This document shows, in pieces, positions 1 through 64,000 of a stretch of 64,000 nucleotides of DNA. This DNA is from SAR324 cluster bacterium (GTDB lineage Bacteria; SAR324; NAC60-12). The stretch lies in assembly GCA_014382365.1 (NCBI GenBank), contig JACNJW010000044.1, positions 7,368 through 71,367 of the forward strand, in the 5' to 3' direction. Numbering within the stretch: position 1 is the stretch's first letter; every line of letters begins with the position of its first letter. A model generated the notes under the pieces. The model worked only from the letters and a program-made list of their open reading frames with translations, ran no database searches and was not told the DNA's origin. The position numbers were made by a program, and so were the translations under genes.

Positions 1-1
1 C

Positions 2-1822
2 GAGAATGGGCCTCGTAAATTTAAGTTCAGTACTATTTTCGAATTTTTCAAACAGAAGCAGCAGTCGCTAACTGTGCATCGGGGACATTATTTAGCAGAA
101 GGTGTTACAGTCTCATCCTTCCAGCCAATGCGCCCTATTCCCTTCAAAGCAGTTTTTATACTGGGCCTGGGTGAGGGCTTATTTCCTACACCATACCAGC
201 GCGACACTCTGGATTTGCGGCACATACCCATCAACCTGATTCCTGAAGTAGAAGGACAGACTTTAAAAGAACGGCAACTGGGTGATGTTTCGGTGACAGA
301 ACGTGACCGTTATATGTTTTTAGAAACGCTGGTTTCAACACGCAGGCATCTGGTACTGAGTTATGTTTCGCGTAACGACCGGACTGATGATGAGCTTAAT
401 CCTTCCTCAATCATCCAAACTTTAATCGACGAACTTGACAGCGGATATTTAAAAACCAAATTTGAGAAAACCCGGCATCCGCTAAAATCATATTCTCAAG
501 AGTATTTTCCGGAGCTTGCAGAAGTTCAAACTGACTCTGTTAAAAGCACAGATTCAAAACAACAGACCGAGCTGCCGAATTATGATCCTGTAGCATTTCG
601 TCAAGCCCGGGCCTACAGGATGCGGGAGCTGTTTGAACAGCAGTTTTCCGGTAGTGGAACTTCCGGAAAATTTCAGCGAATTTCTCCGGACTGGCTTCCG
701 GCAGAATTAAAACAAGAATTAGCTGCGGGTACTTTCCAGCTGAGTACATCCCAAACTGCTGCGGAAAAAGTGCCTGCGACTGTTACATTATCACGGCTCC
801 GGAAATTTTTAGAATCTCCCCTGCAGTCTTCTGCCGGTTATCTGCTGGGTCTTGCCGAAGATGATGAAGAACTTGGTGACAAAATTAATGAACCGCTTGT
901 TTTAGAGCGCCTCAGTGAATGGGGACTACTGAGAAAAATCTGGGACAGCGGATTAACTGCAGTTGAAGATAACACAGAACAGAAAGCACAACCTGATTGG
1001 CAGCAGCTTTATCAACTGCAGACAGAGCGTTTGGCCTTGTCTGGAGAAATGCCGGCCAGTATTTTCAGGGAAGCAATGCAGATCCGGCATCTCAGAATTC
1101 TCAATAGCTGGCAGAAACAACTCACTGCAGTGCTCAAAACAGACTGGCCGAGTCTGCAGAAAAATCTCTGCCGCTTTCATTTTGGTGCAGTCAGAGAAAA
1201 TGAAATTAAATCCGGAATGAACAGTACTCACCAAGTCCAGCCTGCACTCCGTCTGCAAAATATCAGTACCGACTTATCAGATGCAAATAAAATATTACCT
1301 GAAATAGAGGGAAAAACAGAATGGTGGTATACTGCGGATGCTGCAGAATGGTCTGTAATTTATCTCAGTGAACGTCAAAGCAAGGACAAAGTCTGGCTGC
1401 GGCATTTTTTGGATCTGCTGCTGTTGCGTGCAGCAAAAATTATTCCTGACAATGTCAGCATCAAAGCCTTGTCTGTTGCACCGGAAGGCAAGCTAAAAAC
1501 AAAAACAATTTTACTGCCTGCAGTTGATGAGGCACAGGTTTATCTGGCAAATTTAATGCAGGAGATGAATACTGACAATGCAGCAGTTCTGATGCCGGTC
1601 GAAGCTGTGCTTGAACTGGCAAAAGAAAATTTGTCTGCAGCAGACTACAATCCGCGCTTCAGAGAGTGGATGCAGCTCAAACTAAACTCATCTGCAGAAA
1701 ATCTTGGAATCAGTTCACAGTATGGTCCGGTAAAATTTTTAGAAGACGCAGCTTTTCCGGAGAATGCTTTTCAACTGGTCAAGCAGCGTTTTGATTTATT
1801 TTTTGCAACCGTTCTGTCCTGA
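2..1822 (+). CDS. recC: Exodeoxyribonuclease V gamma subunit RecC, C-terminal ~600 aa; 5' end lies outside the window
   Basis: The frame is open from nt 2, with no stop before the GTG at 74 used by the ORF track. Motifs MRPIPFKAVFILGLGEGLFP and ERDRYMFLETLVSTRRHLVLSYVSRND match the conserved RecC core as I remember it from E. coli RecC. Confidence 0.8.
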   Translation, partial: ENGPRKFKFSTIFEFFKQKQQSLTVHRGHYLAEGVTVSSFQPMRPIPFKAVFILGLGEGLFPTPYQRDTLDLRHIPINLIPEVEGQTLKERQLGDVSVTERDRYMFLETLVSTRRHLVLSYVSRNDRTDDELNPSSIIQTLIDELDSGYLKTKFEKTRHPLKSYSQEYFPELAEVQTDSVKSTDSKQQTELPNYDPVAFRQARAYRMRELFEQQFSGSGTSGKFQRISPDWLPAELKQELAAGTFQLSTSQTAAEKVPATVTLSRLRKFLESPLQSSAGYLLGLAEDDEELGDKINEPLVLERLSEWGLLRKIWDSGLTAVEDNTEQKAQPDWQQLYQLQTERLALSGEMPASIFREAMQIRHLRILNSWQKQLTAVLKTDWPSLQKNLCRFHFGAVRENEIKSGMNSTHQVQPALRLQNISTDLSDANKILPEIEGKTEWWYTADAAEWSVIYLSERQSKDKVWLRHFLDLLLLRAAKIIPDNVSIKALSVAPEGKLKTKTILLPAVDEAQVYLANLMQEMNTDNAAVLMPVEAVLELAKENLSAADYNPRFREWMQLKLNSSAENLGISSQYGPVKFLEDAAFPENAFQLVKQRFDLFFATVLS

Positions 1823-1836
1823 AGATAAAAGTAACA

Positions 1837-2655
1837 ATGGAAAATCATCTCAAAAAAATGCAGGAGTTGCTGGCAGCAGGAACAAGTTTTATTGCCGTCA
1901 CACTGGTTGATGCTAAAGGCAGCACGCCCCGTGCACAGGGTGGACGGATGCTGGTAACTAAAACAGGTCTGCATTCCGGAACAGTTGGAGGAGGTCTGGT
2001 AGAGGCAAAAGCACTAGAATTTGCCGCAGATTTTTTTGCAGAAACCAATCTTGCAGAAAATACAAAATTTGTAGAATGGAATCTCAACCGTGATGCCGGC
2101 ATGAGCTGTGGAGGTTCAGTCAAACTCTTCTTTGAGCGTTTTAATTCTAATCCCTGGGAAATTGTTATTTTTGGTGCAGGTCATGTTGCACAGGCCTTGA
2201 TCCCACTGTTGCTGACTCTGGAATGTCAGCTGAGCTGCATTGACACGCGGGAAGAGTGGCTCAGCAAGCTACCCGACTCTTCAAAATTGAAAAAAATCTG
2301 TGTTGATTCTCTTGCGGACAGTGTTGAAAACATCTCAACAACAGCTTTTTTGCTGATAATGACACAGGGACACAGGAGTGATTTTTTTGTGGCCCAACTT
2401 CTGCTTGCTCGAGAGGGGCAACCTTTTGTAGGAGTTATCGGCAGCCGTTCCAAAGCTGCAACTTTACAACGTGAGCTCAAGAAAGCAGGGCTCAAGAAAG
2501 AACAAACTGAGCGGCTTTTTTGTCCACTCGGTTTTTCTCTTGGTGGAAATCACCCTCAGGAAATTGCTATCAGTATTACTGCTCAATTGCTTTATGAGCG
2601 CGACAAACTTTTTGGAAAATTACATCCACGTAACCCCATTCCCAAACAGACATGA
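1837..2655 (+). CDS. XdhC/CoxI-family molybdenum-cofactor insertion accessory protein
   Basis: N-terminal XdhC-type region (AVTLVDAKGSTPRAQGGRMLV, GTVGGG) plus a C-terminal Rossmann-like IVIFGAGHVAQAL segment. Length of 272 aa is typical. Confidence 0.7.
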   Translation: MENHLKKMQELLAAGTSFIAVTLVDAKGSTPRAQGGRMLVTKTGLHSGTVGGGLVEAKALEFAADFFAETNLAENTKFVEWNLNRDAGMSCGGSVKLFFERFNSNPWEIVIFGAGHVAQALIPLLLTLECQLSCIDTREEWLSKLPDSSKLKKICVDSLADSVENISTTAFLLIMTQGHRSDFFVAQLLLAREGQPFVGVIGSRSKAATLQRELKKAGLKKEQTERLFCPLGFSLGGNHPQEIAISITAQLLYERDKLFGKLHPRNPIPKQT

Positions 2656-3233
2656 ACCACCTGAACATTTCTCTGCCCAAATGGGTTGATTCGTTTTTAG
2701 CAGAATCTCTAAACATAATTCCTGAACCAGAAGCACAAATGCGTTTTGTGCTCACCCTGACTGAACGCAATATCAGAGAAAAAACTGGAGGTCCTTTTGG
2801 TTCTGCAGTTTTTGAAATAAAAACCGGAAAATTAGTTTCTGTTGGCGTTAATGTTGTGGTTGCAGAAAACTGCTCTGCAGCCCATGCAGAAATGATGGCA
2901 CTGATGCTGGCCCAGCAAGAACTGGGAAACTATGATTTGGGTGCAGAAGGTTTTCCGGCACATCGACTGGTAACCAGCGGAAAGATGTGTGCCATGTGTC
3001 TGGGGAATGTTTGCTGGTCCGGAGTCACAGAGGTTTTGTCATCAGCAGAACCGGAGGACGTGGAAGGCATAACAGGTTTTGATGAAGGTCCTACACCTCC
3101 GGATTACAACAACCAACTCCTGCGTCGCGGGATTAATATCGTTCCGGAAATGTTGCGTGACGAAGGCCGTGCTGTGCTGCAGCTTTATGTGGATCTGGAC
3201 GGACCTGTTTATAACGGTAGAGCAAACAGCTGA
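2652..3233 (+). CDS. CMP/dCMP-type zinc deaminase (guanine/nucleoside deaminase-like)
   Basis: Zinc motifs CSAAHAEMMAL (H-A-E) and KMCAMCLG (C-x2-C). The ATG overlaps the xdhC-like stop in an ATGA. Confidence 0.7.
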   Translation: MNHLNISLPKWVDSFLAESLNIIPEPEAQMRFVLTLTERNIREKTGGPFGSAVFEIKTGKLVSVGVNVVVAENCSAAHAEMMALMLAQQELGNYDLGAEGFPAHRLVTSGKMCAMCLGNVCWSGVTEVLSSAEPEDVEGITGFDEGPTPPDYNNQLLRRGINIVPEMLRDEGRAVLQLYVDLDGPVYNGRANS

Positions 3234-3234
3234 G

Positions 3235-4167
3235 TTAAAGTTTGCTCAACTCTTCCACGATTTCTAAAAAAGCGTGAATCATACGTGAATCTCGGCGTTC
3301 ACGCAAACAAACCACATAAGCCTCGGTGTGAACATCCGCATTAACCAGCTGCAATTTTCGCAGCTCCGGATGCTCAAGAAACTCATAATCTGAAACCACT
3401 CCAATTCCCAAACCCCTGGCCACTGCCAGCCAGACTGCTTCCCGGCTACCGATTTCCATCACCGGCTGTATTTTTATTTTTGCCTGCTTCAGTGCTTTTT
3501 CGAAAGCACGGCGTGTGGTGGAACCCGGTTCACGCATGATTACCGACTGCCCTTCCAGTTCCTCAATACGGAGAGTTTTTCGTTCCGCCCAGGGATGTGC
3601 TGAATTTACAAAAACTACCAGCGGTTCCTGACAAAAGGGGATGGACAGCAGACGAGGATCTTCATCTGTTTGTGAAAGAACTGCAACATCCACCTCAAAA
3701 TTGAGCAGACTCTCGAGAATTTCCTGTGAGTTGCCAACAGTAACCGTGATTTTCAGTTGCGGATAACGCTCGTGGAAAACAGCCAGCATTTCCGTCACAT
3801 GGTAAGGACCGACTGCACCAATTCGCAGATGTCCTGCCTGAAAGCCACCTGCGTAATGCAGGATTTCCTGAGCTTCATTTTCTAAAACTTCCATGCGCTG
3901 AGTTACCGCATAAAGTTCCTTTCCTGTTTCCGTCAGCTCAACCCGGCGTCCACGTCGGTGAAAAAGTTCAACGCCGTAATAATCCTCCAATGCCCGGACT
4001 TGTCCCGTAATTGTCGGTTGTCCTACATGCAGTACTTTTGAAGCTGCAGTAAAACCACCTGCTCTGGCTACTGCATGAAAAGAGCGAAGTTGAGTATAAC
4101 TGATTTGTAAAAACAGTGACCCTTGTGTTTCAAGAGTCACTGTTTTAGCTTTGGCAGGTTTTTCCAT
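3235..4167 (-). CDS. LysR-family transcriptional regulator, co-oriented directly downstream of phnX
   Basis: N-terminal LysR HTH (LRSFHAVARAGGFTAASKVLHVGQPTITGQVRALE) followed by a ~200-aa effector domain. There is a 21-nt gap after phnX. Confidence 0.85.
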   Translation of the reverse strand: MEKPAKAKTVTLETQGSLFLQISYTQLRSFHAVARAGGFTAASKVLHVGQPTITGQVRALEDYYGVELFHRRGRRVELTETGKELYAVTQRMEVLENEAQEILHYAGGFQAGHLRIGAVGPYHVTEMLAVFHERYPQLKITVTVGNSQEILESLLNFEVDVAVLSQTDEDPRLLSIPFCQEPLVVFVNSAHPWAERKTLRIEELEGQSVIMREPGSTTRRAFEKALKQAKIKIQPVMEIGSREAVWLAVARGLGIGVVSDYEFLEHPELRKLQLVNADVHTEAYVVCLRERRDSRMIHAFLEIVEELSKL

Positions 4168-4188
4168 CTTGGTTGGGCAAACTCTTAA

Positions 4189-5037
4189 TCAGGGACGTTC
4201 TCCTCTGGAGAGACGCACGTTGATGTCATCAACAACTTCAACAAGTTGGTCAAAAGTGTCAATCACATAATGGGCACCTGCTTTTTGCAGTATATCCCTT
4301 GTTTTATTTAGTCTTCGCTGGATTTCCTCTTCAGGGAGTGAGGCCGCCTCTTCAAGTGTATCCATATCCATGTAGTTGCTGTAACGGGCGATACCTACTC
4401 CCCAACAGCCGGCTTCGAGTGCTTCGCCGACTCCTGAAACGGTATCATCAACTTTGACGACAGACTGAATTGGGCTAATATCCATTAAATCCAAATTCCG
4501 GTAAACCATAAAAGGTTTTGGTCTGGCACCATGAATCACATCGTCTCCTGCCACGGATGCATCCGGAGTGTATCCCTGTTTTTTTGCATCCTCTTCAAGA
4601 ATGTCAACCATGCTTCTGACAAAGCCTGTAGAACTTCCTATCTTGATACCCTCCTTTTGAAATTTTTGGGTAACTTCTGCAACATGTGGAAGAAGGGTGG
4701 TATACTTCCTGAGACAGGCGAGCTGCATTGGAACAAAATCCTTAAACATATCATCTACATCACCTTGATCAGGATATTTGCCGTGTACACCTTTCCAGCG
4801 CTCACGGATTTCCGGAACCTTGGTCAGCTCAAGGATATGAAGGTCCTTACGTAGACCCATCGGGCCTCTTGCTTCCGCCATGCTGATTTCAACATTAAAT
4901 TTCTTAAAAACATCAACAAACACCACTGCAGGTGCAAGTACGTACTCATCTGCGGTAGTGCCGCTCCAGTCCAAAACCAGTCCTTTCACTTTACCGCGAT
5001 AGCCACGAGTGTAAACATAATCATTTTGAATGCTCAT
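4189..5037 (-). CDS. phnX: Phosphonoacetaldehyde hydrolase (phosphonatase), HAD superfamily
   Basis: LVLDWSGTT (HAD motif I), ARGPMGLRK (Schiff-base Lys context), IKIGSSTGF and KVDDTVSG. Start re-picked at MSIQNDY (5037), which has AAGGAG 5 nt upstream; the ORF-track start at 5103 adds 22 non-conserved residues. Confidence 0.85.
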   Translation of the reverse strand: MSIQNDYVYTRGYRGKVKGLVLDWSGTTADEYVLAPAVVFVDVFKKFNVEISMAEARGPMGLRKDLHILELTKVPEIRERWKGVHGKYPDQGDVDDMFKDFVPMQLACLRKYTTLLPHVAEVTQKFQKEGIKIGSSTGFVRSMVDILEEDAKKQGYTPDASVAGDDVIHGARPKPFMVYRNLDLMDISPIQSVVKVDDTVSGVGEALEAGCWGVGIARYSNYMDMDTLEEAASLPEEEIQRRLNKTRDILQKAGAHYVIDTFDQLVEVVDDINVRLSRGERP

Positions 5038-5150
5038 CTTGATCTCCTTCTTGTCCATGAAAAAATTATTTCCGGAATCTCCGGTTACGATTAAAATAAC
5101 CATTCTAACAATAAAATCAATATCTGTATAATATCAATATTGTATCTTAT

Positions 5151-5235
5151 CTATTGATTTAATCAATAGATTGATTTTTTATAAATCACTAACTTAGAAT
5201 TGCAACTGTTGGCTAACTATTGATTTAATCAATCG
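5151..5235. promoter_or_regulatory. Two copies of a 19-bp palindrome in the phnX/phnW divergent spacer; candidate LysR-type operator pair
   Basis: CTATTGATT-T-AATCAATAG (5151-5169, 9-bp arms) and CTATTGATT-T-AATCAATCG (5217-5235), 66 bp apart. The inner TTGATTTAATCAA fits T-N11-A. An extra ATTGATT half-site follows the first copy. Confidence 0.5.
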
Positions 5236-5342
5236 AAAGAATTGCTTATTTGCATTTTACAGATAAGTAAATCTTTAGTAAGATTTAACAATATAAATGC
5301 AAAACTCACCCTCTATTCTCAACAGTCCAAGCAAAAATTCAC

Positions 5343-6449
5343 ATGAAACGTAATATCCTTCTCAATCCCGGACCGGCTACTACTACAGACAGCGTCAAAC
5401 AAGCACTTGTGGTTCCTGATATTTGTCCCCGCGAACAGGAATTTGGCGATCTCACTCAGGCTGTGCTGAAAAAAGTAGTAGCGGTGGTCAACGGTGAATC
5501 CACTCACAGCACAGTCATTTTTGCAGGCTCCGGTACTGCCGGAGTCGAAGCGGCTTTAAGTTCCGTTGTGCCAAAGGATGGTAAAATTCTGCTCCTCGAT
5601 AATGGTGCTTACGGAAAACGCGCAGAAACGATTATTCAGGCTTACGGCATTTCTCACCGGACTTACAGAATCGGCTGGGGTGAATTTCCGGACATCACGG
5701 AAATCGAAACAATTCTGAAACAGGACCGAGAACTGACGCATTTTGCTTTTGTGCATCACGAAACAACAACCGGAATGTTGAATCCGTTGCCGGAACTGCT
5801 GGAACTCTGCCAAAAATATGAAGTGGATTCGATAGTGGACGCCATGTCATCTTATGCCGGACTGCCGATTGACCTGCGAGAACTGCCGATCGATTTCTTA
5901 ATTTCTTCTTCAAATAAGTGCATACAGGGAATGGCAGGTACAAGTTTTGTGATTGCCAACAGGGAAAAACTTGCCAAAACTGAAACTATTCCTGCGCGAA
6001 ACCTTTACCTCAATTTGTGGGGCAATCACAGTTATATTGAAAAAACAGGCCAGTTTCAGTTCACTCCACCAGTACAGATTGTTTATGCACTCAACACTGC
6101 CCTCGATGAGTTTTTTGTCGAAACACAAGCTGGACGTACCGCCCGCTATTTCAAAGCTTATGAAACTTTGCTGGAAGGTCTTGAAGAAGTTGGTTTAGAA
6201 CTCCTCCTGCCAAAATCTCAACATTCCAAGCTCTTGACTGCCATCGTAGAACCCCAGTCAGCCAACTACAATTTCATGGAGATGCACGATTATTTTTATC
6301 AAAACGACATCACAATTTATCCTGGAAAGGGTGCCAAACAGGATACTTTCCGAATTGCAAATATTGGTGAAATTGATTATCGTGACATGCAGCTTTTCAA
6401 TCAAAAACTGCTTCAGTATTTTGAGGAAAATAATATTTCCCCTGTTTAG
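5343..6449 (+). CDS. phnW: 2-aminoethylphosphonate:pyruvate aminotransferase
   Basis: LLNPGPATTT, VHHETTTGMLNP, VDAMSSYAG, ISSSNKCIQG (PLP Lys) and FRIANIGE closely follow the PhnW pattern. Confidence 0.9.
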   Translation: MKRNILLNPGPATTTDSVKQALVVPDICPREQEFGDLTQAVLKKVVAVVNGESTHSTVIFAGSGTAGVEAALSSVVPKDGKILLLDNGAYGKRAETIIQAYGISHRTYRIGWGEFPDITEIETILKQDRELTHFAFVHHETTTGMLNPLPELLELCQKYEVDSIVDAMSSYAGLPIDLRELPIDFLISSSNKCIQGMAGTSFVIANREKLAKTETIPARNLYLNLWGNHSYIEKTGQFQFTPPVQIVYALNTALDEFFVETQAGRTARYFKAYETLLEGLEEVGLELLLPKSQHSKLLTAIVEPQSANYNFMEMHDYFYQNDITIYPGKGAKQDTFRIANIGEIDYRDMQLFNQKLLQYFEENNISPV

Positions 6450-7131
6450 TTGCATAGTTCACATGCTGTTTTGACGGGAATACTGGTTCAAAATTTAATC
6501 TTTGGACCTGAATGAAGAGCCGTCTCCTCTCGTAGAAATGCTGCATCTATTGCAGATGTTTACTGAGTTTTTCCACATAGATACTATTTCTCTACCCAAG
6601 CATTTTCATTACTTCCATTCTTCTGTTTGCAGCTTTCATGGAGAAAATGAATAAATCCTTGATTAAAAATGAGAACAGTAGAACATTTCCTTTATTACAT
6701 TCACAACTTGTCACTACAAAAATACATTATCCTAAATTACTTTTTGTTTCTAAACTAATTGTCAATGGATTTTCGTTGAGTCTATAAAAATATAATTTTA
6801 AGATAATGAGTATATAGTCATATAACATGTGTATTTAGTCAAATATAAAGTTGACAAGGGAAAATATTCTGTAATACTGGAGGGAAAAAATCCAGCTAGT
6901 TAGTTTTTTATACATTGTAGAATCATGGTTTGCTTTTACTCCGGATCATTGATTCACTGCGATCTCAAGACAGCTGAAAAAGCTAATATTTAACAATTTG
7001 CTTGCCTTTATTCCTAGTTGTTTGTACTGTTGCCCAGACAAAATGATTCATCGTGAAAGTACTAACTGAAAATATTAATACAGCAACCGAAGGCTGAAAC
7101 CGTTTTTCAAAAAATTACGATCGTATTTTTC

Positions 7132-7160
7132 TTGACATTTGTTTGCCTTATCTTAATAAT
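7132..7160 (+). promoter_or_regulatory. Candidate sigma-70 promoter for the Opp/Dpp-type ABC operon
   Basis: TTGACA (7132-7137), 17-nt spacer, AATAAT (7155-7160), about 155 nt upstream of the ATG at 7314. Confidence 0.4.
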
Positions 7161-7177
7161 TAACCTGCTGTTTTAAC

Positions 7178-7200
7178 AACTGAGACTCTAAGTCTCAGTT
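7178..7200. promoter_or_regulatory. Perfect 23-bp palindrome / 10-bp-stem hairpin immediately downstream of the candidate promoter
   Basis: AACTGAGACT-CTA-AGTCTCAGTT, followed by TT C. It could be an operator, a 5' stem-loop or an attenuator. Confidence 0.5.
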
Positions 7201-7313
7201 TTCTGTGGTCTTTCTGAATGTCAGATCAAATTGACCATTAGTTCATCTGCAGCCAGTCATAGTGATTTGTTTGCAGAAACATCTGGCTTAATCAATCATG
7301 AGGAGAGAGCATC

Positions 7314-9389
7314 ATGCTTTACTTTAAGATTAAAAAAACACTGATGGGTGCGGGCCTTACCGCAGCATCCATCCTGCTGCTGGCTTCAGCAAATACGGTC
7401 TGGGCTGGATGCCCAGCGGCTACTGTTGCGGATATGAAAGGTGTCAGCGCCGGACAATTTCCGCAACAATATGAACTCGCCGAGTTCGAGAAACTTGCTG
7501 GATGCAAAATGACCTTCCAAGGTAATCCGGATATTGCCAGCCTAAATGGTAAGATTCGGGGTAACCCAGGTTCGGTTCCTGCAGTTGCAGATCGACTGCC
7601 ATCTGAGCCGTTGGTCGTTGTGCCTTATCATTCTATCGGGCGTTACGGAGGAACTTATAATAACCTGTCGAATGCACCTGAAGCTGGTACAGCCGGTTTT
7701 ATGTCGGTTCGACACGTCAATTTAGTGCGTTACTCTGACGACCTGCAGACAATCGTCCCAATGGTTGCCAAAGGTTGGAAGTGGAACAGCGATTTCACCC
7801 AGTTGACCTTTTATTTGCGTAAAGGCCACAGGTGGTCTGACGGTCACCCCTTCACTGCCGAAGATGTTAAATACTGGTATGATAATTTGGCACTTAACAA
7901 AGATGTGATTGCTAAAACCAAAGACTATGCACTAGTCGCTGGTAAACGCATGAATGTCGTAGTTGTTAACGCACAAACTGTGCGTTTTGAATTACCTGCA
8001 CCAAAACCTGGATTGTTGTCTCACTTTGCTTCATCATTTGCTCAGGGTTTCCAGCCCAAGCATTTCTTGAGCAAATGGGATCCTAAGCTGAATCCAAATG
8101 CAGATAAACTAGCCAAAGCAGCCGGTTATAAAAATGGTTTGGATGTCCTATCAGCTTATTTCGGTAATTCCGATTGGATGGACACACCAACACCAATGCT
8201 TAAAACACCTAAATTGGCAGGTAGATTACCAGCAGATACAACACCAACTTTGGAGTCTCACATCTATGTTGCAGATTCTCCTGATGGTCGTCACTTAGTT
8301 GCAAATCCGTATTTCTTCCAAGTTGATACTCGAGGCCAACAATTGCCTTACATCAATGAGCAGGATGAGATCTATGTCAGCGATAATGAAGTTCGAATGC
8401 TGAAATTGGTCAACGGTGAAGTCACATTTAAGTCGCAGACTTTACAACTTGCAATGGCGCCTCTTCTGTTGGAAAAACAAGATGCAGGCAAATACAGGGT
8501 TCAGTTGAAACCTGAAATTGCAGCACCGACTTTCACATTCAATGTTACTTCAGAAAACCTTGAAAAGCGTAAAGTCTTTGGTGATTTGCGATTCCGCCAA
8601 GCCATGTCTCTAGCCATGGACCGTAATGAAATCAATGAAGTTGCTTTCTTCGGACAAGGTGTGCCACAGCAGTATGTGGGTTTTTCACCTTCTCCAGACT
8701 TTATTGAAAAGAAATGGTTAAATCATTTAACAACTTTTGATCCTGCTAAAGCTAAAGCATTACTGGACGAAGTCGGTTTGAAAGATGTTGATGGTGACGG
8801 CTTCCGTGAGTTACCAAATGGTGAGAAACTAGTTCTTAATCTTCAGTTTGCAACTCAAGGAATTGCAGGTGAAGTGGTTGAACTGGTTGGTCAACAATGG
8901 TCCAATGTCGGGGTTAAATCAACTGTTAAAGAGGTAACATCAGATGAGTTCCGCTCTGCACAGTCCTCCAACAAACTTGATGTTGGAATGTGGCGCAAAG
9001 GACTTCCTCTGCCAATTGTGCAAGGAAACAACGCTCCGTTTGTTCCTCCGTTTGAAACTTATTTCTTCCTGCGTACAGGAATGTTATGGGCTGAATACAT
9101 AGATTCGAACGGTGCAAAAGGTGTTAAACCTCCAGCATATGTATATCAGATGATTGATGATATTAATGCTTTCCAGTCTGAACCAGCAGGTACAGCCAAA
9201 TCAGATAAGATTGGCGCACGCCTGGTTGCGAATATGACTGGTAATATGTTGTTTATTGGTACAGTCTTAGCTACTGGTCCAATTTATCATCACAACAGTC
9301 TGAAGAATGTTACTGAGTTCAAGACGCACTCTTACGAGTACTATTGGAACTTACCTTATCGTGGTACTCAATGGTATTTAGATAAGTAA
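7314..9389 (+). CDS. ABC transporter substrate-binding protein, family 5 (DppA/OppA-type), unusually large (691 aa)
   Basis: Signal peptide (AASILLLASANTVWA-GC) and AGGAG 8 nt upstream. General family-5 SBP pattern, with cognate DppBCDF-type genes directly downstream. Ligand unknown. Confidence 0.75.
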   Translation: MLYFKIKKTLMGAGLTAASILLLASANTVWAGCPAATVADMKGVSAGQFPQQYELAEFEKLAGCKMTFQGNPDIASLNGKIRGNPGSVPAVADRLPSEPLVVVPYHSIGRYGGTYNNLSNAPEAGTAGFMSVRHVNLVRYSDDLQTIVPMVAKGWKWNSDFTQLTFYLRKGHRWSDGHPFTAEDVKYWYDNLALNKDVIAKTKDYALVAGKRMNVVVVNAQTVRFELPAPKPGLLSHFASSFAQGFQPKHFLSKWDPKLNPNADKLAKAAGYKNGLDVLSAYFGNSDWMDTPTPMLKTPKLAGRLPADTTPTLESHIYVADSPDGRHLVANPYFFQVDTRGQQLPYINEQDEIYVSDNEVRMLKLVNGEVTFKSQTLQLAMAPLLLEKQDAGKYRVQLKPEIAAPTFTFNVTSENLEKRKVFGDLRFRQAMSLAMDRNEINEVAFFGQGVPQQYVGFSPSPDFIEKKWLNHLTTFDPAKAKALLDEVGLKDVDGDGFRELPNGEKLVLNLQFATQGIAGEVVELVGQQWSNVGVKSTVKEVTSDEFRSAQSSNKLDVGMWRKGLPLPIVQGNNAPFVPPFETYFFLRTGMLWAEYIDSNGAKGVKPPAYVYQMIDDINAFQSEPAGTAKSDKIGARLVANMTGNMLFIGTVLATGPIYHHNSLKNVTEFKTHSYEYYWNLPYRGTQWYLDK

Positions 9390-9406
9390 GACCTCATTAA
9401 TTTTAT

Positions 9407-9437
9407 AAAACCGGGTTATTAATAGCCCGGTTTTTTC
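9407..9437 (+). terminator. Intrinsic terminator/attenuator after the SBP gene
   Basis: AAAACCGGG-ttattaatag-CCCGGTTTT followed by a T run, 18 nt after the stop. This is the classic placement for raising the SBP:permease ratio. Confidence 0.7.
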
Positions 9438-9470
9438 CTTTTCGAAATTGCTTCCAGTTAACACCCTAAA

Positions 9471-10478
9471 ATGCTGAAGTTCATTCAGTTTACGATTACA
9501 AGAGCATTTCTTTCATTATTCACCTTGTTGGCGGTCTCTTTGATCGTTTTTTCATTGATGGAGTTAGTACCTGCAAACTGTGCTGAACGCTATCTTGCCT
9601 TTAAGAACACTCAAGGTCAGAACATTACCATTGAAGACATTGCCGCTGAAGAACGGCGATTGGGTTTGGACAAACCATTTCCGATTCGCTGGGCAACTTG
9701 GGTAGCTAATGTGTTCTTTGATGGAGATTTTGGGGACAGCTGCATTCTCCGCCTCAATATAAACGAATTACTCAGTGATAAATTTTGGATCAGTCTGGGA
9801 ATTTGCCTTGCGGCACTGATTTTTTCTTATATTCTAGCCATACCCATCGGTATTTATTCCGCAACCACCTCAAATGCAGTAACCAATAATTTTATCCGTT
9901 TTATCAGCTACTTGGGCCTTGCCTTGCCCAATTTTTTACTTGCGCTGATCATTATGTTATTTTCCACCGTATTTTTTCAAGAATCACTTACAGGACTATT
10001 TTCCAATGAATTTCGTGACGCTGTGTGGTCTTTTGATAAATTCAAAGATTTTTTGTCCAGAGCCTGGCTGCCTATTTTTGTACTTGGATGGTCAGCTACG
10101 GCCTTTGCCATGCAGACAGTACGTGCTTTAATGCTTGATGAGATCGGCAAACTATATGTCACGGCCGCTTCAGCCCGTGGAATATCCGGACGCAAATTGC
10201 TCTGGCGCTATCCGGCAAAACATTCTCTAGGACCAGTGATCAATTCGCTTGGTTTCGATCTAAACCGGATTTTCAATGACCTGCCGGTAGTTGCTCTGAT
10301 CTTGACCCTTACAGAAGCAGGCGCTTTGTTAATTGACGCACTGGCGCGATCTAATGATCAGCAACTGGCTGGTGCAATTATTTTTCTCTTGACTGCCAGC
10401 ATCGTGTTGGTGAACTTCGTGACCGACATCATGCTAGCCTTGATGGACCCGCGTGTCAGACAGGGATTAGTCGGATAA
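9471..10478 (+). CDS. ABC transporter permease (DppB/OppB-type)
   Basis: 335 aa, multiple TM segments, position within the operon. Confidence 0.8.
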   Translation: MLKFIQFTITRAFLSLFTLLAVSLIVFSLMELVPANCAERYLAFKNTQGQNITIEDIAAEERRLGLDKPFPIRWATWVANVFFDGDFGDSCILRLNINELLSDKFWISLGICLAALIFSYILAIPIGIYSATTSNAVTNNFIRFISYLGLALPNFLLALIIMLFSTVFFQESLTGLFSNEFRDAVWSFDKFKDFLSRAWLPIFVLGWSATAFAMQTVRALMLDEIGKLYVTAASARGISGRKLLWRYPAKHSLGPVINSLGFDLNRIFNDLPVVALILTLTEAGALLIDALARSNDQQLAGAIIFLLTASIVLVNFVTDIMLALMDPRVRQGLVG

Positions 10479-10481
10479 ACT

Positions 10482-11675
10482 ATGGGAATTTTTAGCAAAA
10501 CCAAACCGGCTGAAACCAGTCAAGATTTGAAGGAAAGCTATTTTACTGCCTCTCAAGGGCAGTTGATTCGGTCACGGTTCAAAAGCAACCGCACCGCAAT
10601 GGTAGCTGGATGGGCATTGTCGACAATGATCCTGATTGGACTCTTTGCTCCATTTCTTTCTCCGTATGAACCAACAATGGGCGGGCGTGATAAATCTTAC
10701 GAAAACGGTCCTCCTCAATTTCCAAAATTCTGGGACGAAAATGGTTTTTCTGCTAGACCATTTTTGTATACAACCGAACGAAAACGCTCAATAAAAACCA
10801 ATTTTAGATGGGTTTTAACTGAAAATCGTGAAAAACGTCGCTATCTGGAATTTTGGGTAGATGATTGGGAGTACAGTTTTATTGACATCAATATTGACTT
10901 ACCCGGAACCACATTCGACTTCGAGTTAAAGGCACTTACCTTCAAGAAGCACCTCTTTGGCATGGACAAGGGGGGAATACATTTATTCGGCACCGAAAAA
11001 TCAGGCAAAGATATCTTTTCCAGAACCTTGCATGCTATTTATACTTCACTTGCAGTTGGCACTCTCGGGGTGCTGCTCTCTTTTGTATTGGCGTTGGTAA
11101 TCGGTGGTGTGGCCGGTTATTATGGAGGTTGGATAGACTCAATCCTGCAAATGATTACTGACGCTATTCGGACAGTACCTCCAATTCCACTCTTCATGGC
11201 TCTGGCCGCTTTTATGCCGGATGAGTGGAGCGCTGAAACTCGCTTCTTTTTTATCGCAACTATTCTGGGCTTGATTGGTTGGCCAACTCTTGCGCGCCGG
11301 ATTCGCACACATCTGTTGAGCGAGCGTAGTCAGGAATATGTTCTAGCAGCAGAGTTGAGTGGTGCCTCAGCCAGTCATGTTATTCGCAAACATTTACTTC
11401 CCAGTTTTACCAGTTACATCATCGTTGATTTGATGATTACTTTCCCTTATGTGGTTCGTTCTGAAACTGCATTGAGTTTCATTGGTTTAGGTTTAACAGA
11501 TCCGGTTAACTCTTTGGGATCGTTGATGCAAAATGTTTCCAAAGCAGATGTTTTGTTGAATTATCAATGGTATTTTATACCAGTCATATTCTTTATTGCT
11601 TTTGTTCTAGCTTTCGTCTTTGTTGGAGACGGCTTACGCGATGCATCTGACCCTTATTCTCACGTCAAAAAATGA
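10482..11675 (+). CDS. ABC transporter permease (DppC/OppC-type) with a long N-terminal periplasmic extension
   Basis: 397 aa. One TM segment, then a ~130-aa hydrophilic loop, then a permease core. Starts 3 nt after the previous stop. Confidence 0.8.
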   Translation: MGIFSKTKPAETSQDLKESYFTASQGQLIRSRFKSNRTAMVAGWALSTMILIGLFAPFLSPYEPTMGGRDKSYENGPPQFPKFWDENGFSARPFLYTTERKRSIKTNFRWVLTENREKRRYLEFWVDDWEYSFIDINIDLPGTTFDFELKALTFKKHLFGMDKGGIHLFGTEKSGKDIFSRTLHAIYTSLAVGTLGVLLSFVLALVIGGVAGYYGGWIDSILQMITDAIRTVPPIPLFMALAAFMPDEWSAETRFFFIATILGLIGWPTLARRIRTHLLSERSQEYVLAAELSGASASHVIRKHLLPSFTSYIIVDLMITFPYVVRSETALSFIGLGLTDPVNSLGSLMQNVSKADVLLNYQWYFIPVIFFIAFVLAFVFVGDGLRDASDPYSHVKK

Positions 11676-12670
11676 GTCTATTGACAGTTAATAATTTGAA
11701 CCTGCAATTTGACACCGATGAGGGGCGGATTACTGCAGTTGAAAACGTTTCTTTTGAAATCAATACCGGAGAAGTGTTAGGCTTGGTTGGCGAGTCCGGA
11801 TCCGGAAAGTCTGTTACAGCCAAATCTCTGATGCAGCTCAATCCTTCGAATGCAGTTTACAGCCCGGAAAGCAGCATCAAACTGAAGTTAGAAACGGAGG
11901 AAGTAGATGTTCTTTCTCTAAAGAGTTCCAGTGAACTGGTTATTGTGCGAGGCGGAGCAGTTTCAATGATCTTTCAGGAACCGATGGCCAGTTTTGCACC
12001 GGCAATCACGATTGGATCTCACATGGTGGAACAACTACTGATACACACCTCACTGACTAAAAAAGCTGCGGCTGAGCTCTCAATTGAAATGCTGGAAAGG
12101 GTTGGAATAAATGAAGCTGGCAAACGCTTCCACCAGTACGCTTTTGAACTTTCCGGTGGTATGCGTCAACGGGCCATGATTGCCATGGCACTCTCAACCA
12201 AACCAAAATTATTGATCGCAGATGAACCAACAACTGCATTGGATGTAACAATTCAGGCTCAGGTACTGGATTTAATGAAAGACCTGGTTGCTGAGTTCGG
12301 TATGGGGATTCTTTTTATCACACATGACCTTGGAGTTATTGCTCAAGTTGCAGATCGAGTGGCAGTTATGTACCTGGGGCGTGTAGTTGAAAGTGGTCCG
12401 GTACGTGACGTCCTGCGTTCTCCAGTCCATCCATACACGCAGGGACTGCTCAATGCACTTCCCAAACTTGATGCTCTTGACCAACCTTTGACACCGGTTG
12501 AAGGTGATATCCCCAGCCCACTGGAACGTCCTTCCGGCTGTGTTTTCCATACTCGCTGCCCGCAGATTTTGGCAGATCATTGTCAGAATTCTGTACCTTC
12601 CGCTACCATAGTCTCCAAAAAACATACAGCTGCGTGTTTTGCTATTGAGACAGATAAGGAGGCGGCATGA
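11672..12670 (+). CDS. ABC transporter ATP-binding protein (DppD/OppD-type)
   Basis: Walker A GESGSGKS, signature LSGGMRQR, Walker B LLIADEPTTALD, C-terminal oligopeptide-type tail (HPYT). 4-nt overlap with the upstream gene. Confidence 0.9.
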   Translation: MSLLTVNNLNLQFDTDEGRITAVENVSFEINTGEVLGLVGESGSGKSVTAKSLMQLNPSNAVYSPESSIKLKLETEEVDVLSLKSSSELVIVRGGAVSMIFQEPMASFAPAITIGSHMVEQLLIHTSLTKKAAAELSIEMLERVGINEAGKRFHQYAFELSGGMRQRAMIAMALSTKPKLLIADEPTTALDVTIQAQVLDLMKDLVAEFGMGILFITHDLGVIAQVADRVAVMYLGRVVESGPVRDVLRSPVHPYTQGLLNALPKLDALDQPLTPVEGDIPSPLERPSGCVFHTRCPQILADHCQNSVPSATIVSKKHTAACFAIETDKEAA

Positions 12671-13665
12671 CTGAAACTCCGCTTATTAAAATCGAAAAAC
12701 TCCAAGTAGAATTCCCGCTTGGCCGCACTTTATTCGGAAAACCACTAAAGTTGCGTGCAGTTAATAACGTTTCACTTGAGATAATGTCTGGACAGTTTTT
12801 CGGTTTAGTCGGGGAATCCGGTTCCGGAAAAACCACACTAGGCCGTGCTATTTTACGGGCGGCTCCTCTTAGCTCTGGAAAAATCAACTTTGATGATGGA
12901 GATGTTCGTTACGATGTCGGCAGTATATCTAAATCTGATTTGAAAAATTACCGAAAATTAGCCCAGTTGATTTTTCAAGACCCATATGCCGCACTCAGTC
13001 CACGCATGACAGTCAGGGACATTATCGCCGAACCACTGGAGGTAATGGGTCTAACCAAGACCCGTGAAGAAACGGACAAATTAGTACGCGAGATTGCCGC
13101 AAAATGTCGCTTAAATCTGGAGCATTTACGCCGCTTCCCTCACGCCTTTTCCGGAGGCCAAAGACAGCGAATCTCCATTGCCCGCACATTAGTATGCAGT
13201 CCAGACTTTGTAGTTGCCGATGAAAGTGTTGCGGCACTAGATGTGTCAATACAAGCAGACATTCTCAACTTATTAAAGTCTTTGCAAAAAGAATTGGGAT
13301 TGACCTACCTTTTTATTAGTCATGACCTGAGTGTGGTTGCTCACATATGTGATCATGTGGCGGTCATGTATCTTGGAACACTAGTAGAGTCCGCACCTAC
13401 CAGTGACCTATTCACCAATCCCCGCCACCCCTACACAAGAGCCTTGTTGTCGGCTATTCCCTCACTTAACCCCGATGACCGTGGTCATGCCCAAAAATTA
13501 GAAGGTGAAATCCCCAGCCCGGCAAATCCACCATCAGGCTGTACATTTCACACACGTTGTCCAATGGCCAAAGATATTTGCCGTACCGAAATTCCTCAGT
13601 GGCGCAAATTGAATGACAAACATTCTGTATCCTGTCACTTTTCTGAAGATCTACCAAAAACTTGA
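12667..13665 (+). CDS. ABC transporter ATP-binding protein (DppF/OppF-type)
   Basis: GESGSGKTT, FSGGQRQR, FVVADESVAALD and an HPYT tail. 4-nt overlap with the upstream gene. Confidence 0.9.
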   Translation: MTETPLIKIEKLQVEFPLGRTLFGKPLKLRAVNNVSLEIMSGQFFGLVGESGSGKTTLGRAILRAAPLSSGKINFDDGDVRYDVGSISKSDLKNYRKLAQLIFQDPYAALSPRMTVRDIIAEPLEVMGLTKTREETDKLVREIAAKCRLNLEHLRRFPHAFSGGQRQRISIARTLVCSPDFVVADESVAALDVSIQADILNLLKSLQKELGLTYLFISHDLSVVAHICDHVAVMYLGTLVESAPTSDLFTNPRHPYTRALLSAIPSLNPDDRGHAQKLEGEIPSPANPPSGCTFHTRCPMAKDICRTEIPQWRKLNDKHSVSCHFSEDLPKT

Positions 13666-13689
13666 AGATAATTTCAGTTTCAGCCAGTC

Positions 13690-14484
13690 ATGATTATTGC
13701 ACAAATCAGTGATACTCATATTTCCGCAAAAGGTTTGAAAACATACGGTGTTGCACCAATGGCAGAGAATTTAGAGTGCTGTATCAACCATATCAATCAA
13801 CAATCGCCAAAACCGGAACTTGTCCTTGTTACAGGAGACATTACTGCCACAGGGAAAGTCGAAGAATTCAAACACGCCGTAGATTTACTCAATCTATTTG
13901 AAATGCCTTTTTATGTAATACCCGGAAACCACGACAACCGTGATTTAGTCCTTTCTACTTTCGACAGAAAAACATGTCCTTGTGAAACTAAAACCAAACT
14001 AGATTATGTAATTGAAAATCCGGAGTTGCGAATGATCGCTTTAGACAGCACCATTCCTCAAAGTCCTGGTGGTGAAGTTACTGAAGTACAGGGAGCTTGG
14101 CTTGATGGAAAACTATCTGAAAAACCGACTCAACCAACTTTAATTTTTATGCACCATCCACCAGTGAATTGTGGAGTTCTTGAAACGGATGTTGATGGTT
14201 TCAGTGGGAAAGATATTTTAGGCGAAATTATAAGTAGACATCGCCACGTTGAAAAAATTATTTGCGGTCACATACATTTACCTGTCAATACCCGCTGGCA
14301 GGGTACAGTAGTCAGTACCGCACCCAGCATGGGGATGCAACTTGCACTTGACCTGAAAATGAAACGCGAGTCTGAGTTTGTGTTAGAACCCCCTGCCTAT
14401 CAACTGCATTATTGGACCCCAGATAAAAATCTAATCACCCATACTATTGTTGTTAAATCAGTTGACGGTCCTTATTTTTTTTAG
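13690..14484 (+). CDS. Binuclear metallophosphoesterase, GpdQ/CpdA-like phosphodiesterase
   Basis: Motifs ISDTH, TGDITATG, IPGNHDN, IFMHHPP and CGHIHL in canonical order. The N-terminal half is collinear with Enterobacter GpdQ as I recall it. Confidence 0.75.
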   Translation: MIIAQISDTHISAKGLKTYGVAPMAENLECCINHINQQSPKPELVLVTGDITATGKVEEFKHAVDLLNLFEMPFYVIPGNHDNRDLVLSTFDRKTCPCETKTKLDYVIENPELRMIALDSTIPQSPGGEVTEVQGAWLDGKLSEKPTQPTLIFMHHPPVNCGVLETDVDGFSGKDILGEIISRHRHVEKIICGHIHLPVNTRWQGTVVSTAPSMGMQLALDLKMKRESEFVLEPPAYQLHYWTPDKNLITHTIVVKSVDGPYFF

Positions 14485-14582
14485 GACCAGTGACTGACGC
14501 TTTTCTTTCTCTATAAAATAAAGCGTTTTATATCACATCATTTTTTTATTTTGCATTATTACGCTTTTTTTATTAATTAGCC

Positions 14583-14611
14583 TTGACTAACTTATTTATT
14601 ATGCTTATATT
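14583..14611 (+). promoter_or_regulatory. Near-consensus sigma-70 promoter for the Fe(III)-type transporter, overlapped by a partial palindrome TTAGCCTTGACTAA (14577-14590)
   Basis: TTGACT (14583-14588), 17-nt spacer, TATATT (14606-14611). The TTAG...CTAA ends resemble DtxR/IdeR box ends only weakly. Confidence 0.5.
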
Positions 14612-14752
14612 AACGTCTATTCTGCTTTGCTACAGGGTAATCTTAAATCAACAGCCTCCAAAGTTTTTTCATCATTGTTGAATTATTTTAAGAAAAACGA
14701 TCAGGGCTAACGCCGGAAGATCTCTGAAAAGGAACAGAATATTATTGTCCAT

Positions 14753-14775
14753 GTCCTGATTCACAGGGCTTTTTT
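14753..14775 (+). terminator. Terminator-like hairpin in the leader, 22 nt before the start codon
   Basis: GTCCTG-attca-CAGGGC (6 bp, one G-U pair) followed by TTTTTT. It lies about 135 nt downstream of the predicted transcription start. Confidence 0.35.
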
Positions 14776-14797
14776 AATTAATTAATAGAGGAAGCAA

Positions 14798-15835
14798 ATG
14801 TTTAACAACAAAAAAATATTTACGCTCATTGTCGGCGGCCTGTTATGGCTTCCACAGTTTGCACTGGCTGCACAGGTCAATATCCTTTCAGAGCGTCAGG
14901 AATTTTTACTGCGGCCTTTTCTGGATGTCTTTGAAGAGCAAACCGGAATTAAGGTCAATGTGGCTTATCTAAAAAAAGGTTCACTGGAACGTCTCAAGCA
15001 GCAACCGGGTTCTGTTGATGCCCTGCTGACAGTGGACATCTCAAATTTGACTGCAATTGCAGATGCAGGCCTTTTCCAGCCCATTAACTCAACAGTCATA
15101 AATCAGAACGTGCCGGCAAACTACCGTGACCCAAATGATCTCTGGACTGCCTTAACAGCCAGAGCCCGGGTAATTTATTACTCCAGAGCACGCGTCAAAA
15201 CCAGTGAGTTGTCAACTTATGAAGCTTTAGGTAAATCGGGCAGCAAACAACGAGTCTGCACCCGTTCAGGATACCACAAATACAATGTCGCTCTAATATC
15301 TTCCATGATTGCAGAACACGGTTCAGCCACAGCAAAAAGCTGGCTGCAGGGTTTGAAAAACAACCGGGGACGTAAACCCAGTGGAAATGATAGAGGTCAA
15401 GTCAAAGCCATTTTTCAGGGACAGTGTGATGTTGCCCTGGGTAACACCTACTACATGGGTAAAATGCTGGAACGCGAAGACCAGAGGCCCTGGGCTGCTG
15501 CAGTTGGAATATATTTTCCAAATCAGGCTGACCGCGGCACCCACATGAATATCTCCGGAGGAGCAGTTACAAAGGCTGCAAAAAACGCAGCGGAGGCTGT
15601 TAAATTGCTGGAGTTCCTGTCTGGAAACTTAGCTCAATACATGTATGCACAGGTAAACCACGAATATCCGGTGAAAGCAGGAATTGGATATTCCGGAATC
15701 GTACAGGGTTTTGGCGGTGGACAGGATGGAGTCAAGAAAGGTGTTTTCAAACAGGATCAGCGAAATTTGGCTGAAATCGGCAGGCATCGAAAACAGGCTA
15801 TTAAAATACTTGATGAAGTTAATTTCGACAATTAA
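14798..15835 (+). CDS. Periplasmic substrate-binding protein, Fe(III)-binding (FbpA/AfuA/FutA) family
   Basis: Signal peptide LLWLPQFALA, family-1 SBP pattern with GNTYYMGKM. Partners are a double permease and a PotA/FbpC-type ATPase. The same fold family also holds thiamine and 2-AEP binders, so the ligand is not certain. Confidence 0.65.
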   Translation: MFNNKKIFTLIVGGLLWLPQFALAAQVNILSERQEFLLRPFLDVFEEQTGIKVNVAYLKKGSLERLKQQPGSVDALLTVDISNLTAIADAGLFQPINSTVINQNVPANYRDPNDLWTALTARARVIYYSRARVKTSELSTYEALGKSGSKQRVCTRSGYHKYNVALISSMIAEHGSATAKSWLQGLKNNRGRKPSGNDRGQVKAIFQGQCDVALGNTYYMGKMLEREDQRPWAAAVGIYFPNQADRGTHMNISGGAVTKAAKNAAEAVKLLEFLSGNLAQYMYAQVNHEYPVKAGIGYSGIVQGFGGGQDGVKKGVFKQDQRNLAEIGRHRKQAIKILDEVNFDN

Positions 15836-15982
15836 GTTCTCTACTTACTGAGCTTGCTGAAAGCTGTTAATATTTCAGTAAGCTCTAAAAGGAAAGCGCT
15901 CAGTAAACAGACATTAGAAGTTGTTATTCTCACAAATTGATGTTAGCATATGCTTACCTCAAACTTTAATGAAGAAAATTCC

Positions 15983-16651
15983 ATGACTGAGCACTCACAA
16001 GTTATTGAAGAGTATCTACTGACTCTCTATAAGCTAAACCGTGCAGGAGATTTGGCAAAAGCAGTGACGTTGGCAAAACGTTTGGACACCAGCCCTCCTA
16101 CAGTTCATGCAACAATCTCCAGAATGCAGCGAGACGGATTGGTTGAAGTCAAGAAATCAAAAGAACTGGTTTTAACCAAAGAGGGTCAAAAAATTGCCGA
16201 AGACATAGCCTACCGTCATAACCTTTCCGAATACTTTCTGTGTAACACACTGGGAATTCCCTGGTATGAAGTCCACCAGCACGCACACCGCCTGGAGCAT
16301 GCAATGACTCCCATTGTTGTGCAGAAGCTGGCTGAGTTCCTGGGTAAACCTGAATTCTGTCCCCATGGTACTCCGATGCCCGGAACAAACCTGCCTGAAA
16401 ATACTATCACTTTGATGGAGTCAAAACCTGGCACGACCGTTGAAATTGCAATGATTGGTGAGGCACTGGAGGATTCAGTTGATTTGATGAAAATACTGCA
16501 TGAGCACCGGATTATGCCGGGTAATCTACACAAAGTGCTTGAAAAAACAGAAGTAATGCGTACAGTCTCACTGGAATCCAAGGACGGAACTTCTTCTCTG
16601 CCTTTTCATGTTGCAGAAAAAATATTTGTGCTTGAAGTTCCCAAAGACTAA
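15983..16651 (+). CDS. DtxR/MntR/IdeR-family metal-dependent repressor with a C-terminal FeoA/SH3-like domain
   Basis: IEEYLLTLYKL and LAKRLDTSPPTVHATISRMQRDGLV (winged HTH), metal-site His/Glu region (HAHRLEH), C-terminal TTVEIAMIGE. Start re-picked at MTEHSQ; the ORF-track start 15950 is also possible. Confidence 0.8.
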   Translation: MTEHSQVIEEYLLTLYKLNRAGDLAKAVTLAKRLDTSPPTVHATISRMQRDGLVEVKKSKELVLTKEGQKIAEDIAYRHNLSEYFLCNTLGIPWYEVHQHAHRLEHAMTPIVVQKLAEFLGKPEFCPHGTPMPGTNLPENTITLMESKPGTTVEIAMIGEALEDSVDLMKILHEHRIMPGNLHKVLEKTEVMRTVSLESKDGTSSLPFHVAEKIFVLEVPKD

Positions 16652-16689
16652 AACTGCACTTCAGCCATGTCTTTCCTCTTCTGCCGAAA

Positions 16690-18348
16690 ATGAAACCGTC
16701 CTTCCTCTCCTTCGGAAGTTGGAACCTTTTCACATTCTTGCTGGCACTGCTCTTTGCCCTGCCTTTCTTATCTTTACTGCTAACCGCAGCTTCAGGAGCT
16801 GAAAATATCTGGGGACATCTCTTACAGACTGTGATGCCCGGTTACCTGAAAAATACTCTCTGGCTGATGCTTGGTGTTGGCAGCGGCACATTATTGCTGG
16901 GTGTAAGTGCAGGCTGGCTGATTTCGATGAGTGAATTCCCCGGCAGAAAAATACTGGAGTGGGCCCTGCTTTTACCGCTGGCATTTCCGGGTTACATTAT
17001 TGCCATGGTCTATGTGGAACTGCTCGAATATTCCGGTCCACTGCAAACGCAGCTCCGCCAATGGTTCGGCTGGCTTAATTATCAGGATTACTGGTTTCCG
17101 CAAATCACCTCGCTTGGAGGTGCAGTGCTGATGCTCTCACTTGTACTCTATCCATACGTTTATCTACTAACCAGAACTGCTTTTCTTCAACAATCGGCAA
17201 CTTTGCTGGAAGCCAGCCGGATGCTGGGAAAAAGTGCCGGATATAGTTTTTTACAGATTGCTTTGCCACTGGCCCGTCCTGCAATTGTAGTTGGTGTCAG
17301 TCTGGCAATGATGGAAACTCTGGCCGATTTTGGTACAATGCAGTTGTTTGCAGTACAAACATTCACCACCGGAATTTATCACACCTGGTTTGGAAGCTAC
17401 AATGCTCCCGGTGCCGCTCAGCTCTCTTTGTCGTTACTGATGTTTATCAGTGTTTTTATTATGCTCGAACGCTACTCAAGAAAAAAGCAGCGTTTCCACG
17501 CACAAAGCAGCGTGCAAACTGCACATCCACGTTACCGTCTTGCCGGAATTAAGGCTTTCTTTGCACTGATATTTTGTTTGTTTCCAGTCATTTTTGGATT
17601 TGCTTTGCCTGCAGCTCTACTTATTCAGTGGGCCATAGAAAGTTGGCGCGGAGTAATGCTGGAGCGCTTTTTCAGTGATGCAGGAAACAGTCTTTTACTG
17701 GCCGCCATCACTGCATTTTTGGGCGTATCTCTTGGCCTGCTGATGGCTTTCGGTTCCAGATTAAGCAAACACCGCAGGGTACATTGGGCCGTCCGGCTGG
17801 TCAGTCTTGGTTATGCCTTACCCGGGCCGGTAGTCGCACTTGGAGTACTCTTGCCTTTTGCCTGGTTTGACCGGACAATAAATAACTGGGCGGAAGCCAC
17901 ATTCGGTTTTTCCAGCGGCTATTTGCTGAGTGGTACTATCTTCATTCTTGTCTTTGCCTACCTGGTCCGCTTTCTGGCTCTGGCTTACGGCAGTGCCGAA
18001 TCCGGCTTAGGACGGATCACAACTGCTATGGAAGATGCCAGCCGCTCTTTGGGAAAAAACAGCTGGCAGACTTTAAAACGTATTCACCTGCCTTTGCTGA
18101 GCAGCAGCATGTTAACTGCCGGTTTACTCGTTTTTGTGGATGTGATGAAAGAACTGCCTGCAACTCTGATGCTGCAGCCCTTTAATTTCAGCACCCTTGC
18201 TACTCGGGCTTACGGCTATGCAACTGAAGAACTGCTCAAAGAAGCTTCGCTCTGGTGCTTGACGATTGTACTTGTCGGCCTGTTTCCAGTAATTTTGCTG
18301 AACCGTCAGCTGCGGAAATCCGCACCACAAAACTACCAGGATATTTGA
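16690..18348 (+). CDS. Fe(III)-type ABC transporter permease, duplicated (two-domain) FbpB/ThiP-like
   Basis: 552 aa, about 12 TM segments, two permease repeats. Confidence 0.75.
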   Translation: MKPSFLSFGSWNLFTFLLALLFALPFLSLLLTAASGAENIWGHLLQTVMPGYLKNTLWLMLGVGSGTLLLGVSAGWLISMSEFPGRKILEWALLLPLAFPGYIIAMVYVELLEYSGPLQTQLRQWFGWLNYQDYWFPQITSLGGAVLMLSLVLYPYVYLLTRTAFLQQSATLLEASRMLGKSAGYSFLQIALPLARPAIVVGVSLAMMETLADFGTMQLFAVQTFTTGIYHTWFGSYNAPGAAQLSLSLLMFISVFIMLERYSRKKQRFHAQSSVQTAHPRYRLAGIKAFFALIFCLFPVIFGFALPAALLIQWAIESWRGVMLERFFSDAGNSLLLAAITAFLGVSLGLLMAFGSRLSKHRRVHWAVRLVSLGYALPGPVVALGVLLPFAWFDRTINNWAEATFGFSSGYLLSGTIFILVFAYLVRFLALAYGSAESGLGRITTAMEDASRSLGKNSWQTLKRIHLPLLSSSMLTAGLLVFVDVMKELPATLMLQPFNFSTLATRAYGYATEELLKEASLWCLTIVLVGLFPVILLNRQLRKSAPQNYQDI

Positions 18349-18350
18349 CC

Positions 18351-19403
18351 ATGATTGAATGCCGAAACCTCTCTAAATCCTACGGAACTCTGGAAGCCGT
18401 CAGTGATTTCAATTTAAGTTTGGAAGAACACGAATTCCTTTCCATTCTTGGACCATCCGGCTGTGGCAAATCTACTCTGCTGCGATTGATTGCAGGATTG
18501 GAAGTTCCAAGTCAGGGTAGAGTATTTTTGCAGCAGCGGGAAATCTCTGCAGAAAAAATAATCCTGCCTCCGGAGCGCCGAAATTTCGGCATGATTTTCC
18601 AGGATTTTGCCCTTTTTCCACACTTGAGTGTTGCCAGCAATATTGCCTATGGCGTGACAGGAACAAGAAGTGAGAAACAGAAACGAGTCCGTGAGTTACT
18701 GGAACTGGTCAGTCTACCGCACCTTGCTGCCAAAATGCCGCATCAGATCAGCGGTGGTGAACAGCAGAGAATTGCGGTTGCCCGTGCACTAGCTCCGTGG
18801 CCGAGACTGATTTTAATGGACGAACCTTTCAGTAACCTCGATTATCAACTCCGGCTGCAACTCAGAAGTGACATCCACGATATTCTCAAACATGAAGGTG
18901 TGGCGACTATTCTCGTAACTCATGATCAGGTTGAAGCCATAACCTTTTCCGATCGGGTGCTGCTCATGCACAACGGCAAGCTGGTACAGGATGGAACTCC
19001 AACCGAAATTTATCAGCAGCCGCAAACACTTTGGGCTTCCTCATTTGTGGGAGAGGCCAATCATCTCACCGTTGAATGGCAAGATAAGGCTCTCAAAACG
19101 CCTTTTGGCAGATTGAATGTGCCTGCTGAAATCGGAAAACAAACCCGCATCCTGATGGTTCGTCCGGAAGATTTCAGACTTGAATCTGCAACTTCGGAGG
19201 AAACCAACGCTACGGTCAAAACTGTTGATTTCTCAGGTTCAGTTCAGATTATCAGAGTGGAGTTAACAGGTGGAGTAATGATTCAGGTCAGTTGCTCACC
19301 TCATTCTGTGCACTTAGCTCAAGATTCCGTTAAAATTTCTGCTGAACGGTTTTTGTGCTTCAATAATTCCGGACACAGTCTTGAAGGATTTTCTACAAAA
19401 TAG
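18351..19403 (+). CDS. ABC transporter ATP-binding protein (FbpC/PotA-type with C-terminal TOBE-like domain)
   Basis: GPSGCGKST, ISGGEQQR and LILMDEPFSNLD. Start re-picked at MIECRNL (18351), 2 nt after the permease stop; the ORF-track start 18255 lies inside the permease gene. Confidence 0.85.
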   Translation: MIECRNLSKSYGTLEAVSDFNLSLEEHEFLSILGPSGCGKSTLLRLIAGLEVPSQGRVFLQQREISAEKIILPPERRNFGMIFQDFALFPHLSVASNIAYGVTGTRSEKQKRVRELLELVSLPHLAAKMPHQISGGEQQRIAVARALAPWPRLILMDEPFSNLDYQLRLQLRSDIHDILKHEGVATILVTHDQVEAITFSDRVLLMHNGKLVQDGTPTEIYQQPQTLWASSFVGEANHLTVEWQDKALKTPFGRLNVPAEIGKQTRILMVRPEDFRLESATSEETNATVKTVDFSGSVQIIRVELTGGVMIQVSCSPHSVHLAQDSVKISAERFLCFNNSGHSLEGFSTK

Positions 19404-19432
19404 AAATGGCAACGGAGGTGTTCCGGAACTGC

Positions 19433-20914
19433 TCAGCGTAGAATACTTTGCAGAGAGGCAATTTTCTGATGTTGATCTTCAGTCGTTGCATAACGATCTG
19501 CATGCAGCAACTGCTTGAGTAATTTTTCATTCATGGCAGGATCCGGCTTAGCTTTTTCACCATCAAGCTGCATTGCCAGAATGGTCATCTGCACATTACG
19601 AATAATCAGTTTCGGCAGTGTCTGCAGCAGAATATCCCTTTGATTCAGGGCCTGTGCAATCTGGAGATCAAAATCGGCAGAGAGCGCTGCTTCTTTCAAT
19701 GCCCGCAGTGCTTTAAAATAAGTTTCGATCCTGAGATGCATATTGAGCTCTTCCTGTGCAGCACGGATCATACTCACTGCTTCCAGGTAATGTTTCTCAA
19801 ATTCAGTTGCTCTTTGATTCGGCGTAAAGACCGCACGCGGCAATCCACCAGTTGCTTTTGAGGCCAGCAAGTCAGGAGGCTGAATCAAACTCTGATCTGT
19901 AGAACTGTAAAAATTAACAACTACAGAATTACGGTCTGTTATCTCAATAAACGGAGGTAAATCAAGCGCATCAGGATTCACCATGGCACGTAAAACAACC
20001 CGTTTCTGGTGCTCCACATCAGTGTCAATCTCCACATAGCGTAAATATTCGTGATTCTTAAAACCTTGAACCTCGCGGACTTTTTCTGAATTTGGAAAAA
20101 TAATCTGCAGGAAAAACTGCTCTTTGTATCTTCCTGTTTCAGGATCTCTCATTTTAAGTTCAACTACCTGATATGGAAAGCGGTCGGGACTTGTTAAAAC
20201 AGGACTGTCAAAAACCACCTCTATTCCAAAGCGCCAAATTTCCCGCAGCTCATCTTCAAGCTGAAGTGGAATTTTCTTTAATTCCCGAACTTTAAATGTT
20301 TTTCGCAGCACACTGACATTTTCCGGGGCCTCCTCCAAGAAAGCCGAACGTTGTAGAAGCTGGAAGGCATCGGTGTAAGTAAAAAACTCTCTGGAACCGT
20401 TTTCCAATTCTAATACATATCGATAACGCTCACCAAATTTATTGGTCTTCAAAAATTTTTTGTCTTCTGCCTGTAAAATACGAAAGCGTCTAACTCCCAA
20501 AACGAGACTTTTGCCTTCCAGAATATCATGTTTAGCAAATGTTTTAACGAAGGCAGTTGCATTTAAAACGCGGCGGTAAAATTCATTCTTGTCAAGTACA
20601 CCGAAATCTGTACTTTCGGTTGAAGGAAAAACCAGCGCACGATTTTTACTGAGAATCAATTCGTCAGTTTGTGTCCATTCACGAATCCGGTTAATCAACC
20701 ACTTGCGGCTGGAGCCGTCATCAAGGATTGCCTGCAGATAAAAATCGTCCTTACCTCTGTTTTTGACAAAGACAGATGAAATTTTGATGGATTTGAAATA
20801 ACCATGATCCAGCACACCGGCCAGTTTAAGTGCTTTTTTCCTAGAGGTATATTCCGGAAAGGCAAATGCCGGCAAGCTGAGACAAACCAGTAAAAGTGTA
20901 AATATCAGCTTCAT
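19433..20914 (-). CDS. Secreted hypothetical protein (~493 aa), no recognisable domain
   Basis: Start re-picked at MKLIFTLLLVCLSLPAFA (signal peptide). Helical C-terminal third. Last gene of the gyrA-co-oriented string. Confidence 0.55.
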   Translation of the reverse strand: MKLIFTLLLVCLSLPAFAFPEYTSRKKALKLAGVLDHGYFKSIKISSVFVKNRGKDDFYLQAILDDGSSRKWLINRIREWTQTDELILSKNRALVFPSTESTDFGVLDKNEFYRRVLNATAFVKTFAKHDILEGKSLVLGVRRFRILQAEDKKFLKTNKFGERYRYVLELENGSREFFTYTDAFQLLQRSAFLEEAPENVSVLRKTFKVRELKKIPLQLEDELREIWRFGIEVVFDSPVLTSPDRFPYQVVELKMRDPETGRYKEQFFLQIIFPNSEKVREVQGFKNHEYLRYVEIDTDVEHQKRVVLRAMVNPDALDLPPFIEITDRNSVVVNFYSSTDQSLIQPPDLLASKATGGLPRAVFTPNQRATEFEKHYLEAVSMIRAAQEELNMHLRIETYFKALRALKEAALSADFDLQIAQALNQRDILLQTLPKLIIRNVQMTILAMQLDGEKAKPDPAMNEKLLKQLLHADRYATTEDQHQKIASLQSILR

Positions 20915-20927
20915 AAAGTGTCTGTTA

Positions 20928-21839
20928 TTATTCAAAATTCTTTCCCACATAAATTTCTACATCGGTTGCCAATTTACTGATTCTACTGTCAGGTACTGCT
21001 TCCAGCACCTGCTCACCAGGCAGAACCTCAGCCAGGATTAATGCGGCCCTGAGCAGATTTGCATGAAAATATATCTTTGTTTTTGGTAGTATGATTTGTT
21101 CACGAACTGAAGATATATTGACGATTTTTAACTTCATGCCCATACGCTTTTCAATCCTGCGTTTCTGCTGACTTGTCAACAATGCTGCGAGACGCTGCGC
21201 ACCATCCACTTGTGGAGATGCATTCAAAATCACAACATTCAACTGATCAAAATGACGATATGACATTAATGCCGTAACAGGATGTAAAAGCATCGCCTTT
21301 CGGGGATTTACCTTTGGAGGGCCCAAATCTGTTTCTGCAGCTGTAACAATTTTATCTTCTGTTAAAAAAGTTGAAATCTGCTTCTTTTTGGGCTTTTGCA
21401 AGGCAAAGATCAAGTGGCGGGAATCTGATTTTTCTGTATCCAGCACCAAACTTATTTCTTCAACACTCGTCAGAGATAAGGTCACCATGAAATCTATGTC
21501 ACCATTATCATTTTTAGTAATTTTCTCTTCCAGCAGCATTTTTTCTAAAATTGCTTCCTCTGCAAAGGAAGTTACTTCACGCTCCGGCAGCAGAATATTG
21601 TTGATAAAAGTCCTGGGAAGAAGAACTGTAGTTTCAGTCTTTGAGTTTCCTGGATAAATTTGGATGTGGGGGAACTGCCCTGGATCGAAATAACCTTTAA
21701 AGATCAGCAGTGATCTCTTCTTGTCCGGAATCAGTTCAAAGCGGTCAAGCATATGTCCGGATGTAGCGGAGAAGACCGAACCTGTTGCTAAGAATATAAT
21801 CAGCAGACTGAGAGCTGCTAAATGTAAAAACTGCTTCAT
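20928..21839 (-). CDS. Secreted/anchored protein with a C-terminal LytR_C-like domain
   Basis: N-terminal hydrophobic segment (LAALSLLIIFLATGSVFS). The C-terminal LNVVILNASPQVDGAQRLAALL...KIVNISS...TKIYF resembles the LytR/CpsA/Psr C-terminal domain. Confidence 0.5.
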   Translation of the reverse strand: MKQFLHLAALSLLIIFLATGSVFSATSGHMLDRFELIPDKKRSLLIFKGYFDPGQFPHIQIYPGNSKTETTVLLPRTFINNILLPEREVTSFAEEAILEKMLLEEKITKNDNGDIDFMVTLSLTSVEEISLVLDTEKSDSRHLIFALQKPKKKQISTFLTEDKIVTAAETDLGPPKVNPRKAMLLHPVTALMSYRHFDQLNVVILNASPQVDGAQRLAALLTSQQKRRIEKRMGMKLKIVNISSVREQIILPKTKIYFHANLLRAALILAEVLPGEQVLEAVPDSRISKLATDVEIYVGKNFE

Positions 21840-21943
21840 GAAATTGCAGTGGCTAAGGTGCACATTGGGGGTCTCCTGCCAGCACTATGGAGGTGGAGAC
21901 ACCCACTTACAAATGCAGAAAATGAGCCACTACTACAAAGCAA

Positions 21944-24538
21944 TCATGAATCCGAAGGTTCATCAAAGGAATCATCAGCAGAAGTGTCGTCTTCCGGCTC
22001 CTCAGGAATATCTTTGGGAGATACGTTTTCAGGAGTTGTTTCGGCCGTTGAACCTGCTGCAATTTCCGCAGCCTGCGGATTATTTTGTGTTTCCTCAGCA
22101 ACTTCATCATCATCACTTTCATCCTCAATCACTGGTGCAATACCAATAACCTGCTCATCATCTTCAAGACGAATCAGACGGTTACCCTGTGTAACTCTGC
22201 CGATTGTACGGATATTTTCAACAGGTATTCGAATCAATTTACCAAATTGAGTAATCAGGAACAACTGAAAATGCTCTTCAACTTCCAGAACATTGACAAC
22301 AGGACCGTTAGTGTCGGTAATCCGGATTGTGCGCATACCATAGTTGCCCCGGTTTTTTGCCAGAGTATAATCTACAATTGGTGTTTTTTTGCCGTATCCG
22401 CCTTCAGTAACTGTCAGCAATTCACCGGATCCGGTGAGTGCCAATGCAGACACAACTCTGTCACCTGCACGAAGCCTGACGCCTCTTACTCCACGTGCCT
22501 GCCTGCCCATGGCTCGTAAAGTCGATTCGTTAACACGCAGTCCCATTCCGTCACGGGTTGCAAAAAACAATTCCTGCTCTCCACTTGTTAGTTGAACAGA
22601 AATCACAGAATCGCCTTCGTCCAAGGTAATTACACGCAATCCGGTAACACGGATTTTTGCACAGTCAAGCATCGGTGTTTTTTTGGCAACACCACCCTCT
22701 GTGCAGAGGAAAATGTATTTGTTTTCTGCTTCTTTCGGAACATTCAGGCAGGAACAAATTGATTCTCCTTCCCTCAGAGGCAATAAATTAATCGCAGCTT
22801 TTCCACGCCCAGTCGGTCCTGCCTGTGGCAGTTCAAAAACTTTTTTACGGAAAACCTGTCCTTTGTTTGTGAAAAACAAGACATAATCATGGGTTGAGGC
22901 TACGAATAACTGTTCTACAAAATCTTCGTCTTTGGTCCCCATTCCTAAGCGTCCCTTACCGCCGCGGCGCTGCAGCCTGTACTCACTGACGGAGCTGCGC
23001 TTGATGTAACCCTCACGGGAAAGCGTTACCACCATGTCTTCTTCATTGATTAATTCCTCAATCAGAATTGAGCTGTCACCTTCAATAATTTCGGTACGGC
23101 GTTCATCTCCATACTTATCTCGAATTTCAATACTCTCTGTGCGGATAATATCGATAACACGTTCATCTTTTTCCAAAATGTCTTTGTAATCAGCAATTGC
23201 TTCGCCAACTGATTCATGTTCTGCACGGATTTTATCCTGTTCCATTCCGGTCAAGCGCTGCAGTTTCATATCAAGAATTCCGTGCGCCTGGCGTTTGGAA
23301 AGCCCAAAATTTTCCATTAAAATAGCTTCTGCTGCAGCTCCGCTTTCTGCTTTGCGGATAATTTCCAGCACTGCATCCAGATTTTCCAGTGCTATCATTA
23401 AACCTTCAAGCAGATGCATCCGGTTTTCTGCATTTTTTAATTCAAAACGTGTCCGGCGTGTGACAACCTCAATCCGGTGCTGCAGAAAAAATTCCAACAT
23501 TTGCGTTAAAGCCAGAATTTTTGGCTGCTTGTCCACTATTGAAAGCATGATGATTCCAAAACTCGACTGCAAAGCTGTATGCTTATAGAGGTTACTCAGA
23601 ACCACATCCGGAGTTTCACCACGCTTGAGCTGAATAAAAATGCGCATCCCTTTGCGGTCAGATTCGTCACGCAAATCTGAAATACCCTCAATTTTTTTGT
23701 GGCGAACCAAATCTGCAATTTTTTCCAACAGATTGGCCTTGTTGACCATAAATGGCAGCTCATCAACTATAATTAAATCACGACCATCTTTAGTTTGCTC
23801 AAAGTGACTTTTTGCACGAATCCGGATGATTCCACGACCAGTAGTATAGGCATCATATATTCCACTCTTGCCTATGATCGTTCCACCAGTCGGAAAGTCA
23901 GGTCCCGGAATGAATTCCATCAACTCCTGAACTGTGGCTGTATTACGGTTGTCAATATAGAACAAGAGTGCATTCAGCACTTCCTTGAGATTGTGAGGAG
24001 GAATGTTGCTGGCCATACCAACCGCAATTCCGGTTGAACCGTTGGTCAGTAAATTTGGAATACGTGATGGCAGGACAGCCGGTTCTTCCAGCGAGTCATC
24101 ATAGTTTGGAATAAAATCAACTGTATCTTTTTCCAAATCTGCCAGCAGATCATGAGCAATTTTGCGCATGCGAACTTCGGTATAACGCATTGCAGCCGGA
24201 GAATCTCCATCGACTGAACCAAAGTTACCCTGTCCGTCAATCAACTGATAACGCATCGAAAAATTTTGAGTCAGCCTGACGATTGTATCGTAAACTGCCG
24301 CATCTCCATGTGGATGATATTTACCTATCACATCACCAACAACACGGGCTGATTTTCGGTAGGGTTTATTGAAGTCATTGCCCTGCTCGCCCATTGAAAA
24401 AAGGACCCGCCGGTGAACCGGTTTCAAACCATCCCTGACATCCGGAAGGGCGCGTCCAACGATGACGCTCATTGCATACTCCATATAGGAGTCGCGCATT
24501 TCGTGGACTATATCTGCTTCAAGTATTGTTTCACTCAT
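21944..24538 (-). CDS. gyrA: DNA gyrase subunit A, with a 60-aa acidic C-terminal tail
   Basis: [36 protein letters not shown] (catalytic Tyr) and a beta-pinwheel CTD. The tail is EDESDDDE...[10 protein letters not shown]. Confidence 0.95.
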
Positions 24539-24646
24539 TGTTCAAAAATAGTTTGTTTTATATTGATTTTCAGGACACTGTTTTTATTTCTAGAGACTAA
24601 CCATGATCTTTCAGCAGCTTCAGGATCAATCTCAATTCATAAGTGC

Positions 24647-25135
24647 TTAATGTGTTTTCACTTCATAAACGTGATCCCGCTTTTGGAGTACCACAACTTG
24701 TTCCATCACATCACCCTGTTCAATTTCATTGACAATATCCAGGCCTTCCGTGACTTTACCAAAAACAGTATGTTTTCCGTCCAGGTGGGGTGTGGGACCA
24801 TGTGTAATGAAAAACTGACTGCCGTTTGTGCCAGGACCTGCATTTGCCATTGAGAGAACACCCGCACTGTCATGCCGGCGTTCCGCTGTGCATTCATCAT
24901 CAAAATCATAGCCGGGACCACCGGTACCGGTGCCCTGCGGACATCCGCCCTGAATCATGAAATCCGGAATTACACGATGGAAATTCAGTCCGTCATAATA
25001 ACCTTTTTCGATCAGAGAAATCATGTTGGCTACAGTGTTTGGTGCATCGTCTTCAAACATCTCAATAGTCATGTTGCCGCGCTCAGTTTGAATCTGAATT
25101 TGCGGAAGTCCGTCAGAAATTTGTGTTTCACTCAT
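24647..25135 (-). CDS. Cyclophilin-type peptidyl-prolyl cis-trans isomerase
   Basis: [13 protein letters not shown] and GSQFFIT motifs. Confidence 0.9.
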
Positions 25136-25163
25136 TTTTATTTTATTTTTATGTGTAAAGAAA

Positions 25164-25460
25164 TTATTTAGATTCCGAAGATTCGTCTTCGTCTCCGGCT
25201 GATAAAGCAGAAAGATCTCCCAGTCCTAGTGAAGAAAGATCAAAGTTGGAAGCTGCAGTAGAAGTTTCTGCATCCACCCACTGGTTGTTTTCAAAGAGCA
25301 ACAGCTTGGCTACTCCGCGAAAAGGAGTATAAATTTTTAGGAACGATTCTTCATCTTCTCCCTCCAGTGTCAATTCGGTAGCAGTCTCTTCAACAATTTT
25401 ACCTGAGTATTTGACTGTAATAGTTTTAGGAAAAGTTACTTTCTTATCTTCAATTTTCAT
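25164..25460 (-). CDS. Small acidic hypothetical protein (98 aa)
   Basis: ORF in the operon string between the bolA-like gene and the PPIase. C-terminal tail is [10 protein letters not shown]. No motif recognised. Confidence 0.45.
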
Positions 25461-25498
25461 AATTATTTAATCTTAAAATGATACCAGTGTATCTGAGA

Positions 25499-25753
25499 TT
25501 ATTCTGGAACTAATGTTTCCAGGCGGGCAATTGCATGAACCGGAGCATTGCTACCAGCCATCAAATCATTGAGTGCTGCATAGACAATCCGCTGCTTTTC
25601 GAGGGTTCGTTTTCCTGCAAAAACAGGTGAAATCACCTGAATCTCAAAGTGCCGACCGTCTCCGCCAACTTCTACAGTTGAATCTGCAACAGTTGTTTCG
25701 ATGGCCTCTTTGATTTGTGCTTCAATAGTCTGCTGACTTCCTACTGCCTCCAT
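25499..25753 (-). CDS. BolA-family protein
   Basis: GDGRHFEIQVISPVFAGKRTLEKQRIVYAAL...VHAI fits the BolA fold signature. Start re-picked at MEAVGSQ to remove overlap with the upstream gene. Confidence 0.7.
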   Translation of the reverse strand: MEAVGSQQTIEAQIKEAIETTVADSTVEVGGDGRHFEIQVISPVFAGKRTLEKQRIVYAALNDLMAGSNAPVHAIARLETLVPE

Positions 25754-25770
25754 AAGTCCTCCTCCTTCAT

Positions 25771-26139
25771 TTACATCCAATTTGGTTTAAAGTCTTCTTC
25801 CTGTTCCGGTGGTTCAAACATAAAAGAAGTTTTGCAGCCACATGAACCTTTGGCTGATGGGTTATTAAATTTAAGCCCTCGATCCATCAAACTATAACTC
25901 CAGTCAATTTCTGTGTCCTTGATGTAAAGATGGCTTTTTTTATCAACCAAAATTTTTAAACTCTGCGATTCAAATTCCAAATCAAACTTAGATTTTTTTG
26001 AATCAAAATCCAGTGTATAGGTAAATCCGGAACAACCTCCGCCTTTTACACCAACACGAACGCAGACATCTTCTGCCAACTCATTTTCCTGCATTATTTT
26101 CTGAATTTCTTTTGCTGCATTTTCTGTAAGAGTTATCAT
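25771..26139 (-). CDS. IscA/HesB/ErpA-type Fe-S cluster insertion protein with a short acidic C-terminal extension
   Basis: GGGCSGF ... GSCGCKTSF (C-x(n)-C-G-C). Start re-picked at MITLTENAAKEI with GGAG upstream. Confidence 0.8.
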   Translation of the reverse strand: MITLTENAAKEIQKIMQENELAEDVCVRVGVKGGGCSGFTYTLDFDSKKSKFDLEFESQSLKILVDKKSHLYIKDTEIDWSYSLMDRGLKFNNPSAKGSCGCKTSFMFEPPEQEEDFKPNWM

Positions 26140-26152
26140 AGCATCTCCAGGA

Positions 26153-26560
26153 TTAGTGATCTTCACTGACCAGATTTCGGTTCCATTCCGGAATTTCAAT
26201 AATAAGTTCCTGAGTACCATTTGGAACACATTGACAGGCCAGACGGGATTGTGGTTCCAGCCCAGGTGCTAAATCCAGCATATCCTCCTCATCATCGGTA
26301 GCCTCGTTGCAACTGTCAATTCCCTGACGCACGATGATATGACAGGTGGAACAGGCACATACACCTCCGCAGGAATGATCCATGTCAATCCCGGCCTCAA
26401 GGGCAGCATTGAGTATTGAGCCCGGAAGTCCATCGGATTTTGTTGCAATTTTTTCAGCAAGAACATCCACCTTTTTCTGCAGTGGCAGAAAGGTGATTTG
26501 ATAGTCTGCTGCAGGCAACTCAAATTCGGCTTTCTCTATATAAGGATTTGTACCTGACAT
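26153..26560 (-). CDS. fdx: [2Fe-2S] ferredoxin, adrenodoxin/ISC Fdx type
   Basis: SCGGVCACSTCH (C-x5-C-x2-C) and a distal RLACQ Cys. Confidence 0.8.
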   Translation of the reverse strand: MSGTNPYIEKAEFELPAADYQITFLPLQKKVDVLAEKIATKSDGLPGSILNAALEAGIDMDHSCGGVCACSTCHIIVRQGIDSCNEATDDEEDMLDLAPGLEPQSRLACQCVPNGTQELIIEIPEWNRNLVSEDH

Positions 26561-26999
26561 AAATAATCTTTACAAAGTCTATATTTATTACTTAACCTAT
26601 AAATTATACTTAATTTATGCCCGAAAATCAATGCTAGAACTAGATAATACTGATTTAATTAACCAGCCATTTTTCATTGCAAGAAGATGTTCTGGAAGCA
26701 CTTGCCCTTTCTTAAAATTGCTGTGAAAATGTCACTTAATTTATCGGACTCATAGTGAGTAAAAATTAAAAAAACACCTTAACCGTTATCTGTACAATCA
26801 AAAAATAAACGCGGTTTCAAATAACAATCTCATCAACTCGATATTTTGAATTCCTCATAGAGATCACCCTTCTAGCCTTCTTTTCAACTTCAGCACCTTT
26901 ATCTGTTAGTATTCAAAATTATTTCTGAGAGTATCTTATGTTATGTCACGTACATAAACACACACTGATATTTTTTTTAACATCCAGTCAAAGAACAAC

Positions 27000-27893
27000 A
27001 TGATTCACTATTTATTTGGGCAAATTTTTGGAGTTGTTTTTTACGGCATATTGTTTTTACTTGGCCAGACTCTTGTCACCAACACTGCCTTGGCGCAACC
27101 CCTGGTTTTTACTGCAATTCCTGATCAGGACACTGAACGTCTGCAGGAGCGCTTTAATAAAGTTGCAGTTTATCTACAGGAAAAATTAGCAATTGAAGTC
27201 ATCTATATTCCAGTTAAAACTTATTCGGCAAGCATTGCTGCTTTCAAAAACAATGCTGTACAACTCGCCTGGTTTGGTGGACTATCCGGAGTACAGGCTC
27301 GTTTAGCTGTTCCTGGATCGCAGGCAATTGCCCTTGGAGAAGAAGACTTGAATTTTGTGAGTTATTTTATTGCACACACTTCAACAGGTATTACTGAGGC
27401 AGCAACACTTCCGGATAATCTGGCAGGACGTACTTTCACTTTCGGTTCCAAAGGCTCCACATCAGGAAGATTGATGCCGGAATATTTCCTGCGGCAACAC
27501 TTTGAAAAAACCCCATCACAAATTTTCCGCAGAGTCGGATTTTCCGGTAATCACTCAAAGTCACTGCAGCTTGTCCAGTCAGGAAGCTACGAACTTGGAG
27601 TATTAAATTACAAAGTCTGGGAAGCAGAACTGGCTGCAGGAAAAATAAATTTAAAAAAAGTGCGGATCATTTGGAAGTCACCGAGCTATCCGGACTACAA
27701 CTGGAGTATCAGAGGCGATGTTGATAAAATTTGGGGTATCGGATTTTTAGAAAAAGTTAAATCTGTACTGCTTGCAATCACGGACAAGGAAATACTGCAG
27801 GCCTTTCCTCGCAAAAAGTTTGTGGCTGCAGATAATAAGCTCTTTATTCCAATTCTGAAAACTGCACAAAATATCGGCATCATCCGTAAATGA
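27000..27893 (+). CDS. phnD: PhnD-family periplasmic binding protein of a phosphonate/phosphite-type ABC transporter
   Basis: Signal/anchor segment, then LVFTAIPDQD...IAAFKNNAVQLAWFGG...GSKGSTSG, typical of the PhnD fold. The true ligand could be another oxyanion. Confidence 0.7.
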   Translation: MIHYLFGQIFGVVFYGILFLLGQTLVTNTALAQPLVFTAIPDQDTERLQERFNKVAVYLQEKLAIEVIYIPVKTYSASIAAFKNNAVQLAWFGGLSGVQARLAVPGSQAIALGEEDLNFVSYFIAHTSTGITEAATLPDNLAGRTFTFGSKGSTSGRLMPEYFLRQHFEKTPSQIFRRVGFSGNHSKSLQLVQSGSYELGVLNYKVWEAELAAGKINLKKVRIIWKSPSYPDYNWSIRGDVDKIWGIGFLEKVKSVLLAITDKEILQAFPRKKFVAADNKLFIPILKTAQNIGIIRK

Positions 27894-27903
27894 ATTTCAG
27901 CAA

Positions 27904-28596
27904 ATGCTCATAGAATTTAAGAATGAAACCATTGCCTATAAAAACAAAGTGGTTTTTAGAGACTTTTCACTTGAAATCAATGAGAAAGAGCGTGTCGCCT
28001 TGATTGGTCCCAGTGGTGCAGGAAAATCAACTTTGCTCCGGGCAATTTACAATAAAATAGCTGAACAAGCCTCATATGTTCCGCAAGATTACGGACTCGT
28101 TCCACAAATATCTGTCTTGCACAACGTCTATATGGGACGCTTAGATCAACACTCAAGCTGGCAAAACCTGCGAACTCTAATCAGACCTGCTACTGAAATA
28201 AAAACAGACATAACAGATTTACTGGCTGAGCTTGGGATCAGTAATATGCTAAAAAAACGGGCCGGTGAACTCTCCGGTGGAGAGCAGCAAAGAGTTGCTG
28301 TTGGACGTGCAATTTATCGAAATAGTCCGGTTATGATTGCTGATGAACCGGTCTCTGCAGTTGACCCGCATCAGGCACATTCCTTACTGGAAACTTTGAG
28401 TAGCCACAGTCCATCTCTCATTTTATCCCTGCACTCTGTCGAATTGGCTTTGTCTCACGCCACACGTGTGATTGGCTTACGTGACGGAAACATCTACTTT
28501 GATGCTGTTCCGGATAAGATCAGTTCCAGAAAAATAAATAAGTTATTTTCAAAAAATTCCCAGGTAAATACCAGCTCTAAATTCAACATAAAATGA
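27904..28596 (+). CDS. phnC: ABC transporter ATP-binding protein (PhnC-type)
   Basis: GPSGAGKSTLLR, LSGGEQQRVAVGRA and MIADEPVSAVD. Confidence 0.75.
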   Translation: MLIEFKNETIAYKNKVVFRDFSLEINEKERVALIGPSGAGKSTLLRAIYNKIAEQASYVPQDYGLVPQISVLHNVYMGRLDQHSSWQNLRTLIRPATEIKTDITDLLAELGISNMLKKRAGELSGGEQQRVAVGRAIYRNSPVMIADEPVSAVDPHQAHSLLETLSSHSPSLILSLHSVELALSHATRVIGLRDGNIYFDAVPDKISSRKINKLFSKNSQVNTSSKFNIK

Positions 28597-30084
28597 ATGT
28601 TAAAAACCAGTCTGATATTGTTAACCATTGCATTATTTGCGCTGCTTGCCGCAGATATTGAAGTCCTCACACTCGATCCATGGAGAGAATTGGGACGCCT
28701 GACACTGGGTTTCTTTACTCCGGATTTTCTTGCAGTCTGGAACTTCAAAGAAGCACTGTTGAACACTATAGTCTTTGCTTTTTGCGGAACTTCACTCGGT
28801 ATCTTGCTGGGGACGATTTTGGCATTCAAATTCGAATTGACTGCGGTTCGCTTGTTTGCAGCATTTGTACGTTCGATACACGAAATTTTCTGGGTCCTCC
28901 TTTTTTTACCTGTGTTTGGTTTGAATGCATTTTGCGGAGTGTTGGCAATTGCAGTACCATATGCAGGAATTTTTGCAAAAGTTTATGCAGAAATCATTCA
29001 GGAATCGGAGGCTCGTCCCAGGGATCTGGTTCCAGTTGGAACTTCCGGTGTCAGTCTCTTTTTTTATGCAGTCTTACCAGTCGTCTGGAACGACCTGAAA
29101 CAGTATACTGCATACCGTTTTGAATGTGCCCTTCGTTCAAGTACTGTTCTCGGTTTTATTGGTCTGCCAACTTTGGGATTCCATCTTGAAACAGCTTTTA
29201 GTGAAGGATTATATTCCCAGGCAGGTGCATTATTGTTGTTGTTTTACCTTTTGGTAAGTTCACTGCGCTGGTGGCTCAAACCAAAATTTGTTGTCTTGTT
29301 CAGCATTCTTTCTTGGAGCGTTTTACCATTGACAACACAATTTTCGTGGGAAAACATGATCCGCTTTTTTAGCTGGGAAATTGTTCCGTGGCCACTAAGA
29401 CGAGATGGGTTTTTTGCCGGAACTGGCGAAGTGAGCTGGAACCTGAATGCTGTGAGTGAATGGTTTGTAAAATTGCTGAATGAAGAAATATTTTGGGGAG
29501 TAATAAACACCTTAATTCTCACCCAAATTGCTTTGGTTGGAAGTGCAGTTATAGCTTTGGTTTTATTTCCAACGGTCTCTCAGCATTTTTCAACTAAACT
29601 TCTCAGACAAGTCTCACATCTTCAACTAATCGTTTTGAGATCAACACCAGAATACTTGCTGGCCTATATTTTTATACTACTCTGGGGCCCCTCAATGCTA
29701 CCGGCAATTATAGCAATCTCACTACACAACGGAGCAATACTGGCTTTTTTGATTGGTAGACACTCTAATCTTATCAACCTATGTCATGGCTTTCCTAAAC
29801 GCCGTCTTGACCGTTATTTTTTTGAAATATTGCCTCGAATTTATGGATCATTTCTGGCGTTTTTATTTTACAGATGGGAAGTCATTTTACGAGAATCTGC
29901 AATTCTGGGAATATTAGGAGTTGCAACTTTGGGCTTTTATATTGATTCCGGCTTTGCAGAAGAGAAACTAGATGTGGCCTTTGTACTTTTGCTGGTCACA
30001 GCACTGCTTAATTTAACTGTCGACCATATTTCACAACGAACAAGAAAACATTTGCATTTAAGTAATGAAACAAGTTCAATTTAG
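28597..30084 (+). CDS. phnE: Fused two-domain ABC permease (PhnE-type)
   Basis: 495 aa, two permease repeats. The ATG directly abuts the phnC-like stop (TGAATG). Confidence 0.7.
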   Translation: MLKTSLILLTIALFALLAADIEVLTLDPWRELGRLTLGFFTPDFLAVWNFKEALLNTIVFAFCGTSLGILLGTILAFKFELTAVRLFAAFVRSIHEIFWVLLFLPVFGLNAFCGVLAIAVPYAGIFAKVYAEIIQESEARPRDLVPVGTSGVSLFFYAVLPVVWNDLKQYTAYRFECALRSSTVLGFIGLPTLGFHLETAFSEGLYSQAGALLLLFYLLVSSLRWWLKPKFVVLFSILSWSVLPLTTQFSWENMIRFFSWEIVPWPLRRDGFFAGTGEVSWNLNAVSEWFVKLLNEEIFWGVINTLILTQIALVGSAVIALVLFPTVSQHFSTKLLRQVSHLQLIVLRSTPEYLLAYIFILLWGPSMLPAIIAISLHNGAILAFLIGRHSNLINLCHGFPKRRLDRYFFEILPRIYGSFLAFLFYRWEVILRESAILGILGVATLGFYIDSGFAEEKLDVAFVLLLVTALLNLTVDHISQRTRKHLHLSNETSSI

Positions 30085-30151
30085 GTGTACACGTTATTTC
30101 AGTTTTTTAAAGCATTTTAAAGTGACTAAAGATGTGCTTAATTAGTATGTC

Positions 30152-30718
30152 TTATTTAAATTTGGAATTTATATAGGCCAGCAAATCCGGGTTTGCCCAG
30201 TCCCGAACACCCAGAGCTCTGCCAATGACAACTCCATTCGGATCAATCAGGTAGGTTACAGGAATATTTCGAACACCATACAATTTGGTGATTTCCATTT
30301 TTGGATCAGCTACCAGTGGAAAGCTAAAACCGTATTTCTCAGCAAATTTACTGATTTTCTTCGTATCCTCGCCCATTCCTACCGCAAGCACAATCAGCTT
30401 GTCATGTCCCATTTGTTGATATGCCTTCTCAAAATCCGGCATTTCTTTGAGGCACGGTAAACACCAGGTGGCCCAAAAATTCAACATCACAAAGCGGCCC
30501 CGATAGTCTTCAAGTTTTACTGATTTGCCGTCGGCCAGTTCTGCTGAAAAATTTTGTGCCTCGATCCAGGATGTTGCAGGAGTTATACGCAGGCTTTTGA
30601 GTAATTTACGGTCTTCTTCTTCCAAAGTTGCAGATTTAGCATGTACAGGATATACAGCAAAAACCAACAGGCAGAGCAAAAGAAATAGTTGTAGCAAATT
30701 TTTTTTCGGCAGGCTCAT
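30152..30718 (-). CDS. TlpA/ResA-family periplasmic thiol:disulfide oxidoreductase
   Basis: Signal peptide plus FWATWCLPC (thioredoxin C-x2-C). Confidence 0.85.
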   Translation of the reverse strand: MSLPKKNLLQLFLLLCLLVFAVYPVHAKSATLEEEDRKLLKSLRITPATSWIEAQNFSAELADGKSVKLEDYRGRFVMLNFWATWCLPCLKEMPDFEKAYQQMGHDKLIVLAVGMGEDTKKISKFAEKYGFSFPLVADPKMEITKLYGVRNIPVTYLIDPNGVVIGRALGVRDWANPDLLAYINSKFK

Positions 30719-30841
30719 TGTATTTTTAAGAAGAAGTTCTATTTTTTTAGCAACAAAATTATTTCAATGTAGGGAGTTTTATTGTAATTCAAAACAAGAA
30801 TCTTCACAATCAACAACGACATCCTCAACAATTAAATACTG

Positions 30842-31912
30842 TCACAATATGGCGGCACCCGCCGGAGGCCAATTATAAATCACACGTACAAAATCCTGAT
30901 TTTCAACAAAACCTGATTGTCTCAATAATTCTGCAAATTCACTTTGACCAGCAGCATCTCCAATGGCCAGCACAATCAAGGCATCCCGAAACTGATTCAT
31001 GAATTCCGCAGGAGGCAATTTACTAAAACCCCGGGCCGGCAGGCCTTTCACTCGACGATCCGGCGGACCAGGACGATTATCCACAAAGCCGAGCAGAGTT
31101 ACTCCCCGCTTTTCAAAACTTTGTGCCGCCTGTCTGCCGGTAGGACCTGAACCTGCAATCAGCACTCCCCGACGGTTTTTGAGACGCCCAAACTCCAACA
31201 GGTAATGTATTTTTGCATCAAACATGGCAGGACGTTTATACATGGCTTCTATTCTTGAAAGGCGTCCGGGGGCAAAATATTTACGTACCAGTTTTTCAGG
31301 ATGTTTAGCCAATTTTGCTCCACTACCGTAGGCCCGCAAAATCAGGTCATAATCCTCTGCCCAGGGATGATCTGAGTATCCGCCAATTTTAGTAATCAAT
31401 TCCCGTGTTGCAAAAAAAGTTGGATGTACAATTGGAGATTCTGCAAAAATATCAGCTTCAATTTGAGTATGAGAAATCAATGAGTTGCTCCAGGATTGGT
31501 ATTGAACTGCACTTTCCGGTAGAGAACCTTTTTCAGTAAAACCATCTACTCTGCAGCCAATCAGCTCTATTTCAGAGTTTTTCTGCATAAATTCCAACTG
31601 CTTTCGGAGACGGCTTCTATCCATTCTGTCATCAACATCCATCCGGGCAATATAATCTCCCTGACACTCTGCCAATCCGGTGTTAAGTGCCGATACAATG
31701 CCTTGCGCAGATGTACGAATGATCCGGATTCTGCTATCATCTCGACTTGCTTTTTCCAGCACATGCGGAGTCTGATCTGTTGAACCGTCATCAATCACAA
31801 CCAACTCATAATTTGAAAGACTTTGGTTTTTAATGTCAGCAAGACAGTTCCGCAGCAAAGCAGCATCGTCCCGGACCGGCATCAGGATGGAAATTAGGGG
31901 TTTAGATTTCAA
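30842..31912 (-). CDS. Family-2 glycosyltransferase fused to a C-terminal Rossmann-like domain
   Basis: ISILMPVRDD...YELVVIDDGSTDQT...DVDD (GT2), then VLIAGSGPTGRQAAQSF...LLGFVDN. Confidence 0.7.
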   Translation of the reverse strand: MKSKPLISILMPVRDDAALLRNCLADIKNQSLSNYELVVIDDGSTDQTPHVLEKASRDDSRIRIIRTSAQGIVSALNTGLAECQGDYIARMDVDDRMDRSRLRKQLEFMQKNSEIELIGCRVDGFTEKGSLPESAVQYQSWSNSLISHTQIEADIFAESPIVHPTFFATRELITKIGGYSDHPWAEDYDLILRAYGSGAKLAKHPEKLVRKYFAPGRLSRIEAMYKRPAMFDAKIHYLLEFGRLKNRRGVLIAGSGPTGRQAAQSFEKRGVTLLGFVDNRPGPPDRRVKGLPARGFSKLPPAEFMNQFRDALIVLAIGDAAGQSEFAELLRQSGFVENQDFVRVIYNWPPAGAAIL

Positions 31913-31914
31913 AA

Positions 31915-33183
31915 TTAAGTACCAGAAAAATCTGTGGCAAGAAGAAGCTTCAGGATTTTATCGCGATTATTCTGGGACTGATTCAGCAAAATCACGAAAT
32001 ACAGCGGTTCTCTTGAGGGTAAAAAACCAGCCATACTGTAGATACCTCTAAGTGTACCGGTTTTAAATAAAATACCATCCCCTCCATGCAGCAAATCCTG
32101 ATATGGTTCAAAAGCCCTGAGTAAGCGCCAAACTGCTTCAGGAGTCAGGCGGTTTTTACGTGAGATTCCGGAACCTTCTGCAATGCGGAATTGTTGTTCA
32201 GGAATACCGAGTTTATCACGTAAATATTCTTCGAGAGCGCTTCTTCCTTTTTCCAGTGTAGCCGGCTCTCCGTAACGCTTTAAGCCAACGCTTAATAAAA
32301 GTTGATTTGCCGTAAAATTATTGGAGTAACGCATCATTCCTGCGATCACTTCAGTTAAGGCAGTAGTATTTTTGTGAGTGTAAATAAGCCTGTCTCCGGA
32401 GCTAATTTTACTAAGAGAAACTTTTCCGGAAGCAAAAGAAAAACCTGCCTCTGTTAAAAAAGCCTGTACAAGTTCTCCCGCATAAGTAGTTCCGGAATTT
32501 TTCGGGATACTGATTCGGTGTTTTCCGGCTGTCAAATTTTTCCCTAAACGCTGCGTAAATGGTGTCAGGGGAGTTTGCTTTTCTGCAGATGAGACAAAAC
32601 CCTGCTTGTCTACTTGCAGAAAAACTGTGTTGAAATTAAGCACCAGCGCACCGTTCTGTGCATCATAAGGATTTGTTGAAAATTCAATTCCCGGAATTTT
32701 TATTTTTGAACTGAAGAGTGAAGTATCAAAAAGTACTCGGTTCAACTGTTTTGGCAGTTCCGGAATTTGACCGAGATTTTGCGCGATTCTCAGCCATTCC
32801 TCTGATACAAGGAAAGGATCGCCGTAACCTTTGATAGCAAGCGTACGGTTTTCCGTCAAATAAAAATCCGTTCGGAAACGGAATTCCGGACCGAGATAAT
32901 GGAGAGCGACCAAGGCGGTTGCCAGCTTGAGTAATGAAGCCGGAACCAACTGCGGATTTGCCACAGCAGGAAATCGATAAAGAACATCTTGATCATCTGC
33001 GACCAAAACGCTGCCCTGACGTACCAGCAATTTTAGCTTAAAATCCAGTTCGCTTTGAGCTTGTTTTGCGGACGCAGAAACAGAAGATAAGAGAATAATA
33101 AATCCCAACGCAACCACTGCAAACAGTGTTTTCCCTTGCACAAGACGAGGCTTCTCATTAGGATGGATCATTGATTTTAACAA
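31915..33183 (-). CDS. PBP4-type D-alanyl-D-alanine carboxypeptidase/endopeptidase (peptidase S13)
   Basis: All three penicillin-binding motifs are present: PASLLKL (SxxK), YSNN (SxN) and KTGT (KTG). Signal peptide present. Confidence 0.75.
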
Positions 33184-33209
33184 ATAATATTAATTTGAAA
33201 AAAGGCAGC

Positions 33210-34286
33210 ATGAGCACAAAAAAGATCCTCGTTACTCCCGGAGACGGAATTGGACCAGAAGTTTCGGAACAGGCCATTCAGGTTTTAAACACTATTGCAC
33301 CACGTTTTGGACTTCAACTCGAAATAACGGAAAAACCTGTAGGCGGAGCAGCTTACGATTTAACAGGCACGCCAATTCCGGATGAAACTCTCCAGGCAGC
33401 AAAAAATTCTGATGCAGTTCTGCTGGGTGCAGTCGGCGGACCCAAGTGGGAAGCGCTTGATTTTTCGGTACGTCCTGAACGCGGATTGTTGAAATTACGC
33501 TCCGAATTAGAATTGTACGCAAATTTGCGGCCTGCTGTAATATACGGTGATCTGGTCAACGCTTCAACACTTAAAGCAGAAGTTGTTGCAGGTGCAGACT
33601 TGATGGTAGTACGTGAACTGACCGGCGGCATTTATTTTGGAGAACCCCGTGGTGTAGAAGTTCGCAACGGTGAACGTGTAGGATTTAACACACTTGTTTA
33701 TTCGGAATCCGAAATTCGCCGTATTGCAAAAGTGGGTTTTGAAATTGCAATGAAGCGTGCTAAAAAATTGACTTCGGTGGATAAAGCAAATGTGCTCGAA
33801 TCAACTGAATTATGGCGCGAAGTTGTTACGGAAGTCGGTGTAGATTTTCCGGAAGTCGAATTGAGTCACATGTATGCGGACAATGCGGCAATGCAGATTA
33901 TCCGCAATCCTAAACAATTTGACACAATGGTAACAACGAATATGTTTGGTGACATTCTCAGCGATGCTGCTGCGATGATGACAGGTTCCCTGGGCATGCT
34001 GCCTTCTGCCAGTATCGGTGGTAACATTGGAATGTACGAACCGGTTCATGGTTCTGCACCAGACATTTCAGGTCAAGACAAAGCCAATCCACTGGCTATG
34101 ATCCTTTCGGTGGGTATGATGCTGCGTTATTCCTTTGACCTCGGTGAGGCCGACGAAATCATCAAACAAGCTGTCGTTAAAACTCTGGATACTTACCGTA
34201 CCGGCGACGTAATGGCTGAAGGAAAAACTCTCATCGGCTGTATCGAAATGGGTGAAAAAGTTCTCGAAGCACTGGAAGATTTTTAA
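33210..34286 (+). CDS. leuB: 3-isopropylmalate dehydrogenase
   Basis: [23 protein letters not shown] and NMFGDILSD. Start re-picked at MSTKKI. Confidence 0.9.
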
Positions 34287-34307
34287 GCAGTACCGAAAGC
34301 AGCAAAA

Positions 34308-34685
34308 TCAACCGTCTGCGTTTTCTTCACGATTCACCAAATCCGGAGAAAATGCAGGAACGCAGACAGACCAGTATTCCGCTTCTTCTTCAAACGGATT
34401 GGAATAACGCACCCTCGCACCCTTGCGTACCAGCAAAGATTCTCCTACTTTAAGCGTTACTGTTTCTCCATCAATTTCAATTTGTTTGCGTCCGCGGACA
34501 AGCATCGTGTATTCATCAAATTCCGGAGTTTGAAAAGGTTCACTCCAGCCTGAAGGCGCAACCATGTGCGCGATGCTGAGTCCAGGTTCATTACTGATCA
34601 CCCGCCCAACATGCTCCTCAATTAGTTTGCCATCTGTTGTTGGTACCACAAACGGTGCTTGCTGGATAACATAGGAACTACTCAT
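34308..34685 (-). CDS. Cupin-domain protein
   Basis: 125 aa with a beta-barrel-type pattern (EYTMLVRGRKQIEIDGETVTLKVGESLLV). Confidence 0.55.
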   Translation of the reverse strand: MSSSYVIQQAPFVVPTTDGKLIEEHVGRVISNEPGLSIAHMVAPSGWSEPFQTPEFDEYTMLVRGRKQIEIDGETVTLKVGESLLVRKGARVRYSNPFEEEAEYWSVCVPAFSPDLVNREENADG

Positions 34686-34746
34686 ATTATTCTTTCTTGT
34701 TAAAAGTTATTTATTAAATGGAAAGTGGAAAATCTTGCTGAGATTC

Positions 34747-35271
34747 TCAGTTTTTCTCAACCTTGAGGATTGTTTCAATATTTCTTGCTCTCAAGACAAA
34801 TGCCAGCTTTTTTTCCCACCAGTTAATTCCTTTAAGTTTAATTATGGCTTGGGGCACAACGGTTAATGCACTTTTGCCAAAACTTATTTTTGTCTGAAGG
34901 TGAGTAAAGTGCGAGACCTGTGACTGCAAATAGGAATCGGTCATTATCGAGTGCCATTCACTTGAAAGATGCCAGCGGTGAGTCGGATCTGAATATGAAT
35001 CGATGGATGAAAAATGCGGAGTCGCTACATGAACGGTTGCTCCATTTTTTGCAATACGGTGCACTTCATTCATGAAGTCCGGAATAGAGGCAACGTGTTC
35101 GATAACATGACTTGCATAAATAGTTTCAAAATGGTCTGCAGGCAAATCCCAGGGTACATTGTTCAGATCCAGAACCTGATCTACTTCCGGATACTGAAAA
35201 ATATCAACACCCCATGAATTTTCTACTTTTGAGGGGCCGCAACCAATATCTAGTATTGTTAAAACCATCAC
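34747..35271 (-). CDS. Class I SAM-dependent methyltransferase
   Basis: ILDIGCGPS (motif I) and ASHVIEHV. Confidence 0.7.
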   Translation of the reverse strand: MMVLTILDIGCGPSKVENSWGVDIFQYPEVDQVLDLNNVPWDLPADHFETIYASHVIEHVASIPDFMNEVHRIAKNGATVHVATPHFSSIDSYSDPTHRWHLSSEWHSIMTDSYLQSQVSHFTHLQTKISFGKSALTVVPQAIIKLKGINWWEKKLAFVLRARNIETILKVEKN

Positions 35272-35359
35272 TTCCTGATCTAAAATATTAACAATGACCT
35301 GAACAATTTTCTACTATTGTAAAATTGCTAAATTATTGAATAATAGCCCCAACGCCTAT

Positions 35360-36427
35360 TTATAATAGCCTATTGTAGACATCCAATGTTGAAGCTGAAC
35401 ATTTTTCCCAAGTATAACCTTGGGCATATTCAATAGCATCCGTAGAAAAATATTTCTTTGAATTAATGAGTTTTTTCATTCCATCTGCTATTGACTCGAT
35501 ATCCAGTGGGCTACAAGTTATCACATATTTTCTACCCACTTCCGGAGAAGCACCATAATCAGAAACTAACACTGGCGTACCGCATGCCATTGATTCTAAT
35601 ATTGGGAAACCAAATCCCTCCAACAAAGTGGGAAAGACAAGGCCTATTGCTCCACTGTAGAGTGCTGGTAAATCTTCATCATCAACATAGCCTATTTGAA
35701 AAACTGATTTTTCTACACCCAGTTTTCGAATTACCTCCAGTGTTTTTTCGCCATCATAGGATATTTCTCCTGCTAAAACTAAGGGCACACCGCTCTCACG
35801 AACGATTTCAGCATGAGCACAAACCATTCGTTCTGTGTTCTTCCTTGCAGATATTCCACCGACAAACAAGAGGTAATCTTCTGGAAGAGCATACTTGGCT
35901 TTTAATTCAATAACACATTGTTTTGAAGTGGGTTTGAATTTTGGTTCTATTCCAAGATAGGTGACAAATATCTTGTCCATTGAAACACCAAGTCTCTTAC
36001 TGATATCTTGCCGAGAATACTCACTTATCGTAATCACTGCATCACTATTCCGGGCAGCATCCTTAAATTGTTTTTGCTTTTTTACTATAAAATGATCAGA
36101 TGCAATTCGATTTTCAGTCTCATGAAATATCAACAAATCATGAATCGATGTCACTGTAACTTTGCTTCGTATGGGATATCGCCTACCGTCCAAGCCATGG
36201 ACTATATCATATTTTTCCAGTGGCCATAATTTACCCATGTAATCCACAGAATTATCCAAAACAAAATCTGGAAGCTTTTCTTTGTTTTTTTTGAAATATT
36301 TTTGTAGATATTTAAAATTATAATTTGAATAATTTCTTTCATATTGCTCCATCAGCCGCAACATGTACCTCGAAATTCCACTTAAATTTTTATTCGAATA
36401 TGAACTGACTTCGAGAGCAATTTTCAT
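35360..36427 (-). CDS. GT4 (GT-B fold) glycosyltransferase
   Basis: C-terminal FPTLLEGFGFPILESMACGTPV (E-x7-E region). Confidence 0.8.
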   Translation of the reverse strand: MKIALEVSSYSNKNLSGISRYMLRLMEQYERNYSNYNFKYLQKYFKKNKEKLPDFVLDNSVDYMGKLWPLEKYDIVHGLDGRRYPIRSKVTVTSIHDLLIFHETENRIASDHFIVKKQKQFKDAARNSDAVITISEYSRQDISKRLGVSMDKIFVTYLGIEPKFKPTSKQCVIELKAKYALPEDYLLFVGGISARKNTERMVCAHAEIVRESGVPLVLAGEISYDGEKTLEVIRKLGVEKSVFQIGYVDDEDLPALYSGAIGLVFPTLLEGFGFPILESMACGTPVLVSDYGASPEVGRKYVITCSPLDIESIADGMKKLINSKKYFSTDAIEYAQGYTWEKCSASTLDVYNRLL

Positions 36428-36436
36428 TTATCTTTT

Positions 36437-38233
36437 TTAACATTCTATCTGCGCTTTAAGTTCAACAGAGCCTGTTTCATTCGAGTTATCCTGAAACTGC
36501 ATTTCATAAAGTTGCTGGTATCGTCCTCCGTTTGCGAGCAAATCATCATTGGTCCCATGTTCAACTATTTCACCATTCTCCATCACACAAATACGGTCTG
36601 CATTGCGGATTGTCGAAAGCCGATGTGCAATTACAATGGTTGTGCGGTTCTCCATTAAATGCTCAATCGCCTGCTGTACCTCAATTTCGGATTCAGAATC
36701 CAGTGCGGAAGTTGCTTCATCCAGGATAAGAATTGGTGCATCTTTGACCAAAGCACGTGCAATAGAAAGTCGCTGACGTTGACCACCTGAGAGCCTTGCT
36801 CCTTTTTCACCAATTATTGTTTCGTATCCTTGAGGCTGAGCTGAAATAAATTTATGTGCATTTGCAGCCTGTGCTGCTGCATACATTTTTTCTTTTGAAC
36901 AGTCCGGCTGTCCATAAGTTATGTTACTGGCAATCGTATCATTAAAAAGAATTGTATCCTGAGTCACAATCGCAATCAATTTTCTCAAAGATCCTAATTC
37001 CAAATCACGTAGATCGTGTCCGTCAATACTGACTTCGCCACGTGTAATATCATAAAAACGGGGAATCAAATTAGCAATCGTAGTTTTGCCTGCTCCACTG
37101 CTGCCGACCAGGGCTACTGCTTCACCTTTTTCAACAGTTAAACGGAAATCTTTAACTGCCGGCTCATCCTGATCGGGATAGTGGAAAGCTTTAATATTAA
37201 GATTAATTTCCTGCTTAAACTCAGTTATTTTTAGTGCACCGGGAGAAATCACGATATCATCTTTAACATCAAGAATATTAAAAATTCTGTGCACTGCAGC
37301 AAATCCTTCCTGAAGTTTTAAATTGAAGCCATTCAGTTTTTTCACCGGTTCATTCAACATGAAAAAACTAATCACAAATGAGGTAAAATCTCCTGCAGTT
37401 ATTAAACCGTTAATAATCAGGTAGCCGCCGTAAGCCACAATACCTGCACCTGCTGCTGCACCAATGATTTCGATAACCGGATATGAGTACGAATCAATCA
37501 TAATCGAACGCATATGATTTTTGTATAGATCGTCGTTTGCCTTTTTAAAACGCTGACTTTCGTATTTTTCCATGCCGAAGGCCTTTACCACACGAACTCC
37601 GCTGATTGTCTCCACCAACAGGCTGCTCAGGTCTCCAAAACTAATTTGTCTTTTACTTACGGCTATTTTGTTACGTTGTCCAAAGATTTGAATAAAAAAG
37701 ATGGCAACCGGAATGATAATCATGGTCACCAAAGCCAACTGCCAGCTGCGGTAAAACATGATACCCAGCAACAGAAAAAATTGCGGAATGTCGCGAAAAG
37801 GTCCTGTGACTCCAACCTGCAGCATGTTTTGAAAGACATGCAAATCGTTGGTGAAACGGGAAATAAGGTCTCCGGTTTTGGAGCGGTTGAAAAAGGTGAG
37901 CGATAAATTTACAAGGTGGTCAAAAAGCTGCTGCCTGAGTTTTACAATGAGACTCTGGACCAGATGGCCAACGCTGTAATTGTGACCAAAAAAGAACAAA
38001 CCTTTGAGGGCAAAAACTATCATCATCCCCAGACCAACTAGAAAATACTGTGTTAGTTCAGGATTGTCGCCATAGGCAATAGTATCTACGATATCTTTGG
38101 CATAATAGGCAGGAGCTGCAGTAAAAATGTTGTAGCCCACCATGCAGGCGATGCTGAAAAACACCCAGCCCTTGAGTGGAGCAATGAGATCATACAGCCG
38201 CCAGGCAATGTGTCGGGATTGTTCATCCTTCAT
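36437..38233 (-). CDS. ABC exporter, fused TMD-NBD (MsbA-like lipid/glycolipid flippase family)
   Basis: Six-TM N-terminal domain. GSSGAGKTT, LSGGQRQRLSIARA and ILILDEATSALD. Confidence 0.8.
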   Translation of the reverse strand: MKDEQSRHIAWRLYDLIAPLKGWVFFSIACMVGYNIFTAAPAYYAKDIVDTIAYGDNPELTQYFLVGLGMMIVFALKGLFFFGHNYSVGHLVQSLIVKLRQQLFDHLVNLSLTFFNRSKTGDLISRFTNDLHVFQNMLQVGVTGPFRDIPQFFLLLGIMFYRSWQLALVTMIIIPVAIFFIQIFGQRNKIAVSKRQISFGDLSSLLVETISGVRVVKAFGMEKYESQRFKKANDDLYKNHMRSIMIDSYSYPVIEIIGAAAGAGIVAYGGYLIINGLITAGDFTSFVISFFMLNEPVKKLNGFNLKLQEGFAAVHRIFNILDVKDDIVISPGALKITEFKQEINLNIKAFHYPDQDEPAVKDFRLTVEKGEAVALVGSSGAGKTTIANLIPRFYDITRGEVSIDGHDLRDLELGSLRKLIAIVTQDTILFNDTIASNITYGQPDCSKEKMYAAAQAANAHKFISAQPQGYETIIGEKGARLSGGQRQRLSIARALVKDAPILILDEATSALDSESEIEVQQAIEHLMENRTTIVIAHRLSTIRNADRICVMENGEIVEHGTNDDLLANGGRYQQLYEMQFQDNSNETGSVELKAQIEC

Positions 38234-38276
38234 AGCAGAAAGCCCTCTTTAATGATTTTGGAAACAGACACTTAAG

Positions 38277-39719
38277 TTATTTGTTGTCTGTCATTTCCCA
38301 AGTTGTTCCTTCCGGAGAATCCCTGAAAACAATGCCAATTTTTTGAAGACGGTCACGTACCAGGTCTGCACTCTCAAAATCTTTATTTTTACGGAAGTCT
38401 GCACGCAGTTCTATCAGAACCTGCAGCACTTCATTCATGCGAAGATCGGGCCGGACATCTTCCAGCTCAGCCGGAATTATTCCCAGTACATCTCCACCCA
38501 GAGTGGAAAATAAATGATCTGCATCAGCAATTGCTTCAGGATCAGGTTTCTTTTCAGCTAAGAGGGTGTTAACTTCACGGCTTAAATCGAAGAGTGCCGC
38601 AAAGGCCTGTGGTGTTGAAAAATCATCATCCATTGCCAGTCGGAACCGTCTGCGGAATTCTTCAAAATATTTTCCGGAAGGAGTTACACCAGCTTCTTTG
38701 CATTCCCGAAGATTCCTGACAGTCTGCTGCAGGCGTTTCAAGGAAATTTCTGCTGCAGCCAGTGCATTTTCACTGAAATCCACAACAGAGCGATAATGAC
38801 TTGCTGCAATAAAATAACGTACAGTCAACGGATCATACTGCTCAAAAACATCAAACAGCGTTACAAAATTTCCACTGGATTTACTCATTTTTTGACCATT
38901 TATGGTCAGCATATTCGTGTGCATCCAGTTTCGTGCAAACGGTTTTTTAAGTCCTCTGGCCTGTGCGATTTCACATTCATGATGCGGAAATTTGAGATCC
39001 ATCCCACCTCCGTGAATATCAAACTCAGCACCAAGATAACGGGTACTCATTACAACACATTCAGTGTGCCAGCCGGGATATCCCCAACCGCTGAAGGAGT
39101 CCCGCCAGCGCATCAGGTGTCCGGGTTCTGCACGTTTCCAAAGTGCAAAATCACCGGGATGACGTTTTTCTGCACGAACCTTGACCCTGGCACCTCCCTG
39201 CATCTCTTCAACTTTCCTGTTTGAAAGTTCACCGTACTTGGGGTCTTTGCTGATTTCAAAATATACTGAACCATTTGATTCATAAGCCAGACCCTGTTCC
39301 AGCAAGTTTTCAATGGCTTCCAGTTGTTCCGGAATATGACCTGTTGCTCTGGGGCTGATATCCGGACGAATCACATCCAGTCGGTCCATTGCTTCAAAAT
39401 GTCTGCGTGCAAAACTTTCTGCAACTGCCATTGGCTCCTGTTCCAGTTCGCGGGCACGTTTCAACATCTTGTCCTCTCCTTCATCTCCATCTCCCAGCAG
39501 ATGGCCCACATCCGTTATATTTTGCACATAAAATGTTTTGAGACCACTATAGCGCAGGTAACGTAAAACAACGTCAAAACTGACATAGGCTTTTGCATGT
39601 CCAAGGTGACTGTCACCATAAACAGTGGGACCACAAACGTAAAGGGAGGCCTGGCCCTCATGAACCGGATTAAAAGGTTCTTTTTGACCAGTGAGAGTGT
39701 TGTAAATTTTAAGAGGCAT
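38277..39719 (-). CDS. cysS: Cysteine--tRNA ligase
   Basis: [14 protein letters not shown] (HIGH), KMSKSSGN (KMSKS) and zinc-site Cys/His context. Confidence 0.95.
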
Positions 39720-39732
39720 ATTTGTTAGTCAA

Positions 39733-41298
39733 TCATTCAGCTAAATCCCAAAAAAGGAATTTTGCTAAACCCGAACTTTCTGCTTCTGTTTGTGCAAAAC
39801 GAGGTTCCTGAGATTTAACCAGTTCAATGTAATGGTTAATACTGACTTCGATCCGCTCAAAGAATGGTTGTGGATAGACTCCCAGGAAAATAGTCCAGAA
39901 GACAAGAGGAACTAGAACAACGACTTCCCGGAGAGAGAAGTCTTTGAGATTCTTAACAAGGTCTTTGGTCAGCGGTCCAAAAAGAACACGTTGTACCATC
40001 CAAAGCATATAAATCGCAGCAATGACTACACCGGATGCAGCAAGAATTCCGTACCAGATATTCACTCTGGCAGCACCAATCATTGTCAAAACTTCGCCGA
40101 CAAATCCATTCAGTCCCGGAAGACCAACAGAAGCCATAGAAAAGAAAACGAGGAAAACTGCAAATTTGGGCATGGTGTGCGCGACTCCGCCATATTCAGA
40201 TATTTCCTGAGTATGTGTCCGCTCATAAATCATACCCACCGTAAGGAACAGGGCTCCGGTGACAATTGCATGGTTTATCATTTGAATCCAGCTTCCCGAG
40301 AGCCCCTGAATGTTGAGTGCAAATAATCCAAGTACAATATAACCCATATGTGCAACAGAAGAGTAGGCAATCAGGCGTTTAATTTGCGGCTGCACCATGG
40401 CCACCAAACCACCATAGATTATTCCAATCAAAGCCAGTGTCATAAAAACTGGTGTCAACTCAAAAACTGCTGCCGGAAATATCGGCATTGCAAATCGTAA
40501 AAAACCGTACGGACCAAATTTCAACATTACTGCAGCCAACTGGACTGAGCCCGCAGTCGGTGCCTCATAGTGTGCATCCGGAAGCCAGGTGTGCAGAGGA
40601 AAGAGTGGAATTTTAACGGCAAATGCTACTGCAAATCCAAGAAAGAGCCAGAATTGCGTCTCGGGTGGAATCTGCATACCATACCAGTCAAGCACATCGA
40701 ATGACCATGCGCCATTCAGATCCAGATAAATGTTTGCTGTATAGAGCAACGAAATCAGCATCAAAAGTGAACCCAGCATCGTGTAAATGAAAAACTTGAT
40801 GGTGGCATAGAGCCGGTTTGAACCACCCCATATTCCGATTAACAAATACATTGGAACCAGCATCACCTCAAAAAAGACATAAAACAAAACTACGTCCATT
40901 GCCGCAAAACAACCTAGCATGCCGATTTGCAGCAGCAGCATTTGTATCTGAAACTGCCAGTTGCGCTTCTCAACATTCCATGAACCGAGCAGGGCCAGTG
41001 GTGTAATGAAACTGATAATTAGGAAAAAGAACAGATTAAGTCCGTCGAGTCCCAGAAAATACTCAATGTTGAACTGTGTGATCCATGGGAGCCGTTCCAC
41101 CATTTGCAGGTCTGCAGTACTGGAATCAAAATAAAACCAGAGGTGTAGACTCAAAAAAAACGTGATTCCACTGCTAAAAAGTGCAGCAATTCTGGCTGGA
41201 ATTCCATTACCTTCATCACGGAAAATACCTGCCAGGGCAATGCCCACTATTGGTGAAAAAATTATTAGCGAGAGAATTGGAAGTGCTGAAGTGTCCAT
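39733..41298 (-). CDS. nuoM: NuoM/NdhD-type proton-translocating antiporter-like subunit (PF00361-type), with no other nuo genes nearby
   Basis: GLDGLNLFF, FEVMLVPMYLLIGIWGG.NRLYATIKFFIYT..GS and HTWLPDAH. 13 nt upstream of cysS. Confidence 0.7.
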   Translation of the reverse strand: MDTSALPILSLIIFSPIVGIALAGIFRDEGNGIPARIAALFSSGITFFLSLHLWFYFDSSTADLQMVERLPWITQFNIEYFLGLDGLNLFFFLIISFITPLALLGSWNVEKRNWQFQIQMLLLQIGMLGCFAAMDVVLFYVFFEVMLVPMYLLIGIWGGSNRLYATIKFFIYTMLGSLLMLISLLYTANIYLDLNGAWSFDVLDWYGMQIPPETQFWLFLGFAVAFAVKIPLFPLHTWLPDAHYEAPTAGSVQLAAVMLKFGPYGFLRFAMPIFPAAVFELTPVFMTLALIGIIYGGLVAMVQPQIKRLIAYSSVAHMGYIVLGLFALNIQGLSGSWIQMINHAIVTGALFLTVGMIYERTHTQEISEYGGVAHTMPKFAVFLVFFSMASVGLPGLNGFVGEVLTMIGAARVNIWYGILAASGVVIAAIYMLWMVQRVLFGPLTKDLVKNLKDFSLREVVVLVPLVFWTIFLGVYPQPFFERIEVSINHYIELVKSQEPRFAQTEAESSGLAKFLFWDLAE

Positions 41299-41501
41299 CT
41301 GAATTAGTCGGAAATGATTGAGGTACCTGTGTTAAATAAAGACGGCTTGCTGCAGTGCAGTACAAAAACATTCCGTTTTATGAAAATGTTAAGCCGTTTT
41401 GATCGTGATCTATAAAATAAATCTACGTTTAAAACTAAGATAATTAGCCACTTAAAGCAAGTTCAATCTGAGCTAAAGCAACAATAATTTAAGTGGAAAC
41501 A

Positions 41502-42803
41502 TCAGCACTTAATTCCCAAACGAGGCAATAAAGGCATCATCAACTCACCTACGCTTTGATTTTCCTGAAAACTCCAATCCAGACCTAATAACATATCCAG
41601 TGGATGAACTGCAGTTCCTGCCTGATCAAGGCTGCGTCCACTGGTCAGGGCAGCAGTGTTGACAGCACTGACAATTTCCTGTTCCAGCAAATCCAGTTTT
41701 AGCCACTTTCGTTTAAATTCTGCAAGATATTCAACTTGCTCAAAGCTGCCGAAACAAGTCAGAGAATTAATAAAACACAGTGTCGTAAATGTTAAAAATA
41801 ATCCGGGACAGAGTGTTCCGCTTTCCAGTTCCCTGATGATATTTTCCGGAGTTGCTTCAATTTGAAAATTCTGACTCTGCAGCAGATCGCCTTTAAATAT
41901 GAGTGCTTCCTGCCGGATTCTGTTCTTGTGTTTGACTTCAACTGAGAAAAAAGGAGTTTGCTGAGAAAATTCTGCCAACACAGAATTACGGATGGTTTTT
42001 GTAAACAACAAATGAAAAAGGGGGTGTTCTGAGTTTTTCAAGACCAGCAGCAGATATGTGCGGATGACTTCGTTCAGATCAAAATAGAGCAGTGATTTGC
42101 CGGGTACGATTTGGCGCAGTTGATTTGCACAAAACTCTGCTGCCCAAGCCGTAAATTCCGCCCCTGCCTTTAGCTTTGGCGAATTTCTACGTAGCGGTTC
42201 TGCTGCATAGTCTAAAAGATTGACCAGCTTTTCCGGAACCTTACTTTGGAAAACACGTGAATCCCTCATACTTCCCGGAATGAGTGAAATCCGCCGCTGC
42301 TCTGAGTCTCGTAAGCGGTCTAAGTCTGCCCGTTTTAGCTCGGCGAATGTCGGAGATTTTGAACCTATTACCTCTTCCAACTCAAACCGGCTGCTGAAAT
42401 TAAGACAGCCTGACCAGGCGGAATTTGCAAAGGAAACTCCGGAATATGCTCCTACAAAATATGTTCCTGCAGCAGGTAATGCTAACAAACTCAAATGATG
42501 CAGTGCCAAAAATGTTGGTCCCTCAGAAGCAGTCAAATGTGTTGCAGTCTGTAAAACACGATTCCTCTTAAGAAGCATGGAAAAGTCTTTTGCCTCTTCC
42601 GCAGTATAACCAATTCTGCAAAATTCTGTTTCAAACGCTGCCTGCAGTTCTGTTTCAAACGGTGCCTGAACAGTTGAATTACTCCAGAGAAGTTTGGCAT
42701 ATTCTGTCAACGGCATCTCCCAGATCTCAGCCAAAATTTTTGCCAATTCAGGTCGGTCTGCTTTTTGGAGTGCACTGCAGATTATTTTTTTGTCAAACGG
42801 CAT
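41502..42803 (-). CDS. Hypothetical cytoplasmic protein (433 aa), no recognisable domain
   Basis: Long uninterrupted ORF with normal composition. Internal near-repeat APFETELQAAFETEF. Confidence 0.5.
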   Translation of the reverse strand: MPFDKKIICSALQKADRPELAKILAEIWEMPLTEYAKLLWSNSTVQAPFETELQAAFETEFCRIGYTAEEAKDFSMLLKRNRVLQTATHLTASEGPTFLALHHLSLLALPAAGTYFVGAYSGVSFANSAWSGCLNFSSRFELEEVIGSKSPTFAELKRADLDRLRDSEQRRISLIPGSMRDSRVFQSKVPEKLVNLLDYAAEPLRRNSPKLKAGAEFTAWAAEFCANQLRQIVPGKSLLYFDLNEVIRTYLLLVLKNSEHPLFHLLFTKTIRNSVLAEFSQQTPFFSVEVKHKNRIRQEALIFKGDLLQSQNFQIEATPENIIRELESGTLCPGLFLTFTTLCFINSLTCFGSFEQVEYLAEFKRKWLKLDLLEQEIVSAVNTAALTSGRSLDQAGTAVHPLDMLLGLDWSFQENQSVGELMMPLLPRLGIKC

Positions 42804-42820
42804 TCGTTATATCTTGAAAA

Positions 42821-43327
42821 TTGTTAATTGAATGCATAAACTTTTCACTTCATCTTTCAAAGTCTCATCGAACTACAGTTTTGGATTCCAGACCTCTTTT
42901 AAAAATTTGCCGCCATTTTGACGGAATGCCTCTGCCCAAACGGGGACATGAGTCAGATGCAGGGATTGACCTGACAGCCATGGCAGTGACACAAAAACGT
43001 CCGGATATTTTCCTTTTTGATACAGGAATTTCGATCCATCTTAGTCCCGGATATTATGTTGAAATAGCACCTCGTTCCAGTATCATCAAAACAGATTTCT
43101 TTTTAGCAAACAGTCTGGGAATCATTGACCCGGACTACCGGGGACGTATCTTTATCCCCTTCCGCTACGTGGGCAGCGGTGATGGAATGCCGGCGGCCCA
43201 GAAACTCCTGCAGCAGCGTATCGCACAAATGCTGGTACGCAAGCTGGAAACCTGCCGCATTGAAGCAGTCGATTCTCTTGAAGATACCATGCGCGGAGAA
43301 GGCGGCTTTGGCAGTACCGGACAATAA
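42821..43327 (+). CDS. dut: dUTP diphosphatase
   Basis: SDAGIDL, GIIDPDYRG and the C-terminal RGEGGFGSTG motif. TTG start taken from the ORF track; the true start is uncertain. Confidence 0.8.
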   Translation: MLIECINFSLHLSKSHRTTVLDSRPLLKICRHFDGMPLPKRGHESDAGIDLTAMAVTQKRPDIFLFDTGISIHLSPGYYVEIAPRSSIIKTDFFLANSLGIIDPDYRGRIFIPFRYVGSGDGMPAAQKLLQQRIAQMLVRKLETCRIEAVDSLEDTMRGEGGFGSTGQ

Positions 43328-43343
43328 GTACTGTCCAAACTGC

Positions 43344-44159
43344 TTAATCTCCAACTTCACTGATTGCTTTTATTTCGATAGCGAGTACCTCCCAGCCTGG
43401 TGGATTCCGACGAAAAGTTAAAGAAACTATAACTTCTTTACCGCTATCTTCTTCTCCAACACGGACTCTTACCAGTGAGGGGTTTTTAGTATTTTCCCGC
43501 AAATCTAAATGCATTTCCGGTTCCTCAATTTCCGAAACCTGTTCCAGTAACAACTGCAGTTGAGGATGAGCACGAATTGCAAGTTCTGCAGTTTGATATG
43601 CAGAAGTTTTTTCGATACCAGAACGTTGAAATAAAATTGCAGCAGTGAAAAAACCAAACAGAATAATGTTGCCCAGTAATATCCGTAAAGTCGGACGCAT
43701 TGCTTTTTGATCATCCAGCACAACTGTTTTCCACCACTTGTCAGCCAACCGCCGAGCATAACTATCCCGCATAAGCACCACACCTTCCAGAGGAAAAATC
43801 AACAGCAGCAAGTTCCTTTGCAAAAGCACGCTTAATGCCGGACGTTCTTCAAAGTTTTCAATTTTCCTGATTGTCATGCCCAATAAAAGCTTACCCAGAC
43901 TTCTGCCAAAGATATCCTTAAACAGTAACACAAAAGCAATACTGCCGTAAAAAGAGACTAAAGCAGAGAGATCACGGGACTGCATAACTAAATCCCAATG
44001 CTCTTCACGAAAGACCTGCACTAAAGTGTTTGCAAGGAGCAGGGAAAAAATAAAATCCAGCAGCAGAGCAAACAAGCGCTTTCCTTTAGACGAAACCCGC
44101 AAACGGTTTTCGCCGGCTGGCTGCCGGGATTCAGTTTCAGGTTTTACTGTGGAATTCAT
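43344..44159 (-). CDS. RDD-family membrane protein with a C-terminal soluble domain
   Basis: KRLFALLLDFIFSLLL pattern and 3-4 TM segments. The ATG overlaps the upstream stop (ATGA). Confidence 0.5.
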   Translation of the reverse strand: MNSTVKPETESRQPAGENRLRVSSKGKRLFALLLDFIFSLLLANTLVQVFREEHWDLVMQSRDLSALVSFYGSIAFVLLFKDIFGRSLGKLLLGMTIRKIENFEERPALSVLLQRNLLLLIFPLEGVVLMRDSYARRLADKWWKTVVLDDQKAMRPTLRILLGNIILFGFFTAAILFQRSGIEKTSAYQTAELAIRAHPQLQLLLEQVSEIEEPEMHLDLRENTKNPSLVRVRVGEEDSGKEVIVSLTFRRNPPGWEVLAIEIKAISEVGD

Positions 44160-45058
44160 GGCCTCTCAGCATAATCATGCAAAAATTCACGGATAACTTT
44201 TGCCACCGCTTCCGGATTATCAAGATGTAGGTGATGTTCTCCTGCAACGATGCGGTGCTGCAGAGTTTTTGTACAGGGAATTCGTTTCTGCAAAAGATCA
44301 CTCCATGGTTCTACCTTAGCATTTTCTGCTTCAATCAACAGTATTGGTGCAGTAATTTTTTGTAGAAATGCACAGGCTTGTTCTTCAGTGAAAAAATGAC
44401 GTGATTTAATTTTTAAACGTGGATCACTCCTCCAGGTGAAACCTCCATCCACCGGCTGTAAACCCCTGGAAACCAAAGCCCGCACTGATGATTTTGTGAT
44501 TCCACCAACATGGTGGCGGACCTTGACTGCAGTTTCCATGTCCGGATAAAGCGGCAGTTTCTTTTCTGAACGGCCTTGCCATTGTCTGGCAGCTTCACGT
44601 AAATTTTCAGGCATATTTTCCGGATTTTGAACTATTGAACCTAGGCCTTCTATTAACATCAGATAGCGAATTTTTTCAGGAATTGTTCCTGCCAGATAAG
44701 ACGCAATTCCTGCTCCCATTGAATGTCCAAGCAAGGAAAAACTCTCCCATCCCAAAACTGCTGTCACTTCCAGCACATCTACAACCATGTCTGAGAAATG
44801 ATAGGCCGTGCCAGAAGGTCTGTGATCAGAAAAACCATGTCCTGGCAAATCAAGTGAGACCAGACGAAATTGTGGTAATAACGGTGCCAAATGGTCAAAA
44901 CTTGCCGCATTATCGAGCCAACCGTGTAATGCCAGCACGGGCATTCCCTCAGGATTACCCCAGCATTTTGCGACTAAGCGCAAGGATGAAGTTTGAATTT
45001 CCAACTCTTGCGGAGCATTTGAAGTTGGGCTGCTAAAGCTGTTGTTCATCTTCTTCAT
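44156..45058 (-). CDS. Alpha/beta-fold hydrolase
   Basis: LALHGWLDN, nucleophile elbow GHSMGA, C-terminal GEHHLH. Start re-picked at MKKMNN (45058), giving an ATGA overlap with the upstream stop. Confidence 0.75.
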   Translation of the reverse strand: MKKMNNSFSSPTSNAPQELEIQTSSLRLVAKCWGNPEGMPVLALHGWLDNAASFDHLAPLLPQFRLVSLDLPGHGFSDHRPSGTAYHFSDMVVDVLEVTAVLGWESFSLLGHSMGAGIASYLAGTIPEKIRYLMLIEGLGSIVQNPENMPENLREAARQWQGRSEKKLPLYPDMETAVKVRHHVGGITKSSVRALVSRGLQPVDGGFTWRSDPRLKIKSRHFFTEEQACAFLQKITAPILLIEAENAKVEPWSDLLQKRIPCTKTLQHRIVAGEHHLHLDNPEAVAKVIREFLHDYAERP

Positions 45059-45918
45059 AACAAGTCTGCCATCTTCAAAAATGCTGACACTGTTTTTTGA
45101 AAAGCTACCGGCTGTTCTGCATGTAACCAATGTCCAGAGTTTTTCAGCATAGTCACACGGCTACCTGGAAACAGTTTGCGGATTTGTGGATGATACTCCG
45201 GCTTTATATAAGAAGAGTTTTGACCTCCAACAAAAAGTGCAGGGCCTGAAAAAACTTTTTCTTGTTCAAAACTCCTGAATAGTTCCGAGAGTCCTGAAGC
45301 AATTTGTTCCAAGCCGATTTTCCACTTAAAAACATTTTTTTTACGAGTTAGATTGGTCATGATGAAAGCAAGAATATATTTTTCATCAATTTTCTGTGCT
45401 AATTTTTTTTCAATTTCAGCACGAGTCATTTCAGCAGGTAACCCCAAGTCCTGCATTGCCTGAATAATTTCAAGAGGTTTTTTGTAGTGCTCGTATTGAA
45501 CTGGTGCCATATCAACCACTATCAGTCCTGCAACCCTTTCTGGAAAGTTCAATGCCAACTGCATTGCAGTTTTACCGCCCATGCTGTGTCCCAGTAGCAT
45601 GACTCTTTCCAGCTCATTTTCATCCAAAAAGTTAACAACATCTTCTGCCATTTTCTGATAACTCATCGATTCTGCATGAGGTGAATCACCATGATTACGT
45701 GCATCGAGCAGCCAGACTTGAAAACTGTTTTCCAGACTATGTGCAAAACTGCGCCAATTTTTACCTGAACCAAATAAGCCATGTAAAACAATCATGTCTC
45801 TGCCTGCATTTCCATGTTTTCTATAGTTCAGCGGCAATGCTACATTTCTGCTTGAAGACATTAAAATATTTCTTAATTGATTTAAAAAAGCCTGTGAGAA
45901 AAAAGTGTTCTCCTGCAA
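45055..45918 (-). CDS. Alpha/beta-fold hydrolase (YbfF-like esterase)
   Basis: VLHGLFGSGKNW, GHSMGG and SGHWLH. The true start may be the internal MSSSRN (45861). Confidence 0.75.
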   Translation of the reverse strand: MQENTFFSQAFLNQLRNILMSSSRNVALPLNYRKHGNAGRDMIVLHGLFGSGKNWRSFAHSLENSFQVWLLDARNHGDSPHAESMSYQKMAEDVVNFLDENELERVMLLGHSMGGKTAMQLALNFPERVAGLIVVDMAPVQYEHYKKPLEIIQAMQDLGLPAEMTRAEIEKKLAQKIDEKYILAFIMTNLTRKKNVFKWKIGLEQIASGLSELFRSFEQEKVFSGPALFVGGQNSSYIKPEYHPQIRKLFPGSRVTMLKNSGHWLHAEQPVAFQKTVSAFLKMADLL

Positions 45919-46103
45919 CCATCAGATCATAATCCAACAGATTGCTCAATCCATTCCGTTGAACTGCTGTTGGAATTGTTGGGTACAAAAACAAATGCAG
46001 TTGTGATAGCTTTCAAGATAATTCACACCTGCTAAACAGTAGCAAACTTTCACTGTATCAGTTAAAATGCAGTAATATACTCTCAACTTTAACAGAGCTC
46101 AAC

Positions 46104-46634
46104 TTGAAGACTGAAGTTTCAGCAAAACTGATTTTTGGAGCCATTTACTCTGAGCTACTGATTTTGGAACAGGCAATCACACATCTGGCTGAACAGCATT
46201 GGTCCGTCCAGAGGGAATCTCCAGAATATTCCTTTGACAAAACTGATTATTATGCTCCGGAAATGGGCAGCTGCCTGAAACGTCGTTTTTATAGTCTGGA
46301 AGGAATCTACAGTCTTGAGTCTGCTACGGACTGGAAACTCCGGATGCAGAAAATAGAAAACCACTTAAGTCATAATGGTAAACGAAAAATCAATCTTGAT
46401 CCCGGCTACCTTGATCTTCAGCGTGTAGTCTTGCTTTCTGCAAAAGAAGGTCCTCAAAAAATTTATCTGGGCAAAAAGGTTTGGGCAGATCTTGTTTTAT
46501 TGAAGGCAAAGGGCGGATATCAAAATCTGGCCTGGACTTTTCCTGATTTGCGGGATGGTCGATATAATGATTTTTTTTTAGCAGTCCGGTCTGATTTTAA
46601 GACAGAAAAATTACTCAGTCCCAAAAAACTTTAA
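46104..46634 (+). CDS. DUF4416-like protein
   Basis: FDKTDYYAPEMG, INLDPGYL and WTFPDLR resemble the DUF4416 pattern as I recall it. TTG start. Confidence 0.5.
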   Translation: MKTEVSAKLIFGAIYSELLILEQAITHLAEQHWSVQRESPEYSFDKTDYYAPEMGSCLKRRFYSLEGIYSLESATDWKLRMQKIENHLSHNGKRKINLDPGYLDLQRVVLLSAKEGPQKIYLGKKVWADLVLLKAKGGYQNLAWTFPDLRDGRYNDFFLAVRSDFKTEKLLSPKKL

Positions 46635-46697
46635 ACAAAGAGTTCTTGTTGCTGAAGACTCTCAGTTTCATTGAGTAAAATAATTAACATAATATTT

Positions 46698-47618
46698 ATG
46701 CAGACAGATCAAAAAATTATAGTAGTGGCCGGACCAACGGCAAGTGGGAAAAGCGACTTGGCAATGAATCTGGCACAGGAATTTAACGGAGAGTTGATTT
46801 GCTCTGATTCAATGCAGGTTTATCGGAAGATGGATATCGGCACTGCCAAGCCAACCTTGGCAGAACAAAAACTGGTTCCATATCATCAATTGGATCTGAT
46901 TGATCCCGATGGGCATTACTCAGCCGGTCAATACGAACGGGACACTTCACTAATCATAAAGCAAATACAGGAGCGGGGACACCTCCCAATTTTAGTTGGA
47001 GGTACAGGTTTGTATTATCGTGCATTGATGTATGGAATCAGTAATATTCCGGACATTCCTGAAAGTCTACGGGAGGAAATTTTAGGCTGGCAAACTGAGC
47101 ATGGTACTTCCTATTGCTGGAATCAACTGCAAAAACATGATCCGGAAGGCGCCGCTCGCCTTCATCCTAACGATACTGCACGAATTTTGCGCAGCCTTGA
47201 AGTAGTTCTGGCTACAGGAAGAACTTTAACTTCCTTTCAACAGCAACAGCCATTTTCGAAAGCACGTTATGAGTTTCAGGCAGTTGCACTGGAATGGGAA
47301 CGCAGCCGGCTTTACGAACGGATTAACCAACGTACCCGCAGCATGTTGGACTCCGGCTGGATTGCAGAGGTTGAAATGCTGTTGACACAATATCCTCCAA
47401 AGCTCAAACCACTGCAGGCAATTGGTTACCGGGAAATAGTTCAGTATCTTCATGCTGAATTGGAGTGGGAACCCATGGTTCAAAGAATCCAACAACGTAC
47501 CCGCCAATATGCCAAGCGGCAAATGACATGGTTCAAAAAAGAGGATCAGGTCGAATGGTATCGACCGGATGTTGAAGCATCCATTCTGACACAAATCAAA
47601 AGTTTTTTGTCCCGATAG
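46698..47618 (+). CDS. miaA: tRNA dimethylallyltransferase
   Basis: VVAGPTASGKS and SDSMQVYRKMDIGTAKPT. Start re-picked at MQTDQK. Confidence 0.9.
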   Translation: MQTDQKIIVVAGPTASGKSDLAMNLAQEFNGELICSDSMQVYRKMDIGTAKPTLAEQKLVPYHQLDLIDPDGHYSAGQYERDTSLIIKQIQERGHLPILVGGTGLYYRALMYGISNIPDIPESLREEILGWQTEHGTSYCWNQLQKHDPEGAARLHPNDTARILRSLEVVLATGRTLTSFQQQQPFSKARYEFQAVALEWERSRLYERINQRTRSMLDSGWIAEVEMLLTQYPPKLKPLQAIGYREIVQYLHAELEWEPMVQRIQQRTRQYAKRQMTWFKKEDQVEWYRPDVEASILTQIKSFLSR

Positions 47619-47721
47619 TTGTCAGGCAATCAGCTAAATATTTTAGTGAACCATCCGTTTCATTTGACAGAATATTCAGCCGTTACGACTTGGTAACTTA
47701 AACGATATTTCCTACGAGCAC

Positions 47722-47743
47722 CATGTTACAAATTTGTAACATG
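47722..47743. promoter_or_regulatory. Perfect 22-bp palindrome CATGTTACAAA|TTTGTAACATG in the 480-bp spacer upstream of the respiratory island
   Basis: Read directly; both arms are 11 bp with no mismatch. TGT-N12-ACA architecture, about 290 bp upstream of the candidate sigma-54 promoter. Confidence 0.45.
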
Positions 47744-48033
47744 AATGTCAGCTGATAGAACCTCCATTCTTATGAATCGCCCGCCTTCAGCAAAAAAATA
47801 AATATTTATTTCTGACTTTTCTTCATTTTCCATTAGCAGGAAATATTACCAGTTCAAATGCCACAAGATAAAACCTGTTTGCAGTATAATCATTTGTATT
47901 ATCATACTTTTAAGTATAATGATATAAAATTCTTTTTCGAAAATAAGCCATTATTAACATATCTGATTTTTTAAGAATACCGAACACATCCTCCAGCTTG
48001 AAACTTGGAACCATCGGTTCCGTGAATTAGTTA

Positions 48034-48049
48034 GGGAATACACGTTGCA
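48034..48049 (+). promoter_or_regulatory. Candidate sigma-54 (-24/-12) promoter for the cytochrome c-FeS-Mo operon
   Basis: GGGAAT-ACACG-TTGCA. GG (48035-36) and GC (48047-48) have the canonical 12-nt register, and the -12 TTGCA is perfect. The -24 half matches only GG+A. It lies 50 nt before the ATG at 48099, and a sigma-54 activator is encoded at 60383. Confidence 0.35.
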
Positions 48050-48098
48050 GAAGTGACAAACTTGATTTGTTTTTACTAAGCTTCAAGATCGGATAATC

Positions 48099-48746
48099 AT
48101 GCTTAAAATACGGATTCCACATTTTATTCTGTTGACTATTGTACTGTTCACTACAGTTGTTATAGGCAATATTCTTGCTCTGCCCCCTGTTGCTGAGGCG
48201 GCCGGATTTATGGGGCATAAAAAGAAAAAGGGCTGTACCAAGTGCCATAAACAACAATATAAATCTTGGAAAAAGATGCGCCACGCCAAGGCGATGAAAA
48301 CCTTGATGCCCGGAGAATTTGCCGAAGAAAAAATAAAGGCTAAACTTGATCCGGATAAGAATTACATCAAGGATAAAAAATGTTTGAAATGCCACACCAC
48401 CGGACTCGACAAAGGCGGGTATTCTGTTGGGAACAAAAAAAAGATGAGAAGTTTCTATGCCGTTGGTTGCGAGGAGTGTCATGGGAAAGGGAAGAAATAT
48501 CAGAAGGTGAAGAATAAATACGAACAAGATGACTTTCCTCGCGATGAGGTCATTAAGGCCGGGATGAAATACGGGGAAAAGGAGGTCTGCGAAAAATGCC
48601 ATAATGATGACAGTCCTTTCAATGCCGCACTTGATCCCAAATATGCGTTTGATTACAAAAAAATGCTCAAAAAAGGAACACATAAACATTTCCGGCTGAA
48701 AAAGCATTCTCCCCGTAAGGGAAGTGAATGGTTATATGAGGATTAA
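48099..48746 (+). CDS. Periplasmic tetrahaem cytochrome c, lysine-rich
   Basis: Signal peptide (ALPPVAEA-AG). Four CxxCH motifs (CTKCH, CLKCH, CEECH, CEKCH). 43 Lys in 215 aa by my count. Confidence 0.85.
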   Translation: MLKIRIPHFILLTIVLFTTVVIGNILALPPVAEAAGFMGHKKKKGCTKCHKQQYKSWKKMRHAKAMKTLMPGEFAEEKIKAKLDPDKNYIKDKKCLKCHTTGLDKGGYSVGNKKKMRSFYAVGCEECHGKGKKYQKVKNKYEQDDFPRDEVIKAGMKYGEKEVCEKCHNDDSPFNAALDPKYAFDYKKMLKKGTHKHFRLKKHSPRKGSEWLYED

Positions 48747-48852
48747 CTGATTTTACCCTCGGTTTTTTTAAATTTGGAATAATGTCCACTGAATTCCGGG
48801 GAGCACCGGTGGATATTTTTGTTTTGATTAACAAATAATAGGAGACGGAAAG

Positions 48853-49506
48853 ATGGCTAAGAAAATAAAGTATGCAATGGTGATTGACATCAACCGTTGC
48901 ATTGGTTGCAAGGCCTGCATGACTTCATGCAAGGCTGAAAACGAAGTGCCCCTGGGGGTTTTCCGGAATCACGTACGTGAACTGGAGAAGGGGATTTATC
49001 CCAATATGAAGAAAATTTTTCTTCCGGTTTTGTGCAATCAGTGCGATAAACCGGCCTGTAAAGCGGCACTTCCAGAAGGATATGAAGATGCTATTACCAA
49101 ACGTGATGACGGCATTGTTGTTTGGGATGAAGCCAAATGCAAAGGCAAAGTAGCCGAAGCGGCGATCGAGGGTTGTCCGTACAGTAATCCCTATATGCAC
49201 CCACAAAAGAATGTTTTCCAAAAATGCGATTACTGTGCGCATCGTGTGGATGCCGGATTGCAACCCGCCTGCGTGGCGACCTGCATCGGCGGGGCAAGGA
49301 TTTTTGGCGATGTCAATGATTCGACCAGCGATGTTTTCAAATATATGGCAACTCACTCGACTCATGTTCTAAAACCGGAGGAAGGTACTGAGCCAAACAC
49401 ATATTATGTGGCTTTGGATAGAATAACTGCCGAACGGCTGGAAGGTTCACAACAATTGCCTCCCACGGATGCTACTGAAATTGCAGTTGAAAACTTCAGC
49501 GGTTAA
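48853..49506 (+). CDS. Fe-S (beta) subunit of the molybdopterin oxidoreductase; apparently a 3-cluster variant, no signal peptide
   Basis: CIGCKACMTSC, CNQCDKPAC..LP, C-x11-CP and CDYC..C...C. AGGAG RBS. Confidence 0.8.
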   Translation: MAKKIKYAMVIDINRCIGCKACMTSCKAENEVPLGVFRNHVRELEKGIYPNMKKIFLPVLCNQCDKPACKAALPEGYEDAITKRDDGIVVWDEAKCKGKVAEAAIEGCPYSNPYMHPQKNVFQKCDYCAHRVDAGLQPACVATCIGGARIFGDVNDSTSDVFKYMATHSTHVLKPEEGTEPNTYYVALDRITAERLEGSQQLPPTDATEIAVENFSG

Positions 49507-49542
49507 AACCATCATTTTGCACTAAATATATAAGGAGATACC

Positions 49543-52164
49543 ATGCAACTTAAACGAAGAAAATTTATCCAATTGGGAAGTGCCGCAGGTGCGGCATTGA
49601 CCGTTGGTAGCCAATTTGGCATGAAGGCTAAGGCGTCGGCATTGATGGAGTTGAAGCAAACTGGCAGTGCTTCTCCAACGGGAAAGAAAAATCAGGAAAT
49701 TCCTTACACTTGCCTGACTTGTAATATTGAGGACGGCGGAATCGCCTATGTCGAAGACGGCAGAATCCGCAGACTGGAGGGCAATCCCAATCATCCGGGA
49801 AATCGCGGGAAACTCTGTGCAAAAGGTAACGCCGGACATTTGCACGTCTATGATCCAACCCGAATTTTGAATCCGTTGAAACGGGTCGGCCCCAGAGGTA
49901 GCGGCAAGTGGAAGCGCATTACTTGGGACGAAGCCTTGAGCGAAGTCGCCGGAAAAATTCAGGGTGCGATGGACATTGATCCGATGTCCGTCATGTTTCA
50001 GTACGGACGCAACCGGACTCACGGTCTCGTTTATCGCTTTATGAATGCGCTGGGTTCCGGAACAGTGAATAATCACACCTCAATTTGCGAGTGCAATAAA
50101 AAAGTGGCTATGGAACACGCTTGGGGGCCGGACATCGAAACGCCTGACTTTGCGCACACTAAGTACATCCTCAACTTTGGCAGTAACTTGGCGGAAGCCG
50201 CTTATTTCCATAATCCTTACATCCAAAGACTGATGGACGGAAAAATAGAGAACAAGGCCAAACTTGTTACTTTTGATCCGCGTATGACCAACACGGGTGC
50301 AATCAGCGATGAGTGGATTCCCTTGAAGCCTGCAACCGATGGAGTTGTCGCCTTGGCAATGTGCAATGTAATTTTGCAGGAAGGACTGGCGGATACAGAA
50401 TTTATCCGCAAGTACACTAATGTTACGGCGCATCAGTTGACCGAACATCTCAAGCAATACACTCCGGAATTTGCCGAAAAGGAAAGTGGGGTTTCTGCGG
50501 ACACCATTCGCCGAATTGCGATTGAATTTGCAACCGCCGGCCCGGCCACGACTTACACTTATCGCGGCAGTTCCATGCACCAAAACGGTGTTTATACGGA
50601 GAAAGCCACGATGATGCTCAATGTTGTCACCGGAAATATTGAGAAACGTGGCGGCTTCAATTTGCCGCGCGGCTTAGGTTTTGGCGGCGGACCGGGACCG
50701 CATCCGCCCAAACCGCCTCACAGCATTCTGAAGTATCCACCGGAATATCCGTTAGCCAGTCATCATGTTTCTCACCATGTTTCTCATTCCATTTTGGAAG
50801 GACGGCAGAAGATCAATGTCTTTATGCTTTATTGTCATAATCCGCTCTATACTCAACCGGACGGAGACACTTGGAAACAAATTTTAACGAGTGAAAAGCA
50901 CATTCCTTACTCTGTTTCTTTCAGCATCAATATGGATGATTCGACGAAGTATGCCGACATCATCTTGCCGGATACGACTTTCTTGGAGCGTTGGGATCCG
51001 GAATCAATGCCATCCTCAGCTCTAGGCTGGGTCGGTTTGCGACAACCGGTTATTAAGCCTCTCGGTAATGCCAAAGCTTTCCGGGATACGATTTATGAAC
51101 TGGCGCAAAAAATCGACCCCGACGGTAAACGCGGTGTCAAGAAGTATTTCAGTTACGGTTCGGCGGAAAGCTATGTTAAAAATCAGCTTGAAGCAACTCC
51201 GGGACTGAAAGCCGCAGGTGGATTTAAGCTCCTCAAAAAATATGGAGTTTGGCCTTTTTATGATAAGAAAAAGGAGGATAACTTCAAGTTCGGCGCACAC
51301 GAGGAAACACTCAGCGAGAGTGATTTGGCCGGAACAACTTTGGAGGGACGTACTTTGATGAAAGGCGGAAAGTCTGTCGGTTTAATGGTGGACGGAAAAG
51401 CTGTTCGAGGTTTCGGCACTCCTTCACGCACTTTCCAAGTCAATGTTCCTGAGTGGGAGCATTACGGTTTTGAACCGATGCCACATTATGAAGCGATTGA
51501 GGATCATAAGCGGATGAAGTCTGATGAACTGTTGTTGAGTACATACAAGCCCAATGTTCATACTCAATCCCGTACTCCAAATCTCAAGTGGTTACAGGAG
51601 CTTCACCATCGTAATCCTGCTTGGATCAACACCGAAACCGCAAAAGCTCGCGGAATCGGAAACGATGATTTGATCAGAATAACAAGTCCAATCGGCTACA
51701 TGGTCACAAAGGCTCGGGTTACAGAGGGCATTCACCCCCAAGTAGTGGCCATCGCCACTTCCAGCGGTATGTCAAACAAGTCTACTTTGGGCAATTACGG
51801 CGGCTCCAAAGACCCGGATATTGTGCAGAATACCTGGTGGGATGATACCGGTGTCCATCCAAACCAAATAATTCCTGTCAGTACTGACCCCATCGGTGGC
51901 GGTATGGGCTGGTTTGACACGGTGATCACCGTTACCAAAGCCAAATCCGGCGATAAATACGGAGACACGCGTTCCGATCGGGGAGCAGCACGGAAAGCCT
52001 TTGAGAAGGCACTTTCCAAAGCTACCAAAGTTCGAACTGAAGATGCGCATAACACTACAGCTAAAACCAATGTTCGTGACGAAATACATACGGAGGTTGG
52101 AGGTGTTTTTGGCACAACAGCAAAACTTCGTGATTTTGAAGACCCGTTCAATACCACTGCTTAG
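49543..52164 (+). CDS. Tat-exported Mo/W-bis(pyranopterin guanine dinucleotide) oxidoreductase catalytic subunit, Psr/Phs/Ttr/Arr-like branch, substrate unknown
   Basis: Twin-arginine signal KRRKFIQLGSAAGA. FS0 region C57-x2-C60-x3-D64-x27-C92. Probable Mo-ligand context NHTSIC. Molybdopterin-binding pattern throughout. AAGGAGA RBS. Confidence 0.85.
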   Translation: MQLKRRKFIQLGSAAGAALTVGSQFGMKAKASALMELKQTGSASPTGKKNQEIPYTCLTCNIEDGGIAYVEDGRIRRLEGNPNHPGNRGKLCAKGNAGHLHVYDPTRILNPLKRVGPRGSGKWKRITWDEALSEVAGKIQGAMDIDPMSVMFQYGRNRTHGLVYRFMNALGSGTVNNHTSICECNKKVAMEHAWGPDIETPDFAHTKYILNFGSNLAEAAYFHNPYIQRLMDGKIENKAKLVTFDPRMTNTGAISDEWIPLKPATDGVVALAMCNVILQEGLADTEFIRKYTNVTAHQLTEHLKQYTPEFAEKESGVSADTIRRIAIEFATAGPATTYTYRGSSMHQNGVYTEKATMMLNVVTGNIEKRGGFNLPRGLGFGGGPGPHPPKPPHSILKYPPEYPLASHHVSHHVSHSILEGRQKINVFMLYCHNPLYTQPDGDTWKQILTSEKHIPYSVSFSINMDDSTKYADIILPDTTFLERWDPESMPSSALGWVGLRQPVIKPLGNAKAFRDTIYELAQKIDPDGKRGVKKYFSYGSAESYVKNQLEATPGLKAAGGFKLLKKYGVWPFYDKKKEDNFKFGAHEETLSESDLAGTTLEGRTLMKGGKSVGLMVDGKAVRGFGTPSRTFQVNVPEWEHYGFEPMPHYEAIEDHKRMKSDELLLSTYKPNVHTQSRTPNLKWLQELHHRNPAWINTETAKARGIGNDDLIRITSPIGYMVTKARVTEGIHPQVVAIATSSGMSNKSTLGNYGGSKDPDIVQNTWWDDTGVHPNQIIPVSTDPIGGGMGWFDTVITVTKAKSGDKYGDTRSDRGAARKAFEKALSKATKVRTEDAHNTTAKTNVRDEIHTEVGGVFGTTAKLRDFEDPFNTTA

Positions 52165-52296
52165 GCCGGTGTTGTATATTTTTGATTGAGCCGTATGCTC
52201 CTGCTCTCTTGGGGAGAATGCGGTTTAATCTTGAAGTCAAACTTTTGGTGTGTGTTCAATTTATTGCTCCCTACATTTTCCAATCATCATTTTCCA

Positions 52297-52995
52297 ATGT
52301 CATCATCCAAACAAGTCAATGTAAGGCCAACTTCGACAGAAATGGCGGAAAGCGGGCCTTGCGAAGCAGAAAATCGTGCCAATGTTTATGAGTTTCTTTC
52401 ACGGATTTTTTTGGAAGAAATGGATTCCGGTTTACTGCAAGCTCTGCAATCGGACGAGGTGGCGGGAATATTTCTGGATTGGGGAATCAATTTTCAAGAA
52501 GATTTGGCCGGAGAAAACCAAAACGAAATTTTAGAACAATTAGCTCATGCCTATTGCGACACTTTTGTAACTGGCGAAGATCCGGTTTTTTCTCCGTATG
52601 AATCAGTCTGGAAAACAGGTTGTCTTGAGGGCAAGTCAACTTTACTTGTTGAAGAATTCTATACAAAATGTTCGCTGGGGCTTCCAAAAAACTGTCCGGA
52701 ATTTGCGGATCATTTGGGAATCGAATTTGATTTAATGAGCCGACTTGCAAAAAAAGAGGCTGAATTTCGGCTTGCCGCTCAAACTGCACAAGCAGAAAAT
52801 TATCACAAGTTTCAACAGGCTTTTCTCAAAAATCATCTTTTAGCTTGGGGTCCCGAATTTTCGGCAAAAATAGAACGCTGGGCTTCCCATCCTTTTTATC
52901 AACATATCGGTAAATTAAGCTGTGAATTCCTCAGAATGGAGGCGGAAGAATTTGAGTTGGAAAGCGAACCTTACATGGAATTTTCAGAAAACTGA
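52297..52995 (+). CDS. TorD/DmsD-family redox-enzyme maturation chaperone
   Basis: ANVYEFLSRIFLEE, SPYESVW and ADHLGIEFDLMSRL. Start uncertain (52186, 52297 or 52342). Confidence 0.7.
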   Translation: MSSSKQVNVRPTSTEMAESGPCEAENRANVYEFLSRIFLEEMDSGLLQALQSDEVAGIFLDWGINFQEDLAGENQNEILEQLAHAYCDTFVTGEDPVFSPYESVWKTGCLEGKSTLLVEEFYTKCSLGLPKNCPEFADHLGIEFDLMSRLAKKEAEFRLAAQTAQAENYHKFQQAFLKNHLLAWGPEFSAKIERWASHPFYQHIGKLSCEFLRMEAEEFELESEPYMEFSEN

Positions 52996-53024
52996 ATCCA
53001 AAAAATATTCCTCAAAAACAGCTT

Positions 53025-53489
53025 GTGAAGTATTTGAAATTTTATGCTATTTTATTTATTTTGCTTGGGGGAGGAGCGGGTGGTTATTTTCTATTGTCGG
53101 GAAATTTTATTCCTCAGGAGCGTCGATTATCTGCGGAAACCGTGATTGAAAAAATAACCGGAGAAGAGAAAAACGACTATTTGTTGATCGATGTGCGTGA
53201 GCCTTGGGAAAATCAGGCTATTCGCATTCCCGGAAGTAAACTTATTCCACTGAAAATAATTGAAAGTGAACCTTACGAAGAAATACAAAAACTTAACAAA
53301 AATCAAAAACTGATTCTTTATTGCACGGTTGGAGTCCGCTCGGATAAGGCATACGGCATTTTTACTAAATTGGGATTTGATCAAGTTTATGTGATGAACG
53401 GAGGGCTGGATGCGTGGATGGAAGAACAAGGGCCGTTGGAAACTCCAAGCATTCCGCAATGGATTGAAGGAAAAGGATGTGAAAGCTGA
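53025..53489 (+). CDS. Single-domain rhodanese (sulfurtransferase) with an N-terminal TM anchor
   Basis: LIDVREPWE, active-site loop YCTVGVRS and MNGGLDAW. GTG start. N-terminal segment is FYAILFILLGGGAGGYFLL. Confidence 0.8.
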   Translation: MKYLKFYAILFILLGGGAGGYFLLSGNFIPQERRLSAETVIEKITGEEKNDYLLIDVREPWENQAIRIPGSKLIPLKIIESEPYEEIQKLNKNQKLILYCTVGVRSDKAYGIFTKLGFDQVYVMNGGLDAWMEEQGPLETPSIPQWIEGKGCES

Positions 53490-54669
53490 CTTGGAAAAGA
53501 CGATTCTCAAACTAACTGAAAATGCTACACTTTTGGGAGAACTAGAAATTATCGGTGAGAGATGTCTGAATCAATCCGTGCAAAATTTAGGCTGTTCCAA
53601 ATGTACAGATGTGTGTCCGGAAAACGCTATTCAACTGAACAGAAAACCGGAAATTGACCGCTTGAAATGCAGTTCTTGCGGATTGTGTGTTGGGTCATGC
53701 GAAACTTCAGTCTTTGTTTTTTCAAAATTATTCAACAATGTTTTCTTCAAAGCACTCTCCGGAACAAACACCGAAGAAACGGAAATACAGAGCGAATCTC
53801 ACAACGCAGTCTTGATGTGCGGGGGAATTCCGCAAGATTCATCGCCTTCGTTGTTAGCAAATGTACCGATTTGTTTAGCGGTTTTGGATGAGGTGCATTT
53901 CATTAAATTGGCAGAAAAATTTGGCCACCTTACTTTGGATTGTAGTGGTTGCAGTGATTGTCGTTTTGAAAAGGGATTGAACTTAATCCGGAAGCGCGTC
54001 TCAGAATCCGGAGCTTGGTTGGGAAGTCTTGGTATCTCAGGACGGGTGAGCATCACAACCGATTCCGGTTTCCTTGTAGAGGGGGAAAATAAAATTATCC
54101 CTTTGATACGAGAGGCCTCCCGCTCACGGCGAGACCTTTTTCGACGCGCTCGTAATCGTGGTGTGTTGGAAGTTGCAAACAGATTTGCTGATGCGGAAGC
54201 AAATCCGGAAGTCAGGGAAACTCCTACTCCGGAAAGAAGGAGGGCACTAAAATCATTATATTTGGCGCACGGAGAAAATTTATTGTCTCCGGTATTACCG
54301 GAAAACTTACCGCTTCACATTGTTTCAACAAAAGAGACCTGTCAACTTTGCAGTGAATGTACGGTGCGTTGTCCGGGAAAAGCCTTGCTCAAAATGGAAA
54401 ACAGAGTTGAGGCGAAACTGTTTTTTGAACCGTTAAATTGTTTGGGATGCACTGATTGCGAACAGTTTTGTCCACATGATTCGCTTGAAATTCGTGCTTT
54501 GACGAAAAATGATTTTCCCTTAAAGGAAAGAGTGCTTTTCAGTCGCGGAAAAACCAAATGTGATTCTTGCGAAAAGCCTTTCATTTCTCAAAGTACGGTT
54601 TCGACTTGTTCTGCTTGCTTGCGGTATAAGTCAGTTGATGATTCAATGTTAGACATTTTGGGATGGTAG
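53479..54669 (+). CDS. Cytoplasmic polyferredoxin (multiple 4Fe-4S motifs) with a C-terminal C-x2-C...C-x2-C knuckle
   Basis: CSKCTDVCP, CSSCGLCVGSC, CSGCSDC, CQLCSECTVRCP, CLGCTDCEQFCP and CDSC-x14-CSAC. No signal peptide. Start uncertain (GTG 53479 or TTG 53491); the ORF-track start 53410 lies inside the rhodanese gene. Confidence 0.7.
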   Translation: MKADLEKTILKLTENATLLGELEIIGERCLNQSVQNLGCSKCTDVCPENAIQLNRKPEIDRLKCSSCGLCVGSCETSVFVFSKLFNNVFFKALSGTNTEETEIQSESHNAVLMCGGIPQDSSPSLLANVPICLAVLDEVHFIKLAEKFGHLTLDCSGCSDCRFEKGLNLIRKRVSESGAWLGSLGISGRVSITTDSGFLVEGENKIIPLIREASRSRRDLFRRARNRGVLEVANRFADAEANPEVRETPTPERRRALKSLYLAHGENLLSPVLPENLPLHIVSTKETCQLCSECTVRCPGKALLKMENRVEAKLFFEPLNCLGCTDCEQFCPHDSLEIRALTKNDFPLKERVLFSRGKTKCDSCEKPFISQSTVSTCSACLRYKSVDDSMLDILGW

Positions 54670-54701
54670 TGAACAATTAAACTGCAAAACATCCTATTTT
54701 T

Positions 54702-54767
54702 AGCCACAGATTTTCCCGGATAAATACGGATAAAAACATCCGTAAAAAGCTGCGTAAATCTGTGGCT
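54702..54767. repeat. Nested inverted repeat between the polyferredoxin and the second cytochrome gene
   Basis: The outer 12-bp arms AGCCACAGATTT (54702-13) and AAATCTGTGGCT (54756-67) are perfect. Inner hairpin is TACGGAT-aaaaac-ATCCGTA (54725-44). GGATAAA is directly repeated 10 nt apart. Confidence 0.6.
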
Positions 54768-54784
54768 GATAGCAAAACTAAAAT

Positions 54785-55615
54785 ATGAGCACCAATAAAA
54801 TAACTTTTTACAGCGTAAGGTACGCTGTTGCTTTTTGCGCAATTTTCTTTTTTGCCTTTTCTTTCTCAAATTCTAGCCTGTCAATAGGACAGGAGGTTGA
54901 GGAAGTTGTCGAAAATAAAACTGAAACCGATGCTGAAGAAGAAAGTGAAGAGGAAGACGAAGAAAGCGATGATGAGGAAGAGGAGGACGATGAAGCAATG
55001 CCTTGGGATGATGAAGATGATGAAGAAATCAAAGTTTTTAAGTTTCCACAATCAACAGAATTTCTACCAAATTTTCCTATTTTTAAAGTCAAGTATGCAG
55101 GCTTTCCGGAATTCAAAATCAAGGGCCGGTTGCGAAGTTCGGAGTACTTTCTTTGCAGTGAGTGCCACGACGGCGTTGAGCTAAAACCGAGACCGATCAT
55201 TCGGGAATTGCGTAAAGAACACACCAACATTAACTTGGATCACATCAAACAAGAACACGGCACAGAAAAGTTTTGGTGTACCACCTGCCACGACACGAGC
55301 CGTCCCGATTATTTGGTCGGCCTGAAAAAACAGTCGATTCATTTTGATCAATCCTTTTTACTCTGTGGTCAGTGCCATTCGCAAAATCAAAAGGATTGGT
55401 TGTTCGGCGCACACGGCAAACGCACCGGAAACTGGAACGGTGAACGCACGATTTTGCTTTGTACAGAATGCCATAGCCCTCATTCTCCAGCCCTTGAACC
55501 TGCTTCGCCCAACCCGCCACCGCCGCCACGTCAGGGGCAAATTTTGGTCAAATCTGTTCATCCGGAAGGGCCTCGAAAAACTTGGGATAAATTTATTTAT
55601 TCAAAACAACATTGA
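54785..55615 (+). CDS. Tetrahaem cytochrome c (c3/paired-CxxCH type) with an N-terminal anchor and a ~45-aa polyacidic tract
   Basis: CSECH, CTTCH, CGQCH and CTECH. Acidic tract EVEEVVENKTETDAEEESEEEDEESDDEEEEDDEAMPWDDEDDEE (nt 54893-55027). Pro-rich tail. Confidence 0.8.
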   Translation: MSTNKITFYSVRYAVAFCAIFFFAFSFSNSSLSIGQEVEEVVENKTETDAEEESEEEDEESDDEEEEDDEAMPWDDEDDEEIKVFKFPQSTEFLPNFPIFKVKYAGFPEFKIKGRLRSSEYFLCSECHDGVELKPRPIIRELRKEHTNINLDHIKQEHGTEKFWCTTCHDTSRPDYLVGLKKQSIHFDQSFLLCGQCHSQNQKDWLFGAHGKRTGNWNGERTILLCTECHSPHSPALEPASPNPPPPPRQGQILVKSVHPEGPRKTWDKFIYSKQH

Positions 55616-55619
55616 TCTT

Positions 55620-56582
55620 ATGAGCGAAAAAAATAATCCCGCCAAAACTGTTGAGACTCCGGAAAACTCCGACGTTTCCCGGAGAGAGCTTTTTAAGAAA
55701 ACCGCCATCGCCGGAACCATTGCCGCCGCCGGAGCGGTCTCGACAACGATTGCCGCAAGTAATGTTGAGTCGGGAGGTCTTTCTGACGCCTTGGATGAGT
55801 TTTTTCAAAAACATTATCAAGAGATGAGCAAAGAGGAAATGCAAAAAGCAATCGCCCGTCTCGAACGCAAAGCCAAAGAAAAACACGGTAAGGAAATTCA
55901 CATCGGCAACACTCCACCTCTTGAAGGTGTGTTATTCGGTTATGCGTTGAATATTTCCAAATGTAAAGGCTATCGGAAATGTGTTGATGCCTGTGTTGCC
56001 GAAAATAACCAAAATCGCGACACAACGATTCAATACATTCGCGTTTTGGAACTGGAAAATGAGTCGATGAATTTTGAGGAAGCCGATCATTATTACGACC
56101 GCGAAACAGTTCCTCATACCGGAAAAAAGTATTTTCCGATTCAGTGCCAACAATGCGAAAATCCGCCTTGTGTAACCGCTTGTCCGGTCGAAGCGACTTG
56201 GAAAGAAGCGGACGGTATCACCGTAATTGATTACAACTGGTGCATCGGATGTCGCTATTGTGCAGCCGCTTGTCCGTATTGGGCGAGGAAATTTAATTGG
56301 AGTGAGCCGAGTATTCCTGAAGAAAAAATCAATCCTGAAACTCATTATCTGAGCAACCGTCCACGAATGCGCGGCGTAATGGAAAAATGCACCTTCTGCC
56401 TCCAAAGAACACGCAAAGGTAAATTGCCAGCTTGCTTGGAAGCGTGTCCGACAGGCGCCAGAGTTTTTGGAAACATTTTAGATCCAAAAAGTGAAATACG
56501 CTATGTTTTGGAAAATAAAAAGGTTTTCCGCTTAAAAGAGGAACTTAATACAGAACCGAAATTTTGGTATTACAGCGACTAA
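55620..56582 (+). CDS. Tat-exported 4-cluster-type Fe-S protein (NrfC/HybA/DsrO/PsrB-like) of the membrane module
   Basis: SRRELFKKTAIAG twin-arginine signal. CKGYRKCVDAC (Tyr in place of the 2nd Cys), CQQCENPPCVTACP, CIGCRYCAAACP and CTFC...C...CP. Start re-picked at MSEKNN (55620). Confidence 0.8.
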   Translation: MSEKNNPAKTVETPENSDVSRRELFKKTAIAGTIAAAGAVSTTIAASNVESGGLSDALDEFFQKHYQEMSKEEMQKAIARLERKAKEKHGKEIHIGNTPPLEGVLFGYALNISKCKGYRKCVDACVAENNQNRDTTIQYIRVLELENESMNFEEADHYYDRETVPHTGKKYFPIQCQQCENPPCVTACPVEATWKEADGITVIDYNWCIGCRYCAAACPYWARKFNWSEPSIPEEKINPETHYLSNRPRMRGVMEKCTFCLQRTRKGKLPACLEACPTGARVFGNILDPKSEIRYVLENKKVFRLKEELNTEPKFWYYSD

Positions 56583-56611
56583 CTTGAACATCAGAATCAC
56601 AGGCATAAATC

Positions 56612-57811
56612 ATGGAATTCATTCGCTTTTGCTTTGACGGAGTCAAGGAAATTTTTAGGGGAGGAAAACTTTATTGGAGTTGGATGGGTGTTTTGGCGGT
56701 TGTGGCCTTGTTTGGTGCTTCTGCTTATTTGCAACAATTACAACAGGGTTTGGTTGTGACGGGAATGAGCGATCAAGTTTCTTGGGGCATTTATATTGCC
56801 AGTTTCACCTCTTTGGTCGGAATTGCTGCCGCTGCAATTATGTTGATTATTCCGGCCTATATTTTTCACGATATGGATATCAAAGAAATTGTTATTCCTG
56901 CCGAAGGCTTGGCGATTGCGGCTTGCGTTATGAGCATGATGTTTGTGCTGATAGATTTAGGTCGTCCGGATCGAATGTGGCACCTGCTTCCTTATATCGG
57001 TCGTTTTAACTTTCCAAAATCAATGCTGGCTTGGGACGTGTTAGTGCTGAATGTTTATTTATTTCTGACCATGATAATTTCCGTCTATCTCCTTTTTTCC
57101 AAATACAAAGGAAAAGAGCCTAAATTTTCAATTTATTTTCCGTTGGTTATTCTTTCAATTTTCTCAGCACTTTCCATTCACACCGTAACGGCCTTTTTGT
57201 TTTCTTCCAATGTTGCTCGCTCGTTTTGGCACACAGGACTTTTGGCTCCGCGTTTTATTGCATCGGCATTTTCCGCAGGCCCGGCCTTTTTCTTGTTAAC
57301 TGCGCTTGTGATGCGCTACACAAAAGTTTTTCCGGTTAAAGAAATTGCGATAAAACGCTTGACCACGATTATCACAATTGCATTAGAAATCAATCTCTTT
57401 TTATTGTTAGCGGAGGTCTTCACAGAGTTTTATCATCAAACCGAACATAGTGCTTCTGCGGCTTACCTCTTTTTCGGATTGGGCGGTAAAACTGCTTTGG
57501 TTCCCTGGATTTGGTCGTCAGTGTTTTTGAATATCAGTGCTTTAGTTATCTTCGTTTTGCCTCTGAAAAAGAATACGATTTTCCTGGCACTGGCTTGTCT
57601 CTTTCTGGTGGTGGGAGTTTGGATTGAGAAGGGCATGGGATTAGTCGTACCGGGATTCATACCGACACCGTTGGGCGAAGTTTATGAATATACTCCAACT
57701 TTTATCGAGGTTCAAATTTCTATGGGAGTTTGGGCTATCGGTCTGATGCTCTACACAATTTTAGCCAAAATCTCAATTGCCGTCAATTTGGAGCGGATAC
57801 GTTTAACTTGA
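56612..57811 (+). CDS. NrfD/PsrC-family integral membrane quinone-interacting subunit
   Basis: 399 aa, about 10 TM segments. N-terminal MSDQVSWGIYIASFTSLVGIAAA is typical of NrfD. Confidence 0.7.
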   Translation: MEFIRFCFDGVKEIFRGGKLYWSWMGVLAVVALFGASAYLQQLQQGLVVTGMSDQVSWGIYIASFTSLVGIAAAAIMLIIPAYIFHDMDIKEIVIPAEGLAIAACVMSMMFVLIDLGRPDRMWHLLPYIGRFNFPKSMLAWDVLVLNVYLFLTMIISVYLLFSKYKGKEPKFSIYFPLVILSIFSALSIHTVTAFLFSSNVARSFWHTGLLAPRFIASAFSAGPAFFLLTALVMRYTKVFPVKEIAIKRLTTIITIALEINLFLLLAEVFTEFYHQTEHSASAAYLFFGLGGKTALVPWIWSSVFLNISALVIFVLPLKKNTIFLALACLFLVVGVWIEKGMGLVVPGFIPTPLGEVYEYTPTFIEVQISMGVWAIGLMLYTILAKISIAVNLERIRLT

Positions 57812-57959
57812 ATACAGTTTTGCCTCACTCCGCCCACAAATTAGCAAGAGGAAGAGAAAACGTATCGAAAGGCGGAACAGATATTTCATCGCTTCCACCG
57901 CAACTTCTCCACAAAGTCCAGCGTCTATTCTCCAACAGATTGACATAAACTTAATCCTG

Positions 57960-57988
57960 TGGACAAAACAAGTCCGATGGAGTAAAAT
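57960..57988 (+). promoter_or_regulatory. Candidate sigma-70 promoter for the sensor operon
   Basis: TGGACA (57960-65), 17-nt spacer, TAAAAT (57983-88), about 60 nt before the ATG at 58051. Confidence 0.3.
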
Positions 57989-58050
57989 CACAGCACGTCG
58001 CCGAACTGCACAATTCCTTCAATTCCAAACTCACAAATATCAAAATTCAA

Positions 58051-58929
58051 ATGGCCAAAGTCTTTGTTAAAAATAAGAAATGTTGCCGTTTCAGTATTTT
58101 GGTTTTTTTACTGTTTCTGAATCTTGTTTTTTCCGGACAACTTATAGGGGCGGAATCAGCAGTACGCTTCGGATTGACTCCTGTCATTTTAGATAATCAG
58201 AGAGATTTTCTGGAAAATTGGCAAAAATTTCTGGAGAAACATTTAGAGCGTCCCGTCATTTTTATTCAACGGCGTACCTACGGTGAAATTACGGAAATGT
58301 TACTTCAAGAACAATTGGATATTGCTTGGATTTGCGGGCGTCCTTATGTGCAACATCAACAAAAATTGCAACTGCTGGCTGTACCGCTTTATCGAGGAAA
58401 GCCGCTCTACCAATCATATTTGATTGCCTTAAGCGACAACACTAAGATAGATTCAATCTTAGACTTGAAAGGGAAGGTGTTCGCCTATTCTGATCCGGAC
58501 TCCAACTCTGGTCATTTGGTCCCCAATGTCATGTTGAGTAGAGTAGGCAAAGATCCAAAAACATTTTTTGCTAAAACTTTTTTCACTTGGTCGCATAGGG
58601 ATGTTGTTTCAGCGGTTGCTTCTGGATTGGCGCAAGGCGGTGCGGTGGACGGCTATGTTTGGGAAACACTCAATCTTGTACATCCTGAATTGACCCAACG
58701 TACCCGGATATTGAACCGTTCTCAAAAATTCGGTTTTCCGCCGTTGGTTGCTCGCCCTTCTCTACCGAAAAATGAATTGTTACTTATACAGTCCGCATTG
58801 CTTCAAATGAACAAAGACCCAAACGGAATTCAACTTTTGCAAAAATTAAATCTGGACGGGTTTGTTGAGGGTGATGACGCTTTATTTGACGGCATCCGCG
58901 AATCTTTGCTTTTTTTAACGGGCTACTGA
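58051..58929 (+). CDS. PhnD-fold periplasmic binding protein, probable ligand sensor partner of the kinase (AioX/ArxX-like role)
   Basis: Signal peptide. VRFGLTPV...DIAWICG...YSDPDSNSGHL...GGAVDGYVWE is the phosphonate-bd fold pattern. No ABC permease or ATPase is adjacent; a histidine kinase starts 4 nt after its stop. Confidence 0.7.
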   Translation: MAKVFVKNKKCCRFSILVFLLFLNLVFSGQLIGAESAVRFGLTPVILDNQRDFLENWQKFLEKHLERPVIFIQRRTYGEITEMLLQEQLDIAWICGRPYVQHQQKLQLLAVPLYRGKPLYQSYLIALSDNTKIDSILDLKGKVFAYSDPDSNSGHLVPNVMLSRVGKDPKTFFAKTFFTWSHRDVVSAVASGLAQGGAVDGYVWETLNLVHPELTQRTRILNRSQKFGFPPLVARPSLPKNELLLIQSALLQMNKDPNGIQLLQKLNLDGFVEGDDALFDGIRESLLFLTGY

Positions 58930-58933
58930 AACG

Positions 58934-60370
58934 ATGTTCCGGAATGTTTCCTACCACTACAAAATCCCACTGAGTTTCAGTGTTGTCATAATATTGACTG
59001 GAATGATTGTTACCACAGCGTTGGTTTGGCAGACGTATGAAAATTTACGCCGCGATATCTTCCGGAACGCTGTTGAAGTGGGAGCCGCTTTGTCTGGAAC
59101 CTTGCAATTATCCATAAAACATGATGATGTCTGGAGAGCTTATCGTTTGCTAGCGGACACCGGACAGGCAGCCGATAGAGACGGCGGATTACTCTTGGTA
59201 GTACTCGACGAAGAATACAAAGTTTTTGCCTCCAACCAGCCTCGACAATTTCCCGTATTGGCTTCTTTGGAAAATCTCAGTCCGGAGTTTGCCGGTTTGA
59301 ATAAATCGCTACTGCAAAACAATAATAATGAAGCCCGTCCGATTGTACAAGGTGCAACTTTGTGGATGTACGTAGTGCACCCAATCCACGAATACGGGAC
59401 AAGGTTGGGAGTGTTATTGATAGGCTACGCCCATTCGCAATTTTTACCAAGATATTATGAAATTGTTTGGAATGTCAGCATCTCGTCTTTGGGGGTGATG
59501 TTAATTTTGTTGCCTTTAGGATGGTATTTGGGCAAAAATATGGCAGAACCTTTGGTAGAACTTTCAAATTGTATGGAGATGGTCGGTCAAATTCCGCCGG
59601 ATGAAATTGAATACAATTTGAAAGAAGCCGACGATGAAATCGGTTTGTTGAGTACACGTTTTAGGGAAATGCTGGAAGATTTGCGAGTCAAACAGCAATT
59701 CGAGCGGCAAGTATTGGTTTCCGAACGTTTAGCGGCAATCGGTCGAATGTCGGCGGGAGTTGCTCACGAAATTAATAATCCTCTGGGTGGAATGCTCAAT
59801 GCTATCAATACTTTCAAGCAACACAGACATGAAGAGGGTGTGCCGGAAAAAACCCTTTACTTACTGGAGCGTGGATTAGGGCAAATTCAAGAAACAGTTT
59901 CGGCTTTACTGGTGGAGAGTATCCCGGAAAGCCATCCTTTGAGTTTTCAAGATGTTGAGGATATCCGGACCTTACTTCATGCAGACATTAATAAAAAGAA
60001 CATCAACTTAGTTTGGGAAAATAATTTGGTAATACCGGCCTTACTACCTTCGACTCAAATTAGGCAAATTTTAATGAATCTTTGTCTAAATGCGCTTCAA
60101 GCCGCACCGGAAGAGAGTACTGTTTTTTGCAAAGTTTGTGCTGTAGAAGAAGAAAATTTATTGATTGAGGTGCGTAATGAGGGTGGAGATCTGGACGATG
60201 AAACCATGGAATTGCTGTTTGAACCTTTTGCCCACCAAAATTCCGGCGGTATCGGTTTAGGGTTATGGGTTACTTATCAAATCGTCCGTCAACTCGGAGG
60301 AGAAATTGTTGTTAAAAATCAAGATGGAACCGTCTCATTCTCGGTAGGCATTCCTCTGAGAAACTCCTAA
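58934..60370 (+). CDS. Sensor histidine kinase (2 TM, periplasmic domain, HAMP, HisKA, HATPase_c)
   Basis: H-box SAGVAHEINNPL. N, G1 and G2 boxes (LMNLCLNALQA, NEGGDLD, GGIGLGLW). Confidence 0.85.
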   Translation: MFRNVSYHYKIPLSFSVVIILTGMIVTTALVWQTYENLRRDIFRNAVEVGAALSGTLQLSIKHDDVWRAYRLLADTGQAADRDGGLLLVVLDEEYKVFASNQPRQFPVLASLENLSPEFAGLNKSLLQNNNNEARPIVQGATLWMYVVHPIHEYGTRLGVLLIGYAHSQFLPRYYEIVWNVSISSLGVMLILLPLGWYLGKNMAEPLVELSNCMEMVGQIPPDEIEYNLKEADDEIGLLSTRFREMLEDLRVKQQFERQVLVSERLAAIGRMSAGVAHEINNPLGGMLNAINTFKQHRHEEGVPEKTLYLLERGLGQIQETVSALLVESIPESHPLSFQDVEDIRTLLHADINKKNINLVWENNLVIPALLPSTQIRQILMNLCLNALQAAPEESTVFCKVCAVEEENLLIEVRNEGGDLDDETMELLFEPFAHQNSGGIGLGLWVTYQIVRQLGGEIVVKNQDGTVSFSVGIPLRNS

Positions 60371-60382
60371 AACGTAATTATT

Positions 60383-61714
60383 ATGGTGCATATTTGTTTG
60401 GTTGAAGACGACCCCATCATGGGGGAATCGCTGGCGCATCGTTTCGCACTTGAACGCTTAACCTGTCATTGGTTTCAAGATGCGCGTAGTGCTTTGGAGG
60501 CAGTTAAAACAGAACATTATTCCGTGTTGATCAGTGATATTCGTCTTCCGGATATGGATGGGGAAAGCCTGTTCAAATCACTCATTGAACTCGGTGAACC
60601 ACCACCGCCGACATTGTTCATTACCGGTTATGGTGCTATTGATCAAGCGATACGCCTACTAAAACTGGGAGCACAGGACTACATTACCAAACCCTTTGAT
60701 CTGGATTTACTTTTGAGTAAATTGCGGAGCTTGAGTCCGGGGTTGTTTCCAAAAAAAGATGAACAGCCGCTGGAATTAATTTTGGGTATTTCCGAGCAAT
60801 TGCAAAAAATCCAACGGATGTTGAGCAATTTAGGAAAGCATGATGTCGGTGTTTTGTTCACCGGTGAATCCGGAGTCGGCAAAGAATATGCGGCCCGTTA
60901 TCTACATGACTGCTCCGGAGACAAAGGCAACCGACCTTTCATCGCCACCAATTGCGCCGCCATTCCGGAAAGTCTGTTGGAAACCGAACTGTTCGGACAC
61001 GAAAAAGGGGCATTTACTGGCGCCATACACATGCGGCGGGGTGTTTTCGAACAAGCCAATAACGGGACTCTTTTTTTAGATGAAATCGGCGATATGCCCT
61101 TGTCCATGCAAGTTAAACTGTTGCGGGCCATCCAAGAGCGTTCAATCTGTAGAGTCGGCGGAGAAAAAATGATCCCCATCAATTTGCGTCTCATCAGTGC
61201 GACAAATCATGACCCAATAGCTTTGGTGGAAAACGGAAAATTTCGGGAAGATTTGTTCTATCGCATCAATATCATTCATATCCACATCCCACCACTGCGG
61301 GAACGTCAAGAGGACATTCTTTGGTTTTCAAAAAAGTTTATGGAACTCTGCACACGTGAACAAGGTGAACGGCGGGTATTGACTCGGAGCGGAGAACAGT
61401 ATTTGTTCGATCAACCTTGGAAAGGCAACCTTCGGGAACTGAAGCATTGCATCCAACGTGCTTGTATCCTTTCCGGACAAGAAACAATAGGAGCCTCGGA
61501 ATTAGATGTGTATGGCGTTGAGCTTACCTCCACTAAAGAACAGGCGGTTGCAGATTTAAAAAGCTATTTGGAAGTTTGCGAACAACGACGCATCCTGCAA
61601 ATGTTGGAGAAATATAAATGGCGCATCGGGGACACTGCCGCCACTCTGGGAATCAGTCGTAAAAATTTATGGGAAAAAATGAAAAAATATGATATTTCTA
61701 ACCACGGTCACTGA
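60383..61714 (+). CDS. Sigma-54-dependent response regulator (NtrC/AioR class: REC-AAA+-Fis HTH)
   Basis: REC domain (LISDIRLPDMDG), GESGVGKE, GAFTGA sigma-54 contact loop, C-terminal HTH (TAATLGISRKNLWEKMKKY). Confidence 0.9.
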   Translation: MVHICLVEDDPIMGESLAHRFALERLTCHWFQDARSALEAVKTEHYSVLISDIRLPDMDGESLFKSLIELGEPPPPTLFITGYGAIDQAIRLLKLGAQDYITKPFDLDLLLSKLRSLSPGLFPKKDEQPLELILGISEQLQKIQRMLSNLGKHDVGVLFTGESGVGKEYAARYLHDCSGDKGNRPFIATNCAAIPESLLETELFGHEKGAFTGAIHMRRGVFEQANNGTLFLDEIGDMPLSMQVKLLRAIQERSICRVGGEKMIPINLRLISATNHDPIALVENGKFREDLFYRINIIHIHIPPLRERQEDILWFSKKFMELCTREQGERRVLTRSGEQYLFDQPWKGNLRELKHCIQRACILSGQETIGASELDVYGVELTSTKEQAVADLKSYLEVCEQRRILQMLEKYKWRIGDTAATLGISRKNLWEKMKKYDISNHGH

Positions 61715-61871
61715 AATTTTTCTAATTGATTATCTCATATACATTAAGTTTTTCATTTTGAATCCATAATTACGAATTCAAATTATAATTTACCTTGAAA
61801 AATAGCAGATTTAAGGCAGAATAATACTGTAATTCTGACCTTTGATTTTACTCATCCAAAAAGGAGTCTTT

Positions 61872-62261
61872 GTGAAAAAATTTACCGTTGATCATCAAAA
61901 TTATCATATTTTCAAAACTAAAAGCGGTGCCAAAACCCAGTCTGTGCATTTTCAGTGGGGAAAGTTTGATTTCCGCATGACTTTTGCCGGTAGCGGAAAA
62001 GCTACACAGAGAAATGCGGCCTTGGGTTTTAGCGCTGCTGACGGCAGTCAATTCTCAGTAACCAAATTTGAGGTTCTCTACCAGAATGAGTGGTTTGAGT
62101 TTGTCAAACCTACTGCTCACGGTATGCAACTGGAAGAAACCCTCTGGCGCAGAAACGAACGGGATTATTACGTTGAGTTTCCAAAGGATCTGAAAAGTGC
62201 GGCGCAGGAAATTTGTGCTGAAGAACTCGGCCTGGTCCAGCAGGAAAAAGTTGCTGCCTAG
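61872..62261 (+). CDS. Small hypothetical protein (129 aa)
   Basis: GTG start with AAAGGAG 5 nt upstream. No motif recognised. Confidence 0.45.
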   Translation: MKKFTVDHQNYHIFKTKSGAKTQSVHFQWGKFDFRMTFAGSGKATQRNAALGFSAADGSQFSVTKFEVLYQNEWFEFVKPTAHGMQLEETLWRRNERDYYVEFPKDLKSAAQEICAEELGLVQQEKVAA

Positions 62262-62349
62262 TTATTGCCCGGAAATCCACTGCACAGTTACAACCAAATC
62301 TTCCTCCTTCAAAGCCGGATCCTCTAAACAGTTAACTGTTTGATTATTG

Positions 62350-63717
62350 ATGAAAGACAATTCCCAAAATAAATCCTCTGGCAGGAAAGTTCACATCCAG
62401 ACTTTCGGTTGTCAAATGAACGAATATGACACAGAAAAAATGCTGGAAGTGCTCAGGCTCGAGAATTATGCCCTGACAGAATCTCAAGCTGAGGCAGATT
62501 TGATCATTCTCAATACTTGTTCTATTCGTGAAAAAGCCGAAAATAAGGTCTATAGCGAATTGGGCCGCTTGAGAAAACTTAAATCAGCAAATCCCAATTT
62601 GAAAATCGGCGTGGGTGGTTGTGTTGCACAACAGGAAGGCGAGGCCATTATACGTCGAGCTACAAATGTGGATTTTGTTTTTGGAACAGACAATTTATTT
62701 GAGCTGCCGAAAATGCTCAATAAAGTCCAAAAGGGAGAAAAGATCATTATAACAAAGCGACATGCCCGGCAAAAAGTCCGCAACTTTATTCCGGACTATA
62801 CGTTTCAGCAAACACAACGCTTTGGAGTTAAAGCACATTTGGCAATCACAAAAGGTTGCAACAATCATTGTTCTTTTTGTGTCGTACCAACTACACGCGG
62901 AGTAGAAGTAAGTCGGGAACCTGAAAATATTATCACTGAAGCGCGGCGGCTCATTTCAGCCGGTACGCGAGAAATATGTTTGCTTGGTCAAAATGTAAAT
63001 TCCTACAAGGCCAATGGAGTAGATTTTGTGGAGTTATTGCAGCGCCTGGATAAACTCGAAAATTTGAAGCGCCTCCGTTTTATTTCACCGCATCCAAAAG
63101 ATTTTCATGCAGAACTGTCAGATGCGTTTGTAAACCTGCCCTCGCTCTGTGAACAAATGCACCTGCCTCTGCAGTCCGGTTCCGACAGGATTCTCCGCAG
63201 GATGAGACGCTGGTATACAATGGAAACATTCTACGAAAAAGTAGGACTTTTAAGGGATCGGCTACCTGAAGCCACAATTTCAACTGATTTGATTGTTGGC
63301 TTTCCCGGAGAAACAGAGGAAGAGTTTGAAATGACAATGGAGGCCGTTCGAAAAATACGTTTCGATTTAATATACTCCTTCAAATATTCTGCTCGACCCG
63401 GAACCCGTGCTGCAGAATATCCTGAGCATCTGACTGAAGATGAAAAATCAAGGCGGCACAAGATCCTGCTGGAGACACAAGAAAAGATTGTTCTTGAAAA
63501 AAATCTGGCTCTGGTGGGTTCAACACAGGAAGTCTTGATTGAAGGGAAGCATCATCGTAAAAATAATACTACAACAGGCCGTACGCGTGGTTATCATCCT
63601 GTTGCTGTTAAAAACTCCAAAACGAAGGCCGGAGACCTTTTAATGGTCCGGATAACCGGTGCACTCCCCAATTCTCTTGAAGCAGATGCTATTTCCACAA
63701 GCCCGGTCATAAATTAA
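62350..63717 (+). CDS. miaB: tRNA-2-methylthio-N6-dimethylallyladenosine synthase
   Basis: IQTFGCQMNEYD, radical-SAM CNNHCSFCVVP, C-terminal TRAM domain. Confidence 0.9.
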   Translation: MKDNSQNKSSGRKVHIQTFGCQMNEYDTEKMLEVLRLENYALTESQAEADLIILNTCSIREKAENKVYSELGRLRKLKSANPNLKIGVGGCVAQQEGEAIIRRATNVDFVFGTDNLFELPKMLNKVQKGEKIIITKRHARQKVRNFIPDYTFQQTQRFGVKAHLAITKGCNNHCSFCVVPTTRGVEVSREPENIITEARRLISAGTREICLLGQNVNSYKANGVDFVELLQRLDKLENLKRLRFISPHPKDFHAELSDAFVNLPSLCEQMHLPLQSGSDRILRRMRRWYTMETFYEKVGLLRDRLPEATISTDLIVGFPGETEEEFEMTMEAVRKIRFDLIYSFKYSARPGTRAAEYPEHLTEDEKSRRHKILLETQEKIVLEKNLALVGSTQEVLIEGKHHRKNNTTTGRTRGYHPVAVKNSKTKAGDLLMVRITGALPNSLEADAISTSPVIN

Positions 63718-63819
63718 TTTTATTACGGTTTTTCAAAGATTCTCAGCTAGCCATCTCAGTTTAGTACCAAGGGTTAGATATCTGTTAATGCCGCTTGAGA
63801 ATGACTGTAACCTGACAAC

Positions 63820-63999
63820 TTATTCTTCACCCGACTGACTGCGTATCTGGGGATCCGGTGCAGTTCTTGGAGAAAGTTTGCGTCCGCACAAATCATGATC
63901 ACTGTAGTTTATCACCCTTTTTAATGGCGGTTTCTCTGAGCTGAGAATACAGCTGTCTCCATGATTTTTCCAAGCAACTCCACCACAGGCAGTCAACAA
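63820..63999 (-). CDS. Possible 3' end (59 codons) of a minus-strand gene running off the window
   Basis: The only long open frame at the right edge (...GGVAWKNHGDSCILSSEKPPLKRVINYSDHDLCGRK...GEE*). No motif recognised. Confidence 0.2.
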   Translation of the reverse strand: MLTACGGVAWKNHGDSCILSSEKPPLKRVINYSDHDLCGRKLSPRTAPDPQIRSQSGEE

Positions 64000-64000
64000 A

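Follow-up and report, generated by a model that had tools for sequence, protein, structure and literature searches.

The twelve-gene block at positions 48099–61714 of the window, the 64-kb stretch of DNA that was analyzed, may encode a periplasmic respiratory system that is induced by arsenite and has at its core a molybdenum enzyme from an uncharacterized clade. From sequence comparisons, we tentatively propose that its catalytic dimer (AB) is an arsenite oxidase, a reading that we hold at just short of even confidence. The block may represent an overlooked kind of arsenic-respiring enzyme, one that is linked to quinone via cytochromes rather than by the usual built-in anchor.

Gene content and conservation of the block

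Pfam, NCBIfam and PDB searches with the open reading frames (ORFs) of the window showed the block to be filled by 12 ORFs, all on the same (+) strand. The genes and all the domain assignments of the first-pass annotation were upheld, with two small corrections: the likelier start of the TorD gene is the ATG at 52297, in an ORF open from 52186, and that of the Tat-exported FeS protein is at 55620. The annotation had also described the block as an island, which its composition does not support, as GC content is 0.41–0.48 within the block versus 0.39–0.47 outside. The block is flanked by miaA and miaB and lies amid housekeeping genes.

The entire block was found again in four further contigs, L001, L004, L081 and L082, whose A subunits are 96%, 89%, 71% and 71% identical to that of the window, respectively (the L004 contig stops at the NrfD gene). 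In L081 the regulatory XSR trio lies upstream, whereas in L082 it lies downstream. This recurrence indicated that the association of the genes, which had previously been read as one unit, is conserved and not a chance juxtaposition.

Downstream of the A gene are those of a TorD/NarJ-family maturation chaperone (52297–52995; PF02613, 2.7e-26; TorD model, 94 bits), a rhodanese whose N terminus has a TM segment or signal anchor and whose active-site loop is C-x4-R (53025–53489; PF00581, 2e-17) and a polyferredoxin with 25 Cys residues and no signal peptide (53410–54669; several Fer4 families), whose ATG at 53410 is preceded by GGAGG. The polyferredoxin is an orthologue of that in the B-C-A-type clusters described below, is collinear with an Azoarcus KH32C protein (E = 1e-21) and is kept in 70 of 83 related loci.

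The catalytic subunit and its clade

Subunit A (49543–52164) is a Mo/W-bisPGD catalytic protein of 873 aa (PF04879, PF00384 and PF01568) with a KRRKF motif for Tat export. In the NCBIfam profile search it passed no cut-off, and its top family model was PhsA (368 bits, cut-off 694) and not ArrA (189 bits, cut-off 1600), with TtrA at 111 bits (cut-off 1750). Phylogenetic analysis placed A outside the Arr/Arx and Psr/Phs clades, in an unnamed, widespread clade for which GTDB species genomes gave at least 296 matches. Invariant in the A family are C57-x2-C60-x3-D64...C92, G155-R156 and H178-T-S-x-C182-x3-K186-K187, as are the equivalents of ArrA R165, H189, C193 and K198. The invariant Gly-Arg has been reported in all arsenic enzymes. 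Two features count against A being an arsenic oxidoreductase, namely its top match to PhsA and the lack of conservation in the A family of an equivalent to Tyr166, the tyrosine of the ArrA (R/K)GRY motif.

In an alternative that we regard as rather improbable, the substrate would be polysulfide, thiosulfate, tetrathionate, thioarsenate or a similar compound of sulfur or of sulfur and arsenic, induction by arsenite would be an arsenic-stress response only, and the rhodanese would supply or remove periplasmic sulfane sulfur. A rhodanese in the operon is a better fit for chemistry on sulfur than on arsenic; the gene is also present in L082, L002 and L031, and a Thioalkalivibrio rhodanese gene beside arx and ars genes is arsenite-induced. 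The top models for A and B (PhsA and TtrB), the ttr-like B-C-A order in relatives and the many carriers that are sulfur oxidizers (such as Sulfuricella, Thiobacillus and Sulfuricystis) would also fit. However, every family score was far under its curated cut-off, and 0.5% of bootstrap replicates joined the A family to PsrA. Gly-Arg is reported to be absent from true Ttr, and PsrA lacks the Gly-Arg, His and Lys residues that the A family shares with ArrA. In addition, the B subunits of relatives have no Tat leader, whereas TtrB has one, and the rhodanese is missing from L081 and could not be demonstrated in B-C-A-type clusters.

Subunit B and the cytochrome modules

The FeS subunit B (48853–49506; 217 aa, no signal peptide; best NCBIfam match TtrB, 181 bits, under cut-off) has only three complete [4Fe-4S] ligand sets. 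In its Cys group II, Leu takes the place of the fourth Cys. Group III has C-x12-CP rather than CxxCxxCxxxCP, and one [4Fe-4S] cluster is thereby deprived of three of its four ligands. Based on FdnH, NarH and DmsB, we take this cluster to be the anchor-proximal one. In approximately 75 relatives the order is XSR | B-C-A-D, with an NrfD-type gene, C, between B and A; window-type loci have no NrfD-type gene in that position. Degeneracy of group III was seen in each of the six C-less loci but not in any of the 75 that carry C. We predict that AB is soluble because the anchor gene between B and A is absent and the anchor-facing FeS cluster of B is lost.

The gene 5' of B encodes a Lys-rich periplasmic tetrahaem cytochrome c (48099–48746; PF13435, 5e-22) homologous to Nitrosomonas cytochrome c554 (PDB 1bvb, E = 8e-27). 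It has four CXXCH motifs, 20% Lys and a net charge of +24, and a charge of +22 to +26 is kept in L081 and L082. Genes for c554-type cytochromes 5' of B are confined to the C-less loci. Cytochrome c554 is a known soluble shuttle that acts in an oxidative chain in Nitrosomonas.

The second module begins with another tetrahaem cytochrome c, which has a signal or anchor, a poly-acidic linker and a net charge of −20 (54785–55615; four CXXCH motifs, only weak Pfam matches; orthologues in L081, L082 and L072). It is followed by a Tat-exported (RRELFK motif) FeS protein of the four-cluster DsrO/NrfC/ActB-C-terminal type (55620–56582; DsrO model, 186 bits, under the 200 cut-off) and an NrfD-family integral membrane quinone-interacting subunit (56612–57811; PF03916, 2e-35; DsrP model, 390 bits, over the 350 cut-off), whose closest structures were the ActB and ActC chains of ACIII, respectively. 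This separate module is present in all six C-less loci, which span at least two distant lineages and three different gene orders, and it lies beside AB in each. Together with the absence of C, the degenerate group III of B and the c554 homologue, its presence supports the first-pass prediction of a soluble AB enzyme wired by cytochromes.

It is highly improbable, in our view, that the modules are independent neighbors, with the cytochrome/FeS/NrfD proteins serving another pathway and AB and its c554-type cytochrome using unrelated partners. Such independence would be consistent with the 116-nt spacer between the modules, which contains a strong 12-bp inverted repeat (AGCCACAGATTT / AAATCTGTGGCT; 54702–54767, + strand) with a second hairpin inside it (54726–54743), and with L072 and L047, in which the same module adjoins a B-C-A-type cluster that has its own anchor. 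Against it stand the constant pairing of the module with AB in the C-less loci and the finding that no sigma-70-like or sigma-54-like promoter stood out 5' of the second module.

Sensor, regulators and upstream elements

Protein X (58051–58929; Phosphonate-bd) is a periplasmic AioX/ArxX-type sensor that is predicted to bind arsenite (PDB 6esv, AioX, 1.7e-67; 6x6b, ArrX, 3.5e-42). It shares approximately 55% identity with the solved AioX and is less like the arsenate-binding ArrX. Its residues Y77, C95, Y120, S151, S153, H182 and D200 correspond to AioX Y88, C106, Y131, S161, S163, H192 and D210, the seven residues given for the pocket in Badilla 2018, and all seven are kept in the window X and in 73–76 of 76 related loci. 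The window X also has the Val-Ile/Phe loop that is typical of AioX and ArxX but absent from ArrX. Based on its identity and complete pocket, the protein whose PhnD fold had hinted at an oxyanion sensor can be assigned as an AioX-type arsenite sensor.

Next to X are encoded a two-TM sensor histidine kinase, S (58934–60370; HisKA and HATPase-type matches), and a sigma-54-dependent response regulator, R, with a receiver, an AAA+ domain with GAFTGA and an HTH (60383–61714; NtrC and AtoC models, 340 bits). X, S and R are co-conserved in 68–76 loci. As the phylogeny of XSR is reported to track the organism and not the enzyme, similarity to AioX alone does not fix arsenite over arsenate.

There is also a slight chance that the system both senses and transforms another metalloid oxyanion fitting the AioX-like pocket, such as antimonite, or selenite or tellurite. 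The cluster is present in Hydrogenophaga taeniospiralis (L034), strains of which oxidize Sb(III), and to our knowledge the enzyme of anaerobic Sb(III) oxidation is unknown. One of the genes srrE, srrD and srrF may encode a rhodanese. These extra genes set the srr selenite-reductase operons apart, as relayed by a paper citing Wells 2019. However, AioX and ArxX bound neither antimonite, selenate nor the other oxyanions tested in vitro, and the neighborhood of the cluster is rich in ars genes, although these also handle Sb(III) and so are not decisive.

Two palindromes upstream of the first gene, GTTACGACTTGGTAAC (UAS 1, 47682–47697; 417 nt 5' of the first ATG) and GTTACAAATTTGTAAC (UAS 2, 47725–47740), are AioR-box-like and putative sites for the sigma-54 activator. 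They are the only exact matches to GTTAC-N6-GTAAC in the 64 kb; the pair is kept in L001 and L004, one copy is kept in L082, and an exact match occurs in 50 of 83 related loci, nearly always in the X–B intergenic region. The UAS palindrome agrees at 14 of 16 positions with the AioR motif, for which the footprinted site is GTTCGGATTTCCGAAC (PMC5335332). A candidate sigma-54 promoter of the −24/−12 type, GGGAAT-N5-TTGCA (48034–48049, + strand; 50 nt 5' of the ATG), is the sole GG-N10-GC site of the upstream region and is kept in L001. Its match is weak (8 of 11 consensus positions), which counts against our reading; clearer sites are found in L081 and L082 (TGGCATCCATTTTGC and TGGTACGGGGGTTGC).

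In the system that we propose, arsenite would bind periplasmic X, with Cys95 within the AioX-type pocket, X would activate S, and S would phosphorylate R, which on the two palindromes would fire the sigma-54 promoter ahead of the c554-type gene. Maturation of A and B would fall to the TorD chaperone, probably with help from the polyferredoxin, before the two are exported jointly by Tat and form a soluble dimer. AB would most likely oxidize arsenite to arsenate at the Mo center, with electrons passing via the FS0 cluster (Asp for the third Cys) and the three B clusters to the basic c554-type shuttle. The shuttle would then pass them on to the membrane, where the second tetrahaem cytochrome would be docked on the FeS/NrfD module and quinone would be reduced, or alternatively to other c-type acceptors.

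Substrate, direction and known systems

The first-pass annotation held that the substrate could not be read from sequence. We consider that the AioX-family pocket, the AioR-box-like sites, the Gly-Arg of A and the ars neighbors in relatives point to arsenic. In 18 of 83 loci, ArsR, ArsC, ACR3, ArsA or ArsD genes are no more than 10 kb away from A, and they directly adjoin the cluster in Azoarcus sp. KH32C, L072 and L047; none were found within the 64-kb window, which counts against our reading. The arsenite oxidizer Sulfuricystis thermophila strain M52 (genome AP019373) has a complete cluster of the A family, and Aromatoleum buckelii is another carrier. Several carriers (M52, J5B and RIFOXYD12_FULL_61_37) already have Arx, so a second arsenite oxidase would be partly redundant there. 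The direction is probably oxidative, as weakly suggested by the arsenite-type sensor, the oxidative role of c554 and the other hosts, mostly lithotrophic or denitrifying Betaproteobacteria that we presume to be ubiquinone-based.

The same system, under the same regulation, could run in reverse as a respiratory arsenate reductase, from quinol through the NrfD/FeS/tetrahaem module and the c554-type cytochrome to soluble AB, much as CymA feeds ArrAB in Shewanella. We judge this unlikely, but it deserves consideration: in Melioribacter roseus, arsenate induces enzymes that are not Arr but of the Ttr and Psr/Phs types, with an X-S-R module and an ars locus coming ahead of the Ttr locus, and Ttr-like As(V) reductases have been reported from Anaeromyxobacter PSR-1. 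In addition, A keeps the arsenate-binding ArrA residues R165, H189 and K198, the closest genome record is labeled Deltaproteobacteria, and the NrfD subunit is DsrP-like, a type typical of menaquinone-using anaerobes. In a menaquinone-based host, electron transfer from arsenite to quinone via such a subunit would be uphill. However, X is closer to the arsenite-binding AioX and ArxX than to ArrX, A lacks the (R/K)GRY tyrosine, and the carriers are mostly aerobic or denitrifying betaproteobacterial lithotrophs, in which ubiquinol-driven arsenate reduction would be thermodynamically poor.

Whether AB is an arsenite oxidase, as we tentatively prefer, or not, the earlier view that the block matches no named system holds for the clade of A, which is unnamed, but not for its logic. 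The combination of XSR, molybdoenzyme, TorD and polyferredoxin is common to the Arx-, Arr- and Ttr-like arsenic enzymes, and X with its kinase and sigma-54 activator forms a module similar to AioXSR and ArxXSR. The predicted soluble AB, for its part, can be likened to known soluble AB enzymes fed by cytochromes, including Shewanella ArrAB, which is fed by CymA.

Gene content of the respiratory block

The block at 48099-61714 is composed of twelve + strand ORFs with short spacers, and family and structure-sequence searches upheld every domain call that the first-pass annotation had made for them. The first gene (48099-48746) encodes a Lys-rich tetrahaem cytochrome c that is a homologue of Nitrosomonas cytochrome c554 (PDB 1bvb, E 8e-27; PF13435, 79 bits against a cut-off of 20.8; four haems). 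As its score on the CycA equivalog model (124 bits) was below the cut-off of 400, the protein is a member of the c554 family, not an orthologue. It is followed by the genes for a 217-aa FeS subunit without a signal peptide (B, 48853-49506), an 873-aa Mo-bisPGD catalytic subunit with a KRRKF Tat motif (A, 49543-52164), a TorD chaperone (52297-52995, the ATG at 52297 being the more likely start), a TM-anchored rhodanese with a C-x4-R loop (53025-53489) and a polyferredoxin with 25 Cys (53410-54669). The remaining genes encode a second tetrahaem cytochrome with a poly-acidic linker (54785-55615), a Tat FeS protein (55620-56582), an NrfD protein (56612-57811) and a regulatory trio (XSR) of an AioX-type phosphonate-binding protein (X, 58051-58929), a histidine kinase (S, 58934-60370) and a sigma-54 activator (R, 60383-61714).

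The block is flanked by miaA and miaB, with housekeeping genes around it, and composition analysis gave no sign of its horizontal transfer. The composition of the block is ordinary, and its earlier description as an "island" is therefore unsupported in the sense of recent transfer. An Rfam search of the window returned zero matches. The polyferredoxin ORF, whose ATG at 53410 has a good GGAGG site, overlaps the 3' end of the rhodanese gene by 80 nt (53410-53489); one gene end may have been miscalled, or the overlap may be genuine. In L082, a related locus whose A is 71% identical to that of the window, the same overlap is just 13 nt. Directly after the response regulator gene there is a 139-aa ORF (61842-62261) with no Pfam or NCBIfam match, and four window ORFs of 433-582 aa (74-1822, 19433-20950, 28597-30084 and 41502-42803) had no Pfam match at E 1e-8 or better. 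A 12-bp perfect inverted repeat (AGCCACAGATTT / AAATCTGTGGCT, 54702-54767) around a second hairpin, ACGGAT-N6-ATCCGT (54726-54743), is located in the 116 nt that separate the polyferredoxin gene from that of the second cytochrome, and it may act in RNA processing, attenuation or stability at the junction of the two modules.

The second module has a mixed resemblance to known complexes. The NrfD subunit passed the DsrP model (390 bits, cut-off 350) and the FeS protein was just under the DsrO cut-off (186 bits, cut-off 200), while the nearest solved structures of these two proteins were ActC and ActB, respectively, of alternative complex III (ACIII). The second cytochrome (four CXXCH) had no match to the DsrJ, NrfB or ActA models. 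A DsrJOP piece of a dsr locus was ruled out, as no DsrM-, DsrK- or DsrAB-type proteins are encoded among the 12 genes and the cytochrome is a four-haem protein. Since the DsrP equivalog cut-off is passed with no other dsr component present, automatic annotation would probably mislabel the NrfD protein as a subunit of a sulfate-reduction complex. Two related loci, L072 and L047, which have an NrfD anchor of their own (C) in the gene order B-C-A, carry an orthologue of the second module beside ars genes, and the module seems to be tied to an arsenic system even where AB is anchored. In these loci (L072, 15469-18626; L047, 17790-18320) the order is FeS - NrfD - tetrahaem cytochrome (48%, 47% and 34% identity), within the same arsenic island as ACR3, arsC and arsR. 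In L082 an extra pentahaem cytochrome c gene (15884-16684), not present in the window, lies between the NrfD gene and X-S-R.

The catalytic subunit and its sensor

The scores of A on the NCBIfam models were all below the curated cut-offs: 368 for PhsA (cut-off 694), 189 for ArrA (1600) and 111 for TtrA (1750). On the same models, among 150 representatives from an exhaustive search, Arr/Arx-like proteins had 416-667 bits (ArrA) and one Ttr-like protein had 456 (TtrA). An NJ tree with 200 bootstrap replicates was built from 317 N-terminal columns of a set that includes the solved ArrA and PsrA and is without true ArxA sequences. The family of A and P0128, a representative of a neighboring molybdoenzyme group, formed their own clade with 97% bootstrap support, and the family grouped with the ArrA clade in 0/200 replicates and with PsrA in 0.5%. 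A thus lies outside the ArrA and PsrA clades. SrrA is reported to be inseparable from PsrA and PhsA in trees, and the window family was outside that clade in our NJ tree. In public databases the relatives of A are named "molybdopterin-dependent oxidoreductase" or have generic KEGG/COG names.

Three features are invariant in the 80 family members: an FS0 motif, C-x2-C-N-I-[QE]-D-G...C, with Asp in place of the third Cys; G155-R156; and H178-T-S-x-C182-E-x-x-K-K. The family motif is an invariant [YW]GR[ND]R, and the (R/K)GRY of Arr and the xGRGWG of Arx are absent, with only the Gly-Arg core in common. ArrA is one of the two solved structures closest to A, and alignment to it (6cz7) pairs the family invariants with R165, H189, C193 (the Mo ligand) and K198, the roles of these residues following that alignment, PMC12949373 and the general background on ArrA. 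The GR, His and Lys are all absent from PsrA in the alignment. A 2026 study (PMC12949373) reported that Gly-Arg occurs in every arsenic-metabolizing enzyme, be it Arr, Arx or a Ttr-like As(V) reductase, and is missing from genuine Ttr. The invariant Asp of FS0 (residues 57-92 of A) is at the usual third-Cys position of DMSO-reductase-family enzymes, and is also found in several neighboring uncharacterized clades (represented by P0128, P0150, P0157 and P0227). It could indicate a [3Fe-4S] or Asp-ligated cluster with a shifted potential. The PhsA-like score of A and the presence of a rhodanese in the block make a sulfur or thio-arsenic substrate possible; membership of A in PhsA, PsrA or TtrA was ruled out by the curated cut-offs, the tree and the motifs. 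Canonical arx was likewise ruled out, by gene order, motif and ArrA-model score.

The likely chemistry can be read from the sensor protein X. It matched AioX of Rhizobium NT-26 (PDB 6esv) with E 1.7e-67 and ~55% identity over 248 residues, as compared to E 3.5e-42 for the arsenate sensor ArrX and 1e-13 or worse for true phosphite/phosphonate binders. Badilla et al. 2018 described the AioX pocket as Y88, C106, Y131, S161, S163, H192 and D210, with C106 bonding arsenite, and reported that among ten oxyanions tested AioX and ArxX bound arsenite only. All seven residues are present in the window X (Y77, C95, Y120, S151, S153, H182 and D200) and they are kept in 73-76 of the 76 related loci that have X. 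The Val-Phe/Ile loop of AioX and ArxX, which is missing from ArrX, was also found in the window X. Contiguous with X are S and R, which matched HK and NtrC/AtoC models, respectively, with a GAFTGA motif in R. Together, X, the kinase and the NtrC/AtoC-type activator are an AioXSR/ArxXSR-like module, from whose sequences we predict arsenite binding and arsenite induction. Another metalloid substrate for the enzyme, for instance Sb(III), is possible.

Two exact GTTAC-N6-GTAAC palindromes lie upstream of the c554-type gene (47682-47697 and 47725-47740), with no further exact copies within the 64-kb window. They match the outer half-sites of the AioR motif, 13-14 of its 16 positions fitting; an example of a footprinted AioR site is GTTCGGATTTCCGAAC (PMC5335332). 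Of 83 related loci, 50 have the palindrome, which almost always lies between X and B. GGGAAT-N5-TTGCA at 48034-48049, a candidate -24/-12 element, was a weak match (8/11) that came from a relaxed GG-N10-GC scan only, and it is kept in L001, a related locus whose A is 96% identical. A scan of the window with the canonical sigma-54 consensus was at chance level, and terminator and sigma-70 scans were at background level. Clear sigma-54 promoters are present in L081 and L082, the two loci with A at 71% identity.

Relatives of the cluster and loss of the anchor

Relatives of A number at least about 290 (296 when one genome was scanned for each GTDB species). Of the 80 loci fetched, about 75, mostly from Betaproteobacteria, share the layout R-S-X (divergent) | B - C - A - TorD, where C is an NrfD protein of about 285 aa, and in these B-C-A-type loci TorD is followed by three conserved unknowns, the polyferredoxin and one more unknown. 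Among the carrier genera are Aromatoleum, Azoarcus, Sulfuricella, Thiobacillus, Gallionella, Sideroxydans, Rhodoferax, Hydrogenophaga, Sulfuritalea and Accumulibacter. In 18/83 loci an ArsR, ArsC, ACR3, ArsA or ArsD gene is present within 10 kb, and on a plasmid of Azoarcus sp. KH32C the regulator gene is directly abutted by arsRCDAB. No Arr or Arx genes were found within the fetched loci. Locus scans with the neighboring representatives P0131 and P0264 returned only MAGs of Planctomycetota, Omnitrophota, Nitrospinota and similar groups, with no Anaeromyxobacter, Geobacter or Melioribacter.

The genome of strain M52 (AP019373) has a full family cluster with its own XSR. The isolate oxidizes arsenite microaerobically and with nitrate, an activity credited to arx, aio and arr being absent. 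According to its description, the ArxA of M52 exceeds that of MLHE-1 by 92 residues and has the Arx motifs, and on the basis of this description we regard it as distinct from the 877-aa family member. About 5 kb downstream of the M52 family cluster and on the opposite strand (L112, 17441-22634), there is a second molybdoenzyme set (an 860-aa A, a 230-aa ArrB-like FeS protein, a 122-aa protein and TorD), along with a flavocytochrome c sulfide dehydrogenase pair. The C-terminal half of this second A had just 51 bits on the ArrA model, and so the set is maybe not an arx operon.

Four small proteins (about 150, 230, 155 and 130 aa) are encoded in 59-69 of 83 B-C-A-type loci and not in the window. 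These proteins, whose ORFs follow TorD in L083, L023 and the M52 locus (e.g., L083 15437-17045 and 18172-18570), have no Pfam match on record. The 152-156-aa "hypG" of the B-C-A-type clusters is secreted; it was considered as a rhodanese and rejected, the GGxxAW motif alone being in common (E 0.055).

Six loci have no C gene between B and A: the window, L001, L004 (A 89% identical), L081, L082 and L002 from Candidatus Desantisbacteria. In all of these except L002 the c554-type gene precedes B. The iron-sulfur ligands of B follow this division. In 75/75 loci with C, B contains 16 Cys for four [4Fe-4S] clusters, and Cys group III is degenerate in 6/6 loci without it. Group II has also lost its fourth Cys in the window, L001 and L004, where one cluster is therefore short of three of its four ligands; group III of L081 and L082 has the altered spacing C-x4-C-x3-C-x3-CP, and two Cys are missing from B of L002. 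As in FdnH, NarH and DmsB, group III would hold the terminal cluster of the wire, on the side of the membrane subunit. The proposal in the first-pass annotation that AB is uncoupled from an anchor was supported, in that B carries the molecular scars of leaving one. The comparison with relatives that it had called for also showed the two modules to be co-conserved, a cytochrome c/Tat-FeS/NrfD module being near AB in 6/6 C-less loci, in three different arrangements. In L002 (1319-8063) the order is cytochrome c - Tat FeS - NrfD - B (with its own Tat leader) - A - rhodanese, with the NrfD gene split into two ORFs and possibly frameshifted. With its different cytochrome, this locus from a distant phylum seems to represent a C-less arrangement of independent or ancient origin.

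The c554 homologue has a net charge of +22 to +26 in three lineages, and the second cytochrome of the window, which has an acidic linker of 40 residues, is at -20. Electrostatic pairing of the two window cytochromes is suggested by these charges, weakly, because the second cytochromes of L081 and L082 are near neutral.

Proposed electron path and comparison with known systems

We interpret the block as encoding an arsenite-induced periplasmic arsenic oxidoreductase and predict that it is most likely an arsenite oxidase. Electrons from As(III) would pass from the Mo center of A through the Asp variant of FS0 to the three clusters in B, on to the c554-type shuttle, and from there through the tetrahaem cytochrome/FeS/NrfD module to quinone, or alternatively to other c-type acceptors. 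TorD would act in maturation, as perhaps would the polyferredoxin, in the manner of NapF; what the analogous ArxB2 does is reported to be unclear. The direction is a soft conclusion, which we base on the arsenite-type sensor, the place of c554 in an oxidative chain, and the predominance of lithotrophic or denitrifying Betaproteobacteria among the other hosts. The opposite direction, reduction of arsenate, has to be taken seriously as a rival: Melioribacter roseus has arsenate-induced non-Arr enzymes whose neighbors are XSR and ars genes, the closest record to the window organism is labelled Deltaproteobacteria, and the DsrP-like subunit points to menaquinone.

No description of the cluster was found in the literature searched. 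Its kind is known, both from arsenic molybdoenzymes with iron-sulfur clusters that are under XSR control (Aio, Arx, Arr and Ttr-like) and from cytochrome-fed soluble AB enzymes (ArrAB/CymA). Within that literature, the catalytic clade (compared with Ttr-like/Psr-like As(V) reductases via the TtrA model), its FS0 Asp signature, and the variant with c554, a three-cluster B and a separate NrfD module each seem to be undescribed. Our broadest proposal is tentative, and we hold it somewhat less probable than its negation: that the family is a third, phylogenetically independent and widespread lineage of respiratory arsenite oxidase after Aio and Arx, with its own AioXSR-type sensor, of which the window has a rewired form, a c554-type shuttle and a stand-alone cytochrome/FeS/NrfD quinone reductase having taken the place of the membrane anchor.

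Predictions of arsenic mobility in aquifers, paddy soils and hot springs use the marker genes aioA, arxA, arrA and, lately, ttrA-like genes. The clade has the regulatory and active-site hallmarks of arsenic enzymes, often beside ars operons, in hundreds of species including Fe- and S-oxidizers common in groundwater; its carriers include Fe-/S-oxidizing and denitrifying Betaproteobacteria and the proven arsenite oxidizer M52. If the proposal is correct, arsenic gene surveys miss the family, and part of the arsenite oxidation now assigned to arx alone in some strains and environments would come from this enzyme. If the clade turns over either arsenite or arsenate, surveys undercount arsenic-cycling potential and assignments such as that of M52 need genetic re-testing. 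The window and its relatives also form a natural before-and-after pair for the conversion of an anchored B-C-A molybdoenzyme into a soluble, cytochrome-wired one, with the loss of C, the decay of the distal FeS cluster in B, the gain of a c554-type shuttle and the recruitment of an NrfD module all visible. Several carriers are in culture, which makes the ideas on both rewiring and substrate directly testable.

Among known systems, Arx (Alkalilimnicola ehrlichii, Azoarcus sp. CIB and M52) has the same trio of AioX-family protein, kinase and sigma-54 activator and the same Gly-Arg active-site marker, together with a palindromic activator site of which the palindromes of the window family are candidate counterparts. 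Its parts list (Mo, four-cluster FeS, NrfD anchor, TorD and polyferredoxin) is matched by the B-C-A-type relatives. However, the window A is in another clade, its motif is YGRNR and not xGRGWG, and an FS0 Asp replaces the third Cys. The gene order B2-A-B-C-D of Arx also differs from the B-C-A or cytochrome-B-A of the family, and the window type has cytochromes instead of an anchor beside AB.

The Ttr-like and Psr/Phs-like arsenate reductases (M. roseus MROS_1076 and MROS_1774, Anaeromyxobacter sp. PSR-1 as well as Pyrobaculum aerophilum) are also non-Arr enzymes tied to arsenic. In front of the M. roseus Ttr locus, which has an ars locus adjacent, there are genes for a phosphonate-binding-like protein, a kinase and a regulator, and Ttr-like reductases share the B-C-A order and GR motif with the family. 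In contrast, the window A has 111 bits on the TtrA model against 456 for the Ttr-like representative, and its order is cytochrome-B-A with no C between, unlike ttrBCA and most relatives. By the criteria of PMC12949373, a TtrA-type subunit is expected to be without GR, which the window A has, and TtrB is defined by a Tat leader, which the family B is without, as observed in the window, L023 and L083. Furthermore, the family hosts are mainly Betaproteobacteria, whereas the Ttr-like carriers are Fe- and sulfate-reducers. The family may overlap with the enzymes of PSR-1, M. roseus (especially MROS_1774) or Pyrobaculum, which we compared via the TtrA model and descriptions only. The "alternative arsenite oxidation" candidate of Thioalkalivibrio is a cytoplasmic, Soe-like enzyme and unrelated.

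The trio of cytochrome c, Tat FeS and NrfD is common to NrfBCD, DsrJOP and alternative complex III, NrfD-family quinone modules whose partners are soluble redox proteins of the periplasm; the window FeS protein is without the fused molybdopterin-like domain of ActB. In Shewanella, soluble periplasmic ArrAB is joined to the quinone pool via the tetrahaem quinol dehydrogenase CymA. As proposed for the window, this is a soluble AB with a multihaem cytochrome instead of an NrfD anchor, but the window enzyme is of another catalytic clade, is regulated by XSR and sigma-54, and would use a three-subunit cytochrome/FeS/NrfD quinone module with an extra c554-type shuttle. In the Nitrosomonas chain, electrons pass from HAO to cytochrome c554, the membrane cytochrome cM552 and quinone. 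The wiring logic proposed here would be the same, from a soluble oxidizing enzyme to c554 to a membrane quinone reductase, with a molybdoenzyme rather than HAO as the donor and NrfD/FeS/cytochrome rather than cM552 as the membrane partner.

Follow-up and report, generated by a model that had tools for sequence, protein, structure and literature searches.

In the Mo/W-bisPGD (DMSO reductase) superfamily, the iron-sulfur cluster FS0 gates the passage between the electron wire and the Mo site. The ligands of FS0 serve to classify the superfamily: type I enzymes have four Cys, type II enzymes have His and three Cys, and type III enzymes have none. According to Duval et al. (2008), all Arr/Unk/Psr sequences have the motif C-X2-C-X3-C-X27-C (PMC2500031). 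An Asp ligand is known from NXR-A of Kuenenia stuttgartiensis, in whose crystal structure (PDB 7B04; Chicano et al., 2021) FS0 is bound by C67, D71, C75 and C115 (PMC8387239). NXR sequences had already been noted to carry this Asp, and Chicano et al. (2021) propose that it tunes the redox potential (PMC8387239).

Our results show an Asp at another ligand place of FS0. The window (the whole stretch of 64,000 nucleotides of SAR324 cluster bacterium DNA that was analysed) contains a gene at 49543..52164 for the alpha subunit of a Mo/W-bisPGD oxidoreductase (P0001, 873 aa), assigned by Pfam and fold matches. Its FS0 motif is C57-x2-C60-x3-D64-G-x27-C92. The spacing of the four-Cys type I motif C-x2-C-x3-C-x27-C is intact, but the third residue is Asp. 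An earlier, sequence-only reading of this DNA was unaware of any Asp at this position and named His (Nar) or a missing ligand (Aio) as the only known family variants. The latter claim is contradicted by Asp71 of Kuenenia NXR-A (PMC8387239), and an Asp ligand of FS0 was thus already known, although as the second ligand. For type I enzymes of the Psr/Arr-like kind with Cys on Mo, however, the literature searched gave no case of Asp as third ligand, and to this extent the earlier impression stands.

P0001 resembles NXR-A in several respects: both belong to the same superfamily, the cluster is the same (FS0, next to the proximal pterin), and one of the four ligand places is an Asp that is conserved in its lineage. 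In contrast, the motif of NXR-A, a type II enzyme whose Mo is bound by Asp, is C-x3-D-x3-C...C with Asp as the second ligand, whereas P0001 is of type I, with a predicted Cys on Mo and Asp in the third place. The pattern of NXR/Nar type II enzymes ([H/C]-x3-[C/D]-x3-C, with Asp on Mo) does not fit P0001, which instead combines x2/x3 spacing with a Cys in the Mo-ligand position, and NarG and NXR match P0001 weakly (7b04_B, E 3e-5 over ~110 residues). The comparison with NXR-A is one of 'works like', not of family membership.

Family relations and gene neighbourhood

Membership of P0001 in the superfamily is apparent from three Pfam domains, each above the Pfam gathering threshold (PF04879, 37 bits; PF00384, 128 bits; PF01568, 63 bits), and from its fold. 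The AF2 model (no cofactors, pTM 0.82) had its best fold matches in PsrA (2vpw) and ArrA (6cz7), with E 2e-46, and the nearest solved chain was PsrA at 23% identity. The translation carries a Tat motif, R5-R6-K-F-I-Q-L-G, in its signal peptide (49555..49578; all features given here are on the plus strand), followed by a hydrophobic stretch, and R5, R6 and F8 are invariant in alignment A1. Such an N-terminal signal peptide with a twin-arginine motif, as found in Tat-exported periplasmic enzymes, suggests export of P0001. The predicted FS0 ligands C57 (49711..49713) and C60 (49720..49722) are invariant in 121 of 121 homologues and lie opposite the first Cys of PsrA and ArrA and opposite the second Cys, respectively. 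The predicted fourth ligand, C92 (49816..49818; C-A-K-G), is also invariant and lies opposite the fourth Cys of PsrA. The predicted Mo ligand C182 (50086..50088; H-T-S-I-C), invariant in all 121 as well, is opposite S-L-C of PsrA and S-V-C of ArrA, and would provide the Cys on Mo that is typical of type I (Psr/Phs/Arr-like) enzymes.

The alpha gene is preceded by a gene for an iron-sulfur (beta) subunit (48853..49506; PF13247) without its own signal peptide, a homologue of which is found upstream of A in 77 of 80 related loci; its best NCBIfam match was TtrB (181 bits, below the cut-off). The multihaem cytochrome c gene at 48099..48746 (PF13435, PF14522) has counterparts in just 6 of 80 loci, those of the closest relatives, and its product is a probable redox partner in a soluble version of the enzyme. 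Downstream lies a maturation chaperone of the TorD/NarJ family (52186..52995; PF02613, NCBIfam TorD), which follows A in 47 of the 80 loci. Tat signal, Mo ligand and maturation chaperone are all intact at this locus. The genes are ordered cytochrome c-B-A-D here, whereas relatives, which carry an NrfD anchor, have B-C-A-D. These features are best explained by a predicted Tat-exported catalytic subunit of a periplasmic Mo (or W) bis-pyranopterin enzyme of the Psr/Phs/Ttr/Arr type.

Further downstream, as context outside FS0, the window encodes an AioX-type binding protein (X), a histidine kinase and a sigma-54 activator (58051..61714). X matches AioX (PDB 6esv) at 1.7e-67 and ArrX at 3.5e-42. 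It is the only AioX-type gene of the genome, and X homologues occur in 62 of the 80 related loci. In addition, ars genes sometimes adjoin the loci of this clade. The conserved AioX-type sensor and the neighbouring ars genes point to an arsenic oxyanion as the probable substrate, with arsenite being oxidised or arsenate reduced.

When families were assigned by NCBIfam equivalog cut-offs, P0001 reached none of these cut-offs. It scored 367.9 bits against a cut-off of 694 for PhsA (NF012032) and 188.9 bits against 1600 for ArrA (NF041714), a model to which the Arr/Arx-like paralogue of the same genome scored 1123 bits. For TtrA (NF011567), P0001 scored 111 bits against 1750, and the B-C-A order is found in relatives but not in the window. 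For AioA (TIGR02693), it scored 25.9 bits against 359, and the partner is a ferredoxin-type beta subunit rather than a Rieske protein. For QrcB (NF041783), the score was 169 bits against 440, and the Mo Cys and the three FS0 Cys are invariant. Database names of clade members are generic, e.g., 'molybdopterin-dependent oxidoreductase'.

PsrA (T. thermophilus, PDB 2VPW) and PhsA are the best matches in both sequence and fold, and share with P0001 the Tat export, the Cys Mo ligand, the x2/x3/x27 spacing and a beta subunit of the four-cluster type. In contrast, all four FS0 ligands of PsrA are Cys, the gene order is A-B-C rather than the B-C-A of relatives of P0001, and the context of the clade points to arsenic, not sulfur. 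ArrA (Shewanella ANA-3, PDB 6CZ7) matches the fold equally well but has Cys at the third ligand. AioA likewise departs from a four-Cys FS0, and Aio is governed by an AioX-type sensor; however, AioA is known to lack the fourth ligand (Ser) and to have a Rieske partner. A separate AioA-like gene is present elsewhere in the same genome. The arx clusters (arxB2ABCD with arxXSR) have a divergently transcribed X-S-R sensor, as do relatives of P0001, but they differ in their gene order, arxB2ABCD (PMC6549141). The 'candidate alternative arsenite oxidase' of Thioalkalivibrio was also considered; it is a Tat-less, Soe-like enzyme outside the present clade. Judged by their description, two sequences of Duval et al. 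(2008) are like the clade in having the order B-C-A, a Tat signal on A, hosts among the Betaproteobacteria and no assigned function, but differ from P0001 in that four Cys are stated for every sequence of that paper (PMC2500031). The clade includes proteins of a Dechloromonas MAG and of several cultivable hosts: Aromatoleum buckelii U120, Azoarcus sp. KH32C (plasmid pAZKH), Thauera aminoaromatica S2, Sedimenticola selenatireducens DSM 17993 and Hydrogenophilus thermoluteolus.

Conservation of Asp at the third FS0 position

Positions 49711-49737 of the window read tgc ctg act tgt aat att gag gac ggc, which translates to C57-L-T-C60-N-I-E-D64-G65. The spacing C-x2-C-x3-D-x27-C given in the sequence-only reading follows from the reading frame of the ORF 49543-52164, and its claim that Asp sits exactly in register with the third Cys agrees with HMMER alignments to solved structures, in which D64 lies opposite the third FS0 Cys of T. 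thermophilus PsrA (2vpw), S. oneidensis FdhA (9vap) and Shewanella ArrA (6cz7). The Gly that it described as conserved past the third ligand was also found, with G65 opposite the Gly that trails the third Cys in PsrA (2vpw) and FdhA (9vap). An offset motif with a nearby Cys as third ligand, and reads with another codon, had both been considered. Across the 121 homologues, only Cys 57, 60, 92 and the Mo ligand 182 are invariant, which leaves no such nearby Cys. The codon at 49732-49734 is GAC, without any difference, in contigs of four public runs from four studies, which include two metatranscriptome libraries and one strain variant that is 96.6% identical; the P0001 gene is thus present in metatranscriptome contigs. 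The variant closest to the D64 codon is a silent C>T at 49737. Asp is also found in independent MAGs at 96%, 89% and 71% identity.

D64 (gac; 49732..49734), at the place of the third FS0 Cys, is Asp in 121 of the 121 nearest database homologues (≥50% identity) and in all 79 readable loci among the 80 examined from species genomes, where the motif was read from the alignment. This consistency excludes chance. Relatives were detected in 317 species genomes, and the ligand column was read in the best 150 of 14,746 matches. In clade 1, the codon at D64 is GAC in 65 and GAT in 15 cases. Because both codons are used, selection acts on the amino acid, and D64 is strictly conserved under purifying selection. 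In both big lineages, this column never shows E, N, S or A.

When the motif columns were left out of tree building, the residue followed clades, as the sequence-only reading had supposed it might, with at least four (about 4–5) exchanges between Cys and Asp. Within one clade of 78 rows (38 D and 40 C), at least three exchanges took place, and each exchange needs two base changes. A single Asp clade was rejected by the AU test (p = 9e-5). Hence, Cys and Asp look interchangeable at the third-ligand column. Cys-type and Asp-type enzymes that are close relatives do not differ in architecture, in keeping with a single type of cluster that takes either ligand.

Asp was also seen in further lineages (P0149, P0226, P0193), one lineage being read by a metagenome scan with alignment A2. 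In clade 2, two positions covary with the ligand: position 88 is R, N or K with Asp and mostly E with Cys, while position 65 is G, S or A after Asp and P after Cys. We do not claim charge compensation via position 88, since R88 is the family-wide consensus, including Cys-type PsrA, and the transitions number only ~3 independent ones. Nor does the residue track the AioX-type sensor in the mixed clade 2, where X-like genes adjoin D-type loci (L082, L108, L128, L149, L156) as well as C-type loci (L106, L116, L157), most contigs being too short to judge.

Nature of the FS0 cluster

Our preferred explanation, held with slightly more confidence than doubt, is that FS0 of P0001 would be a [4Fe-4S] cluster with three Cys and one Asp as ligands and an altered potential. 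The cubane would be held by C57, C60, C92 and the carboxylate of D64, and would be the one cluster relaying electrons between the pterin and the wire of the beta subunit. The oxygen ligand would alter its potential and spin state, and possibly also introduce pH dependence and lability of one iron. That D64 binds iron, and how far and in which direction the potential is shifted, are inferred here. A comparable site is known from P. furiosus ferredoxin, where a [4Fe-4S] cluster with three Cys and one Asp interconverts easily between 4Fe and 3Fe forms and differs modestly in potential from the all-Cys variant; Asp ligation lifts the potential by some tens of mV compared to the D14C variant. Unlike P0001, this ferredoxin is small, with a C-x2-D-x2-C motif and an unrelated fold. 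Within the superfamily, FS0 of Kuenenia NXR-A ([4Fe-4S] with three Cys and Asp71 in the crystal; PMC8387239) offers a precedent for the Asp-ligated reading. Against it, this precedent concerns another ligand position in a type II enzyme, and the strict conservation of Asp would also fit a non-ligating role beside a [3Fe-4S] cluster.

The main rival, unlikely but to be taken seriously, is indeed a [3Fe-4S] FS0 on C57, C60 and C92, with D64 as a non-ligating hydrogen-bond or proton-relay partner. A non-ligating proton relay of this kind is known from ferredoxin I of A. vinelandii, where Asp15 lies beside a [3Fe-4S] cluster. The potential would be much higher, which would suit an oxidising enzyme. 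The known arsenite oxidase, Aio, has a [3Fe-4S] FS0, and the AioX-type arsenite sensor in 62 of the 80 clade loci and the cytochrome c partner at this locus would suit an oxidase too. The clade has just three invariant cluster Cys; moreover, C-to-S/A mutants in the Cys group of DmsA assemble [3Fe-4S] clusters, and ferredoxin sites with Asp change back and forth between the 3Fe and 4Fe forms. However, the repeated exchange of Cys and Asp among relatives with the same architecture would imply repeated switching between 4Fe and 3Fe clusters whose potentials lie hundreds of mV apart. Furthermore, the replacement is invariably Asp in the two big lineages, whereas in the natural 3Fe sites of the superfamily the missing ligand is known to be replaced by Ser in Aio and by Trp in FS4 of NarH/DmsB. 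The sole solved Asp-bearing FS0, that of NXR, is a 4Fe cluster (PMC8387239).

It seems improbable that the fourth ligand comes from elsewhere, e.g., water or hydroxide, a beta-subunit residue or one of the invariant His (H84, for instance), with D64 in the second sphere. His residues are available, as H84, H178, H346, H407 and H689 are invariant in the clade. Yet, D64 occupies the exact ligand column and is followed by a conserved Gly, and H84 is part of a P-x-H-P motif that is found in Cys-type relatives too and hence does not track Asp.

We give very little credence to the idea that P0001 is a pseudo-enzyme subunit like QrcB/ActB, cofactor-less and in decay, with Asp as a sign of this. Nested in the same clade, P0125 has lost the Mo-ligand Cys, P0133, P0139, P0141, P0164 and P0270 have lost all FS0 Cys as well as the Mo Cys, and P0001 has a partial NCBIfam match to QrcB (169 bits). 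This score is far below the cut-off of 440, however, the adjoining gene encodes a TorD-type cofactor chaperone, and P0001 and its 120 nearest homologues without exception have the Mo Cys, the Asp and the three FS0 Cys. Finally, a sequencing or assembly error that hides a Cys codon is practically inconceivable, as GAC is retained in four runs of four studies, independent MAGs have Asp and two base changes would be required.

Implications for type I enzymes and the arsenic cycle

Selection maintains Asp at the third FS0 position as a genuine trait of a large enzyme family with links to arsenic genes. Since this large type I lineage has three Cys and Asp at the ligand places, with repeated swaps of Cys and Asp, the textbook FS0 motif is incomplete. 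Motif-based annotation that requires four Cys would mis-score the Asp-type enzymes. In turn, the natural Cys/Asp pairs are ready-made for studying how a single ligand tunes a cluster.

More speculatively, the Asp-bearing FS0 might be what distinguishes a third respiratory arsenic enzyme family, in addition to Aio and Arr/Arx, whose members would most likely be arsenite oxidases. The exchange of Cys for Asp and back in the third ligand position might then act as an evolutionary dial for the potential of the entry/exit cluster, and hence for the preferred catalytic direction. The enzymes of this clade are widespread among sulfur-, iron- and nitrate-metabolising Proteobacteria and marine bacteria, where they are linked to arsenite sensors, and they may represent an overlooked part of the arsenic cycle.

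An aspartate at the third FS0 ligand

The catalytic subunit of this Mo/W-bisPGD oxidoreductase is encoded on the forward strand at 49543-52164, behind a good Shine-Dalgarno sequence. The 873-residue protein has a twin-arginine motif at residues 5-12 and the three Pfam domains of such subunits. A sequence-only reading had placed an aspartate in the position of the third cysteine of the motif for FS0, the iron-sulfur cluster next to the pterin. Re-reading the window showed its coordinates, codons and spacing (C-x2-C-x3-D-x27-C) to be exact: C57-L-T-C60-N-I-E-D64-G65 lies at 49711-49737 (+; tgc ctg act tgt aat att gag gac ggc) and C92 at 49816-49818 (+). The register held up as well. HMMER alignments to solved structures put D64 in one column with the third FS0 cysteine in PsrA of T. 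thermophilus (C-E-G-C-F-W-R-C-G), ArrA of Shewanella (C-Q-G-C-T-S-W-C-A) and FdhA of S. oneidensis. C182 shares its column with the cysteine that ligates Mo in PsrA and ArrA.

Asp64 is real, conserved and selected. The gene stretch 49543-50142 was found in 20 public runs from seven marine or seawater studies. Contigs from four of these runs, each from a different study, all kept the GAC codon, and none had the cysteine codon that would point to a sequencing error. One contig represents a strain variant with 20 differences in 590 bases; the difference closest to the D64 codon was synonymous and lay in the codon that follows. Two of the four runs, from two studies, are seawater metatranscriptome libraries. 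This hints at expression of the gene in the ocean, although such contigs may also stem from DNA carry-over.

Each of the 121 closest database homologues, which extend to 50% identity, carries the motif C-x2-C-N-[IVM]-[EQ]-D-G. When every species was represented by a single genome, a scan turned up relatives in 317 genomes, and among the best 80 loci all 79 readable ones had Asp. Both aspartate codons are in use in these relatives (GAC 65, GAT 15), which indicates selection on the residue as such. Only cysteines 57, 60, 92 and 182 are invariant among the 121 sequences, and hence there is no hidden cysteine nearby to serve as third ligand. Elsewhere in this genome, molybdoenzymes carry the usual four-cysteine motifs (Psr-like C-E-L-C-F-W-R-C-G, Arr/Arx-like C-Q-G-C-T-T-W-C-P and an Fdh-like motif).

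Exchange of cysteine and aspartate in the family

Among the readable sequences of the best 150 cluster representatives at 50% identity, the third ligand was mostly Cys, with Asp in about ten clusters, Ser in two (P0202 and P0208, a supported pair) and Thr in one (P0214). Aspartate does track a clade: in the trees, all of them built without the motif columns, our protein belongs to a clade with full support whose members have Asp wherever the FS0 motif is retained. Asp recurs in separate lineages (P0156/P0184, P0193, P0149 and P0226). At least four changes were required on an IQ-TREE tree of 42 rows. A single Asp group, named after a tree had been seen, was rejected by the AU test (delta lnL 370, p = 9e-5).

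A second, mixed lineage (C-W-Q-C-V-[TSA]-R-[D/C]) comprised 38 Asp and 40 Cys sequences in the metagenome sample, with at least three exchanges and Asp on the basal branches. Gain and reversal are alike possible as the direction of change. Clearly, Cys and Asp have repeatedly taken each other's place among close relatives with the same architecture, even though two base changes are needed each time. In the mixed lineage (loci L081-L160) the residue behind the third ligand tracks that ligand: Asp is followed by Gly, Ser or Ala, and Cys by Pro in 32 of 40 rows.

Other ligand positions vary too. P0206 has Asp at the first FS0 ligand (D-x2-C-x3-C-G). Nested in the Asp clade, P0133, P0139, P0141, P0164 and P0270 no longer have any FS0 cysteine or the Mo-ligand cysteine. 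Others, P0125, P0193 and P0128, keep FS0 with Gly at the Mo-ligand place. Both groups resemble QrcB/ActB-like derivatives poor in cofactors, but none reached the QrcB cut-off.

Possible role of the aspartate

The claim that no Asp was known at this position stands in part. NXR already provides a known Asp ligand on FS0, which means that the chemistry itself has a precedent. In the literature searched, however, we found no Asp at the third FS0 ligand of Psr/Arr-type enzymes, no repeated Cys/Asp exchange there, and no large, unassigned, arsenic-linked clade with Asp throughout.

Most likely, and most simply, the D64 carboxylate would bind the fourth iron of a [4Fe-4S] cluster. The Asp occupies the exact ligand column with a small residue kept directly behind it, the replacement in two large lineages is always Asp and never Ala, Ser, Asn or Glu, and Cys and Asp have proved exchangeable over evolution. 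Moreover, the superfamily offers a solved example: in Kuenenia NXR-A, C67, D71, C75 and C115 bind a [4Fe-4S] cluster as FS0, and the authors of that work proposed that an Asp or His ligand adjusts its potential (PMC8387239). That Asp is the second ligand in a type II, Asp-Mo enzyme, whereas ours is the third in a type I, Cys-Mo enzyme. The site would work like that of NXR without belonging to its family.

In the main alternative, a [3Fe-4S] cluster might lie beside an Asp that binds no iron. FS0 would then have a high potential, like that of arsenite oxidase, which would suit an oxidase passing electrons to cytochrome c. Yet it demands repeated 3Fe/4Fe switching between close relatives, and we therefore consider it about half as likely as Asp ligation of a [4Fe-4S] cluster.

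Enzyme identity and a probable link with arsenic

The catalytic subunit reached none of the curated NCBIfam equivalog cut-offs (PhsA 368 of 694 bits, ArrA 189 of 1600, TtrA 111 of 1750, QrcB 169 of 440, AioA 26 of 359). Its AF2 model (pTM 0.82; pLDDT ~75 around FS0) fits PsrA and ArrA to the same degree, and source databases name clade members only 'molybdopterin-dependent oxidoreductase'. The same genome holds an AioA-like and an Arr/Arx-like gene (L166 and L168; G000:C67:104654-106072 and G000:C67:77037-78386), two further candidate arsenic molybdoenzymes. The former scored 434 bits on TIGR02693, above the cut-off of 359, a model that would also match iodate reductase IdrA. The latter (C-Q-G-C-T-T-W-C) scored 1123 bits on the ArrA model, below the cut-off of 1600. 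With these separate genes present, and 1123 against 189 bits on ArrA, the enzyme in the window is neither AioA nor Arr/Arx.

The window's cluster runs from a multihaem cytochrome c through the Fe-S (beta) subunit (48853-49506), catalytic subunit, TorD-type chaperone, rhodanese, polyferredoxin and a cytochrome c/Fe-S/NrfD module to the X-S-R sensor system (AioX-type binding protein, histidine kinase, sigma-54 activator). This differs from the arxB2ABCD order of arx clusters (PMC6549141). Most relatives, such as Aromatoleum buckelii, have a divergent X-S-R followed by beta subunit, NrfD anchor, catalytic subunit and TorD. By description, the clade probably takes in the two 'Unk' branches from betaproteobacteria in Duval et al. 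(2008), those of Azoarcus EbN1 and Dechloromonas RCB, with B-C-A order and a function unknown there; according to that study, all of its sequences had four cysteines (PMC2500031). In our beta subunit, group II is without its fourth Cys (L-P for C-P) and group III without its second and third, so that one of the usual four clusters is apparently absent, as would suit a soluble enzyme giving electrons to the adjacent cytochrome c. In relatives with the NrfD anchor, the beta subunit has 236 residues.

An arsenic oxyanion is a reasonable candidate for the substrate. The binding protein matched the arsenite-binding AioX structure (1.7e-67) far better than ArrX or PtxB, and its gene is the only AioX-type sensor gene in the genome. 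Homologues of the binding protein lie beside 62 of the 80 loci, and 10 of the 80 have ars genes within 10 kb. On pAZKH, a mobilizable 738-kb plasmid of Azoarcus sp. KH32C, the relatives' gene order recurs with a directly adjoining arsC-arsD-arsA-ACR3 operon: ars operon, X-S-R and B-C-A-TorD-polyferredoxin stand side by side (NC_020548.1, 51392-67822; L161). As the strain is in culture, the plasmid lends itself directly to genetic work.

Follow-up and report, generated by a model that had tools for sequence, protein, structure and literature searches.

A predicted arsenite-sensing cassette of the AioXSR/ArxXSR family beside a molybdoenzyme operon in a deep-ocean SAR324 bacterium

Three adjacent genes of a marine, deep-ocean SAR324 bacterium encode a three-component system (X-S-R) of the AioXSR/ArxXSR family that most likely senses arsenite and activates the nine-gene operon beside it (48099-57811), a reading to which we give a probability of about 0.72. 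Coordinates refer to the window, the 64-kb stretch of DNA that was analysed. In the proposed mechanism, periplasmic arsenite would bind X through the Cys95 thiolate and a Tyr/Ser/His/Asp pocket, closing the V45-I46-L47 loop, and arsenite-bound X would dock onto the periplasmic domain of S. S would then autophosphorylate at His278 and pass the phosphate to Asp52 of R, and phosphorylated R would bind boxes at 47682 and 47725, its AAA+ domain (GAFTGA) opening a sigma-54 promoter ahead of the operon. The operon would then supply a TAT-exported Mo-bisPGD enzyme together with its FeS partner, a pair of tetrahaem cytochromes, a TorD chaperone, a rhodanese, a polyferredoxin and a quinone module of the DsrO/DsrP type. 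The more interesting puzzle is not the ligand of the sensor but the enzyme of the operon, which is neither Aio nor Arx and falls in a clade of its own (the new clade in what follows).

The X-S-R cassette and its predicted ligand

All three ORFs of the cassette lie on the + strand.

58051-58929, + strand: X, periplasmic binding protein of the AioX/ArxX subfamily, predicted arsenite sensor (from PDB matches, pocket and loop)
58934-60370, + strand: S, membrane sensor histidine kinase (two TM segments, periplasmic domain 35-175, H278, HATPase_c)
60383-61714, + strand: R, NtrC/AtoC-type sigma-54 enhancer-binding response regulator (REC, AAA+, HTH_8)

The original prediction, made from the sequence alone, had placed the cassette at 58051-61714, with a length of 292 amino acids for X and intergenic gaps of 4 nt (X-S) and 12 nt (S-R), all of which agree with the ORF coordinates; S and R are 478 and 443 amino acids long. 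It had also described S as a HAMP kinase. The kinase part stands: S spans the membrane twice (TM segments at about 9-35 and 175-200) and has a Pfam HATPase_c domain and a HisKA region with H278 in the sequence HEINNP (24.5 bits against a cut-off of 26.9). The HAMP domain, however, gives no Pfam match in S of the window, even at a relaxed E <= 10. Residues about 200-250, with a Pro after TM2 and a DEIG motif, align without gaps to the Pfam-positive HAMP domains of orthologous kinases (4e-10 at locus L087, 4e-7 at L001), and by homology we infer a HAMP-like segment at 200-250. R was correctly predicted to be an NtrC-class regulator with a GAFTGA loop, which lies at residues 209-214 of a sigma-54 AAA+ domain (Sigma54_activat, 1.7e-64; Walker A at 161) flanked by a REC domain (D52) and an HTH_8 domain. 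The recognition helix is conserved family-wide and R of the window fits the HTH consensus; R can be assigned to the AioR/ArxR type of sigma-54 activator.

X matches PF12974 (E 1.7e-56) and begins with the predicted signal peptide, which is Sec-type (KNKK, a hydrophobic core at residues 9-35, then GAES). The PF12974 match, together with 110.5 bits against TIGR01098, just below the cut-off of 112, might suggest a transport-type PhnD/PtxB binder with a two-component system beside it by chance. This is barely credible: as originally noted, neither a permease nor an ATPase gene adjoins X, and X falls outside the transport PhnD proteins, scoring 105 bits against a PhnD equivalog cut-off of 261. Phmmer searches of the PDB place X more than 50 orders of magnitude nearer to AioX (1.7e-67) than to PtxB (3e-13) or PhnD (4e-06), with ArrX at 3.5e-42, and the identity of X reaches 45.7% with crystallised AioX, as against 35% with ArrX and 24% with a transport paralogue in the window. 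That paralogue (27000-27893), previously predicted to be transporter-linked, has ABC genes encoded alongside it like a PhnD/PtxB transport binder (an ABC ATPase starts at 27904, followed by a 495-aa ORF), has the phosphonate binder 7S6G as its best PDB match (2e-64) and carries Gly where X has the liganding Cys. Among 81 clustered loci, moreover, S comes after X in 71 and R in 66. By sequence, X is an AioX-subfamily protein and not a transporter.

Seven pocket residues that contact arsenite, the liganding Cys106 among them, have been defined in AioX (PMC5908839). AioX Cys106, Y88, Y131, S161, S163, H192 and D210 correspond to C95, Y77, Y120, S151, S153, H182 and D200 of X, whose pocket also contains N152 and Y202; the seven residues, with N162 and Y212 in AioX numbering, are invariant in an alignment of X with all 80+ homologues. 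The signalling loop of X, V45-I46-L47, is the ArxX variant of the full-length hydrophobic loop V56-F/I57-L58. The original prediction had named a periplasmic oxyanion as the signal that switches the island on and had proposed comparing binding pockets; in that comparison X matches AioX and ArxX, and the ArrX loop and the transport paralogue differ. Because the pocket and loop of X point there, the oxyanion can be narrowed to arsenite as the probable ligand.

Pocket identity is not proof of specificity, since ArrX has the same seven residues yet binds arsenate (PMC5908839). X-S-R might instead sense another oxyanion (arsenate, thioarsenate, antimonite, thiosulfate, polysulfide or phosphite) matched to a reductase of sulfur or other oxyanions in the operon. 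The catalytic subunit does score best on the PhsA model (368 bits) with PsrA top in the PDB, and the operon includes a rhodanese. Even so, we regard this alternative as unlikely: X agrees with AioX/ArxX, not ArrX, both in N162 and Y212 and in having the full-length V-I-L loop, and R is of the AioR/ArxR sigma-54 type, in contrast to ArrR, which is CitB-like and has no AAA+ domain (PMC5908839). X also nests in the tree among AioA- and ArxA-linked X proteins, where proteins tied to different enzymes intermix, an ArxA-linked X being 85.6% identical to a new-clade-linked one; that X controls a true ArxA locus. Genes of the ars type are frequent at new-clade loci, although none was found within the 64-kb window.

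The operon, its boxes and the predicted target of R

The operon and the regulatory sites are as follows.

47682-47697, no strand assigned: distal R-box, candidate enhancer/UAS, GTTACGACTTGGTAAC (exact GTTAC-N6-GTAAC)
47722-47743, no strand assigned: proximal R-box within a perfect 22-bp palindrome, CATGTTACAAATTTGTAACATG (exact GTTAC-N6-GTAAC)
48034-48049, + strand: weak candidate sigma-54 (-24/-12) promoter, GGGAATACACGTTGCA (GG-N10-GC)
48099-48746, + strand: operon gene 1, c554-like tetrahaem cytochrome c (four CxxCH, signal peptide)
48853-49506, + strand: four-cluster FeS subunit, PsrB/ArxB-like (Fer4_11, 2.6e-27)
49543-52164, + strand: Mo-bisPGD catalytic subunit, TAT-exported (Pfam Molybdopterin, Molydop_binding, Fe4S4)
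52186-52995, + strand: TorD/ArxD-like chaperone (Nitrate_red_del, 2.7e-26)
53025-53489, + strand: rhodanese with an N-terminal TM segment or signal (PF00581, 2.1e-17; TM 6-26)
53410-54669, + strand: soluble polyferredoxin with multiple 4Fe-4S clusters (domain content)
54785-55615, + strand: second tetrahaem cytochrome c (four CxxCH, signal peptide)
55620-56582, + strand: DsrO-like periplasmic FeS protein (DsrO model, 186 bits)
56612-57811, + strand: DsrP/NrfD-type integral membrane quinone-interacting subunit (DsrP, 389.7 bits; cut-off 350)
57960-57988, + strand: sigma-70-like promoter 5' of X, TGGACA-17-TAAAAT (10/12 matches, a consensus match only)

Several of these products have counterparts in relatives. 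The first cytochrome is matched by Cytochrome_C554 in related loci, the FeS subunit is 46-50% identical to its counterparts in new-clade operons, the rhodanese is present too in the L087 and L032 operons, and the polyferredoxin has homologues in proteobacterial new-clade operons (cluster c4). The true start of the chaperone is probably at about 52320, its relatives being 220-224 aa long. The reading frame of the DsrO-like protein extends back to 55344 and has a TAT motif at its residues 108-142, and relatives of the protein are 320 aa long; the DsrP/NrfD-type subunit has about nine TM segments.

Conserved R-type boxes lie upstream of the operon, so the regulon of R, whose mapping elsewhere would have counted against the original prediction, probably maps to this operon. 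The exact sequence GTTAC-N6-GTAAC occurs only twice in the 64-kb window (0.073 expected), both times just upstream of the operon, with starts at 47682 and 47725, 43 bp apart; in relatives, the spacing of box pairs clusters at 42-44 bp. Related loci hold 85 copies in 1.36 Mb against 0.57 expected, an enrichment of about 150-fold, and control sequence holds none in 211 kb. Both boxes of the window sit downstream of the miaA stop and upstream of the operon and could therefore serve that operon only. The probable target of X-S-R is thus the upstream operon at 48099-57811, which the cassette appears to switch on.

The promoter is less clear-cut. In relatives, sigma-54 promoters lie 70-140 bp from the boxes and are oriented toward the Mo operon. 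A consensus scan of the window allowing <=2 mismatches returned no site upstream of the operon. From the proximal box to the first ATG, GG-N10-GC occurs once only, in the candidate at 48034, which departs from TGGCACN5TTGCW at three positions and is 309 bp away from the box. This site is retained in a 96% relative (L003); at the window position that aligns to the good sigma-54 promoter of L086, GG and GC are both lost.

The neighbour of X-S-R is a new-clade enzyme at about 49 of 85 loci, ArxA at 13 and AioA at 10, making the new clade the most frequent neighbour of the sensor family among the genomes sampled; these frequencies are biased, because loci were chosen by similarity to X of the window. 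X-S-R stays beside the operon across four gene arrangements. Elsewhere, orthologous cassettes lie next to AioA (1279 bits), to ArxA with the GRGWG motif and to ars genes, in keeping with the AioXSR/ArxXSR-type logic originally proposed. The operon is also transcribed in seawater, where RNA-seq contigs span 48297-52191, a stretch that takes in the first cytochrome gene and the catalytic genes.

An arsenite-sensing X-S-R might nonetheless lie only incidentally beside the operon, with its regulon elsewhere (in ars or detoxification genes, for example) and with the operon encoding an ordinary thiosulfate or polysulfide reductase. The weak sigma-54 promoter would fit this, as would the Gallionella locus L001, where X-S-R follows an ars cluster and no Mo enzyme is seen in the 20 kb shown. 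Expression gives a third point in its favour: in the seawater RNA-seq runs judged true, operon transcripts are high with no X-S-R contigs. (Runs X1 and X4 were excluded as expression evidence because their coverage is even over genes and intergenic DNA and they may contain DNA.) We consider incidental adjacency very unlikely, given that the only two R-boxes of the window lie past the miaA stop just upstream of the operon, that the linkage is kept at about 49 loci in four arrangements and that the boxes in relatives are paired with promoters facing the Mo operon.

The catalytic subunit and its clade

On sequence grounds, the catalytic subunit belongs to a separate, large clade without assigned function and is not ArxA, ArrA, AioA or a qualifying PhsA. 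Clade members are ~875 aa long, share the signature GRNR / HT..CE..KK and form their own clade in the tree; they occur widely among sulfur-oxidising Beta- and Gammaproteobacteria and among Nitrospinae. The best curated model for the window protein is PhsA and its best PDB match is PsrA, but thiosulfate or polysulfide reductase of the PhsA/PsrA kind was rejected (PhsA 367.9 bits, cut-off 694), and PsrA lacks the active-site Arg and His that the new-clade subunit has. Scores on the other models are 189 bits for ArrA (cut-off 1600) and 25.9 for AioA (cut-off 359), the latter setting the Aio system aside, since a true AioA elsewhere reaches 1279 bits. Neither GRGWG nor (R/K)GRY was found in the subunit. 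The positions aligned with R165, H189, C193 and K198 of ArrA are retained in it as Arg, His, Cys and Lys; the roles of those ArrA residues were reportedly assigned by Glasser and colleagues in 2018.

ArxA identity was likewise rejected: the subunit lacks XGRGWG, the ArxA motif (PMC6549141), is 26-27% identical to ArxA and lies in a separate clade, and its ArrA match is weak and N-terminal only, against 2e-111 for true ArxA. Three further candidates fell away. The strain M52 candidate, a 'low-salt group 3 ARX with insertion', comes from a paper that states XGRGWG to be present in all ArxA groups; the experimentally studied ArxA of Azoarcus CIB is classical, with the order arxB2ABCD; and the 'alternative arsenite oxidation' candidate of Thioalkalivibrio is cytoplasmic, Soe-like, without a TAT signal and unrelated.

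Our best guess at the reaction is periplasmic arsenite oxidation feeding a quinone/cytochrome chain. This molybdoenzyme is not among the known arsenic enzymes, and arsenite could therefore be a regulatory cue rather than a substrate. Tentatively, and at somewhat less than even odds, the clade may be a third kind of arsenite-responsive respiratory enzyme under an Aio/Arx sensor, either a new arsenite oxidase of the anaerobic kind or an enzyme converting arsenite plus sulfane sulfur to thioarsenate and back; the latter would account for a rhodanese being conserved and for the fold being PhsA-like.

Arsenic-cycle gene surveys currently rest on two classes of arsenite oxidase, Aio and Arx, together with Arr as the main arsenate respiratory reductase. 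In our sample, the enzyme most often coupled to an Aio/Arx-type arsenite sensor belongs to a different molybdoenzyme clade, whose members are labelled in databases only as 'molybdopterin-dependent oxidoreductase' or phsA. If this clade acts on arsenic, a large fraction of arsenotrophs escapes surveys of aioA, arxA and arrA, including open-ocean SAR324 and common sulfur/iron oxidisers of groundwater such as Thiobacillus, Sulfuricella, Gallionella and Sulfuritalea; SAR324, among the most abundant dark-ocean lineages, would then be an arsenotroph. The sensor, the DNA box and the clade signature offer three concrete handles.

Comparison with known systems

The enzyme resembles PsrABC, PhsABC and ArrAB in its Cys-ligated Mo-bisPGD subunit with an N-terminal FeS motif and TAT signal, its four-cluster FeS partner and its NrfD-type membrane partner, but differs in having GRNR rather than (R/K)GRY, in scoring below curated cut-offs and in forming a separate clade. 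ArrXSR, the arsenate sensor of Chrysiogenes arsenatis, has an X of the same periplasmic-binding-protein subfamily with the seven shared pocket residues. The ArrX loop is shorter and polar, however, F and L replace N162 and Y212, and the 35% identity to X extends from residue 59 onward only; with a CitB-like ArrR and a (R/K)GRY ArrA also unmatched, ArrXSR/Arr was rejected as the identity of the system.

AioXSR (Rhizobium sp. NT-26, Agrobacterium tumefaciens), which serves the aerobic AioBA, is closer: X is 45.7% identical with all arsenite contacts kept, S and R are built alike (in S with the HAMP-like segment deduced from orthologues) and sigma-54-dependent control is predicted for the window too. 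The window nevertheless encodes neither AioA nor the Rieske AioB, and AioA-linked cassettes are separate loci.

The anaerobic arsenite oxidase system ArxXSR (Alkalilimnicola ehrlichii, Ectothiorhodospira, Azoarcus sp. CIB) differs in its host (Proteobacteria, not SAR324), in its gene order (arxB2ABCD, unlike the window, where X-S-R lies downstream on the same strand and is not divergent) and in its catalytic subunit, as set out above; the electron-transfer module of the window consists of cytochromes and a DsrO/DsrP-like pair. It has in common with the window the pocket and V-I-L loop, a membrane histidine kinase with a sigma-54 EBP, a Cys-ligated Mo enzyme as target, exported by TAT and partnered by FeS, membrane and TorD proteins, and the GTTAC-N6-GTAAC boxes, which in the true arx loci L061, L062 and L084 have a -24/-12 promoter nearby.

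Architecture of the sensor cassette and the pocket of its binding protein

The genes for a periplasmic PhnD-fold binder (X), a histidine kinase (S) and a sigma-54 regulator (R) follow one another with gaps of 4 nt (X–S) and 12 nt (S–R); the three ORFs, their coordinates and both spacings were exact in the original prediction.

58051-58929, + strand: X, 292 aa; PF12974 (1.7e-56); Sec-type signal peptide
58934-60370, + strand: S, 478 aa; HisKA and HATPase_c; hydrophobic segments at ~9-35 and 175-200; H278 in HEINNP
60383-61714, + strand: R, 443 aa; REC (D52), Sigma54_activat (1.7e-64), AAA lid and HTH_8
27000-27893: second PhnD-type binder (paralog), adjoining an ABC ATPase; best PDB match the phosphonate binder 7S6G (2e-64)

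X had been described as an exported protein with no cognate transporter, and its Sec-type signal is indeed accompanied by no adjoining ABC permease or ATPase gene. R is NtrC-class, with Walker A at 161 and the expected GAFTGA loop at 209-214. S is a histidine kinase as proposed, but the HAMP domain attributed to it gives no Pfam match even at E <= 10; orthologous kinases in which Pfam does detect HAMP align there with residues ~200-250 without a gap, from which a HAMP can be inferred. With that exception the original observation is confirmed and its interpretation supported. Between R and miaB lies a 139-aa ORF (61842-62261) with no Pfam or NCBIfam match; the relatives L003-L005 (96%) keep it at a length of 130 aa.

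In a search of all PDB sequences, X matches AioX of Rhizobium NT-26, an arsenite sensor with a crystal structure, at 1.7e-67; the arsenate sensor ArrX comes next at 3.5e-42, and PtxB and PhnD score no better than 3e-13 to 4e-06. A test set beforehand, of whether X groups with transport PhnD proteins, thus came out negative. X is 45.7% identical to AioX, 35.1% to ArrX and 24.1% to the paralog at 27000, which is transporter-linked as predicted, matches AioX in the PDB at only 3e-3 and carries Gly in place of the pocket Cys of X. The binder and its ABC ATPase (27904) are followed by a 495-aa ORF (28597-30084) with no Pfam match at 1e-3, whose position suggests a permease.

The AioX pocket comprises Y88, C106, Y131, S161, S163, H192 and D210; the bond to arsenite is made by the sulfur of C106, and a hydrophobic loop (V56, F57, L58; Ile in ArxX) shuts upon binding (Badilla et al., PMC5908839). 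A MAFFT alignment of 80+ homologues shows no variation at these seven residues or at N162 and Y212. The ligand-contact comparison proposed at the outset found every AioX contact in X (Y77, C95, Y120, S151, S153, H182 and D200, plus N152 and Y202), with V-I-L as the loop. Pocket identity by itself is no proof of specificity, because ArrX has the same seven residues yet binds arsenate (PMC5908839). In ArrX, however, the loop is missing and positions 162 and 212 are F and L, unlike in X; these two further AioX/ArxX-type positions, together with the loop, would therefore argue for arsenite, which is the likely ligand of X judging from its sequence. That X-S-R belongs to the AioXSR/ArxXSR family, as first proposed, has in our estimate a probability of about 90%, given the match of X to AioX and the presence of like cassettes beside AioA and ArxA.

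The molybdenum enzyme operon and its candidate control sites

Upstream of X-S-R lies a nine-gene operon (48099-57811, + strand) whose first gene encodes a tetrahaem cytochrome (48099) and follows a 480-bp intergenic region 3' of miaA. A minus-strand 226-aa ORF (48027-48707) that fully overlaps the cytochrome gene (48099-48746, +) has no family match and is almost certainly spurious.

49543-52164, + strand: catalytic subunit, 873 aa; TAT signal, Fe4S4 motif, Mo-bisPGD domains
47682 and 47725: R-boxes (GTTAC-N6-GTAAC, candidate site for R) between miaA and the operon; the only exact copies in 64 kb, 43 bp apart
48034: candidate sigma-54 promoter, GGGAATACACGTTGCA; the only remaining GG-N10-GC, with three mismatches, 309 bp from the boxes
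57960-57988: sigma-70-like element upstream of X, candidate promoter

The catalytic subunit falls under every curated cut-off (score/cut-off: PhsA 368/694, ArrA 189/1600, TtrA 111/1750, AioA 26/359), and it has neither XGRGWG nor (R/K)GRY, the motifs that tell ArxA from ArrA (PMC6549141). For comparison, a true ArxA (locus L061) gives 2e-111 against ArrA and 432 bits with the ArrA model; the corresponding values for the window enzyme are 9e-50, with only the N-terminal third aligned, and 189 bits. Its relatives, a new clade of Mo-bisPGD enzymes, number in the thousands under generic names only, in hosts that include Sulfuricystis, Hydrogenophilus, Inmirania, Ferrigenium, Gallionella, Sulfuricella and Nitrospinae. 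Among cultured bacteria, Sulfuricystis multivorans and S. thermophila, Aromatoleum buckelii, Sedimenticola hydrogenitrophicus and Hydrogenophilus thermoluteolus carry the new clade, Sulfuricystis having arxA as well. A neighbour-joining tree of the 190 N-terminal columns separates the clade from both ArxA+ArrA and PsrA, and 120 relatives share the invariant signature K-x-GRNR-x-GG and NHT-x-x-CE-SS-KK. This signature aligns with the RGRY and HSSVC...K segments of ArrA, keeping Arg, His, Cys and Lys, whereas PsrA lacks the Arg and the His. Glasser and colleagues, in 2018, are said to have given those ArrA residues a substrate-contact role. That the enzyme acts on arsenite is a possibility we hold only tentatively. 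The FeS subunit, NrfD, TorD, polyferredoxin and rhodanese genes are common to the window and proteobacterial new-clade operons; two tetrahaem cytochromes and a DsrO/DsrP-like module are further components of the SAR324-type operon.

Base composition predicts 0.073 R-boxes in the window, and the proximal one (47725) sits within a perfect 22-bp palindrome. The loci of X relatives (1.36 Mb) hold 85 boxes against 0.57 expected, with a box in 57/84 loci and paired boxes clustering at a spacing of 42-44 bp; unrelated loci used as controls (211 kb) contain none. The usual place is 150-250 bp upstream of X, in a region shared with a divergent Mo operon, and the true arx loci L061, L062 and L084 have the same placement. 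Those loci also have, 70-140 bp from the box, a -24/-12 element (typically TGGCCCGG-N3-TTGCR) facing the Mo operon. The layout recurs in L086 (two one-mismatch boxes, then TGGCATCCATTTTGCT) and L087 (a box, then TGGTACGGGGGTTGCA), whose Mo enzymes are 71% identical to the window's, and the recognition helix of R (tA..LGIsRK.LWEKm) is conserved, window R included.

The window's own sigma-54 promoter is the weak link in this case. The segment aligned to the L086 promoter (L086 8363-8378; window 47836-47852) reads CTTTTCTTCATTTTCCA, with GG and GC both gone, which may mean that the promoter has turned over or that AT-rich DNA happened to align here. A sigma-70 start near 47890 would be an alternative to the candidate at 48034. 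The alternative that the regulon of R maps elsewhere is opposed by the window's only two exact boxes lying just upstream of the operon, and the operon is probably the regulon of X-S-R. Constitutive expression of aioXSR in NT-26 (PMC7533571) would fit with the sigma-70-like element ahead of X.

Two small RNA-seq runs from seawater yielded contigs over 48297-52191 (the cytochrome, FeS and Mo genes) at a coverage depth of 20-30, and almost nothing else of the locus. In these contigs coverage ends at 52191, just past the Mo stop codon, and falls almost to zero across TorD and later operon genes, a pattern that may reflect processing, attenuation or unequal stability of the mRNA.

Partner enzymes and probable exchange of the cassette

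Our sample comprised 80 genome loci with X relatives and several metagenome contigs. Once loci were clustered, S followed X in 71/81 and R in 66/81. Because loci were chosen by likeness to window X, the proportions of partner enzymes are biased: among 85 loci classed by neighbouring Mo enzyme, ~49 had a new-clade enzyme (~875 aa; 45-55% identical to the window's), 13 ArxA (GRGWG motif, or at least 45% identity to a motif-bearing ArxA) and 10 AioA (AioA model, 1279 bits), with no Mo enzyme detected in 13, mostly because contigs were short. The new clade thus appears to be the sensor family's commonest partner in a sample picked by similarity to window X. Acr3 and/or ArsA are also present in 11 loci; in Gallionella (L001), ArsR-ArsC-ArsD-ArsA-Acr3 run directly into X-S-R, and in L014 a new-clade operon, ars genes and X-S-R are contiguous.

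Several loci depart from the common arrangement. In Sulfuritalea MAGs (L052 18349-20761; also L041 and L048) three further R-boxes precede a second, Psr/Phs-like Mo enzyme (PhsA 235 bits, ArrA 156 bits; 27-30% identical to ArxA and to the new clade), and a single X-S-R may control two unassigned Mo enzymes in these MAGs. In Sedimenticola hydrogenitrophicus (L009 15031-17556) a Mo enzyme of 841 aa, sharing 39% identity with that of the window, is sister to the new clade and lies beside a second X homologue and three tandem R-boxes (19465, 19505, 19547). In a Chromatiaceae MAG (L032 13760-14160) the R-boxes, together with a good sigma-54 promoter (TGGAACAGAATTTGCT), are found 3' of R, facing further downstream genes, with the new-clade operon upstream on the same strand and rhodanese immediately before X. 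The new-clade-linked kinase of a Nitrospinae MAG (L088 6157-7992) has 611 aa and at best weak matches to sCache_3_2 and PAS_4, its X forms a long branch next to ArrX (neighbour-joining tree), and the locus looks like a more divergent sensor version.

X proteins do not group by partner enzyme, and an ArxA-linked X (L021) is 85.6% identical to a new-clade-linked one (L023); one and the same type of sensor cassette thus works with Aio, Arx and new-clade enzymes. Window GyrA shares 88-92% identity with SAR324 MAGs, and the operon and X-S-R sit between miaA and miaB in an otherwise housekeeping window, with no mobility genes near them. The closest Mo enzymes are those of L086 and L087, but the window's X (54-58%), S (~47%) and R (~55%) are nearer to marine sulfur-oxidising Gammaproteobacteria (Sedimenticolaceae, Thiodiazotropha and Chromatiaceae) than to L086/L087 (~45%, ~30% and ~45%). 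Exchange of the cassette probably took place separately from that of the enzyme operon.

In the papers covered, on arx diversity, Azoarcus ArxA, a Thioalkalivibrio transcriptome, DMSO-reductase-family phylogeny and SAR324, the new clade is neither assigned nor tied to aioXSR; a SAR324 'phsA' listed in PMC10367259 may be the window's catalytic gene. The sensor belongs to a known family and occurs here in a phylum new for that family, the novelty being its probable wiring to an unassigned clade of Mo enzymes. Independent exchange of the cassette would fit with Badilla's conclusion that regulators and enzymes have separate histories (PMC5908839).
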